From the NCBI RefSeq assembly GCF_006345805.1, contig NC_042997.1, forward strand, positions 206,832,001-206,896,000: DNA of 64,000 nucleotides, written 5' to 3'. Position numbers and translations under genes: made by a program. The notes under the pieces were generated by a model, which saw only the letters and a list, made by a program, of their open reading frames with translations, did not search any database and had not been told where the DNA came from. This DNA comes from Octopus sinensis. Its lineage: Eukaryota. Positions 1 through 64,000 of this stretch are shown here, piece after piece (position 1 is the stretch's first letter; the number at the start of each line of letters is the position of its first letter).

Positions 1-2456
1 GAACAACCAAAAAAAAAAGGAGAATTAAAACAACAAACTTAGCACCTGAGCAACTTTGGACCCCCATAACAACTGAAGAGGTTACCCAGGCACTGCAAAG
101 ACTAAGCAACTGGATGGCATCTGGGCATGACAGGATCCCCAACTTCTGGTTAAAATATCTGACAGGAATGCACAAAAAGCTGGCTGAAAACTTTAACAAC
201 ATACTGGCAGAGCCAGAGACAATGCCTGAATGGCTCATGAAGGGGAAAACCATCATAATTCCCAAATCCAATTAGACAGCAAAACCAGAAAACTACAGAC
301 CTATAACCTGTCTCCGTACAATGTACAAAGCATTCACTGCAGTACTATCACAAAGATTAAATAAGCACCTGGACGAAAACAACCTGTTTCCAGAAGAGCA
401 AAAGGATGCTGCAAAGGCTCACATAGCTGTAAAGATCAACTAATGATCAATAAAGCCAAAACTGAAGACAGCCACAGAAAGAAGAAAGCCCTCAGTATGG
501 CATGGATCAACTACCGAAAGGTGTTAGATAGCATTCCCCACACATGGATCCTCAAAACACTAGCCATTAACAAGGTAGCACCAACAATTATAAAATAAAT
601 AGGACACTCTATGAATAAATGGCAGACAGTGCTACAGCTCCAAACAAAAGAGGGACTCGTGAAAACCAAAGCTATCCCCATTAGAAGAGGAATATTCCAG
701 GGAGACACGCTCTCTACACTCCTTTTCTGCTTGGCACTGTCACCTCTATCTGATATGCTAAATAGAACTGGATGCAAATACAAGTGTTACAGCAAAACAA
801 TCAGCCACCTTTTATATGTGGATGACCTAAAACTATACACTACAAATGACAAACAGCTGGAAACACTACTAAAGACAGTTCATGGATTTAACAAAGAAAT
901 AGATATAAAATTTGGATTAGAAAAATGCACCAAAGTAACCCTGAAAAGAGGAAAACTAGTTAGGAGTAGCAACATCACACTAGAAAAAGCCAATGAAATA
1001 AGAGAATTAGACCAAAGCCAAACTTACAAATATTCAGGAGTCCATGAACTAGATAAGACACAACACACACAAATGAAAGAGAAAATATAGAAAGAATACT
1101 ATAGACGAGTTAGATCAATACTAAAAACAGAGCTCAATGCTAAAAACAAGATAACAGGTATTAATACTTTAGCCGTCCCAGTTATAAGTTACAGCTACAA
1201 TATCCTTAACTGGACGCTAAATGAACTAACCAAAATAGATAGGAAAACAAGAAAAATAATGACAGGATCTGGGATGCATCACCCAAAATCTGACATAGAA
1301 AGGCTATATATACAACATATAGAAAGTGGTAGAGGCCTTATAAAGCTGGAAAACTACTATAAAATAACCACCATAGGACTGCAAAAATACCTACTTCAGA
1401 AGCAAAGAAAACTAATACAAATAGCCACAAAACACAAACAAAACAAAAAATTGTTCTCAGTATTTAAGGAAGCTGACAAATGCAAAAAAAGAAGTCATAC
1501 CACCTAACAACTATGAAGAAGAAGAAACAACAAAAGCTATAAAACAAATGAAATCCAAATTAAAACTAGAACAGCAACGGACCATGATAAAACGATGGCA
1601 AGAAAAGCCTCTTCATGGCAAATACTGGGTTAAACTAAATGCAAAAGAAATAGACAGAGAAAAATCCCAGCAATGGTTGAGAAGCTCAGGACTAAAAGCA
1701 GAGATAGAGGGATTTTTGATTGCAGCACAAGACCAAAGCCTCCTCATCAGAAATCACCAAAAACATGTAATGAAAAGAAATATAACAAGTAACTGCAGAA
1801 TATGTGGAGATGGACAAGAAACAATAAATCTTATTATCTCTGGCTGCCCAGTCCTGGTTTAGAAGGAATATATTCACAGACATGACAGAGTTGGGACCTA
1901 CATACACTGGAAACTATGCCAACATTATGGAATAACAACAGAAAAAAGATGGTATAGGTACACACCAGAAAAGGTCACAGAAAACGAGAAAGCAACCATA
2001 CTCTGTCATATGCCGATACACACAGATAGAGAAATTAAGGCCAACATACCAGAAATAGTTGTGAGAGATCATGAAGAAAAAAAATGCTTTCTAATTGATG
2101 TATCAATACCGGCAGATGACAACGTGTCTCTAAAAGAAATGGAGAAACTTTCAAAATACAAAGACCTGGAAATAGAGGTAACCAGAATGTGGAATCTAAA
2201 ACAGAAACAATTCCTATCATAGTAGGTGCATTAGGCATGATAAAAAAATATTCAGACAAATACATAACAAAAACACCAGGACTTACAAACACATATAACA
2301 TACAAAAAATTGCACTACTAGGCACTGCACACATCCTACGCAGAACACTTTCCATACAATAACCATCAGAGCATCACAACAAATCACAGCACATACCCAA
2401 GGCACACAGAACTGCACTCGGTAGTGAAGTGAAAGCACGATATAAAAATAAAACTA

Positions 2457-2492
<36 letters not shown>
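1..2492 (+). mobile_element. R4/Dong-like non-LTR retrotransposon, degraded copy 1 (RT, CCHC knuckle, restriction-like endonuclease), (AAT)n tail
   Basis: GIFQGDTLS and HLLYVDDLKLY RT motifs; CRICGDGQETINLIISGC knuckle; several stops and frameshifts; ends taaaaataaaactactg+(aat)n at 2443-2492. Confidence 0.9.
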
Positions 2493-2493
<1 letters not shown>

Positions 2494-2685
2494 GTGTATG
2501 GAAAACACTCGGTGAGAAATGGAAGAAAATTTGAAGAAAGAAGGAAAAAAAAAAAAAATAATAATAATAAAATATTATGTAAATTTCTTTCTCTGTAAAT
2601 TCATTCAGTTTTATAAATTTTAGAAAAAGATGATTCCATCATTTCATATAGAGGAATCAGTTCTTCAAAATGCATGTCACCTCAC

Positions 2686-2751
2686 CTTTTTTCACATTTC
2701 GATGCCTAAATTTTTTCTTCTGTGACTTCCCTGGTTGAGACTTGGTTGAAG
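2686..2751 (-). CDS. PARP14: Candidate macro-PARP exon, 66 nt, phase 1-1, (A)STKSQPGKSQKKKFRHRNVKK
   Basis: Acceptor ctttctttcatacaag, donor gtgagg, open and in phase with the 3837-3891 exon; no homology check possible. Confidence 0.6.
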
Positions 2752-2814
2752 CTTGTATGAAAGAAAGTAACACTAGAACATAATAATAATGATAATAATA
2801 ATAATGTTGATAAT

Positions 2815-2920
2815 TCTTTCTACTATAGGGAACAAGGCCTGAAATTTTGGGGGTGGGGTGGGGGGCTAGGTGTTTGTATCGACCCCAGTGCTCAGGTGGT
2901 CCTTATTTCATCAACCCCAT
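2815..2920 (+). mobile_element. Dispersed SINE-like repeat fragment (family related to the 115-bp satellite)
   Basis: aacaaggcctgaaatttt...gaccccagtgctcaggtggtccttattt matches 13695-13880 and the satellite monomer. Confidence 0.6.
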
Positions 2921-3582
2921 AAATTTGGGAGAGCAAGGAGTTTTGTGGCATGAACTAAATACTGCTATTGAAGCAAAACGGAACCAGTGGAGTGAAAGGG
3001 TAGGATTAGGGTGGGTACATTGAGAAGACAGGCAAAGAAAAGACAGGAATTGTTTCTGCAGAGGCTGGGTGGCCACCCTGCAGGATGAAAAACAAAACCT
3101 GTCAAAGGGTGGATGATCTCTGCAGATTCGACAGCCATCCAAACAGTATTTCTTTAACAGTACTGCTGCCAAAAAAAGGCAATAACAAGAAGAATGAACA
3201 CCCAACAACAAAAACATTAGAGATTGCCTTTATAAGGATAAATCTACCACAAAGGGAGTGGTGGGAGGTGTGTGTGGCCTTGGCTGGCAGTTCCCTAGGG
3301 ATGCTATCTTGGTTGCATGGTTGGTCTGTGTAGCCTTGGCTGGCAGCTCCCTACAGATGGATGTCCTTCCTAAAGCCAACCACAAGGGCCAGTCAGGCAG
3401 TTCTGGGAGCCAGTAAGGCGATGCATAATTATAATTCTTCTCCCAAATAAGCTGCCCTTCTTATTTGAGGCTCTGATGAAACTACAAGGTGCCGTTCAGC
3501 ACTCAGCTAAGAGTCCATTGCATCTTATAGAAGAAACAGCTGTAAGTTCCTTTGTCATCTCATTTTCTAAATCATCATCATC

Positions 3583-3800
3583 ATCATCATCATTTAGCAT
3601 CTGCTTTCCATGCTGGCATGGATTGGACTGGTCGACTTGGAACTGGTAAGCTGGTGGGGGCTGCACCAGGTTCCATCTGATTTGACATGCTTTCTACAGT
3701 TCAAGGCCCTTCCCAGTACCAACCACCCCAAGAGTGTAATGGGTGCTTTCTATGTGCCATTTGTGTGACACCAGCACAGGTGGTAGTTACGTGACACTAG
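3583..3800 (-). mobile_element. RTE LINE 3' UTR fragment with (GAT)n tail
   Basis: Reverse complement of the RTE 3' ends at 5380-5550 and 46560-46755. Confidence 0.7.
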
Positions 3801-3836
3801 CATAATATTTAATATAAGTAAACAGAAAGAATTTAC

Positions 3837-3891
3837 CTGATGATGCAGTTGAACCATCTGTTGAAATTTCTTGGAAATATTCTTTAAATTT
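3837..3891 (-). CDS. PARP14: Macro-PARP exon D' (55 nt, phase 0-1), KFKEYFQEISTDGSTASS, end of macrodomain 3
   Basis: Acceptor ttttttctaacag, donor gtaaat; same length and phase as paralogous exon 16688-16742, with similar start (KFxEY). Confidence 0.8.
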
Positions 3892-4567
3892 CTGTTAGAA
3901 AAAATAATTTCCTAATTAATTTCTGTTAATTACTATGCAATGTTTTAACTCATTGTTTCTATCACAAATATTGTTTTAAATTAATATTTCCATTTATTGT
4001 ATCATAGAATAACTTCCTATGAGGAAGAGGCTTTTGAATATTCTGTTGTTTGGGGAGGAATTTTTACTTACAGAATAAAAAGAAAAGAAATTTGCTTGTT
4101 TAAGTGACTGTAGAAAATTATTCATGGAATTGAATTTGGTATCAAGATTCCATGTTATGCCCAAACACCAGCTTAATAATGACAAACCGATTTTACTTAA
4201 TTCCTCATTATTTTCAAAACTGTTTAAAACCAAAGGAAGAACATTTCTGTTGAAACAGACTGGCTTTGAGTAAATTCCAGTGAATTACTGGTATGTCAAC
4301 AGTGCTTTACTTCAATGCTATATATACTGTCCTACAGAGTATATCTGCAGATGTGTACCCAACACTGTGGGTATAGATAAAAGGAGAAAGAAGAAAAGGA
4401 ACGGGTCCAGCCAAACAATCTTTTCCTGTCTCCAACACATATTGTATACAGAAAGTGTTTATATGACACTCAGTTTATATACACTCGTCTTGCTTACACC
4501 CATCTATGCATAGACAATATAGTTTATAGAGACATGATGTTTACATTACTATAAAAATATATATATA

Positions 4568-5550
4568 CCGATCTCGCTCAGAGTAAAAGGCAGACTGTAT
4601 GATGCATGTGTACGTACAGCCATGTTACATGGTAGTGAAACTTGGGCTGTGACTGCTGAGGATTTGCATAAGCTCGCAAGAAATGAAGCTAGTATGCTCC
4701 GATGGATGTGTAACATCAGTGTTCATAATCGACAGAGTGTAAGTACCTTGAGAGAAAAGTTGAACCTAAGAAGCATCAGTTGTTGTGTGCAAGAGAGACG
4801 TTTGCGCTGGTATGGTCATGTGATGAGAATGGCTGAAGATAGTTGTGTGCGAAAGTGCCACACCCTGGCAGTTGAGGGGACCTGTGGAAGAGGTAGACCC
4901 AGGAAAACCTGGGTCGAGGTGGTGAAGCACGACCTTCGAACTTTAGGTCTCACCAAGGAAATGACCAGAGACCGAGACCTTTGGAAGTATGCTGTGCGTG
5001 AGAAAACCCGGCAAGACCAGTGAGAACAGTTAAAATCAAAATCAAACCAAATCAATTCATATATCAGTAAACAGAACCAAATTGAGGTCGATCAACATCA
5101 GTGGGAATTGCAGCTGTGGTTAAGCGAACCATCCGATCGTGGTCGTTGCCGGCGCTGCCCCGTCTAGCCTCCGTGTCGGTGGAACGTAAAAGCACCATCC
5201 GTTCGTGTCCGTTGCCAGCCTCGCCTGGCCCCCGTGCAGGTGACACGTAAAAGCACAATCCGTTCGTGGCCGTTTGCCAGCTCTGTCTGGCTCCCGTGTC
5301 GGTGGCACGTAAAAGCACCATCCGTTCGTGTCCGTTTGCCAACTCTGTCTGGCACCTGTGCTGGTGGCACGTAAAAAGCACCCACTACACTCACGGAGTG
5401 GTTGGCGTTAGGAAGGGCATCCAGCCGTAGAAACACTGCCAGATCTGACTGGGCCTGATGAAGCCTTCCAGCTTCGCAGACCCCAGTTGAACCGTCCAAC
5501 CCATGCTAGCATGGAAAACGGACGCTAAATGAAGATGATGATGATGAAGA
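4568..5550 (+). mobile_element. RTE-clade LINE, 5'-truncated (ORF C-terminus, repeat-rich 3' UTR, (GAT)n tail)
   Basis: MLHGSETWAV...RRLRWYGHVMRM...GRGRPRKTW, typical RTE C-terminus; tail gatgatgatgat near 5535. Confidence 0.9.
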
Positions 5551-5694
5551 CATTTACATTAGTCTGTACACACAGATATTGTACATCCATTACATTGATA
5601 TGAGTGTCTATGGTTCTGTATGTGTGGTTAGCCCTGAAACGATGTAATCTCAAGGAAAAATGAATTTGATATTCAAAATCTGCATCTCAATGAA

Positions 5695-5819
5695 GGGTCA
5701 TCCATAAATAATAATATGAAAATATAATTTTCAATGAGAACTCAACTACAAATTTCTTTCTCTCTATTTGTTACCATGAATCTCTGTCTCTTATTTTTCT
5801 CTCTGCCTCTCTCTCTCCC

Positions 5820-5851
<32 letters not shown>

Positions 5852-7045
5852 TGTATTATCTCTCACGCATTGCTTTCATACTGTTTAAAACAATGCCTTC
5901 TAAAGTTTACTTCCGTTGTATCACAGCTTCTATGCACAAACCCTGTTTTTTCATTGCTCTTCTGACCTCGTCTCTAGAATTCATATTTTTTACATCCAAA
6001 TCATCTTTGAAGACTGCAGAATAAATGATAATCAGATGGAACAGTGTCTGACGAATATGGTGGGTGGGGCATCGTTTCCCATTCAAACTGCTCCAGCCTT
6101 TGGAATGTCATTCTTGCTGTATGTGGCCAAACATTATCCTGATGGAAGAACACCTTTCGTCTTGAAACCAAAGATGGTCGTTGTTCTTCTAGTGCTGACT
6201 TAAACTGCTCAAGCTTCTCACTGTAGATCTCCTTCATTATCGTTTGGTTTGGCTTTAAAAGTTCAAAGTGGACTAAACCTTTCATATCTCACAAAACTGA
6301 TAACAGCACCTTATATGGGTGAAGACCTTTTTTCTCCTGGGGTGTCGGTCTTTCTCCTTTTCCTACCCACTGTCTTCAGTACTTGACATTTTTATAGAGA
6401 ACCCATTTCTTGTCACCAGTCGCTATTCAGTCCAAAAAAGATTCATTCATGAGATGTGACAGCAAAGAAGAGCACACCTTCACTCTCAGTGCATGATTAG
6501 ACTCAGAAAGTTTGTGAGGAAATCATTGACACAATTTGCTGTTTGCTGAGTTGTCTGATGGCATGCAGGTGTCGATGAATGGTTGAATGACCAAATCCAA
6601 GCTTCTCTGTTAGTTCCTTAACAGTTATGATGGGATTTTGTTCCACCAGGCTTTGCAGGACATCCTCATAGAGCTCTACAGATCTTCCAGAATGAGGGTT
6701 GTCTTCTAGGCTGTAGTTTCCGACTGAGAATTTGTGGAACCACCATTGACACTGGTTTACACTTATTGTCCGATCCCCATTTACTGCATTCCTCGCACAT
6801 TCCATTGCGTTGCTTCCTTTCTTGAACTCATTAAGCAAAATATGCCAAATATGATCCTTTGTAACTTCCATTGTAGCTTTGAAAAAATAACTGTTAAAAT
6901 TGAACTGCACTCTTCAACACTTGCATTAAGAATAATTAAAAGGTAAAATTACTACCTGCTTTTATAGCAAGTTGATGCTGGTAGTTTATCCCATCCCCCT
7001 CCGACTTTCAGTTCATGCAACGGAAAAAAATCACATTATTTATGG
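5695..7045 (-). mobile_element. Degenerate mariner (Tc1/mariner) DNA transposon
   Basis: HTH region HIWHILLNEFKKG; FHQDNVWPHTAR and PHPPYSSDTVPSDYHLF (HDNARPH and YSPDLAPSD-like); 12-nt inverted core tccataaataat near 5700 and attatttatgga near 7034. Ends approximate. Confidence 0.8.
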
Positions 7046-8795
7046 AAAAGAAATGTGTCCGCATGGATGATGGCTCACTTGCATTTAATGAGGCTGCAAA
7101 GAGAGAGACTTGGAGACACCACTATGAAAGGTTGCCAAATGAAGAGAATGAATGGGAGAAAGAGAGCCTGCCAAATGTCGACCCAACAGAGGGACCAGCT
7201 ATCTAAATCTACAGTACCTTAGTAGATAAAGCAATTAAGGGTATGAAGACAGGGAAAGCCCCAGTCCATCAGGAATCATTGCAGAGGTGCTTATAATATC
7301 TGGTGGTGTAGGCTATAGTCTAGTCCAGTGGTTCCCAAATTATGAGTTGCGACCCATCTGTGGGTCACGAACAGAATCTTAGTGGGTCGTAAAAAGTTAT
7401 AAAATTACACATTAGCTTTGATTAACTGTTGTCTATCGAGATACTCAGTAGAGTTAAGTGAGTCGTCATAAACTGGTGTGATAAATAGTGGGTCGCGACT
7501 CTAAAAAGTTTGGGAACCACTGGTCTAGTCACTCGTGTAGTCAATGTGGTGATACATGAAGGAGTCATACCCAATGACTGGTGTAGCAGCACCTTGGTTA
7601 ACTTCTACAAAGGTAAAAGTGATGCATTAGAAAGAAATAATTAGAGAGAGAGTCAGTTTAGACAAGATACAGTTTGGGTTTGTGCCAGGGAAATGCACCA
7701 GTGATGCTATATTTCTAGTAAGACGGCTGCAGGAGAAATACCTAGCCAAAGATAAACCTCTGTACTTGGCTTTTGTTAATATGGAGAAAGCCTTTGACAG
7801 GGTTTCCGATCCATTATTTGGTGGTCAGTGTGGAAACTAGGGATAGAGGAATTGTTAGTGAGAGCTGTGCAAGACATGTACAGGGATACCCCGGGCAAAG
7901 TGCAGAGAGCTCCTACCTCTGCTGTTAACAAAGGGCCTCTTGCTCCAAGTGAAAGGTAGACTGTATGACGCATGTGTGAGAACAGCCATGCTACACGGCA
8001 GTGAAACATGGGCTGTGACAGTTGAGGACATGCATAAGGCTGCAAGGAATGAAGCCAGTATGCTCCACTGGATGTGTAATGTCAGTGTGGATACACAACA
8101 GAGTTTAAGAACCCTGAGAGAAAAGTTGGACATAAGAATCATCAGATGTGGTGTGCAAGAGAGACGACTGGTATGGTCATGTGCTGCATATGGATGAGGA
8201 TAGCTGTGTGAAAGAGTGTCACACCCTAGCAGTGGAGGGAACTTGTGGAAGAGGTAAACCCAGGAAGACCAGGAATGAGGTGGTGAAGAATGACCATGAA
8301 ATTTTGGAACACACGGAGGTGATAACAAGCAACCAAGATCTTTGGAGATATGCTGTACTTGAGAAGACCTGGCAAGCCAAGTGAGACCATAACCATAGCC
8401 TATGCCAGTGTAATATAATCAGCCCATTTAAGAGTACTCATCAATCATTGGGTGATAAACTGCACTTGCGAAGACCTGTTGAGTCAAGTGAAGTCATTGT
8501 GGTGGACAATGCCAGTACTGCCTGACTGGCATCTGTGTCGGTGACACGTAAAAAGCACCATTTGAGTGAGGTTGTTGCCAGTGCCACATGACTGGCCCCC
8601 ATGCCAGTCGTACATAAAAAGGACCCACTACACTCTCGGAGTGGCTGGTATTGGGAAAGGCATCCAGCTATAGAAACCTTGCCAGATCAGGTTGGAGCCT
8701 GGTGCAGCCTTCAGGCTTGCCAGTCCTCAGTCAAACCATCTAACCCATGCTAGCATGGAAAGCAGACATTAAACAATGATGATGATGATGATGAT
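7046..8795 (+). mobile_element. Degenerate RTE LINE with internal deletions and (GAT)n tail
   Basis: EKKCVRMDDG, GRLYDACVRTAMLHGSETW, GRGKPRKT fragments; colinear with 43850-46755. Confidence 0.85.
7326..7522. mobile_element. hAT-type MITE, 197 bp, inserted in the RTE copy
   Basis: 14-bp TIRs cagtggttcccaaa / tttgggaaccactg; 8-bp TSD gtctagtc at 7318-7325 and 7523-7530. Confidence 0.9.
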
Positions 8796-9596
8796 ATTCC
8801 ACCCATCTCTGCTGGATGTAGGGTTTGCTGACCCCTGCTACTTTGTTGAACACTCGACCGTATCAGATTTTATATTTTGGAGATTTCCCCACTCCGACAG
8901 GAGGTTGAGTTCCACTCAGTTACATTGATGTTATTGGAAAAGACACAGAACAAGAAACAGAGTGAAAGGGGGGGAGGCAGACAGAGATTATTGGTGTGGC
9001 ATTGTTTAAATGTGTCATGATTGTGGCAGCTTGGAGGAGGAAAAGAGTGAAAGGAAGACAGACATCACTGTCTTCAAATCCGCTGAATCAGAACTGACTC
9101 AGGGTTAAATAAGAACAATAAAATCAGCAGCCAAACTGTAAAGAAGTCCTTCAGTGTTACCAATTCTTGTAGAGTTGGTTTTCGATACAACAACAACAAC
9201 AACAACAAACAAAACATTCTTAGCTTCAAATGTTGCAATGGAATATTTCAGAAGCAAGAATTTGGTGATGGGAAATGGTATAATGAAAGGATAAAGCACA
9301 ACAAAATATAATGAACAGCATTAAAGGTAGCATGAAGAAAGGTACCCAGGACATGCTGTGAAGCGGTTGGCATTAGGAATGGCATCCAGCCATAGAAACC
9401 ATGCCAAAGCAGACACTGGGGTTCAATAAACCCTTGTGGCTCATTGGAGCCAGTCAAAATGTTGCACCCACTACAAAATGGAACAAGGGCTGTAAATGAG
9501 GATCATTTCTACTTCTTTTCTTTATTGTGGAATATCACTTTGGTAAATTCCAAGAATATCAACATAAAACAACAAACAACAAAAACATCAACCAAC

Positions 9597-9825
9597 CTTT
9601 ACTATTTCTGTGTCTTGAGGATAAACCACAAAGTAAACATCTTTGATCCTGGCTTGAATTTTGATTTGAGTAGTTTTTCACTGCTTCATACATAGTTCTG
9701 GGTAGGTTTTCAATGGGGTACTTCAATATCCCAGCACCTAATATAGGAAATGCAAGGCTTTTTGCTCCCAATTCCTCAGCTTTTTTCAGACAAATGGTTA
9801 TTATTTCAGTCAAGTTTGCCAGAAT
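9597..9825 (-). CDS. PARP14: Macro-PARP exon C' (macrodomain 3, C-terminal half); one extra base at 9648-9649
   Basis: ILANLTEIITICLKKAEELGAKSLAFPILGAGILKYP...; 229 nt versus 228 nt in paralog 32391-32618; AG/GT boundaries conserved. Confidence 0.9.
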
Positions 9826-10646
9826 CTAAAAAAAAAGATAATTGTTTAGTAATTGATAATGAACATTTTATTACAGGAAGGAATCGTTAAGTTGTAATTA
9901 ATATATTCTTTGATTCCACACAGAATTTGTTGTTCTAAACAGAAATGTTTTACACATTTGAATAACATTAATCAACTTCTAGTGATTATTGGATTAACAG
10001 ATCATGTGTTCATTGGATTAACACAGATCATGTGACAGAAGGATCAACACAGATCATATGATAGCAGGAAGTCTGGTCTGAGTGAAGATATGGATGCCAT
10101 GAATAGAAAGAGAAATGTTCCAAGATTTGGTGGTTGCACAGTGTAATTCAGGTGGAATTTTGTAATTAACAAAAAAAAAAACCAGTAATATGGAAGAGGG
10201 GAGATTAATTATTATTTACAAGAGGGAAATCTGGGTGAGAACATACTGCAAGAAGCAACAAAACCACCCACAAGGCAGGGTGCCACAGGCACAAAAGACT
10301 CTCCACTGCACACAAGAGACTATGGTTGAGTCGAAATGTTCAGGGAATATCTACAATAGAGTCTACATCAATTTCAAACAACCAGAATCCATGCTTTGGA
10401 AACTGTACAGAATACCACAACACCAGACTGTCACACTGTAGCCCAAACTGTACATCACTGGACATCAAAGTACATGCTACTGTCTTGAATCAGACGGAGG
10501 TGTTGTATGACTGGAAAAACAGATCTGTGGGTTGTGCAGAGTTTTATGGACAATTCCATTCATGCCACAGGGATGCTGGATCAATGAAAACCTAGGGTTG
10601 TACAACAACTCTTTCAGTCAAACAATATCATATGATTGATACTTAC

Positions 10647-10874
10647 TGAATGAGAAGAATTTTCATCCCAGTCAGGTAATGCCAGATGAAATACATTGTC
10701 ACATTTGAGGTTGTATCCTTTAGTGATGGCTATTTCAGATGTAGAAATACCTTGAGGATATTTCTGGTTACATTCATCTTGTATCTCAGGACCAGCAGCA
10801 TTGAGAATAAATTTGGAGATAGAACCATCATTAAGCTGGAGCTGTTTATTGGTGCTGTTAACGATGACATCAAC
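10647..10874 (-). CDS. PARP14: Macro-PARP exon B' (macrodomain 3, N-terminal half)
   Basis: VDVIVNSTNKQLQLNDGSISKFILNAAGPEIQDEC...NVFHLALPDW; 228 nt; ttttttag acceptor, gtaagt donor. Confidence 0.9.
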
Positions 10875-11155
10875 CTAAAAAAGTAATTTATGTTAAACAG
10901 CTAAGGAACATTCCGTGGAGAGAAGAGAGATACATTGTTGCAGTTGATATTGTTGTTAAGAAAGGCTCTACAGAATGGCTGTAGTAAGTTTGAGGTTGTT
11001 AAAGTTAGCAAAAGATATACTCAAGATATCAGATGTGAAGGAAATAAAATGTTTGAGTTTGATTGAGAAAATGTTTTAATTAACTGTAATGATTCCTCAT
11101 TTGGAAATGAAATAACAATTAAATATAAATAAGTTACATGAATCTATTTACTCAC

Positions 11156-11250
11156 AAATGCATTCGAAATTGAATCAATCGTTAGGTTTATTTTGATGCC
11201 AGCATTTTCTCTGGATGTCACATTAGTTTTGGGTGTCGACGATACGGTGT
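11156..11250 (-). CDS. PARP14: Macro-PARP exon A' (95 nt, phase 1-0), linker and first strand of macrodomain 3
   Basis: (D)TVSSTPKTNVTSRENAGIKINLTIDSISNAF; acceptor ttgtttattttcag, donor gtgagt. Confidence 0.85.
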
Positions 11251-12199
11251 CTGAAAATAAACAAATATCAGTGTTTGTATATATATACAGACACATAAAT
11301 ATATATACATATATACACATATCTCTTCTTTAATATAGACATTATATATATACACACACACAAATGCACACACACACACACACACATATATGTATATATA
11401 TATACACACTCACATATATATATACATATATATACATATATATATAGACCAATTATTCTCATTATCCCATCATGGTTTAATGTCCATATTCCATCCTGGT
11501 CCAAGTTGTACAAAATGATACAAAAACACACATCTGTCATAGCAAAAGTGAGGTCCTAAATGCATTGTGGTTATTCATGCCCATGCTGGGCCCTACACCC
11601 ACATCTGTCCCTGTGAAGCATCCCCTTCACCACATCTCATCTTCCTAACACCCATCCCTCCATTACTCTTCTAACTACGGTCCTACTTTGCTGCTGTAAC
11701 CATTTGAGAGCAGAATCTGCACATATTCACCACCACCACCACCCTTTCGCTAATACCAGTTGCCTCACTTGCATCATCATCTCCGTCCATACAACCTTCC
11801 ATGGATCATCCCTTTCTCTGCTTTCACTAATCTCCCCCTCCCCACCTCTTATATACACCTTACTCTGCCAGGCTTCATGTTTAACACTTCTCCTATCTGC
11901 ATACCAGGCTGGTGTTCAGCGCAGGATAGCTCTTTTAAACTCTTGAGGATAAAGGAGTCCACTTGAGTCTTTTTTTAAAAGATCCCACTAGAGATGGTGT
12001 CTTGATAAAAATACTGGGGGTTGTGACACCTTATCAACACTTTCTTCTGCATGAGTAATGGATAAAAGAATACAAACAACAGCATAAACGAGGACAAAAC
12101 TACAGGTGAGAGACTGTCACCCAGCAGGTGTCCCGTGGCTCAGCAGCACAGGCCCAGTCTTCATTATACAGCTGCTAGAACAAAATGGACTCAGGCATT

Positions 12200-13510
12200 G
12201 AATACAGCTGTCATGGTGTTATTTTTTTGAGTTAACCTGTTCATGATGGAGGGAAGCCCCGTAAGAAGATATAGAAAGCGGATGCATGACTTGAGGATGG
12301 AGAAGCAGGGCTCAGATATCAACTGCGGAAACAACAAAAACCCTAAACTGGAAACATCCAGGCTGGAATAGGGTCCAGGGGTATTGGCTGGAAAATTTCC
12401 CAGCACTACACAAAAGAATAGCTGCACAAATGGATAAAATGATCACCGACAGGGTGGAAGAGGCTGAGCACAGATAAAATGGTTGTTTGCCAAAAAGAAT
12501 GCCAGTAAAAGTAATGCAGTAGATAATTAGCAGCCTGTCACCTGCCTAGCTCTCATGTGGAAGCTGAATAATAGCTAATTGTGTGTCTAACTTGCTGGAA
12601 ATGAATGAAAAACTGCCAGTTGAACAGAGGGATGCTGGAGGAAAAGCTGAGGGACAAACGCTCAACTTCTGATAGACAGAATGGTGCTGAACGACAGCAC
12701 GAAAAGACTCACTAATCTGGGAATGGTGTGTATCGATTATAAGAAAGTGTGTGACATGGTTCCCCATTCTTGGATTTTAGAAAGTCTTGTGTTGGTACAG
12801 GCGTCTGATGACATCTTGAATTATGTGAGAATATCTCAGAAGAAGCAAATTAATTATAGGAAGTAGACTCAATGGAAAAAAAAAACAAGATCAGGACAAT
12901 GAACACATGGGCTGATTCCTTAATGCAATATGGCACAGGTGTTGTTAGGTGAACAAAAAAAACGAACTTGAGGAAGTGGACAGGAATAGAGGAAGAGTAA
13001 TGACAATTAACAAGGAACCTACACACTACTGACAGGTTGTATGTACCTAGGAAGAGGGGAGGAAGAGGATGCAAGATCTGTGTTGCCAATTAGAAGTCTG
13101 GGATGATAATATCACTTGCTTGCTGCAGTTGAAAACAACAACAGGATACCTATGGAAAATATGATGCACGTGAAAACATTTAAGAAACAAGATGAAGAAG
13201 AAAGAATAAACAATTGGAAAATGGAAACAATGAATGAGCAATAGGTGAGAGAAATCAAAGGAAAAGACAAGATCAACACTTGGAGATGGCTTAGAGAAAG
13301 TGATCTGAAAGGATACACTGAGGGATTGATATGCAGCTGCTGCCGGAAACAAGCTCTGAGAATTATTACATCAAGTTCCAAATAGATAAGCGTAGCAAAT
13401 TGCACCTTTGGAGGATGTGTGGAAGCAAAAATGGAACAACTCCATATATTGTGAGGGAATGTAGCAAGGTGGCCCAAAATGCACTAGGGAAGGAAACTAG
13501 TAAAAAGGGG
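12200..13510 (+). mobile_element. Highly degenerate R4/Dong-like LINE of a second subfamily
   Basis: NWKHPG..VQGYWLENF and MVCIDYKKVCDMVPHSWILESL fragments; many indels; ends approximate. Confidence 0.65.
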
Positions 13511-13694
13511 CCAGTTTCCATGGCATTTAAGTTCTCCAGCTGGATGGGCCACTCTCTGTCACAGGATTATTCAGTTTTGGTAGCTGAGTGAACTGGAGCA
13601 ACATGAAGTGAAGGGTTTTGCTCAAGAATACAATGCATCACCTGGTCCTTAATGAGGGGTTATGTCAATCTTTATAAAATATAAGAATAATAAC

Positions 13695-13880
13695 CCTTTC
13701 TACTAAAGGCACAAAGCCTGAAATTTTGGAGGAGAGTATTTCATTGACCCCAGTGTTTCACTGGTACTTAATTTATTGACCCTGAAAGGATGAAGGACAA
13801 AGCTGACCTTGGCAGAATTTGAACTCAGAATGTAGCACTTGGTAAAATACCACTAAGCATTTCATCCAGTGTGCTAACGA
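13695..13880 (+). mobile_element. Dispersed SINE-like repeat (source family of the satellite monomer)
   Basis: ggcacaaagcc...gaccccagtgtttcactggtacttaatttattgacc aligns by eye to the satellite monomer. Confidence 0.65.
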
Positions 13881-13896
13881 TTCTGCCAGATCAACA

Positions 13897-13906
<10 letters not shown>

Positions 13907-13973
<67 letters not shown>

Positions 13974-14024
13974 ATAATAATAATAAAAATAAAACTACTG
14001 AATAATAATAATAATAATAATAAT
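13907..14024. repeat. Compound microsatellite (ACT)n-(AAT)n containing a 17-nt R4 3'-end stub
   Basis: Direct reading; stub taaaaataaaactactg at 13984-14000. Confidence 0.9.
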
Positions 14025-16616
14025 ACCAAGAACTGGGCAAAAATAAAATAGAAGTCACTGCAGCACCAACGGCAGAAGAATTGGAAGAATTCTGGAAAGA
14101 AATATGGTCGGCGAACGAACAGCCAAAAAAAAGGAGTATGAAAATAACAAACTCGGCATCTGAACAACTTTGGACCCCCATAACAACTGAAGAGGTCACC
14201 CAGGCACTGCAAAAACTAAGCAACTGGAAGGCACCTGGGCATGACAAGATCCCCAACTTCTGGTTGAAATATCTAACAGGAATGCACAAAAAGCTGGCTG
14301 AAAACTTTAACAGCATACTAGCAGAGCCAGAGACAATGCCTGAATGGCTCACGAAGGGGAAAACCATCTTAATTCCCAAATCAAATGAAACAACAAAACC
14401 AGAAAACTACAGACCAATAACCTGCCTCCCTACTATGTTCAAGGCATTTACTGCAGTGATATCGCAAAGGCTGAACAAGCACCTGGACGAAAACAAACTG
14501 TTCCCAGAAGAGCAGAAAGGATGCCGCAAGGGCTCATATGGCTGTAAAGATCAACTAATGATTAATAAAGCCGTAACTGAAGACAGCCACAGAAAGAAGA
14601 AAGGCCTCAGTATGGCCTGGATTGACTACAAAAAGGCGTTTGATAGCATCCCCCACACATGGATCCTCGAAACACTAGCCATTAACAAAGTAGCACCAAC
14701 AATCATAAAATTCATAGAGCACTCTATGAATAAATGGCAAACAGTCCTACACCTCCAAACAAAAGAGGGACTCATGAAAACCAAAGACATCCCCATTAGA
14801 AGAGGAATATTCCAGGGAGACACGCTCTCTCCACTCCTTTTCTGCTTGGCACTGTCACCTCTATCTGATATGCTAAATAGAACTGGATGCGGATATAAAT
14901 GTTACGGCAAAATGATCAGCCACCTTTTATATATGGATGACCTAAAACTATACGCTGCAAATGACAAACAGCTGGAAACACTATTAAAGACAGTTCATGG
15001 ATTTACCAAAGAAATAGATATGAAATTTGGATTAGAAAAATGCGCCAAAGTAACCATGAAAAGAGGAAAACTAGTTAAGAGTAACAACATCACACTAGAT
15101 AAAACCAATGAAATAAAAGAATTAGACCAAAGCCAAACTTACAAATACTTAGGAATCCATGAACTAGATAAAACACAACACACACAAATGAAAGAGAATA
15201 AAAAAAGAATATTATAGACGAGTTAGATCAATACTAAAAACAGAGCTCAATGCTAAAAACAAGATAATAGGTATCAACACTTTAGCTGTCCCAGTTATAA
15301 GTTACAGCTACAATATCCTTAACTGGACACGAAATGAACTGTCCAAAATAGATAGGAAAACAAGAAAAATACTGACAGGATCTAGGATGCATCACCCAAA
15401 ATCTGACATAGAAAGACTATATATACAACGTATAGAAGGTGGTAGAGGCCTTATACAGCTGGAAAACTACTATAAAATAACCACCATAGGACTGCAAAAA
15501 TACCTACTTCAGAAGGAAGGAAAACTGATCCAGATAGCTGCAAAACACGAGCAAAACAAAAAACTGTTCTCAGTATTTAAGGAAGCTGACAAATACAAAC
15601 AAGAAATCATACCACCTAATAAACACAAAGAAGAAGAAGAAGAAGATGATGAAGAAACAACAAAAGCTATAAAACAAATGAAATCCAAACTAAAAATAGA
15701 ACAGCAACGAGCCATGATAAAACGATGGCAAGAAAAGCTCATTCGTGGCAAATACTGGACTAAACTAAATGCAAAAGAAATAGACAAAGAAAAATCCCAG
15801 CAATGGTTGAGAAGCTCAGGACTCAAAGCAGAAACAGAGGGATTTTTAATTGCAGCACAAGACCAAAGCCTCCCCACCAGAAATTACCAAAAACATGTAA
15901 TGAAAAGAAATATTACAAGTAACTGCAGAATATGTGGAGATGGACAAGAAACAATAAATCATATTATCTCTAGCTGCCCAGTCCTGGCTGAGAAGGAATA
16001 TATTCACAGACATGACAGAGTTGGAACCTACATACATTGGAAGCTATGCCAACATTATGGAATAACAACAGAAAAAAGATGGTATAGGCACACACCAGAA
16101 AAGGTCACAGAAAACGAGAAAGCAACCATACTCTGGGATATGCCGATACACACAGATAGAGAAATTAAGGCCAACAGACCAGATATAGTTGTCAGAGATC
16201 ATGAAGAAAAAAAATGCTTTCTAATTGATGTATCAATACCGGCAGATGACAACGTGTCTCTAAAAGAAATGGAGAAACTCTCAAAATACAAAGACCTGGA
16301 AATAGAGGTAACCAGAATGTGGAACCTGAAAACAGAAACAATTCCTATCATAGTAGGTGCATTAGGCATGATAAAAAAATATTCAGACAAATACATAACA
16401 AAAACACCAGGACTTATAAACACATATAACATACAGAAAATTGCACTACTAGGCACTGCACACATCCTACGCAGAACACTTTCCATACAATAACCATCAG
16501 AGCATCACAACAAATCACAGCACATACTCAAAGCACACAGAGCTGCGCTCGGTAGTGAAGTGAAAGCACGCTATAAAAATAAAACTACTGAATAATAATA
16601 ATAATAATAATAATAA
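14025..16616 (+). mobile_element. R4/Dong-like LINE copy 2, 5'-truncated, nearly intact ORF (one frameshift in an A-run near 15195), (AAT)n tail
   Basis: ORFs 14081-15217 (RT: GIFQGDTLSP, YMDD) and 15387-16493 (CCHC knuckle, RPDIV..IDVSIP endonuclease). Confidence 0.95.
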
Positions 16617-16687
16617 TCAGTAATGTTTAACAGAGAAAGACATGACAAGGCACCATAATATTCAATATTAACAAACAAATTGTTTAC

Positions 16688-16742
16688 CTCTTGGAAGAAG
16701 TCCTTCATTTTTCTGTCTGTTTAGGAGATATTCATGAAATTT
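16688..16742 (-). CDS. PARP14: Macro-PARP exon D (55 nt, phase 0-1), KFHEYLLNRQKNEGLLPR, end of macrodomain 2
   Basis: Acceptor tttttttccccttttaaaag, donor gtaaac; supplies the phase 0-1 link between exons 32391-32618 and 11156-11250. Confidence 0.8.
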
Positions 16743-18644
16743 CTTTTAAAAGGGGAAAAAAACAATGAGAATTATTTTTATGTTTTATTTTCCCATTTTT
16801 GCAAAAAGAATAGATTTAATTTAACAAAAACAAACAAAATATTTGAAATATTTAATGAGTTATTTCTATTCTGTAATAAGGAAATGAGGAAAATTACTTT
16901 GTCACTCAGATCAAAGATATTCCATCCATTGCCTTCCTGTCTTCTGGGAGATGTGAGACCTATGTCAATATGGTAACAGAGTGAATGCAGCAGAAAAACC
17001 TCCCACACTTTACATGGCCACCAATGTGGTGTCATTGCAGTTAAACATGTGGTAATGGTGTCTTCATGTAGCTGAAGTTCCACCGTTTTTCCTCTCCAGT
17101 TACCATCATGGTTAGAACTGTTGGATCTTGTGTTTGCAGTCAAAATGTCTATCAAGAATGTTGAATTTGGGGTTTTTCTTGTTACATCCTGTTTGTCCAA
17201 AACTATTTCAGGAACAAACAGGAGTACAAGGTAATTATTTTGACATTGTAAGGAAGAATGAGAGGAAACCTGACAATTCAGACCGTGGTCCTTCATAACA
17301 AAGAAAAGAGAAAAGATTCAAAGAGGAAAAGGTTCACAAACAGTTCTACAGTGGACAGAAATTTCCTCCATCTTTTTGTTACAGTAGAAAGGCGTAAAGA
17401 TTATATTTTGGTATTAATACTGCTTCTATCGTTATTATTTTTAATAGATTTCTGGCTATTCATTATCTTTAATAAGCCTTCTTGTTATTAGTTTTAATAA
17501 ACTTTCTGACTTATTTTTAATAAACCTTCTAACTATTACAGAGATGTACTTGCATAGCAAGTGACTTGATCTGAGACCATGTGCTGAAACAAAACAATTG
17601 CAGCATGGAAGATGTTTGTAAGCCATTCAAGAACACACAAAAACCATTAGTTTCACTTCAACATTTAAATTTCATTTGTGTCAAAATATTTCCTTCACTT
17701 TAAAACTGCGACCTGTTCACTGACAAAACTTGGTGCTATCTTTAATAAGCTTTGCTGGCTGTTAATTATCTATATATATATAAAACTGAGAATGTCTGTC
17801 TGTCTGTGTGAATCCTTAAAACTTGAAAACTACACAACTAGTTTCATTCAAATTTTACACATGCCTTACTTAGTGTCCAGGGAGTGTCATGGGCATAAAA
17901 AAATTGTTTAACTTTTTGCGAAGGGCAAGCCCACAGCAATATCATATCTTCTCCACTATGAATCCCTAAAACTTGAGAACTACATAACCAATTTCATTCA
18001 AATTTTACTCATGCCTTACTTAAGGTCCATGTAACGTTATGGGCAAAAGAAATTCTAACTTCTTGCCTAGGGCAAGCCCACAGCAATATCATATCTTCTC
18101 CACTATTTCAGTATTATGTGTTAAAAGTGAAACAAAATCATATCTCTACTGTAATGTCAGATACTTTCACTTTAATACTGAAACTATTAAAGTCAAACTA
18201 TTATATAAGAGGGATAAACCATTAACAGTGGACATCCATTTTGCTAGAAGAAGATCCGCTATGGTCTTATATGCTACACTACAGGTTTTCAATTCATATT
18301 AATCAAATTAATATTCAATTTCTCACCCTTTTTATTTTAAATTCAAATTTAAACCCAGGACCATGTGTTTTGGAACAAAGTTTGTTACCACACAGCCACA
18401 CCTGCACCTGTGTGTGTGTGTGTGTGTCTGTGTGTGTGTGTGTGTATAGATGTATATGTATACATTTGCCCCTCATTAGGCAATCTCCTGCAGAGTGGAT
18501 ATAGCTGCGTAACCAGGCTAACATGACATAGCTGGAAAATTCGGCTGTTGTGCTGCGGGTGGTTGTTGATGCCTTGGCCCAGATCACGCTTACGATTTAA
18601 AAGTCGTTACGGCCGTGATCCTACTGCAGCATTGTGCGTGTGTG

Positions 18645-18676
<32 letters not shown>

Positions 18677-18951
18677 ATAACAAAATAATAAATAAAACAT
18701 ATGCATATATACATATATGTACGTACCTACATCTATATGTATATATACATGCATATATGGGTACAGGACACCAAAAAAATGTCGAACACAATGAGAAACG
18801 AAAACATAAAAATAAAACCAAGGAAACGGACATTTTTTTTTAAACAACAAAAAAACAGATTACAAGACATACAACACAAGGAAAATTCCCCTTCTTCAGC
18901 CGCCCGTTTTGTCTACTCTGTGTTTCAAAGGTAAAGGCGAGACACGACTTC

Positions 18952-18956
<5 letters not shown>

Positions 18957-19010
<54 letters not shown>

Positions 19011-19017
19011 GTATATA

Positions 19018-19112
<95 letters not shown>
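18957..19112. repeat. (TA)n microsatellite, imperfect
   Basis: Direct reading. Confidence 0.95.
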
Positions 19113-19113
<1 letters not shown>

Positions 19114-20182
19114 CTTTGATACTTTGATAGGTTTCGGCCATTATTGGCCCAGGCCATGTCTAACTTAATAGCACCACCTGGTGAAGTCTTTCAAGTCAGA
19201 ATTTGGGCACTATGGCCCACTCAAGTAGAGAGTTATTGTTTACAGAGACATATCCGGGTGTAGGGGGTTTATCCGGGATTTCTTGAAGGAATCTGTCCAA
19301 AGACTTCTTGAACCCTATAGGGTCTGTTTCTGTTTTAATGTGTTTTGGTGTAATGTTAAAGAGAGCGGGGCCAATTGAGGTGAAATAATTGTGCCGTATT
19401 GTTGTTATGCGATGAGAGTGCGATTTTTGTTTTGGGCGGATGGCACGGGGCCCAAGCCTTGGATGTACCTTAAAGGTGATGCCAACATCATTTGGGCAAT
19501 GCTGATGGAATATTTTCCACATCATGCAGATGATGTAGCGCTCATGACGACGTTGGAGAGAATAAAGTTTTAGCTTTTCTAGTCGACCCCAATAGTCGAG
19601 GCCTGTCATGCCATCTATCTTTTTTGTGATTGCCTTTTGAGGTGCTTCAACTTTTATGATACTTTGTTTTGTGTGGGGAGACCACAGTGGACAACAGTAT
19701 TCAAGGTGGGGTCGGGCAAAAGTGGAGAAGAGAAGGATAATGGTGTGGATATCTCTCGACTGGAAAGTTCTGAGAATCCAGGAACACATTCTGCGGGCCA
19801 TGTCAACTTTGGTGTTTATATGAGTGGCCCAGCTTATGTTGTTGTCCACAATTACTCCCAAGTCTCTGATGTTGTTGGATGCCACGAGAGTTTCACCTGA
19901 AGGAAGGGAGTATGGGAGTTTCAGGGCATCCTCTTTTCCAAAGTGGATTAACTCAAATTTATCCTCGTTCAGCAGCATATTGTTTTTTTCTGCCCATTGG
20001 ATAACAGCCAGTAGATCTGACTGAAGGCATGTCCGGTCACTCGCCTCATTTATGACCTTCTGTAGCTTGGAATCATCTGCAAAGATTTTTATGTTGCTGT
20101 GCTTGATGATGTCATTAATGTCATTAATGTAGATGATGAAAAGAAGTGGGCCCAGCACAGTGCCTTGCGCAATGCCACTACT
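19113..20182 (-). mobile_element. CR1/L2-group LINE, 5'-truncated, RT C-terminal 320 aa open
   Basis: GIAQGTVLGPLLFIIYIND, IFADD, RPHLEYCCPLWSP motifs; 3' end (tcaaagta)2 abutting (TA)n. Confidence 0.85.
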
Positions 20183-21009
20183 GACTTTTTTTTCGATTCA
20201 ATTTATTATTATTATTACTAGTATTGTTGTTATACATACATACATACAAGCATATGTAATGATAATAATGGGTGGATGTAAACACATGAACAAAATAAGA
20301 ACAAAAACAACAAAAAAAAATACAAAATACAAATTACATGAACATATATAAACAGAAGATACAAATATTACAGGCATCCCCCACATACACACACTAAATA
20401 AACATAAACGCACATAGAGATATAAGCATGCGCAAATGAAGACATACAATAGAAATACAAAATGGCTGACGGTTAGTAAGGAGAGACACAAATAAGTAAG
20501 AAGAAAACAAAGGACCACTGATGCGGTCACAGGAGTGTGATGAAAGAACTCTGGCCGAAATAAGATTAAGATTAATGTAAAAAATAAATAACACTGAAGC
20601 AAAGTAACACCAAATATATAGTGCGTGTGTTTTTATTGGCTAAACTGGCAAAATGACCATTCCTAAATACAACAATATATATATATATACCGATACATAT
20701 AAGACCCACACCGATACATATAAGACCCACCCAACGAACCCCCTATAGTCCACCCATCCAACAACCACATTCCTACCACATCTCCTACAGATCTCCAAAC
20801 CCTCACATCCCACACGAACCCAATCACCACAACTACATACCCCCCTACATCCCCCCATACAATCTACCAGACACACACCCACAAACCCATCGCATTTCTC
20901 ACAAATCCTTACACCATCGCATCCCATACCAACACAAATACGACAACTACCTACCCCCCTCCAACCTCCCCACCCAAAAACACTCCTACACATACAACCA
21001 GAACTTTAA

Positions 21010-23358
21010 CAAAGAATACACCCCTTACCTCAACAACCATTTTTTAGACAGAGGGGAAAAATACAAACACCACCGCTAACACAGACCCAAAATAAGAAAA
21101 CAAAAATTATAAACCTCTCCAGCAAAACACTGACACCAACCCAAATCAACATCCTAGCAAGAGGTTTGAAATTCACACCCACCCCAAGAACACCCAACCC
21201 CCCGGAGGTCAAGGATGACGTTTCTGAATTCTGCAGAAAACTTCGCCTAACAGAAGCTTTGACAGATATCAACAATGGGGATGACTCATTGATCAGAAAT
21301 AAAAGCAACTTCCTACCACCAAAAGGGAGAAATAAAACACTGGACGATTTCTGTAAACACATCCAGAGTCTCCCCTTTACCCCAAGCAAAACCAAGGTAA
21401 AATCCAATTTCAGTAAGGAAGAATGGGAAAACCTACGTGACATACAACTGGATAAAAACCTCACCATCAAAGAAGCGGACAAAGGGAGTGCTGTGGTCCT
21501 TATGGACACGGAATTTTATAAACACCTAGTGTTCTCCATGCTTAACAATAACATTTTCTATGAGGTTATTAACAACTACAAACAGCAAAAAACAATCAGA
21601 AACCTCACCACACTCATACGCCAACACGGTCAGGGACTCACAGAAAAAGAAAGGGATTATATCACCATTTTCAAATGCAAGCCCAGCCTTTTTTATGGCC
21701 TTCCTAAAATCCATAAAAACAAATACATCACCGAAGCCTGCAAACTCTCCACTGACATCCACATCAACATCAAAGCACCGGAGGACCTAAAACTAAGGCC
21801 CATCGTGGCTGGTACCTCCTGTGAAAAACACCGCCTGAGTAACTTCCTAGACATCCTTTTGAAACCTTTCCTTACCCACATCAAAAGTTTCATTAGGGAT
21901 GATCTGGACATGCTCAAACACCTCCCGAAAACAGTTAACGAGGAGGCACTCCTGGTATCCTTTGATGTCATCAACCTCTACACCAACATTCCACATGAGT
22001 ATGGTATAGAGGCAATTGACTTCTGGCTAGAAAAACACCCAGAGACATTCCCTGACCGCATTAACAAGTCTTTTATTACAGAATCTCTTAAGTTCATTCT
22101 GACAAACAATTTTTTTCTCTTCGACGACACACACTACCGTCAAAAATGTGGCATTGCGATGGGTACCAAGGCTGCACCAGTCCTTGCGAACCTCATAATG
22201 GGTTACTTCGAACTGTCACTCTATGAAATATCAAGCCAGAAATTTGGACATGTTTTCCACACCTACCTAATGGAAAACTGGAAAAGGTATTTAGATGATT
22301 GTTTCATCATATGGAAAGAACCTTATGAAAAACTCCTGGAATTCAAAACCATACTAAACAACATACATCCCAACATCCAATTCACTATGGAATTAAGCAA
22401 ACATCATCTCCCATTCCTTGATCTCCTAATTATAAAAACACCTAAGAACCAAATCATAACAGACATCTACCACAAACCTACAGACTCACAACAATACCTC
22501 CTCTTTAGTTCATGCCACCCAAAACACACCAAGACAAATATCCCTTTCAATTTAGCTAAAAGGGTATGCACCATTGTCTCGGATCCAAAAACACGAGAAA
22601 TACGCCTTCAAGACCTCAAAAAAACACTATTACAACGTCAATATCCCTCCACCCTTATAGAGTATGGAATAAAACGCGCCAAAGAACTAGACAACACTAC
22701 ACTGAAAACCACCCAACCTAACACCACACACAACCTCAAAATACTTCCATACATTTCCACCCACAACCCCAAAAATATCGAAGCATACACCACAATCATA
22801 CAAAACCTCAGTCTACTGTCAACAGACCCAAAAATGAAAAACATTATAAATACACACAAAATCCTCAAATGCAAAAGGCAACACAAATCTTTAAAAAAAC
22901 TCTTGACAAATGCCAAACTTCACACACCACATCCACCCCCAACAGTAAAAAAATGTGCACGCTCAAACTGTGGTACCTGCCCCTTTCTACTTGAAGGCTC
23001 TGAATTTACCTTCAAACAAGGTACGAAGTTTAAAATCAAGACTAACTTCTCCTGTTCCTCCGAGAACCTTATCTACGTTCTCACATGCGCTGGTTGCCAA
23101 CATAATTATGTTGGACAAACGAGTCTCCCGTTACGTAAACGAGTAACGGTGCATAAAGAACAAATAAATCTCCCGGAATACCGACAAATTCCACTGAGTG
23201 ACCACTTAGACTCATGTGCTAAAGACTTAAACCCCAAATTCTATATATTCCCCTTCTACCAATGTAAAGACGGGATCACCACACAGGAGAGAATTAACAA
23301 GGAGAATCTCTTTATTGAAAAATTCCAAACACAACTTAATATGCAAACTCCTCGTTGA
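21010..23358 (+). mobile_element. Penelope-like element ORF: reverse transcriptase plus GIY-YIG endonuclease, uninterrupted
   Basis: INLSSKTLT..RGLKFTP, FDVINLYTNIP, GIAMGTKAAP, RYLDD, LIYVLTCAGC..YVGQT; frame open from 21010 with no in-frame ATG before the TTG call at 21166. Confidence 0.95.
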
Positions 23359-23990
23359 TCAAACTTCCTTTCTCTACCTCACTCTTCATGGATGGACTAA
23401 CACAAATATATAAAGATACCATGCATTCATCACTTCAAGCTAAAACTTATATTCTTTAAATATCATTTTTACTATTGTTGTTATTACTATCATTTTTATT
23501 ATAAATGATATGACAATTTGAAATGCAATTGTCTATGCATATTTATATTATTAGAAAATAATATAAATAAAGTGTTAAAATCTGAAAGTTAAGTTAACAA
23601 GCAATTATATAAAAAAGATAATGCAAATGAAGCTAAAATGATAGTTTTATAATTTGGGTTTTATTGAAGAACTCAAAAGAGTTGTCTCCCCTTACTCACA
23701 ACACAGGAACTGAAGAACCAGGACCACAATTACTACTACTTCCTGTCCTGCAACATGCTGAATTTAACAACACAACACATCACATGCTCTTAATCCCTTT
23801 GGATCTTAACACCTCAAGGTAATTTTTTGGTAAACAACCATAAAACTCAAGATACACAACGAACTCACAATGTATCGGAGAACTTATTTTTCAATTTTTG
23901 TACATTTTTATCATTATTCTTTTACAAAAAACAATGCAATTTTCTTTTTTTCCCCTTTCTAATTTTTAAAAAAACTTCTTAAAACATAAA

Positions 23991-24031
23991 TATTCTTGAC
24001 AAGTCATACATTGACGAAAACCGGTTGAATA
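23991..24031 (+). ncRNA. Minimal type-I hammerhead ribozyme motif, U3-A8 core variant, in the Penelope 3' region
   Basis: Stem I tattc/gaata, core ttgacaa, stem II gtca-tacat-tgac, gaaa(a), palindromic accggt, GUU site; one extra A. Confidence 0.55.
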
Positions 24032-24119
24032 AATATATATTTATATATTTTATCATTTTCTCATTTTATTAAAATTTTCTTTCATTTGAGCATTCTGCAT
24101 TTAAAAAAAAATTTTTCCT

Positions 24120-24169
<50 letters not shown>

Positions 24170-25954
24170 CACACATGCACACACACACACACATATATAT
24201 ACACATGTATGTATATGTGTACATTCATATTTATTATATCAAAGACAATGTCTTAATGTGTTTGTGTATTACTGCTGCACCGATCATTATGTAATTTGGA
24301 ACGCCAAATTGAAGCTTAGGGAGAAGGGTAATGCTGTGTGTTTCATACAATTTCCTGGACCAAAATTACTGAATGGATCCTTATGATATTTGAAACTTAG
24401 ATTCAATGCATAACGGCGGGTATAATGCAATATGTTTAGTTTAAATTTCAGATGGCTTAGAGGGGGCAGAACCCCCCACCCCCAATGAAAATTCATAAAT
24501 TTTCAATGTTGATGAAATTTTAACCATGGGTAATTGACACACATCAAGAAGTATTCTCAAAGTTTCCACTTCACATGAGGTTTCTAAGACACCCTAATGG
24601 GGGCCTTGACTCCCAAATTTTAGTAATTTCTTTCATGATTCAAAACTAAGTCAAAAGTACTGAATGGATCTTTACGAAATTTGGAAATTATATTCTATGC
24701 ATAAGGGCCATAACCCCCATGACAATTCATATATTTTTGCTGTTGATGAAATTTTAACCATAGATATTAGATACAAATGAAGTAATATTTATAAAATTTA
24801 ATCTTCTTACAAGCTAGAAGACCCCTTCATGGGGACTTAACACCTACAATTTTGTCCTTTTATCTAAGCAAAAACGAATATAATTGTAATTCAATGGTAC
24901 AACAGTGTAAGAGTTTGCTTTGACATACACTTACATTGTGATTTCTGCAATGTTGTGCATAAATTGTCAAGTAAATGAGAGGCATCTTTGCCTTCACTGA
25001 TTCAGTTGCAAAGTGTTGAGTAAAGTTATTTGATTGCAGATCTCCTTTCAGTCTTTTTGTTATCGCTGGGTCACACATAGTCCCCAGATGGTAACATTGA
25101 TTTCAAGGCCTTCCCAGATGAGTGACTGGTTATTCAAAGACATTTATATATTGTATATATATTCTGTCCAGTTACGTATCAGTATAGTGGTCATTTGCAA
25201 ACTCCAGAGGTGACACTTTAATTTCTCCTTAACCCTCACGTCACACAGTTGTTAATGTTTATTTCAGTTGGGTCACGCCCTTCCAATTGCTATAGATTCG
25301 TAATGCATCTTACAGCTGTGCCTGTCACCTGGGTGGTGAGGAATCCTACATTGGGAGTGGTAACGACTAGGGTAGGGTAGCTGACTGCTTATTGTGATCA
25401 TTCGTCTTTTGGTTTCCTGTAGCTTTGCTCTCTTTTACAAACCCAGTGAACATATATTTCCTATTTCAAAGAAATTCAAACAATAGATATAAGACCCAAA
25501 TTAAAACGATTCTCAACAATTCAACTTCTCTGGTTGACATTAAGATGCCCACCCCCAACAGGGGCCTTAACTCTCACATTTTAGAGCTTCATGACCTCCA
25601 TTTTTCAGGTGCAAAATCCTTTTTACAGGTTGTATAAGACTGGAATTTTGGAATCTGTGCATAAAAATTAATAGTATGGGATACATGTGGCACGATTACA
25701 ATTCTTTTAGGGTGTGTAAAGAGGGAAATAACCCTCATCTGCAATTTTGATGAAATTCGAAACATAGATATTCCAGTTCATTACAGAAAATATAACAGAA
25801 AAAAAGTCTAATTCTTCAATTGTATGTAACTCGGGCAACGCCAGGTAACTCTGCTAGTCTTTAATTAACTTGCTGGATATGAATTATCTTTAATAAACCT
25901 TCTGGCTAGTAATTATAATTAATATACCTTCTGGCTATCAATTCACCATCATCA

Positions 25955-28215
25955 TCATCATTGTCATCATTGTCATCGTTTAACATCTGTTTTCCATACT
26001 GTCATTGGTTGGACAGTTCAACTGGTGTCTCGGAAGCCAGCTGGCTGCACCAGACTCCAGTCAGATCTGGCAGTGTTTCTACAGCTGGATGCCCTTCCTA
26101 ATGCCAAACATTCTGAGAGTGTAGTAGGTGCTTATTTTTACATGCCACTGGCATGAGGGCCACATGGGTCTGGCATCGACCACGTTTGGATGGTGCTTTT
26201 ACGTGCCACTGGCATGGAAGTCAGTCAAGACAGTGCTGGCATCAGGTACCTTTGGATGGTGCTTTTTTTTATGTGCCACTGGCACAGGAGCCAGACAGGT
26301 GACGCTGGCATCAGCCACAACTACAATTTCCATTTGATTGTGGTTTGATTTGATGTTGATGTATGTGACTCAATATGTCTCCTGAAGCATGGCATGTCGC
26401 CCTATGATCCAAGGTACAGAGGGGCTGGTTATGCTACACTGGCGTAGGCGACACCTGTGATCTCACTTTATTTGCTGGGTCTTCTCAGTCACAGAGGTCT
26501 TGGTCTTTCGTCATTGCCTCTGTAAGGCCCAACATTCGATGGTCATGTTTCACCACCTCATCCCATGTCTTACTAGGTCTCCCTCTACCAAGGATTCCTT
26601 CCACTGTTTAGGAGTGGCATTTCTTCAAACAGCTCTCCACATCTATCCGCAGTACATGACCATACCAGCGCAGACGTCTCTCTTGCAAGCCACATCCAAT
26701 GCTTCTTATGTCCAGCATTTCTCTCAGGGCACTTACACTCTGTTGTGCATGCACACTGACATTACACATCCAGCGGATCATGCTAGCTTCATTTCTTTCA
26801 AGCCTACGCATGTCCTCTGCAGCTACAGTCATGTTTCACTACTGTCAGGCATGGCAGTTCACACACATGCATCATACAATCTACCTTTCACTCTGAAAGA
26901 GAGGCCCTTTATCACCAGTAGGGGTTGAAGCTTTCTAAACTTTGCCCAGGCTATTCTTATTCCAGTGGTAACACTCTCTGAGCATCCACCCCCACGACTA
27001 CCTTGGCCACCTAGGTAGCAGAAGCTATCAACTACTTCAAGTTTCTCCCCCTGGCATGTGATGGAATCTGTTTTCTGAGCATCTGTGGTATTTATTGCCC
27101 CATTGCATCTGCTGCACACGAAAGCTATCTTCCCGGTTAATCTTCCTTTGATGTTGATGCACCTCTTATGCATCCATAGCTTACACTGAGTACATCTTAT
27201 GGAGTTTCTACATACACCTTTTCTACAGATTGAGCAGGGCCATTTACCTGAAGGTGTATGTGATGTGTTCGCCTTCCTATTTACTAAGACTTTGGTTTTT
27301 CACAACATTGACTCTAAGGCGCTTCGATTTTAAACCATGCTTCCACACCTGAAGTTTCATCTCTAGTTCTGGTAGCGATTCTGCTATGAGAGCCAGGTCA
27401 TCAACATAGAGGAGCTCCCAGGGGCAACCCATCTTGAATTCCTCTGTTATTGCCTGGAGGACTATGATGAATAAGAGGGGGCTGAGGTCTGATCCTTGGT
27501 GGGCCCCTACTTCAACCCGAAATTCCTCACTATCCTCATTGCTAACCCTAACCTTACTAACAGCATCTCTGCATCGGGCCTGTACAGCCCTTATTAACTC
27601 TTCATCAATCCCTAGTTTCTGCATCGCTCTCCAGATACGGGATCAGGGGACCCTAACAAAGGCTTTCTCCAAGTCCACAAAAGACAAGAACAGGGGTTTC
27701 TCTTGCAGTTGCTGTACCAGAAATATAGCATCAGTGGTGCTTCTACCTGGCACAAAACCAAACTGCATCTCATCTAGGCTAACTCTCTCCCTAATCAGTT
27801 GGGCTATGTCCCTCTCCATGACTTTCATCACCTGATCCAGCAGTTTGACACCCCTGTAGTTATTTCTATCTAAAGCATCTCCTTTACCCCTTGTAGCAGT
27901 TGACTATGGTGCTGCTACACCAGTCATTGGGTATGACTCCTTCATGAACTACCTGGTTTACAGACCGAGTGACTAGGCCATGGCCCACCCCACCAGATAT
28001 TTTAAGCACCTCTGCAGTGATTCCTGATGGGACGGGAGGTGGGGGTGGGGCTTTTCCTGTCTTCATACCCTTAATTGCCTTAACTACAAGGGAGCTGTCT
28101 ATTCGGATAGCTGGTCCCTCTACTGAGTCAACATTTGGCAGGCCCTCCTCCTCCCAGTTATTCTCAACATTCAGCAGTCTTTCATAATGGCTTCTCCAAG
28201 CCTCTTTCTTTTCAC
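25955..28215 (-). mobile_element. Degenerate RTE LINE (RT to 3' UTR)
   Basis: QFGFVPGRSTTDAIFLV, QGSDLSPLLFIIV, LLYVDDLAL, RRLRWYGHV; (ATC)n tail near 25950. Confidence 0.9.
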
Positions 28216-28224
28216 AATCATTAT

Positions 28225-28320
28225 GACTATTATCTATCTTTAATAAGCCTTCTGGCTATCAGTTATTTCTAATAAACCTTCTAACTATTAATTACCTCTA
28301 ATAAGTCTTCTGGCTATTTG
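28225..28320. repeat. Degenerate ~30-bp minisatellite (tctttaataagccttctggctat-like); related pieces at 17450-17535, 17735-17768 and 25858-25942
   Basis: Direct reading of recurring units. Confidence 0.65.
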
Positions 28321-28634
28321 CAACATGAATATTCTGAAATGACGTGAAAGTGTATATATATCGTTGACAGTGAGATTCAGCTATGGTGTCGCTGTTGGAT
28401 GTCTGTCACTGATGGACCCAGGCAGAGTGAAAATACATGATCTGGCAGTTCTGGTGCCAGTAGACAGATGATTGTCATCTGCCAACAATATAAATGTGAG
28501 TGCTTTTATGCACCATGTGTTCATAGGAAAGCTCCTCTCAAGGTAAATAACACAGTAAATAACAGCCTCCACATTTTGTTGGATATAAAGATTGCCATTT
28601 GGTGTTAATACTGCATCTGTTGCTATTGTTTTTA

Positions 28635-28995
28635 ATTGCCTTGATTTAGGTTCAGTCTCAATGTATGGCACCTTGGACAAGTCTCTTCGACTTCAGCCTT
28701 AGGCCAAACAAAGCCCAGTGAATGGGTCTGGTAAGCAGAAACTGAAAGAAGCCTGTCGTACATATGTGTGCAAGTGTTTTTCTCTGCTTTGACATTGTGT
28801 GATAGTTGTAGGCGAGTGTCCCTGTTATGCAAGCAGTGTCCTTTGTTTCTAATATTTTGTAAAATGGGGAAATAGTTACCTCCCTTGGAACGAGGTGAGG
28901 GTTGGTGACAGCAAAGGCGTCAAGCCATAGAAAATCCACCTCAACAAATTCCATCCAATCCATGCAAGCACAGAAAAGTGGATGCTATGATGATG
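28635..28995 (+). mobile_element. tRNA-derived SINE copy with (GAT)n tail
   Basis: B-box-like ggttcagtctc followed by the same body as 47880-48052 and 37260-37520. Confidence 0.6.
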
Positions 28996-29239
28996 ATGGT
29001 GACGGTGGTGGTGGTGGTGATGACACTACAGTTTGTCTTTGCTGCTTTTATTGTGTTTTTCTAGATCTGTTTCTAAAATATCATCATCATCATCATCGTA
29101 ATACATATATAAGAATGTATGTGTGTGTACATGTATGTGTATGTGTCATTATATAGAGAAAGTGAGAGAGAGAGATTCAGAGAAAGAATAAAGATTTGCA
29201 TTCCTTCTTCCAAAAAGATTTCTCTCTCTCTCTCTCAGA

Positions 29240-29730
29240 CAGACAAAGTGTTAGACCACTGAAAGCTGGATATAGTAACCTTTAGGAGGGACAAACAAGA
29301 GTGCCCAATAATTGATGTGGCAGTGCCAGGAGATCAACTTATCATCGTGAAAGAAAGAGAAAATATTGATAAATAAGGAGAGCTGAGAATTGAGATTGCT
29401 AAGATGTGGCAGGTACAAGAGTCAAACATAAAGGTTATCCCTATTGTCATCGGAGTATTGGGTTCAATACCATCCCATCTGAAAACTTTAGAAATACCCT
29501 ACAATCTAGGTGTATTGCAGAAGTCGGCATTACTTGGAATTGGATGCATATTGTGTAAAGTACTCTCTGTCTGAGGTCCTTGTTGTGACTTGACAAACAG
29601 TACAAACCCCCAGTAGACACAATATCTTCAATCAACAACCTCACAATATTGTATACTGTGCAACGTCTATAATAATATTAATAATAATAATAATAACAAT
29701 AATAATAACAATAACAACAACAATAATAAT
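29240..29730 (+). mobile_element. 3' fragment of second-subfamily R4/Dong-like LINE with (AAT/AAC)n tail
   Basis: IIDVAVPGD...ELRIEIAKMWQVQ..KVIPIVIGVLG endonuclease segment. Confidence 0.7.
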
Positions 29731-30785
29731 AGACGAGATGAAGAGCCTGATATGATTACAATAGCTATTTTATTGTTGAACGATATTTCAACAGCAAGCC
29801 TGTCTTTGTCGAGTTCAAAGGGAAAAGTGATAAAAATTCAAAATTATAGAAATTCAAATCTAAAATATGAACAAGAGCAACCAGCGTCCATGCGTTGATG
29901 GAATAACATCATCAATCTTCAAGCTTCAATTTTTCAGGTAGTGAAAAGAAAAAGAAAAAAGAGAAAAAAATAAAAGATAAAGAAAAGGAAAAAGAAGACT
30001 ATTTAATCAAACTGTTTTGTGAAATTCTTTCATTTAATTCGTTCATCCAGGCCATGATTTTAATAACCCACAAACATTTCTCCTCATGCATTTTGAGTAT
30101 TGAAAGTGAAACAGATTTAGAATATTTACTGAGAATATGCACTTTCTCGAGTCTTTTTCAAAATTGCAGCCATTTGATGCAAAATGTTCAGCAAGTTCCG
30201 TCCAATTACCGTTATTGTGCCTGACGTCATATCTGTGCCCATCAAATCTTTTGTTTAATTGTTCTTTTGTGCAACCAACATAAACCAAGTTGTGTTTCGT
30301 GCATTCTGCTGCATACACCAAATGGGAATCTCTACATGTCCCACCTTCTGTATAAATCATAACATTTCTGATATGATACCTGATGGAATTCACTTGATTC
30401 ATGTTGTTGTTCAATGAACAGGGCTTACCTCTTTTGCGGCTGTTTTTCAGGGTACAGCATGCAGGTACCCCAATGTTAGTTTTCTTGGAGTCAGAAGTAG
30501 AGGTTAATAATTCTCTTATATTTTTATTCTGTCTAACAGCTACAATGGGCGACTGAGGAAATATTTGTTTTGAAACAAGGATATTTTACTGCAAAAAGCT
30601 GGTAACTTTCATTCAACACTTTTGAAATGCCAGTGAAATTTTGGTCCTAGATATTCACTAAAGGATTTCTGATGTTATTCCATCAACGCATGGATGCTAG
30701 TTGCTCTTGTTCATATTTTAGATTTGAATTTCTATAATTTTGAATTTTTATCACTTTTCCCTTTGAACTCGACAAAGACAGGCTT
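29730..30785 (-). mobile_element. 5'-truncated Penelope-like element (GIY-YIG fragment) with a 116-bp inverted terminal segment
   Basis: PIVAVRQNKNIRELL...TCRDSHLVYAAECTKHNLVYVGCT; 29796-29911 is the reverse complement of 30670-30785 (2 mismatches). Confidence 0.85.
29776..29818 (-). ncRNA. Atypical minimal hammerhead-like motif in the Penelope pseudo-LTR
   Basis: Minus strand TTGAAC-tcgacaa(a)-GACAG-gcttg-CTGTT-gaaa-tatc-GTTCAA: 6-bp stem I, palindromic ATAT stem III, AUC site; core deviates (U3, C4, A8). Confidence 0.45.
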
Positions 30786-32390
30786 TATCATCATCATCAT
30801 CATCGTTTAACGTCTGCTTTCCATGCTAGCATGGGTTGAACGATTTGACTGAGGACTGGCAAACCAGATGGCTTCTGAAATATCATTCAACCAATGAAAT
30901 ATCTATTGCAATCCCATCATGCTCTTTGTCTTGTCTGTTTACCTTTGAGAAGAGTTACATCCATCCTTTTAAAATATAATAATAATAGAAATCAGTTCTT
31001 TAAAACACTCAGACTGACACCATGCTGAACCTATTCTTAAAAGCGCATGTATTTCCTCTCTCTCTCTGACACTCTGTCTTTTTACCCTTGCTCTCTCTCT
31101 CTCTCTCTCTCTATCACTTTCTTCAATACTTGTGAACATTACTTGTTGACATCATAAAAATCTTCAGCTGAATTCACTCAGTCACTGACCAATTCAAACA
31201 GCAAGCTAGTCTTTCGTTAGATTCAGATTAAGTTAAAACATTTCCCCTTCCTTCTTTGCTGAAATCTTAAATTCCCTCAAACCAGACACCTCACTGAAAT
31301 GCTTGTGACAAAGATAATTCCAGTAAACATAGCCAAGGTGCCGAGGGTTGGTGTGAAACCAAATGACGGATTAAGTTAACAATCCAGCATGGCCATGACA
31401 GGGTTTGAGCTCAGAATGCCAAGGGATGAAACAAATAGCAGAAGGTATCCTATCTGACCCCCTTACAACTCTGCCAGGGACACTTGGCTGCTATTACTAG
31501 CAAGTCAAGCCACAGCATAGAAGCCCCTTAATTGATTCATCCAACTTTGAGAAGAAATGTAAAGAATTGTGGGAAGAGTTTCCAAAGCGTTCCACTTTGA
31601 AGAACAGAAATGAAAGAAAACCATCAGTGTTCTGGTGGTGCCATTAACACATTTTTGGTTGGTCAGTAACCAAAATGGAATTGTTGAAGGATGTTGTGGG
31701 TAGGTAGTGGTAGTGGTGGTGGTTGTAGAGGAGGAGGTAGCTACACTGAATCCATATCAAGTTACAAAGAATTAAATCATGGAATGAAAGAGTTGAAGAA
31801 AACCAAGCTAACCTAAAAGTATGGAAGACAGGGCCATGAGACACATCAAAGATTCCAACATTTCAACTGAAGAATTCTAAGACACCAACAAATAAATTTA
31901 CAAAACTGATTCCATATTTTATCTTCATAATCATTTCCTTCATTAATTACAGAATATGTTTTGGGTTAATTCGAAAAATATCAAGTTGGAATTTGATGTT
32001 GTTGGAAGCTGTGGAAGAGGGAGACTCCAGGAAGACATGGGATGAAGAATTGAAGGCCAATCTCAAAACAGTGAGTCTTATGAAGGAGATGACAAAGGGA
32101 TGAGATATATGGTACATTGCTGTACTCAAGAAGACATGCCCACCACAACAGAATTGATATCCTAATAATGATAATGTTTGTCGATGATGGGCTCTGCCAT
32201 GTCAACCTTCTTCTCCACTCCATACACACACATTTCATCCCCTCACACCCACCATTTCCTCTATCACCTGAAAGCAGAATAGGCACATACTACCCCCACC
32301 CCATCCTGACTACCTTTCCTCCTCCCACCTCCTTTCAGCACCTTCTTCCCCCTCCCTCTGCTGCATAAAACAACAAAAACATCAACCAAC

Positions 32391-32618
32391 CTTTACTATT
32401 TCTGTGTCTTGAGGATAAACAACAAAGTTTACAACTTTGATCTGGCTTGAATTTTGATTTGAGTAGTTTTTCACTGCTTCATACATAATTCCAGGTAGTT
32501 GTTCAATGGGGTACCTCAATTTTCCAGCTCCTAATATGGGAAATGCAAGGCTTTTTGCTCCCATTCTCCCCGCAGTGTATAGACAAATGGTTATTATTTG
32601 AGTCAAGTTTGCCAGAAT
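32391..32618 (-). CDS. PARP14: Macro-PARP exon C (macrodomain 2, C-terminal half)
   Basis: ILANLTQIITICLYTAGRMGAKSLAFPILGAGKLRYP...VVYPQDTEIVK; 228 nt; AG/GT. Confidence 0.9.
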
Positions 32619-33197
32619 CTAAAAGAAAATAAGTGTCTAGTAAATGGTAATAGACATTTTATTAAATTATTTTCTTATTACAGGAAGAAACCATTTAGTT
32701 GTAATAAATATATTCTCTCCTCACAACTGTCATTCCTATCACTCTTTAGTCCTGCAAGGGACAAGGCAACCTCACTCATGTTGCTGCTACAATAAAACAG
32801 ATCCAATCCACCGTGTAAAATGATTGGTGAATGAAGAGAGAGAATGCAGACCCAAGCGGAGTCTTTAGTGTTGGGGAGGACATGACAACCTCTCTAGTGC
32901 TCGTGCCATGACAGAGAAAAACTCACCAATACAGAGAGTAAAACAGAGAAATATGTTTTAATATAGTCTTATTTATCAGTCGCATAACTGTTGTTAGGCC
33001 ATGAGGCTTTTTCCTTCTATTTATATATAAAAGTGTCCTGTTCATCGATATCTTCTGCTTCCTTCCAATGATAACTTGGAAGAACTAATATTAAACAGGA
33101 TGCTGACATTTGCTTTATGATTCTCACACAACATGCATAAGGTTCTCTTCAAACATTAACTGTTTCAATAAATCAATATCATATGATTGATACTTAC

Positions 33198-33425
33198 TAA
33201 ATGAGAATAATTTTCATCCCAGGAAGGTAATGCCAGATGAAATACATTCTTACATTTGAGGTTATATCCTTTAGTGATGGCTATTTTAAACGTAGAAATA
33301 CCTTGAGGATATTTCTGGTTACATTCATCTTGCATCTCGGGACCAGCAGCATTGAGAATAAATTTGGAGATAGAACCATCATTAAGCTGGAGCTGTTTAT
33401 TGGTGCTGTTAACGATGACATCAAC
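33198..33425 (-). CDS. PARP14: Macro-PARP exon B (macrodomain 2, N-terminal half)
   Basis: VDVIVNSTNKQLQLNDGSISKFILNAAGPEMQDEC...; 228 nt; AG/GT. Confidence 0.9.
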
Positions 33426-33706
33426 CTAAAAAAGTAATTTATGTTAAACAGCTAAGGAACATTCCGTGGAGAGAAGAGAGATACATTGTTGCAGTTGATA
33501 TTGTTGTTAAGAAAGGCTCTACAGAATGGCTGTAGTAAGTTTGAGGTTGTTAAAGTTAGCAAAAGATGTACTCAAGATATCAGATGTGAAGGAAATAAAA
33601 TGTTTGAGTTTGACTGAGAAAATGTTTTAATTAACTTTAATGATTCCTCATTTGGAAATGAAATAACAATTAAATATAAATAAGTTACATGAATCTATTT
33701 ACTCAC

Positions 33707-33825
33707 AGATGCATTAGAAATTGAATCAATCGTTAGGTTTATTTTGATGCCAGCATTTTCTCTGGACGTCATAGGGGTTGCTTTCTGTTGTGGACCAGGA
33801 AGGGATGGGTTTAATGATGTGGCTT
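33707..33825 (-). CDS. PARP14: Macro-PARP exon A (119 nt, phase 1-0)
   Basis: (E)ATSLNPSLPGPQQKATPMTSRENAGIKINLTIDSISNAS; acceptor ttgtttattttcag, donor gtgagt. Confidence 0.85.
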
Positions 33826-34229
33826 CTGAAAATAAACAATTAAACATTATCTCTCTCTGTTAAAAGAACTTCTTTGTTCCATATAAATAGTAATGATATT
33901 CCTTTCTGAAAATATGATTTAGCAAGAGAATACGTACTAACTTGTAGTCACCCCCCCCCCGACCTTTTATATAGCAACAAGGCTATATAACATTATTTCC
34001 ATCTATTTCTTCTACCACATGGACTAAAAATACATTGAAGAACATACTTGAAACTTTCAAAGTCTGAAAACAATGAAACTGGTTAGTAAAATGTGATCTT
34101 CCTCCTCCTTTTTTTCTTAAAACATTTATTAAAACAGGCTTCAGATGGTGTAGATTCCAGTAAGTTCGGAATTTGTTGTGAAAAAAATGTTTTTGAGGAA
34201 GTGGAGAGAGGAGTTTCAGAAAATTCACA

Positions 34230-34495
34230 CCAGTCAAATTTGGTTCCTTTTGGCACGTAAAAAGCACCAACCAATCATGACCGTTGCCAGCCTCCTCTGG
34301 CCTCTGTGCCAGTGGTGCGTAAAAAGCCCCCAGTACACTCACGGAGTTGTTGGCATTAGGAAGGACATCCAGCTGTAGAAACACTGCCAGATCAGATTGG
34401 AGCCTGGTACAGCCTCCTGGCTTCCCAGACCCCAGTTGAACCGTCCAACCCATGCCAGCATGGAAAACAGACGTTAAAAGATGATGATGATGATA
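34230..34495 (+). mobile_element. RTE 3' UTR fragment with (GAT)n tail
   Basis: Matches 5300-5550. Confidence 0.75.
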
Positions 34496-35254
34496 ACTTT
34501 TGGGAAAATGATTATCTTTAAATGAAAATTTCCACAAATACCTTTAAGAGTCTGTATATTACGATAATGATGGAATTTAATATGAAAATAAAAATTGCTG
34601 ACATAAACAAATATCTGACATGTATCAACATGTCAGATATTTGTTTTGAAAGATTTTTTTTTTACAACAAATTCCAATAGAATTGGAATTTATACCATCT
34701 GAAGCATCTTTATAGAAAATCTCATTAAATAAGTATGCTTTTCTTTAAATTATGACGAAAGAAATTCATTGGGACACACATGTGTATGTATGGTGCAGGT
34801 AATGCTCAGGCTAGTTGCTGTATATCATTCCGCATGTGTGACCAGAAGTCTATAATAAACATGTAGTCTTTAAAATTTTTATCAAGGATATCTATATATA
34901 TGTGTGTGTGTGTATGTATATATGGTGCATTTTAAAACCTTTCTTATAATTTGTCTTTCGTGTATATATCACTCATATGGCAGTGTTGTCTGCTACACAC
35001 AATGTACATGCTTACCACATCACATGACTCAGGCTGATGGTCATGTGATAAGTAATTTCTAAGAGGGGAACCTGTTCAAGGAAAGAAACTTGGTTGTTCG
35101 GTTGAAGAAGGCTTCCAGAGCTAAATGGCCTCTCGTAAATACTTTAGAGTCAGGCAACTCTAAAACTCTTGGTTCAACATTATTGGACATAAGAAAATAA
35201 AACACTTATTTCAAGAAATTTCTCTCTAAAGAATTATTAGTAGAAAATGTAAAT

Positions 35255-36935
35255 CATCATCATCATCGTCATTTAACATCCACTTTCCATGCTGGCATGG
35301 GTTGGACGGTTTGACTGAAACTGATAGGCTGGAGAGCTGCACCAGGTTCCAGTCAGATTTGACACAGTTTCTACAGCTGGATGCCTTTCCATATGCCAGC
35401 CACTCCAAGAGTGAAATGGGTGCTTTTTATGTGACACCAGCATCGTCTACGATTTCACTTGGTTTGATGGGTCTTCTCAAGCATGGTAAATTGCCAGGGG
35501 TCTCAGAAACTTATCACCTCTGTGTGGCCCAAAGTTTGTAAGGTACTTTTTACGTAACACTGGCATCAGCCACAACTACAATTTCACTTGGCTCGATGGG
35601 TCTTCTTAAGCACAGAATATTGCCAAAGGTCTCAGCCACTAGTCATAGCCACCATGAGGCCCAATGTTTGAGGATCATTCTTCACCACCTCGTCCCTTGT
35701 CTATCTTGGGTCGATCTCTTCCACATGTCCCCTCTACAGTGCAGTCTTCTCTCTTGCACACCACATCTGATACCTATTGTGCACCATTTTTCTCTCCAGA
35801 TGCTTACACTCTGCCATACATGCACACTGACATTGCACATCCAGTGAAGCAGACTAGTTTCATTTCTTTCAAGCCTTTGCATGTCCTCTGCAGCCACAAC
35901 CCATGTTTCACTGTCGTATAGCATGGCTGTTTGCACACAGGTATCGTACAGTCTACCTTTCACTCTGAGGGAGAGGCTCTTCATTACCAACAAAGGTAAA
36001 AGCTCTCTGAACTTTGCCCAACCTAATCTTATTCTTGCACCTATGCTCTTGGAGCATCCACTTCCACTGCTAATTTGTTCACCTAGATAGCAGAAGCTGT
36101 CAACTACTTCTAGGTCTCCCTCACAGACATTTGATGGAGTTTATTTTCTGTACATTTCTAGTGCTTATTGTACCTATACATCTGCCACACACAACAACTA
36201 TCTTCCCGGTTAACCTACCTTTTACATTGCTGCACCTCTTATGTGTCCATAGTTTGCACTGGGTTTATCTTATGGAGTTTCTACCTACACCTTTTCTGCA
36301 GATCAAGCAGGGCCACCCACCTGAAGGAATTTGTGATATGTCAACCTTCCTACTTACTAAAACTTTGTTTTTTTTTCTAGATCAACTCTAAGGCCCTTTG
36401 ATTCTAGACCTTGCTTCCATGCCTGGAACTTCTTTAGTTCTGATAGTCAATCAGCTATTAGAGGAAAGACATCAGCTTAGAGGAGCTCCCAGGGGCAGCC
36501 TATCTTGAATTCCTTGGTTACTGCTTGGAGGACTATGATGAATAAGAGGGGACTGAGGTGAACCTCTACTTCTAGCCGGAATTTTTCACTGTACTTCTTG
36601 CCAACCCTCAACTTACTGACAGCACCCTTGTACATGGATTGAACAGCTCTCACCAACCTTTCATTTATCCCTAGTTTCTGCAGTGACCTCTAGATAAGGG
36701 ATCGGGGAACTCTGTCAAAAGCTTTCTTTATGTCAATGAAGGCCAAGTACAGAGGTTTATCTTTGGCTAGGTACAGAGGTTTATTTCCCGCAGCTGTCTT
36801 ACCAGGAACATAACGTCGGTGGTGCTTCTCCCTAGTACAAACCCAAACTGCATCTCGTCTAAACTAACTCTCTCCCTAATTAGTTGGGCTATGACCCTCT
36901 CCTTGACTTTCATCACCTGATCCAACAATTTGATC
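35255..36935 (-). mobile_element. Degenerate RTE LINE
   Basis: KGRLYDTCVQTAMLYDSETW and RT fragments; (ATC)n tail near 35260. Confidence 0.85.
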
Positions 36936-37652
36936 ACTCTCCAATGATTATTTTTTTGTTTTGGACAATTTATAACTTCGTATTAATTAGAATATGAACA
37001 ATAGTCATGTTTACAATGTATCAGATAAATAATTATAATTATCCTTCGTTAGTTATACAAGACAGGATTCACAGAGTGAGACAAGAGTATTTTATCAACC
37101 GCAATAAATTAAACATCTTCATCATCCTTGTTTTCACATCCATTGTTCCCTGCTTGCATGGGTCAGATTAGTTTATTGAGGCAGACTTTCTATAGCTGGA
37201 TGCTCTTCCTGATGCTAACCCTCACCTGTTTCCAAGCAAGGTAATATTTCCCCCTGGCCAGACATGGTTTCCACAGAAGACAGGAAACAAACAACCTCAC
37301 TTGTATGCTGGGGATGCTCGTTTGCAGCCATCACATGATGTCAAGACAAGAGTACAAACACACACAGTACATATATGAGGGGCCCTTGTATCAGTTTCCA
37401 TCTCCCAAACCAGTTGACAAGGCTTTGGTTGGCTCAGGGCCATACTAGAAGATATTTGCTTGAGTTGCCTTACATTGGGAATCAACATGGTTAGAAATTA
37501 ATCTTTTTAACCACAAATCCATGGCTGTGCCCATAAACCAATAATAGGAATCAGATAAAAGTTGACTGAAGGAGGAGGAAAAAATCTTAATTAACACCTG
37601 AAATAAATCATTTAAATTTTCACTAAAATATCAAACAAATAACAAGTCCTAC

Positions 37653-37832
37653 CTCTGCTTTTACTGATTCCAAACACCGTTTCTAGATGAAGCTTAAAAG
37701 CTCTGATTACTTCCTTCCGTACGTCAATCAGACAAATATGCTTTATTTTAGAATTTGAGTAAGCATCAAGATAATTCTTTATAGCTATAACTATACATTT
37801 GGTTCCTTCTTCTATGGGTATACCAAAAATAC
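37653..37832 (-). CDS. PARP14: Macro-PARP exon, end of macrodomain 1 (180 nt, phase 1-1)
   Basis: GIFGIPIEEGTKCIVIAIKNYLDAYSNSKIKHICLIDVRKEVIRAFK; tataacag acceptor, gtagga donor. Confidence 0.9.
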
Positions 37833-38134
37833 CTGTTATAAATAAAATATACAACATATTTAATCCAACAAATGTTCTTACTCAAAATATATATAATTAA
37901 CCTGTGATATTATTGCAGTAATTTATCAGCTGCAATACCAAGAAACAATACAATTCCATCATTTAGAAGAAGATTCTTTAATAGACAGAGGGGAAGTTTC
38001 TAGGTGCAATACCATGGCCATTGATGACCGAGGGGGGTCTTTACCCCCATTAATATACAATGGTATTTAATAAGGTCTAAGTTTGTCTCTCTCTCTCTCA
38101 TGTTGAACACATTTCTTTTCTTTGTTGTTTTTTC

Positions 38135-38174
<40 letters not shown>

Positions 38175-38195
38175 AATGATAATGATAATAATGAT

Positions 38196-38556
38196 AAAAC
38201 GTGTCTCTAAAAGAAATGGAGAAACTTTCAAACTACAAAGACCTGGAAATAGAGGTAACCAGAATGTGGAATCTAAAAACAGAAACAATTCCTATCATAG
38301 TAGGTGCATTAGGTATGATAAAAAATATTCAGACAAATACATAACAAAAACACCAGGACTTACAGACACATATAACATACAGAAAATTGCACTACTAGGC
38401 ACTGCACACATCCTACGCAGAACACTTTCCATACAATAACCATCAGAGCATCACAACAAATCACAGCACATACCTAAGGCACACAGAGCTGCGCTCAGTA
38501 GTGAAGTGAAAGCACGCTATAAAAATAAAACTACTGAATAATAATAATAATAATAA
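38196..38556 (+). mobile_element. R4/Dong-like LINE copy 3 (short 3' fragment) embedded in (AAT)n
   Basis: Near-identical to 16250-16616; flanked by (aat)n on both sides. Confidence 0.9.
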
Positions 38557-38835
38557 TCGTTTTAATGTCTCCTTTTCCATGCTTCAGGTGGAATTGGTTG
38601 AGGCAAATCTTCTATGTTTAGTTGACATTCCTATCACCCACCCCACACCAAGGAAGCTAATATTGCTCCATGGCCAGACATGTTTTCCTTGTAGACTGGA
38701 AATGGGCGACACTGCTTGTATGATGGTGCTCCTTGTTTACAAATATCATGTGATTAAAAGACAAACAGATACTAACACAGTCACACACACACTCACACAC
38801 ATATATATAATATGTGACAACTAGTTGGTTGTCAT

Positions 38836-38896
38836 AATAAGACTCAGAGTTTCGGATGTCAGAGCTGAAATCTACTCCGGCATCTCATCAGTTACT
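38836..38896 (-). ncRNA. Type-I hammerhead ribozyme, canonical core, intronic on the gene's sense strand
   Basis: Minus strand agtaa-CTGATGA-gatgccggag-tagatttcag-ctctgacatc(c)-GAAAC-tctga-GTC-ttatt. Confidence 0.7.
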
Positions 38897-39186
38897 CAGA
38901 CAAAACAAAAAATGCTATGAAAAAACTTTTGAAGAAAGGAAAATTACTCTAATAAGCGTAGGAAAGTAAAACTTTTTTCACAGAATCTGCATATGCGCAC
39001 ACATATATATATACATACACGTGTGCACACACACACATGTTCGTGTGTGTGTATATATATATGTAGTGGATCTTGCATGCATGAAGTGGATTCGATCCAC
39101 CATAGCCAAATTTAAATTAACACTACTACAGAACTTTTCCCATGATTGAACAATGGTTTTTCTCTGACAGTAGTTTTGCATTTTTC

Positions 39187-39540
39187 AGATGCCTTTAGCT
39201 AGGCCGAAATAATGTCTTCACCACTTGACCCTTTCTAACCTCTTCTACTTCACCAAAAGCTAGAGTAGAGATAACAAGACCACCAACTAAATCTATTGTT
39301 CTCAATGATATATCTATCCTTCTGGATCCTTATATAAGCAAGCACATCCCAAGCAAAAATCAGTTAGATGCCTTTAGCTAGGCGAAATATGTCTCACCAC
39401 TTGACCCTTTCTAACTCTTCTACTTCACAAAAGCTAGAGTAGAGATAACAAGACCACCAAACTAAATTATTGTTCTTCATGATTATATCTATCCTTCTGG
39501 ATCCTTATATAAGCAAGCACATCCCAAGCAAAAATCAGTT
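39187..39540. repeat. Tandem duplication of ~180 bp; copies differ by single-base indels
   Basis: 39187-39365 versus 39366-39540. Confidence 0.9.
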
Positions 39541-39969
39541 CATCACAGTAGTGATGACTCAATGGAGTTAGTCACGGTCGGTGATGACTCAACGAGGTCT
39601 GGCTGACCAACTTTGGTCAGAGGGGGAAAGCAAGTGTGAGATAACACCCTACAATTCTCTCTAGCTCTAATTCTGTCCTCTTACAACATCATTCTATCTC
39701 TCTCTGTAATTACTACTACTAAACATTGAAGAGGGCACATACACAAACTTTACTTCGCATGCTTTTGGATTTATCACAACCTGCCCATCGAGGCTAGGTA
39801 TTGTAATGTAACGGTAAACAAACATTTCCTTAAAACTTCATGCATTGTCTATCTTTCACATCCTACAGTATGCTGTCATAACAACAAATAATCATCGTCA
39901 CAACTGCTGACTCCGACAATTTCAATATCAACAAAACTAAATCCGTTATATATATATATATATAGTGAG

Positions 39970-41470
39970 AATTTACAAAAAATAAAAGATGAAGACAGGT
40001 CTGTAAACAACAAGCAGATGTATTAGTTTAATGCTCGGGAAGTGAGAAAGTCTTTAATGTTTCGAACCTACGCTCTGAAAGAAACACAGAAATAAACAGG
40101 GAGAGAAAAAAAATGTTGGCTAGCAATCTATCATGACGAATGCTGTTCAGAGGAGTCACACAGGAAAGCTAGGAAGAATGGGAAATAATAAAGTAGTTGT
40201 GATCCCAAAACGAATGCGTGCGTACGTGTGAGAGCGTGTATGAGCATGTGGATGAGGATTGGTGACCTTGACGCGTGTGTGTGCATGTGTAGATGTATGG
40301 GTGATGGTGTGGGTTCTGGGAAGTGGTTAGTGCTAGTGTGTGCAGGGTGGTATGATGTGGTGTGGGGGGGGAAGCAAGGGTGAGATTGGGGTGTAAGGAT
40401 GAAGTGGGATTGGATGTACGGGGATGGTGGGGTTGGATTGTGTAGTGGTGGGGGTCACAAGGAAGGGAGAGGGGGAAATGAGAAGGTGGGTAGGAGTGAA
40501 GAGAGGAAGTAGGTGTCAGAGCAAGAGCAGAGGTGGGAGGGAGGAAATAGGTGTGAGAGGAGGAGGGTTTGATGAAGAGGGGAAGAGAGTTGAGCCCATG
40601 TGGTGCAAAGGAGTGAAGAGAGAAGATTAATCTCTGTTCACAGCAAAATGGAAGTCTGGATGCCCCCTGTGCAAGGACATTCCGAACACAGACAGGTGTT
40701 GTAAAGAATGACCGGTAGAGCGGAAATGGCATGTGATCGGAGTGTCGTTGCCAAATCTGATGTCTCAGAGGTGTTCCATGAACCAGTCAGCCAAGCGGCT
40801 TCCCATTTGACTGATGTACAGAGACGGACAGAGAGAGCAGGAGATGCAGTAGATGATGTTGCTAAAAGTGCAGGTGAAGGAGACAGTGATATGATGGATG
40901 CCTGTGAGGGAGGCTGTTGACCAAGCGGTTGTGTAGGTTGTGGGTTCTTTTGAAGGAGGGGAGAGGTCAGTTAAGGAAAATGTGCAAAGGGTAGGGGTCG
41001 GACTGGAGTCGCCAGAAGGCTTGTAGAATGGTGCGTTGGATAGGGTGGTGGGGTGGTAGGTGAGGGTAAACAGGAGAAGGCGGGGGAGAGAGCAGAAGCA
41101 CAGTCCATTGAACGTGCTCTGGCAAGGGCAGTGTGGATAGGGGTGAAGGGATAGCTACGTAGGATGAAGTGGCAAGCCATGAGTTGAGACTCAGTCTCAA
41201 ACTCATGGTCGTCACTGCAGAGCCTGTGTAGATGAAGGAATTAAGAATAGGGGATGGAGAGCTTGGTGTGTTTAGGGTGGGAGGAGGAGAAGTTGAGGTA
41301 TGAGTGTGAGTCTGTGTTTTTATTGGATGGAGGTGTGAGAGTGGAGTGATGAATGCTGACCGAAATGTTGAGAAAGGTAATGGAAGCATTTGGGGGGGGG
41401 GCGCAAATGCAAAATATACGTTAGTCCTAGAGTGCACAATATACCTAAAGGTCAGCAATGGTCTTCCTCG
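39970..41470 (-). mobile_element. Degenerate Penelope-like element (GIY-YIG remnant and pseudo-LTR)
   Basis: FTCTFSNIIYCISCSLCPSLYISQMGSRLADWFMEHL on the minus strand near 40720-40880; ends approximate. Confidence 0.7.
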
Positions 41471-42652
41471 GTCATGAGTGGACAGCCATATATATATAGA
41501 CATATACATAATTATTATTGACAAAAGCAGTATTAATATGAAAAGCAATCTTTATATCCAACTTAACATAAAGGTCATGTTAGAACAGAGAGAACTGCAT
41601 TATTTACCTCAAGAGGGACTCCCACAGGGCCCTGGGTGCATAAAAGCACTCATATTTATATTTTTAACAGGCGAGAACCATCTGCTACGATCACTATTTA
41701 CTGCCAGATGACATGATTTCATCCTGCCTGGACTCTTCAGTAGAAGACATCTAGTGGTGACATAACAGCCAAATCTATTGACGATGTATAGAATTTCAGT
41801 ATCTGTTAAGGCACTGATTTAGCAAATAGCCAGCAAGCCTATGAAAAAAGTAATTAATAGCAACAGAAGCAATAGTAATACCAACAGGCAATTTTTATAT
41901 CCAACTAAATGTGGATGCTGTGTTTGAGCATCAAATACTGCGTTATTTAACGTGAGAGGACATCTCATATGGATGTCTGGTGCATAAAAGCACTCATATA
42001 TTGTTGGCAGAGAAGAGTCGTCTGCTTGGGTGCCAGGACTGCCACACCCTCACACAACAACAACAAATACTGTACCTCTAGAATGTCAGCTGTGCCACAA
42101 CAGGCCTCTTTTCAATTCCCGTCCACCAAATCCGACTGAGAAGGCTTTGGCCAACCCAGGTCTATAATAAACGACTCACCCCAAATACCTTGCCATGGAA
42201 CTGAACCAGAAATCATGTGGAACATCAACCTTTTAACCATATTGCCACATCTTCTACAATAATATATATATATATATAATATCATCATCATTTCACATCT
42301 GTTTTCGATGCTGGCAAGGCCGGAGAGCTGCCCAGGTACCAATTTTCTCTTTTGGTATAGGTTCTATGGTTGGATGCCCTTCCTTTACAGAATGCCAACC
42401 ACTTTAGAGAATGCACTGGGTGCTTTTTATGTGACACCATCACAGGTGCTGCTGTCACGTAAAAAGTGGAGTTGCCAAGTTACTTGCAAGACAAAGACTT
42501 TTAGTTGAGACTGGGAGTGAAACCAAGGGAAGTGGATGGGTGCCAGGGGAGAGGTTAGAATAGAGGGATAGTTGCCTTACTATAGACTAAATATTGTAAT
42601 TACTATTTCTATACCAAATAATTTGAACAGAATAAAAATGGTAAATTCTTAC

Positions 42653-42900
42653 CTGTACTGATGGCAGGAATTGCAATTGATGTATAAGGCTTTTTTTCAA
42701 GAAATGCCAAACAATTTTGAACAGCTACTGAAAGGTAAAAATTTCCTGATCCCTTCCATTATTCCAAATGGGTCCAACAGCATGAACGATAGTCTTGCAT
42801 TTGAGTCTACCAGCATTAGTTGACACTACTTCTCCAGTTTTCAGTTCACTCCTTCTTTCTTTCATAATTTTACTGGATTCAGCTTGAATTTCAAACCCAC
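42653..42900 (-). CDS. PARP14: Macro-PARP exon, middle of macrodomain 1; one base short at 42737-42744
   Basis: GGFEIQAES...TNAGRLKCKTIVHAVGPIW...[fs]YLSVAVQNCLAFLEKKPYTSIAIPAIST; 248 nt where 249 is needed. Confidence 0.9.
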
Positions 42901-43849
42901 CTGCAAAGATATTTGCATTCTTATGTTCCTGCTTAATGCATGTTAATATATGTAAATATATGTATATATTAATATATTACATTATATATTAATATTTTAT
43001 TTCAGTGCCTTGGCCGAAAAATACGAATCGCAGAAGATGCTCAGACAAGAAGTTTTGTTTTTTCAACCTCGTCACTTACTCTTCTATTTCTGCTCAGATC
43101 ATAAACCCCTTGTTAGCTCTTTTTATTATTCTGCCTATTTCATTACCATGTAGACATGTAAATATAGTTTCCTCTTCCTTGCTGTTGCCTTAAGATAACC
43201 TTAGTTCATGGATTTCCCTTAACCGCAACATATTCATTCATTCATCTATTCAAGTCTATCACACAGTCACTTATTTCTCTAATTTTGTCTTAGACTGGCT
43301 CTCAGATTCTTCAATTCTATTTTACTATTATCAACATTTGCTGTCTTGTTTAATTAACTATGCCACACAAATCCCAAAAGAATATCTCTCCCTCGTGTCC
43401 TGACCCCCTCCCTTCTCTCTGCCTCACCATCTCTCTCTCTCTCTCTCTGTGTCTCTATCTCTCTTTCGAGTACCACTTGCCTCACCAAGACTTCCTACTT
43501 CCTCCACCACCACCACCACCACCCTATATAAACTAGCGCACGTACTCGGATTCCCCTACTCGATTCTTAATACCTCCACCGAAAGAATACGTATGCAGGA
43601 GATGCTCTCATCCATGTTTGCTAGTTCGCGGTGCACCCACCCTTCCACCCCATCCACCTGTACCGGAAGTCCCTATTTTTGTCATCCTTTGGTTGCCTCC
43701 CATGAACACTTCTGAAGGCTTTATGTCATCTCCACCCCCTACTATATAAGGTAGTGATCATATAGTGCAAAAATATGATAGTGTACGCAGGTGGAACTTA
43801 AGGCTATTGTTTGTTTATGAATTCTGCCAAATGTGAGCTCTCTTTTCAG

Positions 43850-46755
43850 GTACATGACGCTACTGTCCCCATCCCAGGTCTCAAGGGCCCATACCTCCCA
43901 TACCCTCAGGGTTGGCACTCTCAATGTTGGCAAACTGAATGGTAGGTCTGGTGAGATTGTTGATATGCTTGAATGGAGATGTGTTGATATGTGCTGCATC
44001 CAAGAAGTAAGGTGGAGAGGAGGTTCTGCTAGGTACCTCACAGGCAAAGAACACAGGTACAAGGTTTTCTGGGCTGGGAACACTGATGGGGTCGGGGGCG
44101 TGGGTATACTTTTTGCAGGAAAATGGTTAGATAAGGTAATTGAGGTAGTCAGAGGATACTTAAGATTAGATTAGTGCTTCGTCATGGGTTAGTAACCATT
44201 ATCTCAGCCTTTACCCGATGGACAGAAAGACCGATTCTATGACACCTTCTTACAGACTACCACATTAACGAATGACAGGGACCTTCTCTTTGTGGCTGGT
44301 GACTTCAATGGACATGTTGGACAACATGCCAGGGGCTTCCATGGCATACATGGATGCTACGGTTTTGGCTCTCGCAATGAGGAAGGAACCAGGCTGCTGG
44401 AGTTCTGCGATGCAAATGATCTTATGGTTTGCAATACTTATTTCAGAAAAACCTGTCAGTCACCTACTCACCTACTGTTCTGGCAGTATTGACTATATCC
44501 TCACCAAAAAAGAGAAAGATGGCTGCTTATAATTGCCAAAACATTCCCAGGCGAAGAATGCACCCCACAACATAGACTGGTAGTTAGCGACTTCAGGATC
44601 AGGGCTAAATGGATGCCCAGAAGATGACCAGCATGGAGGAGAAGGGTCTGGAAGCTTAAAGATCCTGGAATGGACAGAGATTTAGAGACATATTACTTGA
44701 AGCCTTTGACGAAATAGAAGGGGATATAGCTTCACACGATGTAGAAGACAACTGGAGGTTTCTACGGGACAACCTGCTATGGGCCAATGACCAGATGTGT
44801 GGATGGTGCAAAGTCCCATCTTGAGCCAAAATAACGTTGTGGTGGAACAATGTTGTTGACAGGGCTATTAAAGAAAAGAAACATGCTCTGAAGGACTGGA
44901 AGAACGGAGGTAGCAGGGAATTGCATCAGACTGCCAGAAGGGAAGCAGATAAGAAAAAATTTACCAATGTTCTGTGCTGTGAGGACCAAAGACTTGAGGT
45001 ATCTCGTGTTGCAAAACAATGTGTGAGAGTGAATCGTGATGTCGGGGAGAAATGTGTTCGCATGAATGATGGTTCACTTGCACTAAACGAGGCTGCAAAG
45101 AGAGAGATTTGGAGATACCACTACAAAAGGTTACTCAATAAAGAGAATGAATGGGAAAAAGAGAGTCTGCTGAATGTCGACCCCACAGAGGGACAAGCTA
45201 TTGGGAGATAAAGCGATTAAGGGTCTGAAGACCAGCTATCCGTGTTGACAGTACCTTGGTAGATAAAGCAATTAAGACAGGGAAAGCCCCCGGTCCATGA
45301 GGAAGAGATACTCAAAATATCTGGCAGTGTCGGCTATAGCCTAGTCACCCGTATAGTTAACCAGGTGATACACGGAGGAGTCATACCCAATGACTGGTGT
45401 AGCAGCATAATAGTCAACTGCTACAAAAGAAATGGTGACACATTAGATACAAATAATTAATGAGGTATCAAGTTGTTAGATCAGGTAATGAAGGTTACAG
45501 AGAGGGTCATAGCCCAACTGATTAGGGAGAGAGTCAGCTTGGATGAGATTAATTAATGAAGGTCATGGAGAGGGTCAGTTTAGATGAAATGCCGTTTGGG
45601 TTCATGCCAGGGAAAAGTACCACTGATCCTATATTTCTGGTAAGACAACTGCAGGAGAAATACTTAGCCAAAGATAAACCTCTGTACCTGGCTTTTGTTG
45701 ACATGGAGAAAGCATTTGACATGGTCCCACAATCCCTTATCTGGTGGTCAATGAGGAAACTAGGGATAGATGAATGGTTAGTAAGAGCTGTGCGAGCCAT
45801 GTACAGGGATGCTATCAGTAAAGTGAGGGTTGGCAACAAGTACAGTGAAGAATTCCGGGTTGAGGTAGGGGTCCACCAAGGTTCAGTCATTAGCCCCCTC
45901 CTATTTATCATAGTCCTCCGGGCAATAACAGAGGAATTCAAGACAAGATGTCCTTGGGAGCTCCTCTATCCTGACGACCTTGCTCTAATTTCTGAGTCAC
46001 TATCAGAACTCGAGATGTTTCAGGTGTGGAAACAAGGATTAGAATCGAAGGGCCTCAGAGTCAACCTATCTAAAACCAAAGTCCTAATAAGTAGGAAGGT
46101 AGATAAATCACAAATGTCTTCACGTAGATGGCCCTGCTCGATCTGTAGAAAAGGCGTAGGTAGAAACTCTATAAGATGTACCCAGTGTAAGCTATGGACA
46201 CAAAAGAGGTGCAGTAATATCAGAGGAAGACTGTGCTTGTGAAGACTTGTTGAGGCAAGTGAAATTGAAATGGAAACCAAATTTGATGACTGGCATCCGT
46301 GCTAGTGGGGCGCACAGGGCACCATCTGAGAGTGATCGTTGCCAGAGCAGCTGACTGGCTTCCATGCCAGTGGCACATAAAAAGCACCATTTGAGAGTGA
46401 TTGTTACCAGCGTCACCTTACTGGCACTTGTGCTGGTGGCATGTGAAAAAACATTTGAACGAAGTCGTTGCCAGTGCCGCTGGATTGGCTCCTGTGCAGC
46501 TGGCACATAACAAACACCATTTGAGCATGGCCGTTGCCAGTACCGCCTGAAGCTAACTGGCTTCCGTGTCGGTGGCATGTAACAGCACTCACTACACTCT
46601 CTGAGAGGTTGGCGTTAAGAAGGGCATCCAGCTGTAGAAACTGTGCCAGATAGAGATTGGAGCCTGGTGCAGCCATCTGGTTCGCCAGTCCTGAGTCATT
46701 TGTCCAACCCAGGCTAGCATGGAAAGCGGACATTAAACGATGATGATGATGATGA
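43850..46755 (+). mobile_element. RTE LINE with APE endonuclease and RT, degraded, distal ORF deleted
   Basis: LRVGTLNV..CIQEVRW, AGDFNGHVG, FGFMPGKSTTD, HQGSVISPLLF, LLYPDDLAL; (GAT)n tail at 46740-46755. Confidence 0.9.
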
Positions 46756-47879
46756 TAAATATATATTGTTATATTATATCAATATATATATTTCATTTTA
46801 ATTCTATATTACTTGTGTATATGTGTATGTGTATAAAGATTTTTTTCTTTATGAACGCTTTTGATTGGAATTCAACCCACTTTTTTTTCTTTGTTTTGTT
46901 TCTTCTCTTCTTCCTCCCGAAAAGAAAAGATCTACTTTGTATTTTGTCCCTTCTGTATTCAGCCTTGTGTGCCAAGACTGTTAGTGTATTGAGAGAGAAG
47001 TTCGTCAGAAGAAGAACTGGTTGCAGTCTGCGAGAGAAGACAGTACTGGTTTGGTCATGTGATATGGATGGATGCTGACAGCTCCACGAAGAAGTGCCGT
47101 ACATTCAAAGTGGTTGGAACTTGTGTAAGAGGGAGACCCAGGAAAACAGAGGATGAAGTACTGAAGGAGAACCCCTAAATGGTGACTCTTGAGGATGAGA
47201 TGCCAAAGGACTGAGATATCTGGTGCCTTGCTGTGCTCAAGAAGACCTCTCCTCCACAGCAGAAGTGTATCAACTTTATGCTTAGAGAAAATAGGAAGTG
47301 TTTAACATTTTGAGCCTACTCTTTGACAGAAAGAATAGAAGAAGAGAGAGAGAAAAGAAGAAACGTGTGTCAGAGTGTGACTACAAGCTGAAATGATGGG
47401 AGGAGGAGGAAGAGGTTGCTGAAGGGTGTCAGTGGCTCTGGCAACCTAGGGAGACATCTATGAGTGCTGACTTGAGGTACGAGTGACAACCTGGCATGTA
47501 GGTGACATACTATGAACTAATGCGTACATATATATACTCTATGAATTTGTGCATGTGTATGAGTATCTATGCATGTGTGTATGTATGTCCATGCTTTCGG
47601 TTTATGTGTGTGTGTGTTCATGTGTGTTGGTGTGTACATGTGTATGTATATGAAGCTAATGCACACTATCTTGTGTGAGTGTGTGTGTCTGTCCACCATA
47701 ATTTAATGTTCATGGATGGGTGTCCTTTTTGTAGCCAAGTGTCACATGTTTCCAAATGAGGGAATATTTCCCCATGGTCAGACATGTTTTTCATGGAAAA
47801 CTGGAAAAGACACAACATCACTTGTGTGATGGTGATTTACAACCATCGTGTGCTATCAACACCTGGCTACTCACCCCCC

Positions 47880-48052
47880 ACACACACATGTATGTATAAA
47901 TGATGAGCTTCTTTCAGTTTCTATCAATGAAATCCACTCCCAAGGCTTTGGCCAACCATTGACCTATAACAGAAGACACTTGTCCAAAATGCTGTGAGTG
48001 GAATTGAACCTGAAACCACAAGGTCAGGAAGCAAGCTTCTCAACCACACTTG
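47880..48052 (-). mobile_element. tRNA-derived SINE
   Basis: A-box-like tgtggttgagaag and B-box ggttcaattcc on the minus strand. Confidence 0.7.
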
Positions 48053-48095
48053 GATCTAAAAAGAAACATGAACTATAAAAAATGGTATTACTAAC

Positions 48096-49629
48096 CTTTC
48101 TGCACAATGGCTGCTGCAACCCCACCCCTGTGTTCCAGTCTGCCATTTGCAGCATTAACAATAGCATCTGTGTCCAGAGTCGTGATGTCACCTTCCTTCA
48201 ACACTATTTCACAGTTCTTATACTTAACATTAACTATTTCATCTGTTTCACTTCCTAAATCTGAATTTAATGATATTATGCTCTCAGATTGCTTCTGCAT
48301 TTCACATAAGAAATTCTTTCCTTCTTCATTTTCCAGAAATTCTTGAAATCCAAACATTTCAAAGTTTTCTTCTTTTGAGCTGATATCTTTTCTTAAGTTT
48401 TCTATAAATGTTTCCATTTTCCTAATTTGGTTTTGTGTTCCTTCCAGGTGTAACTTATTATCTTTGAGACACACATTCTTAATTTTATTTTTCTCACTAA
48501 AGTCATTGATTTCCTGTTCTTTGAACTCTTTAAGAAAGAGGAAATGTGCAAGATTCATCGATATATAAGATTCGTAAATTAAAGATTGCTCAAAGTTATC
48601 AATTTTGCTCTTCATATAATCAACTACGGCATCAACAGCAATAATAGAATTTTCTCCGAAAAAACAGGAATCTGGACTCTCTTCTTTTAGACTTTCAACA
48701 TATGTCAGCCACTTTACATGATTTGGAGTATCCTTAATTTTGTCCACAAAATCCAGTGTATTGGCAACAAAAGTTTCTTTCATGATTTCTTCCAAAAGTG
48801 AAAGATGTGTTTTATCACTTGCATAAAGTATTACTGAATCACCATCACCCGTTTCCCATGAACCGATACATTTCTTGTTTCTCAGTTTTTCATCAAGATA
48901 TTCTTTCACTGGTTTTTTATTTATGATCATTCCAGTATTTAAAGGCAAACCCAGTTTCGATCTTACAACTGACTGAAGTATTTTATTCATATCCTTTTGA
49001 CATTCGGCTATTTTCGAAGTTGGCCTTTAAAAATAACTTTGTTAACATAAATTCTGACTTTTAGATCTTCAGATTGTCTTTCTGCCTGCTCACGAAATCT
49101 GAGACCAGATAAATACGTTTTTCATGAATATTTAAATCATCCTCACGTTCCGTTCTAAGATTATCCAAAAGTCTCTTTTTCATTTTAATTACATTACTTG
49201 TATCAAATCCCAAAATATGAGCTTGGAAATTCCGGTTATCAAAATAAAAATACCTTTGGTCGGCTTCACTGTTAAATGTTCTAACAATGTCCTCAAACAT
49301 ATCATCTGGAACATCAATAGTTTCAATAGTAATGGAATTTAATAAATCTTCCAAACATTTTTCAATTTCCTCAAAATTTTCTTCAGAATATTTTAATTTC
49401 AGTTTATTAAACTTGGAATCTTTCCAAATTACTTCAGCCCATTTCTTTAATTGGTCATTAACTTTGATTTTATGTTTCTGTAAGAAAGTCAGATGGAACT
49501 GGGAAGGTAGTAAATAGTCATGGACTTGCTGGCTTGAAATGGTATTTTCTTCAAGTGGTTCCCAGAATGGTTGAACATCTAACTCCACATCTTCCAATTG
49601 ATGTCGTCTTCTACAAACGTCCAGCACAA
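48096..49629 (-). CDS. PARP14: Macro-PARP large exon (RRM end, long linker, start of macrodomain 1); two -1 frameshifts
   Basis: VVLDVCRRRHQLEDVELDVQPFW...IVLKEGDITTLDTDAIVNAANGRLEHRGGVAAAIVQK; acceptor tttttcataatttag, donor gttagt; 1534 nt where 1536 is needed. Confidence 0.9.
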
Positions 49630-49835
49630 CTAAATTATGAAAAAGTAAAAAGATAAAATAATTTCGTTGGTGAGGAATTAGGGGTGAGCTGGGGAGTTCA
49701 GTGGGTAAAGACAGAAAAATATTTGAAGACAAAGTTATAAGTTATTATTATAATACATTAGCAAACAGGAAAATATAATCAACATTTAACTGATACTAAG
49801 TAAACACTATCTCTATTAATTATAATAAATACTAG

Positions 49836-52800
49836 AAACATCACTGGAATTTTGGTTTCAAATTTTGGCACAAGGCCAGCAATTTCAGGAGAGTGGCTAA
49901 GTCAATTACATCAACCCCAGTGCTCAATTGGTACTTATTTTATTGACCATAAACATCACTGGAATTTTGGTTTCAAATTTTGGCACAAGGCCAGCAATTT
50001 CAGGAGAGTGGCTAAGTCAATTACATCAACCCCAGTGCTCAACTGGTACTTATTTTATTGACCATAAACATCACTGGAATTTTGGTTTCAAATTTTGGCA
50101 CAAGGCCAGCAATTTCAGGAGAGTGGCTAAGTCAATTACATCAACCCCAGTGCTCAACTGGTACTTATTTTATTGACCATAAACATCACTGGAATTTTGG
50201 TTTCAAATTTTGGCACAAGGCCAGCAATTTCAGGAGAGTGGCTAAGTCAATTACATCAACCCCAGTGCTCAACTGGTACTTATTTTATTGACCATAAACA
50301 TCACTGGAATTTTGGTTTCAAATTTTGGCACAAGGCCAGCAATTTCAGGAGAGTGGCTAAGTCAATTACATCAACCCCAGTGCTCATCAGGTACTTATTT
50401 TATTGACCATAAACATCACTGGAATTTGGTTTCAAATTTTGGCACAAGGCCAGCAATTTCAGGAGAGTGGCTAAGTCAATTACATCAACCCCAGTGCTCA
50501 ACTGGTACTTATTTTATTGACCATAAACATCACTGGAATTTTGGTTTTAAATTTTGGCACAAGGCCAGCAATTTCAGGAGAGTGGCTAAGTCAATTACAT
50601 CAACCCCAGTGATCAACTGGTACTTATTTTATTGACCATAAACATCACTGGAATTTTGGTTTCAAATTTTGGCACAAGGCCAGCAATTTCAGGAGAGTGG
50701 CTAAGTCAATTACATCAACCCCAGTGCTCAACTGGTACTTATTTTATTGACCATAAACATCACTGAGATTTTGGTTTCTAATTTTGGCACAAGGCCAGCA
50801 ATTTCAGGAGAGTGGCTAAGTCAATTACATCAACCCCAGTGCTCAACTGGTACTTATTTTATTGACCATAAACATCACTGGAATTTTGGTTTCAAATTTT
50901 GGCACAAGGCCAGCAATTTCAGGAGAGTGGCTAAGTCAATTACATCAACCCCAGTGCTCAACTGGTACTTATTTTATTGACCATAAACATCACTGGAATT
51001 TTGGTTTCAAATTTTGGCACAAGGCCAGCAATTTCAGGAGAGTGGCTAAGTCAATTACATCAACCCCAGTGATCATCTGGTACTTATTTTATTGACCATA
51101 AACATCACTGGAATTTTGGTTTTCAATTTTGGCAGAAGGCCAGCAATTTCAGGAGAGTGGCTCAGTCAATTACATCAATCCCAGTGATCAATTGGTACTT
51201 ATTTAATTGACCATAAAAATCAGTGGAATTTTGGTTTTAAATTTTGGCAGAAGCCCAGCAATTTCAGGAGAGTGTCTAAGTCAATTACATCAACACCAGT
51301 GCTCAACTGGTACTTATTTTATTGACCATAAACATCACTGGAATTTTGGTTTTAAATTTTGGTAGAAGGCCAGCAATTTCAGGAGAGTGGCTCAGTCAAT
51401 TACATCAACCCCAGTGCTCAATTGGTACTTATTTTATTGACCATAAACATCACTGGAATTTTGGTTTCCAATTTTGGAAGAAGGCCAGCAATTTCAGGAG
51501 AGTGGCTAAGTCAATTACATCAACCCCAGTGATCAACTGGTACTTATTTTATTGACCATAAACATCACTGGAATTTTGGTTTCAAATTTTGGCACAAGGC
51601 CAGCAATTTCAGGAGAGTGGCTAAGTCAATTACATCAACCCCAGTGATCAACTGGTACTTATTTTATTGACCATAAACATCACTGGAATTTTGGTTTCAA
51701 ATTTTGGCACAAGGCCAGCAATTTCAGGAGAGTGGCTAAGTCAATTACATCAACCCCAGTGCTCAACTGGTACTTATTTTATTGACCATAAACATCACTG
51801 GAATTTTCGTTTCAAATTTTGGCACAAGGCCAGCAATTTCAGGAGAGTGGCTAAGTCAATTACATCAACCCCAGTGCTCAACTGGTACTTATTTTATTGA
51901 CCATAAACATCACTGGAATTTGGTTTCAAATTTTGGCACAAGGCCAGCAATTTCAGGAGAGTGGCTAAGTCAATTACATCAACCCCAGTGCTCAACTGGT
52001 ACTTATTTTATTGACCATAAACATCACTGGAATTTTGGTTTCAAATTTTGGCACAAGGCCAGCAATTTCAGGAGAGTGGCTAAGTCAATTACATCAACCC
52101 CAGTGATCAACTGGTACTTATTTTATTGACCATAAACATCACTGGAATTTTGGTTTCAAATTTTGGCACAAGGCCAGCAATTTCAGGAGAGTGGCTAAGT
52201 CAATTACATCAACCCCAGTGATCAACTGGTACTTATTTTATTGACCATAAACATCACTGGAATTTTGGTTTCAAATTTTGGCACAAGGCCAGCAATTTCA
52301 GGAGAGTGGCTAAGTCAATTACATCAACCCCAGTGATCAATTGGTACTTATTTTATTGACCATAAACATCACTGGAATTTTCGTTTCAAATTTTGGCACA
52401 AGGCCAGCAATTTCAGGAGAGTGGCTAAGTCAATTACATCAACCCCAGTGATCAACTGGTACTTATTTTATTGACCATAAACATCACTGGAATTTTGGTT
52501 TCAAATTTTGGCACAAGGCCAGCAATTTCAGGAGAGTGGCTAAGTCAATTACATCAACCCCAGTGCTCAACTGGTACTTATTTTATTGACCATAAACATC
52601 GCTGGAATTTTCGTTTCAAATTTTGGCACAAGGCCAGCAATTTCAGGAGAGTGGCTAAGTCAATTACATCAACCCCAGTGCTCAACTGGTACTTATTTTA
52701 TTGACCATAAACATCACTGGAATTTTCGTTTCAAATTTTGGCACAAGGCCAGCAATTTCAGGAGAGTGGCTAAGTCAATTACATCAACCCCAGTGCTCAA

Positions 52801-55800
52801 CTGGTACTTATTTTATTGACCATAAACATCACTGGAATTTTGGTTTCAAATTTTGGCACAAGGCCAGCAATTTCAGGAGAGTGGCTAAGTCAATTACATC
52901 AACCCCAGTGCTCAACTGGTACTTATTTTATTGACCATAAACATCACTGGAATTTTGGTTTCAAATTTTGGCACAAGGCCAGCAATTTCAGGAGAGTGGC
53001 TAAGTCAATTACATCAACCCCAGTGCTCAACTGGTACTTATTTTATTGACCATAAACATCACTGGAATTTTGGTTTCAAATTTTGGCACAAGGCCAGCAA
53101 TTTCAGGAGAGTGGCTAAGTCAATTACATCAACCCCAGTGCTCAACTGGTACTTATTTTATTGACCATAAACATCACTGGAATTTTGGTTTCAAATTTTG
53201 GCACAAGGCCAGCAATTTCAGGAGAGTGGCTAAGTCAATTACATCAACCCCAGTGATCAACTGGTACTTATTTTATTGACCATAAACATCACTGGAATTT
53301 TGGTTTCAAATTTTGGCACAAGGCCAGCAATTTCAGGAGAGTGGCTAAGTCAATTACATCAACCCCAGTGCTCAACTGGTACTTATTTTATTGACCATAA
53401 ACATCACTGGAATTTTGGTTTCAAATTTTGGCACAAGGCCAGCAATTTCAGGAGAGTGGCTAAGTCAATTACATCAACCCCAGTGCTCAACTGGTACTTA
53501 TTTTATTGACCATAAACATCACTGGAATTTTGGTTTCAAATTTTGGCACAAGGCCAGCAATTTCAGGAGAGTGGCTAAGTCAATTACATCAACCCCAGTG
53601 CTCAACTGGTACTTATTTTATTGACCATAAACATCACTGGAATTTTGGTTTCAAATTTTGGCACAAGGCCAGCAATTTCAGGAGAGTGGCTAAGTCAATT
53701 ACATCAACCCCAGTGCTCAACTGGTACTTATTTTATTGACCATAAACATCACTGGAATTTTGGTTTCAAATTTTGGCACAAGGCCAGCAATTTCAGGAGA
53801 GTGGCTAAGTCAATTACATCAACCCCAGTGCTCAACTGGTACTTATTTTATTGACCATAAACATCACTGGAATTTTGGTTTCAAATTTTGGCACAAGGCC
53901 AGCAATTTCAGGAGAGTGGCTAAGTCAATTACATCAACCCCAGTGCTCAACTGGTACTTATTTTATTGACCATAAACATCACTGGAATTTTGGTTTCAAA
54001 TTTTGGCACAAGGCCAGCAATTTCAGGAGAGTGGCTAAGTCAATTACATCAACCCCAGTGCTCAACTGGTACTTATTTTATTGACCATAAACATCACTGG
54101 AATTTTGGTTTCAAATTTTGGCACAAGGCCAGCAATTTCAGGAGAGTGGCTAAGTCAATTACATCAACCCCAGTGCTCAACTGGTACTTATTTTATTGAC
54201 CATAAACATCACTGGAATTTTGGTTTCAAATTTTGGCACAAGGCCAGCAATTTCAGGAGAGTGGCTAAGTCAATTACATCAACCCCAGTGCTCAACTGGT
54301 ACTTATTTTATTGACCATAAACATCACTGGAATTTTGGTTTCAAATTTTGGCACAAGGCCAGCAATTTCAGGAGAGTGGCTAAGTCAATTACATCAACCC
54401 CAGTGCTCAACTGGTACTTATTTTATTGACCATAAACATCACTGGAATTTTGGTTTCAAATTTTGGCACAAGGCCAGCAATTTCAGGAGAGTGCTAAGTC
54501 AATTACATCAACCCCAGTGCTCAACTGGTACTTATTTTATTGACCATAAACATCACTGGAATTTTGGTTTCAAATTTTGGCACAAGGCCAGCAATTTCAG
54601 GAGAGTGGCTAAGTCAATTACATCAACCCCAGTGCTCAACTGGTACTTATTTTATTGACCATAAACATCACTGGAATTTTGGTTTCAAATTTTGGCACAA
54701 GGCCAGCAATTTCAGGAGAGTGGCTAAGTCAATTACATCAACCCCAGTGCTCAACTGGTACTTATTTTATTGACCATAAACATCACTGGAATTTTGGTTT
54801 CAAATTTTGGCACAAGGCCAGCAATTTCAGGAGAGTGGCTAAGTCAATTACATCAACCCCAGTGATCAACTGGTACTTATTTTATTGACCATAAACATCA
54901 CTGGAATTTTGGTTTCAAATTTTGGCACAAGGCCAGCAATTTCAGGAGAGTGGCTAAGTCAATTACATCAACCCCAGTGCTCAACTGGTACTTATTTTAT
55001 TGACCATAAACATCACTGGAATTTTGGTTTCAAATTTTGGCACAAGGCCAGCAATTTCAGGAGAGTGGCTAAGTCAATTACATCAACCCCAGTGCTCAAC
55101 TGGTACTTATTTTATTGACCATAAACATCACTGGAATTTTGGTTTAAATTTTGGCACAAGGCCAGCAATTTCAGGAGAGTGGCTAAGTCAATTACATCAA
55201 CCCCAGTGCTCAACTGGTACTTATTTTATTGACCATAAACATCACTGGAATTTTGGTTTCAAATTTTGGCACAAGGCCAGCAATTTCAGGAGAGTGGCTA
55301 AGTCAATTACATCAACCCCAGTGCTCAACTGGTACTTATTTTATTGACCATAAACATCACTGGAATTTTGGTTTCAAATTTTGGCACAAGGCCAGCAATT
55401 TCAGGAGAGTGGCTAAGTCAATTACATCAACCCCAGTGCTCAACTGGTACTTATTTTATTGACCATAAACATCACTGGAATTTTGGTTTCAAATTTTGGC
55501 ACAAGGCCAGCAATTTCAGGAGAGTGGCTAAGTCAATTACATCAACCCCAGTGCTCAACTGGTACTTATTTTATTGACCATAAACATCACTGGAATTTTG
55601 GTTTAAATTTTGGCACAAGGCCAGCAATTTCAGGAGAGTGGCTAAGTCAATTACATCAACCGCAGTGCTCAACTGGTACTTATTTTATTGACCATTAACA
55701 TCACTGGAATTTTGGTTTAAATTTTGGCACAAGGCCAGCAATTTCAGGAGAGTGGCTAAGTCAATTACATCAACCCCAGTGTTCAACTGGTACTTATTTT

Positions 55801-58800
55801 ATTGACCATAAACATCACTGGAATTTTGGTTTCAAATTTTGGCACAAGGCCAGCAATTTCAGGAGAGTGGCTAAGTCAATTACATCAACCCCAGTGATCA
55901 ACTGGTACTTATTTTATTGACCATAAACATCACTGGAATTTTGGTTTTAAATTTTGGCAGAAGGCCAGCAATTTCAGGAGAGTGGCTAAGTCAATTACAT
56001 CAACCCCAGTGATCAACTGGTACTTATTTTATTGACCATAAACATCACTGGAATTTTGGTTTTAAATTTTGGCACAAGGCCAGCAATTTCAGGAGAGTGG
56101 CTAAGTCAATTACATCAACCCCAGTGCTCAACTGGTACTTATTTTATTGACCATAAACATCACTGGAATTTTGGTTTTAAATTTTGGCAGAAGGCCAGCA
56201 ATTTCAGGAGAGTGGCTAAGTCAATTACATCAACCCCAGTGCTCAACTGGTACTTATTTTATTGACCATAAACATCACTGGAATTTTGGTTTTAAATTTT
56301 GGCACAAGGCCAGCAATTTCAGGAGAGTGGCTAAGTCAATTACATCAACCCCAGTGCTCAACTGGTACTTATTTTATTGACCATAAACATCACTGGAATT
56401 TTGGTTTTAAATTTTGGCAGAAGGCCAGCAATTTCAGGAGAGTGGCTAAGTCAATTACATCAACCCCAGTGATCAACTGGTACTTATTTTATTGACCATA
56501 AACATCACTGGAATTTTGGTTTTAAATTTTGGCACAAGGCCAGCAATTTCAGGAGAGTGGCTAAGTCAATTACATCAACCCCAGTGCTCAACTGGTACTT
56601 ATTTTATTGACCATAAACATCACTGGAATTTTGGTTTCAAATTTTGGCAGAAGGCCAGCAATTTCAGGAGAGTGGCTAAGTCAATTACATCAACCCCAGT
56701 GCTCAACTGGTACTTATTTTATTGACCATAAACATCACTGGAATTTTGGTTTAAATTTTGGCACAAGGCCAGCAATTTCAGGAGAGTGTCTAAGTCAATT
56801 ACATCAACCCCAGTGCTCAACTGGTACTTATTTTATTGACCATAAACATCACTGGAATTTTGGTTTTCAAATTTTGGCACAAGGCCAGCAATTTCAGGAG
56901 AGTGGCTAAGTCAATTACATCAACCCCAGTGCTCAACTGGTACTTATTTTATTGACCATAAACATCACTGGAATTTTGGTTTTAAATTTTGGCACAAGGC
57001 CAGCAATTTCAGGAGAGTGGCTAAGTCAATTACATCAACCCCAGTGCTCAACTGGTACTTATTTTATTGACCATAAACATCACTGGAATTTTGGTTTCAA
57101 ATTTTGGCACAAGGCCAGCAATTTCAGGAGAGTGGCTAAGTCAATTACATCAACCCCAGTGCTCAACTGGTACTTATTTTATTGACCATAAACATCACTG
57201 GAATTTTGGTTTCAAATTTTGGCACAAGGCCAGCAATTTCAGGAGAGGCTAAGTCAATTACATCAACCCCAGTGCTCAACTGGTACTTATTTTATTGACC
57301 ATAAACATCACTGGAATTTTGGTTTCAAATTTTGGCACAAGGCCAGCAATTTCAGGAGAGTGGCTAAGTCAATTACATCAACCCCAGTGCTCAACTGGTA
57401 CTTATTTTATTGACCATAAACATCACTGGAATTTTGGTTTCAAATTTTGGCACAAGGCCAGCAATTTCAGGAGAGTGGCTAAGTCAATTACATCAACCCC
57501 AGTGCTCAACTGGTACTTATTTTATTGACCATAAACATCACTGGAATTTTGGTTTCAAATTTTGGCACAAGGCCAGCAATTTCAGGAGAGTGGCTAAGTC
57601 AATTACATCAACCCCAGTGCTCAACTGGTACTTATTTTATTGACCATAAACATCACTGGAATTTTGGTTTCAAATTTTGGCACAAGGCCAGCAATTTCAG
57701 GAGAGTGGCTAAGTCAATTACATCAACCCCAGTGCTCAACTGGTACTTATTTTATTGACCATAAACATCACTGGAATTTTGGTTTCAAATTTTGGCACAA
57801 GGCCAGCAATTTCAGGAGAGTGGCTAAGTCAATTACATCAACCCCAGTGCTCAACTGGTACTTATTTTATTGACCATAAACATCACTGGAATTTTGGTTT
57901 CAAATTTTGGCACAAGGCCAGCAATTTCAGGAGAGTGGCTAAGTCAATTACATCAACCCCAGTGCTCAACTGGTACTTATTTTATTGACCATAAACATCA
58001 CTGGAATTTTGGTTTCAAATTTTGGCACAAGGCCAGCAATTTCAGGAGAGTGGCTAAGTCAATTACATCAACCCCAGTGCTCAACTGGTACTTATTTTAT
58101 TGACCATAAACATCACTGGAATTTTGGTTTCAAATTTTGGCACAAGGCCAGCAATTTCAGGAGAGTGGCTAAGTCAATTACATCAACCCCAGTGCTCAAC
58201 TGGTACTTATTTTATTGACCATAAACATCACTGGAATTTTGGTTTCAAATTTTGGCACAAGGCCAGCAATTTCAGGAGAGTGCTAAGTCAATTACATCAA
58301 CCCCAGTGCTCAACTGGTACTTATTTTATTGACCATAAACATCACTGGAATTTTGGTTTCAAATTTTGGCACAAGGCCAGCAATTTCAGGAGAGTGGCTA
58401 AGTCAATTACATCAACCCCAGTGCTCAACTGGTACTTATTTTATTGACCATAAACATCACTGGAATTTTGGTTTCAAATTTTGGCACAAGGCCAGCAATT
58501 TCAGGAGAGTGGCTAAGTCAATTACATCAACCCCAGTGCTCAACTGGTACTTATTTTATTGACCATAAACATCACTGGAATTTTGGTTTCAAATTTTGGC
58601 ACAAGGCCAGCAATTTCAGGAGAGTGGCTAAGTCAATTACATCAACCCCAGTGCTCAACTGGTACTTATTTTATTGACCATAAACATCACTGGAATTTTG
58701 GTTTCAAATTTTGGCACAAGGCCAGCAATTTCAGGAGAGTGGCTAAGTCAATTACATCAACCCCAGTGCTCAACTGGTACTTATTTTATTGACCATAAAC

Positions 58801-61800
58801 ATCACTGGAATTTTGGTTTCAAATTTTGGCACAAGGCCAGCAATTTCAGGAGAGTGGCTAAGTCAATTACATCAACCCCAGTGCTCAACTGGTACTTATT
58901 TTATTGACCATAAACATCACTGGAATTTTGGTTTCAAATTTTGGCACAAGGCCAGCAATTTCAGGAGAGTGGCTAAGTCAATTACATCAACCCCAGTGCT
59001 CAACTGGTACTTATTTTATTGACCATAAACATCACTGGAATTTTGGTTTCAAATTTTGGCACAAGGCCAGCAATTTCAGGAGAGTGGCTAAGTCAATTAC
59101 ATCAACCCCAGTGCTCAACTGGTACTTATTTTATTGACCATAAACATCACTGGAATTTTGGTTTCAAATTTTGGCACAAGGCCAGCAATTTCAGGAGAGT
59201 GGCTAAGTCAATTACATCAACCCCAGTGCTCAACTGGTACTTATTTTATTGACCATAAACATCACTGGAATTTTGGTTTCAAATTTTGGCACAAGGCCAG
59301 CAATTTCAGGAGAGTGGCTAAGTCAATTACATCAACCCCAGTGCTCAACTGGTACTTATTTTATTGACCATAAACATCACTGGAATTTTGGTTTCAAATT
59401 TTGGCACAAGGCCAGCAATTTCAGGAGAGTGGCTAAGTCAATTACATCAACCCCAGTGCTCAACTGGTACTTATTTTATTGACCATAAACATCACTGAGA
59501 TTTTGCTTTCTAATTTTGGCAGAAGGCCAGCAATTTCAGGAGAGTGACTAAGTCAATTACATCAACCCCAGTGCTCAACTGGTACTTATTTTATTGAACA
59601 TAAACATCACTGGAAATTTGGTTTCCAATTTTGGCAGAAGGCCAGCAATTTCAGGAGAGTGTCTAAGTCAATTACATCAACACCAGTGCTCAACTGCTAC
59701 TTATTTTATTGACCATAAACATCACTGAGATTTTGGTTTCAAATTTTGGCACAAGGCCAGCAATTTCAGGAGAGTGACTAAGTCAATTACATCAACCCCA
59801 GTGCTCAACTGGTACTTATTTTATTGACCATAAACATCACTGGAATTTTGGTTTTAAATTTTGGCACAAGGCCAGCAATTTCAGGAGAGTGGCTAAGTCA
59901 ATTACATCAACCCCAGTGCTCAACTGGTACTTATTTTATTGACCATAAACATCACTGAGATTTTGGTTTCTAATTTTGGCACAAGGCCAGCAATTTCAGG
60001 AGAGTGACTAAGTCAATTACATCAACCCCAGTGCTCAACTGGTACTTATTTTATTGACCATAAACATCACTGGAATTTTGGTTTCAAATTTTGGCACAAG
60101 GCCAGCAATTTCAGGAGAGTGGCTAAGTCAATTACGTCAACCCCAGTGCTCAACTGGTATTTATTTTATTGACCATAATTATCACTGGAATTTTGGTTTC
60201 AAATTTTGGCACAAGGCCAGCAATTTCAGGAGAGTGTCTAAGTCAATTACATCAACCCCAGTGCACAACTGGTACTTATTTTATTGACCATAAACATCAC
60301 TGGAATTTTGGTTTCAAATTTTGGCACAAGGCCAGCAATTTCAGGAGAGTGCTAAGTCAATTACATCAACCCCAGTGCTCAACTGGTACTTATTTTATTG
60401 ACCATAAACATCACTGGAATTTTGGTTTCAAATTTTGGCACAAGGCCAGCAATTTCAGGAGAGTGCTAAGTCAATTACATCAACCCCAGTGCTCAACTGG
60501 TACTTATTTTATTGACCATAAACATCACTGGAATTTTGGTTTCAAATTTTGGCACAAGGCCAGCAATTTCAGGAGAGTGTCTAAGTCAATTACATCAACC
60601 CCAGTGCTCAACTGGTACTTATTTTATTGACCATAAACATCACTGGAATTTTGGTTTCAAATTTTGGCACAAGGCCAGCAATTTCAGGAGAGTGCTAAGT
60701 CAATTACATCAACCCCAGTGCTCAACTGGTACTTATTTTATTGACCATAAACATCACTGGAATTTTGGTTTCAAATTTTGGCACAAGGCCAGCAATTTCA
60801 GGAGAGTGGCTAAGTCAATTACATCAACCCCAGTGCTCAACTGGTACTTATTTTATTGACCATAAACATCACTGGAATTTTGGTTTCAAATTTTGGCACA
60901 AGGCCAGCAATTTCAGGAGAGTGGCTAAGTCAATTACATCAACCCCAGTGCTCAACTGGTACTTATTTTATTGACCATAAACATCACTGGAATTTTGGTT
61001 TCAAATTTTGGCACAAGGCCAGCAATTTCAGGAGAGTGCTAAGTCAATTACATCAACCCCAGTGCTCAACTGGTACTTATTTTATTGACCATAAACATCA
61101 CTGGAATTTTGGTTTCAAATTTTGGCACAAGGCCAGCAATTTCAGGAGAGTGGCTAAGTCAATTACATCAACCCCAGTGCTCAACTGGTACTTATTTTAT
61201 TGACCATAAACATCACTGGAATTTTGGTTTCAAATTTTGGCACAAGGCCAGCAATTTCAGGAGAGTGGCTAAGTCAATTACATCAACCCCAGTGCTCAAC
61301 TGGTACTTATTTTATTGACCATAAACATCACTGGAATTTTGGTTTCAAATTTTGGCACAAGGCCAGCAATTTCAGGAGAGTGGCTAAGTCAATTACATCA
61401 ACCCCAGTGCTCAACTGGTACTTATTTTATTGACCATAAACATCACTGGAATTTTGGTTTCAAATTTTGGCACAAGGCCAGCAATTTCAGGAGAGTGTCT
61501 AAGTCAATTACATCAACCCCAGTGCTCAACTGGTACTTATTTTATTGACCATAAACATCACTGGAATTTTGGTTTCAAATTTTGGCAGAAGGCCAGCAAT
61601 TTCAGGAGAATGTCTAAGTCAATTACATCAACCCCAGTGCTCAACTGGTACTTATTTTATTGACCATAAACATCACTGGAATTTTCGTTTTAAATTTTGG
61701 TAGAAGGCCAGCAATTTCAGGAGAGTGGCTAAGTCAATTACATCAACCCCAGTGCTCAACTGGTACTTATTTTATTGACCATACCCAGCACTGGAATTTT

Positions 61801-64000
61801 GGTTTTAAATTTTGGCAGAAGGCCAGCAATTTCAGGAGAGTGTCTAAGTCAATTACATCAACCCCAGTGATCAACTGGTACTTATTTTATTGACCATAAA
61901 CATCACTGGAATTTTGGTTTCAAATTTTGGCACAAGGCCAGCAATTTCAGGAGAGTGGCTAAGTCAATTACATCAACCCCAGTGCTCAACTGGTACTTAT
62001 TTTATTGACCATAAACATCACTGGAATTTTGGTTTCAAATTTTGGCAGAAGGCCAGCAATTTCAGGAGAGTGGCTAAGTCAATTACATCAACCCCAGTGC
62101 TCAACTGGTACTTATTTTATTGACCATAAACATCACTGGAATTTTGGTTTCAAATTTTGGCACAAGGCCAGCAATTTCAGGAGAGTGTCTAAGTCAATTA
62201 CATCAACCCCAGTGCTCAACTGGTACTTATTTTATTGACCATAAACATCACTGGAATTTTGGTTTCAAATTTTGGCACAAGGCCAGCAATTTCAGGAGAG
62301 GACTAAGTCAATTACATCAACCCTAGTGCTCAACTGGTACTTATTTTATTGACCATAAACATCACTGGAATTTTGGTTTCAAATTTTGGCACAAGGCCAG
62401 CAATTTCAGGAGAGTGGCTAAGTCAATTACATCAACCCCAGTGCTCAACTGGTACTTATTTTATTGACCATAAACATCACTGGAATTTTGGTTTCAAATT
62501 TTGGCACAAGGCCAGCAATTTCAGGAGAGTGGCTAAGTCAATTACATCAACCCCAGTGCTCAACTGGTACTTATTTTATTGACCATAAACATCACTGGAA
62601 TTTTGGTTTCAAATTTTGGCACAAGGCCAGCAATTTCAGGAGAGTGGCTAAGTCAATTACATCAACCCCAGTGCTCAACTGGTACTTATTTTATTGACCA
62701 TAAACATCACTGGAATTTTGGTTTCAAATTTTGGCACAAGGCCAGCAATTTCAGGAGAGTGCTAAGTCAATTACATCAACCCCAGTGCTCAACTGGTACT
62801 TATTTTATTGACCATAAACATCACTGGAATTTTGGTTTCAAATTTTGGCACAAGGCCAGCAATTTCAGGAGAGTGCTAAGTCAATTACATCAACCCCAGT
62901 GCTCAACTGGTACTTATTTTATTGACCATAAACATCACTGGAATTTTGGTTTCAAATTTTGGCACAAGGCCAGCAATTTCAGGAGAGTGGCTAAGTCAAT
63001 TACATCAACCCCAGTGCTCAACTGGTACTTATTTTATTGACCATAAACATCACTGGAATTTTGGTTTCAAATTTTGGCACAAGGCCAGCAATTTCAGGAG
63101 AGTGGCTAAGTCAATTACATCAACCCCAGTGCTCAACTGGTACTTATTTTATTGACCATAAACATCACTGGAATTTTGGTTTCAAATTTTGGCACAAGGC
63201 CAGCAATTTCAGGAGAGTGTCTAAGTCAATTACATCAACCCCAGTGCTCAACTGGTACTTATTTTATTGACCATAAACATCACTGGAATTTTGGTTTCAA
63301 ATTTTGGCACAAGGCCAGCAATTTCAGGAGAGTGTCTAAGTCAATTACATCAACCCCAGTGCTCAACTGGTACTTATTTTATTGACCATAAACATCACTG
63401 GAATTTTGGTTTCAAATTTTGGCACAAGGCCAGCAATTTCAGGAGAGTGTCTAAGTCAATTACATCAACCCCAGTGCTCAACTGGTACTTATTTTATTGA
63501 CCATAAACATCACTGGAATTTTGGTTTCAAATTTTGGCACAAGGCCAGCAATTTCAGGAGAGTGGTCTAAGTCAATTACATCAACCCCAGTGCTCAACTG
63601 GTACTTATTTTATTGACCATAAACATCACTGGAATTTTGGTTTCAAATTTTGGCACAAGGCCAGCAATTTCAGGAGAGTGTCTAAGTCAATTACATCAAC
63701 CCCAGTGCTCAACTGGTACTTATTTTATTGACCATAAACATCACTGGAATTTTGGTTTCAAATTTTGGCACAAGGCCAGCAATTTCAGGAGAGTGGCTAA
63801 GTCAATTACATCAACCCCAGTGCTCAACTGGTACTTATTTTATTGACCATAAACATCACTGGAATTTTGGTTTCAAATTTTGGCACAAGGCCAGCAATTT
63901 CAGGAGAGTGGCTAAGTCAATTACATCAACCCCAGTGCTCAACTGGTACTTATTTTATTGACCATAAACATCACTGGAATTTTGGTTTCAAATTTTGGCA
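49836..64000. repeat. 115-bp tandem satellite, ~123 monomers, runs off the window end
   Basis: Monomer aaacatcactggaattttggtttcaaattttggcacaaggccagcaatttcaggagagtggctaagtcaattacatcaaccccagtgctcaactggtacttattttattgaccat repeated head-to-tail. Confidence 0.98.

Follow-up and report, generated by a model that had tools for sequence, protein, structure and literature searches.

MHC class I and II genes evolve by birth and death together with interlocus conversion, and their introns are homogenised. In the catarrhine L/M opsin genes, gene conversion has homogenised an intron while the exons are divergent, and the exon differences are paralog-specific, stable and kept by purifying selection for spectral tuning (PMC3213168). 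The vertebrate macro-PARPs (PARP9, PARP14, PARP15) carry tandem macrodomains in one protein; duplication and loss of PARP14 and PARP15 have been frequent and the macrodomains have been under positive selection, while the term "gene conversion" is absent from the main text of the study that described this (PMC4038475).

The octopus locus described here shares features with each of these systems. Like the vertebrate macro-PARPs it encodes tandem macrodomains in one protein and belongs to a family with frequent duplication and loss, and the Macro fold is common by sequence to its cassettes and human PARP14 macrodomain 2 (3Q71, 3VFQ, 5O2D; phmmer E ~1e-24). However, the vertebrate proteins contain three anciently distinct macrodomains, whereas in the octopus gene both cassettes resemble macrodomain 2 and are copies of one another, and positive selection is a hallmark of the vertebrate genes whereas octopus dN/dS was never significantly above 1. 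As in the opsins, an intron is more similar between octopus paralogs than the exons beside it, the histories of intron and exon conflict, and conversion tracts are detectable. In contrast to the opsins, the octopus exon variants are not paralog-specific and are reshuffled among cassettes and gene copies, the units being repeated domains within one gene as well as separate genes. By analogy, the family may be compared to the MHC in its many recent copies, its pseudogenes, its mosaic exons built from shared variant blocks, and its introns, which are more uniform than the ligand-binding exons.

A PARP14-like gene with repeated macrodomain cassettes

Macrodomains 2 and 3 in the window (the whole 64-kb stretch of DNA that was analysed) belong to a PARP14-like gene of Octopus sinensis on the minus strand, placed with 100% identity on chromosome CM016859.1 of GCA_006345805.1 at ~206.83-206.87 Mb. 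An earlier note on this DNA, made from its letters alone, had called the gene mollusc-like, as the source bears out. The NCBI PARP14-like model P0015 is the as-assembled translation of the cassette exon chain. Exons A2, B2 and C2 together matched the Pfam Macro family (PF01661) with 71 bits (E=1e-19), and cassette 3, with its frameshift masked by X, with 81.7 bits (E=5e-23), both above the gathering cut-off of 22 bits. The closest solved relatives found by phmmer were structures of human PARP14 macrodomain 2 (3Q71, 3VFQ domain 2, 5O2D), with E-values from 3e-24 to 1e-23 over query residues 4-179; lower scores went to PARP9 and to macrodomains 1 and 3 of PARP14. By sequence the cassettes are placed in the PARP14 macrodomain-2-like subgroup, and their glycine-rich loop 'AFPILGAGKLRYP' aligns to 'AFPAIGTGNLGFP' of human PARP14 macrodomain 2, with ADP-ribose binding or hydrolysis as a putative activity.

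The octopus macro-PARP family is large and recently expanded, with at least 11 models in O. sinensis, 5 in O. vulgaris and others in O. bimaculoides and Argonauta; it comprises genes and gene fragments, many of them truncated or frameshifted. A macrodomain cassette is joined to a PARP catalytic domain in the paralogs P0013, P0019 and P0020 (PF00644 being present in the latter two), while no PARP catalytic exon for the PARP14-like gene was found in the 64-kb window or in the 6 kb past its left end. Linker exon E is 98.8% identical to its counterpart at the paralogous locus L006, and in L006/P0013 this exon precedes the catalytic exons. A LINE was observed within the 6 kb downstream of the gene. 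An immune role for the octopus genes would be extrapolated from their vertebrate relatives only.

Each macrodomain is encoded by a symmetric four-exon A-B-C-D cassette, entered and left in phase 1, and the splice sites of both cassettes are all AG/GT (Table 1). The earlier note had described the same cassette twice at an offset of 22551 bp at exon B, which stands, except that its C exons are not all 228 nt long. As it had also stated, the D exons are strongly diverged and the other introns differ; the B-C introns of cassettes 2 and 3 are unalignable. Homology between the cassettes is limited to two short blocks, one running from the end of exon A through the A-B intron and exon B to 40 nt past it, the other consisting of exon C with short flanks. 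The cassette flanks are distinct and collinear with independent O. vulgaris and O. bimaculoides loci, so the duplication itself is real. That it is old, as previously proposed, is supported by the two cassette types having unalignable B-C introns and by the cassette-2 type intron being present already in O. bimaculoides.

Table 1. Features of cassettes 2 and 3 of the PARP14-like gene, in window positions.
Feature	Position	Strand	Length	Phase	Description
Exon A2	33707..33825	-	119 nt	1 (entry)	linker and start of macrodomain 2; AG/GT sites, tblastn to octopus homologs, in NCBI model P0015
A-B intron, cassette 2	33426..33706	-	281 nt		3 differences from cassette-3 copy
Exon B2	33198..33425	-	228 nt	0-0	Pfam Macro with A2 and C2
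Exon C2	32391..32618	-	228 nt	0-0	GAGKLRYP loop, LPGIM, IKVVNF
Exon D2	16688..16742	-	55 nt	0-1	KFHEYLLNRQKNEGLLPR; AG/GT sites and translation, in P0015
Exon A3	11156..11250	-	95 nt	1 (entry)	
A-B intron, cassette 3	10875..11155	-	281 nt		
Exon B3	10647..10874	-	228 nt	0-0	
Exon C3	9597..9825	-	229 nt		GAGILKYP loop, LPRTM, IKDVYF
GG for single G	9648..9649	-			+1 frameshift in exon C3
Exon D3	3837..3891	-	55 nt		TAA inside, from frameshift
Linker exon E	2686..2751	-	66 nt	1-1	ASTKSQPGKSQKKKFRHRNVKK; tblastn to P0013
Ungapped homology block	10607..11220	-	614 bp		matches 33158-33771; 22 mismatches, 96.4% identical
Longest perfect run	10789..11016	-	228 bp		matches 33340-33567

The extra G of exon C3, in 'CCAGGATC', was absent from cassette 2 and from all seven other cassettes examined. 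It puts 17 codons out of frame and brings a TAA in exon D3 (3884-3886) into the reading frame. Model P0015 carries this frameshifted tail, ending '...NSKEI', and the protein as assembled is truncated ahead of any catalytic domain. The residue differences counted earlier between the cassettes (7 in exon B and 13 in exon C, including GAGKLRYP versus GAGILKYP) were confirmed, with the qualification that the figure of 13 requires the frameshift to be silently corrected. The motif IKDVYF in exon C3 can be read only in the shifted frame.

Shared sequence and mosaic exons

Positions 10789-11220 and 33340-33771 had been reported to differ at about six sites, three of them in the A-B intron. Our recount gave exactly six, with three in the intron (11017, 11063, 11086) and three in exon A (11157, 11165, 11216). 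The tract stands as described; its lower end is not the limit of homology, which reaches 10607 in a block that ends abruptly on both sides. Within this block the perfect run combines 142 nt from the 3' end of the A-B intron with the initial 86 nt of exon B; it is likely the core of the latest conversion. Exon B showed 0 differences in these 86 nt versus 12 in the remaining 142 (Fisher P=0.004), while the same 86 nt were 8-15% apart in every other cassette pair compared. The run is specific to the cassette 2/3 pair and fits a recent intragenic conversion. A GENECONV-style run test on the pair gave P=0.0098 uncorrected, a significance lost after correction for the 28 pairs tested. Four states were exclusive to the pair among the eight DNA copies, although these "exclusive" states (KQLQLND) recur in proteins of family members outside the DNA sample.

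Seven further cassettes from O. sinensis, O. vulgaris and O. bimaculoides were compared; the DNA comparison covered eight cassettes, each from single assemblies, in which the unplaced scaffolds L002 and L005 could represent divergent haplotigs. The A-B intron was 1-3.6% apart across all cassettes of the sinensis/vulgaris group, whichever their type, while the B-C introns had ~47% mismatch between types and 1.5-4.2% within a type. The near-identical intron, which the earlier note had reported for the cassette 2/3 pair, is thus a property of the whole family and not evidence for one event. Diversity jumped from 0.7-2.8% in the A-B intron to 9-14% in exon B, and the B-C intron was as diverse as exon B (7.9%) over its initial 40 nt, which are non-coding. 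Collinear trios had 11-18% variable sites in exons versus 3-6% in both introns.

Purifying selection on the A-B intron as a constrained element, such as a small RNA, a splicing regulator or an editing-complementary sequence, would be another source of this uniformity. Six cassettes from three species seem, on first inspection, to conserve the intron better than the exons on either side of it, and the most diverged copy of the intron (5.4-6.5%) belongs to the degenerate pseudo-cassette L002a. However, it is 6.1-7.5% diverged from O. bimaculoides, with 16-26 gap positions, against 8.4-9.3% in these pairs for the B-C intron, which is presumed neutral. This approximately neutral rate (7.2% vs 9.0%) argues that it is not a conserved element, as does its within-group divergence of 1.1-3.6%, equal to that of B-C introns within a type. 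Continued past exon A, the reading frame hits a stop no more than three codons in, an Rfam search of the intron gave no match near the gathering score, and folding of both strands showed no excess (z = +0.30 and -0.25). We rejected a conserved non-coding element or intronic RNA gene on the divergence, Rfam and folding results, and consider constraint on the intron very improbable.

Exons B and C are mosaics at the DNA level. Twenty-six of the 37 nucleotide differences between the copies are states present in other cassettes, which indicates old variants that have been reshuffled. The 5' part of exon C and the intron upstream of it side with the collinear copy, while the affinity of the 3' half is to the other cassette type; P0019 provides an example of a mosaic at the protein level. 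The four-gamete test gave Rmin values of 25 and 5, and PHI permutations gave P=0.03, 0.013 and <0.0002. Site incompatibility was very high (52% of site pairs), part of which could be recurrent mutation. The earlier proposal of recent partial gene conversion agrees with the perfect run, the identity in the 5' part of exon B, the exon C mosaics and the significant four-gamete and PHI results; conversion between paralogs is supported by both tract and phylogenetic incongruence.

We consider it probable that the likeness of the cassettes comes from conversion-shuffled repeats in a large, partly decaying macro-PARP family, with old variation under weak-to-moderate purifying selection. Ectopic short-tract gene conversion inside the two homology blocks, among the cassettes of one gene and among gene copies, would give a homogeneous A-B intron, mosaic exons and the perfect run. 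One homogenising conversion shortly before the expansion of the family may suffice for the uniform intron. Exons B and C are mosaics of older variant blocks, and the exons of collinear gene copies are therefore 3-5 times more different than their own introns; the latest event would have left the perfect run in cassettes 2 and 3.

Selection, decay and the reading frame

The coding differences had been attributed in the earlier note to fast divergence under diversifying selection. By the Nei-Gojobori method, dN/dS between cassettes 2 and 3 reached 0.77 in exon B as a whole and 1.08 in its 3' part, while exon C stood at 0.52 and the two exons combined (B+C) at 0.58. None of these values significantly exceeded 1, and Fisher tests on exons B and C found no nonsynonymous excess. 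Singleton nonsynonymous to synonymous changes numbered 17:10 and 9:13, under the neutral ratio of ~3.8:1, and rare variants look purified. Given these ratios, the shared states, the singletons and the frameshift in cassette 3, the attribution is not supported. Most of what separates the coding sequences is old variation that has been reshuffled and is under weak-to-moderate purifying selection, not new adaptive substitution.

Diversifying or MHC-like diversity-maintaining selection on the ligand-binding surface, after an old duplication and recent partial conversion, would have held the exon variants apart while the neutral intron was homogenised. This would fit the step in diversity near the intron/exon B boundary, the excess variability of exons over both flanking introns in collinear copies, and the presence of variable residues in or beside two glycine-rich loops, 'NDGSIS' and 'GAGKLRYP', both with aligned counterparts in PARP14 macrodomain 2; the exon B ratio of ~0.8-1.1 is high for an enzyme fold, and there is the precedent of the vertebrate macrodomains (PMC4038475). 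We nevertheless think it unlikely, as exon C lies at only 0.3-0.7, rare variants are depleted in nonsynonymous changes, the elevated diversity extends into the non-coding start of the B-C intron, and several relatives besides cassette 3 are frame-disrupted. Synonymous divergence is also raised as much as nonsynonymous, which argues for exchange rather than selected point mutation. Neutral conversion alone predicts similar homogenisation of exons and introns inside any one homology block, so the 4-5-fold contrast between them needs an extra cause, either a lucky single tract confined to the intron or selection keeping exon variants. A conversion-driven diversity system would take the second course: short-tract exchange among dozens of cassettes would recombine old blocks around the ADP-ribose-binding loops, and selection by agents such as viral macrodomains or ADP-ribosylation antagonists would keep the exons diverse while introns homogenise. 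This we hold to be rather unlikely.

The state of cassette 3 bears on two further explanations. It may be a decaying pseudo-cassette, with a real frameshift, skipping or transcript degradation, and differences that reflect relaxed constraint, a possibility that we take seriously while doubting it. The frameshift leads to a stop in D3, a D2 to E splice skipping the cassette stays in frame, and the 6 kb downstream hold a LINE and no catalytic exons; in the collinear paralog L006, exon B is disrupted by a frameshift that arose independently and the NCBI model begins only inside exon C, and other family members are broken too. Against decay, exon A3, exon B3 and every splice site are undamaged, the Pfam score is above that of cassette 2, the copies carry few private changes and in similar numbers (6 vs 5), and the single lesion could be an assembly error. 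As the assembly is a long-read one, mis-mapped polishing reads or a homopolymer error could have made the perfect run, the extra G, or both: the lesion is a change of homopolymer length (GG vs G), L006 in the same assembly shows a comparable single-base change (TTT to TT), and an identical run of 228 bp is within reach of short-read cross-mapping. However, the distinct, collinear flanks, an A-B intron that is 96-99% identical across assemblies of three species, the lack of frameshifts in ~3.3 kb of the window's remaining coding exons, and the six differences that persist in the tract make an artefact decidedly unlikely.

Implications for octopus macro-PARPs

The near-identity of the cassettes reflects routine copying between repeats, and rapid adaptive evolution is without support. 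Ectopic conversion, birth-and-death evolution and the homogenisation of introns are all well-known mechanisms. Values of dN/dS or "fast divergence" taken from paralog pairs can mislead in conversion-prone families, and the current NCBI gene model P0015 is flagged here as truncated by a frameshift. A conversion-driven diversity system, if true, would be an invertebrate case of MHC-like evolution of an ADP-ribose reader or eraser. Should the pattern prove family-wide, octopuses would represent an invertebrate macro-PARP expansion with exon shuffling by gene conversion, in the protein class that vertebrates use in ADP-ribosylation conflicts with viruses, and the family would be a natural system in which to ask if macrodomain diversity is selected.

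Two macrodomain cassettes of one PARP14-like gene

Cassettes 2 and 3, both four-exon macrodomain units (A to D) of a single gene on the minus strand, were recognized as macro domains (Pfam PF01661, E = 1e-19 and 5e-23). Their closest relatives were structures of human PARP14 macrodomain 2 (3Q71, 3VFQ, 5O2D; E about 1e-24), with the loop GAGKLRYP aligned to the human glycine-rich loop GTGNLGFP. A profile search returned the NCBI model P0015 (O. sinensis 'PARP14-like', 378 aa), which is the exact as-assembled translation, including its frameshifted tail '...SSQDQRCLLCGLSSRHRNSKEI'. The P0015 locus was 100% identical to window positions 1-43772, which places the window in O. sinensis (GCA_006345805.1, chromosome CM016859.1, ~206.8 Mb) and shows the same chain of exons in an independent gene model. 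Models of the family numbered at least 11 in O. sinensis, 5 in O. vulgaris and 2 in Argonauta hians, with fragments in O. bimaculoides, and a cassette was joined to a PARP catalytic domain in P0013, P0019 and P0020. For the window gene, neither the window nor the adjoining 6 kb past its left end yielded a catalytic exon; a LINE was present there instead.

Features of the window gene and its surroundings
Feature	Position	Strand	Remarks
Exon A2	33707-33825	minus	canonical AG/GT sites
Exon B2	33198-33425	minus	canonical AG/GT sites
Exon C2	32391-32618	minus	canonical AG/GT sites
Exon D2	16688-16742	minus	canonical AG/GT sites
Exon A3	11156-11250	minus	canonical AG/GT sites
Exon B3	10647-10874	minus	canonical AG/GT sites
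Exon C3	9597-9825	minus	canonical AG/GT sites
Exon D3	3837-3891	minus	canonical AG/GT sites
Exon E	2686-2751		linker exon after cassette 3
Upstream ORF exon	48094-49026	minus	311 aa
Upstream ORF exon	49064-49741	minus	226 aa
Match to P0001 N-terminus	11826-11948	minus	short, contains stop
LINE-like copy	1-2486	plus	reverse-transcriptase ORF (RVT_1)
LINE-like copy	14117-16617	plus	reverse-transcriptase ORF (RVT_1)
LINE-like partial copy	38198-38557
Mos1/mariner-type transposase fragment	6506-6913	minus	HTH_48, in C3-D3 intron
Inverted repeat pair	29796-29917, 30664-30785		122 bp, in C2-D2 intron
Satellite	49836-64000		115 bp, 123 copies

Exon phases in both cassettes agreed with the earlier note, as did the residue differences between them (7 in exon B, 13 in exon C). 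The length of 228 nt that it gave for exon C did not hold for C3, which has 229 nt; an extra G at 9648/9649 turns into GG what is a single G in cassette 2 and in each of the seven other cassettes compared. As assembled, the frame was open across A2-B2-C2-D2-A3-B3 into C3, followed by 17 shifted codons and a TAA (3884-3886) in D3. A splice from D2 to exon E, skipping cassette 3, kept the frame. The frameshift in C3 may be an assembly error.

The two long exon-like ORFs upstream of macrodomain 1 had no Pfam match, and both lay outside P0015, whose start is inside exon A2. The stop-containing match to the N-terminus of the model P0001 suggests that this part of the model was derived from repeat or intronic sequence and is not a true exon. 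Mobile and repeated sequences were observed around the gene. The two longer LINE-like copies were 92% identical; the copy at 1-2486 sits where catalytic exons would be expected, and the other ends ~70 nt from exon D2. The C3-D3 intron, with its transposase fragment, measured 5.7 kb; in the paralog L006 it was only some 2.3 kb long. The inverted repeats (96.7% identical, ~750 bp apart) may mark the two termini of a small DNA transposon. The satellite (98% match) begins ~95 bp from the outer upstream ORF exon and extends to the window end.

Intron and exon divergence among family copies

Seven further cassettes were compared as DNA, from loci L001 (211.57 Mb) and L006 (211.08 Mb) on the same O. 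sinensis chromosome as the window, L005 and L002 (two cassettes, L002a and L002b) on unplaced O. sinensis scaffolds that may be haplotigs, L003 of O. vulgaris and L004 of O. bimaculoides. As DNA, 8 of the family's more than 20 cassettes were covered, with one assembly per genome. We rejected a reading of L001, L005, L006 and L002 as orthologs from another species, with their ~93% blast identity as neutral divergence; the window is itself O. sinensis, so these loci are paralogous copies or haplotigs, and only L003 and L004 represent other species. Long non-coding matches placed L001 and L006 as collinear with the cassette 3 flanks, B-C intron included, and L003, L005 and L004 as collinear with those of cassette 2.

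Disrupted frames were found in C3 of the window gene, L006 exon B, the second cassette of P0017, P0023 and L002a. The L006 lesion (L006 about 8813-9040) was a 1-nt deletion, and the NCBI model there begins only within exon C. P0017 had a frameshift in exon C, P0023 lacked part of exon B, and L002a (L002 4926-5612) had several frameshifts and no exon C.

Within the window, the cassettes shared a single ungapped match (10607-11220 and 33158-33771; 614 bp, 22 mismatches, 96.4% identity) and a second, weaker one (9574-9909 and 32368-32716, 84%). The earlier estimate of about 6 differences in the tract 10789-11220 was exact, with 3 in the 281-nt A-B intron and 3 in exon A. The near-identity of this intron was real, but it proved to be a family-wide feature and not one specific to the window pair. 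Among collinear copies the A-B intron diverged by 1.1-3.6% and the B-C intron by 1.5-4.2%; to O. bimaculoides the values were 6.1-7.5% plus indels and 8.4-9.3%, respectively. Between the two cassette types the A-B intron still differed by only 1.1-3.2%, although the B-C intron was unalignable (about 47% mismatch). Exon B differed by 8.8-13.6% in every pair, within and between types. An ultraconserved functional element in the A-B intron was considered and rejected, as it diverges like the B-C intron in paired comparisons; an Rfam search and a folding test of it were both negative. By these comparisons, the A-B intron changes at close to the neutral rate, and it has been homogenized across cassette types after the O. 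bimaculoides split.

Mean pairwise diversity rose from 0.7-2.8% across the A-B intron to 9-14% in exon B, and the B-C intron opened with 40 non-coding nt that still showed about 8-10%. For collinear trios, the share of variable sites was 3.6-4.0% in the A-B intron and 3.2-5.8% in the B-C intron, against 14-18% in exon B and 11-16% in exon C.

Gene conversion and selection

Recent partial gene conversion, as earlier proposed, was supported in the window pair. The longest perfect run between its cassettes spanned 228 bp (10789-11016). Over the opening 86 nt of exon B only this pair had 0/86 differences, compared with 7-13 in all other pairs; within the window pair, Fisher's test of the 5' versus the 3' part of exon B gave P = 0.004. 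A GENECONV-style permutation gave P = 0.0098 for the pair, uncorrected for 28 pairs. Across the 8 DNA copies, four states (three of which lie at 10829-10842) were confined to the window pair; as proof of private conversion these exclusive states are weakened, since the residues recur in proteins of family members outside the DNA sample.

Exon C was mosaic. By the upstream intron and the first ~45 nt, the window cassettes each grouped with the copy collinear to them, while in the 3' half cassette 3 grouped with L003 and L002b (LPRTM, IKDVYF) and cassette 2 with L001, L006 and L004 (LPGIM, IKVVNF). This half (9597-9700 and 32391-32495, with L001, L003 and L006) was apparently reciprocally swapped between cassette types, and in L003 and L005 the swapped segment took in 45 nt or more of the intron downstream. 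Blocks like those of both window cassettes were combined in proteins such as P0019. The four-gamete test gave Rmin values of 25 (A-B block) and 5 (exon C), and PHI-type permutations gave P = 0.03, 0.013 and, for the concatenation, < 0.0002. In Argonauta hians, P0018 contained two tandem cassettes whose first 108 or so residues were identical, with ~8 differing positions that all fell within the exon-C-equivalent part. The window pattern, with A/B homogenized and C divergent, was observed there in another octopod genus.

Diversifying selection on the exons, also put forward earlier, was not upheld. Nei-Gojobori dN/dS between the window copies was 0.77 for exon B (1.08 for its 3' part), 0.52 for exon C and 0.58 for both exons together, and no comparison gave a significant nonsynonymous excess; all-pairs means were about 0.9 for exon B and about 0.45 for exon C, pairwise dN/dS being a blunt tool for recombining sequences. 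Synonymous divergence (0.07-0.3) was several times intron divergence, which is better explained by exchange with diverged donors than by point mutation under selection. Of the 37 sites where the window copies differ, 26 had both states present in other cassettes. Singleton changes, split from shared ones in an attempt to isolate de novo mutation, had nonsynonymous-to-synonymous ratios of 17:10 (exon B) and 9:13 (exon C; neutral expectation about 3.8:1), a measure confounded by limited sampling of a family of more than 20 cassettes.

A proposed mechanism and its precedents

The cassettes have short homology blocks in common, mosaic exons and a homogenized A-B intron, and the window gene carries a private perfect run. 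As the cause we infer ectopic conversion of short tracts, both inside single gene copies and from one copy to another. If one homogenizing tract covered the A-B intron just before the family's recent expansion, divergence of this intron would equal that of the B-C intron within types. Inter-type exchange, confined to exonic homology blocks, would then leave the exons of collinear copies far more different than their introns. Selection may in addition preserve exon diversity; the neutral version of this model would require an old tract that by chance spanned just the A-B intron.

A documented precedent for conversion-homogenized introns with less similar exons is found in the catarrhine L/M opsins, where introns are more alike than exons owing to conversion (PMC3213168). 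Positive selection and gene turnover have been documented for vertebrate macro-PARPs (PMC4038475), and the term 'gene conversion' is absent from the main text of that paper. A full-text literature search for Octopus and PARP14 returned nothing relevant. The octopus cassettes are a new example of known processes, with no earlier description for this gene family or this phylum.
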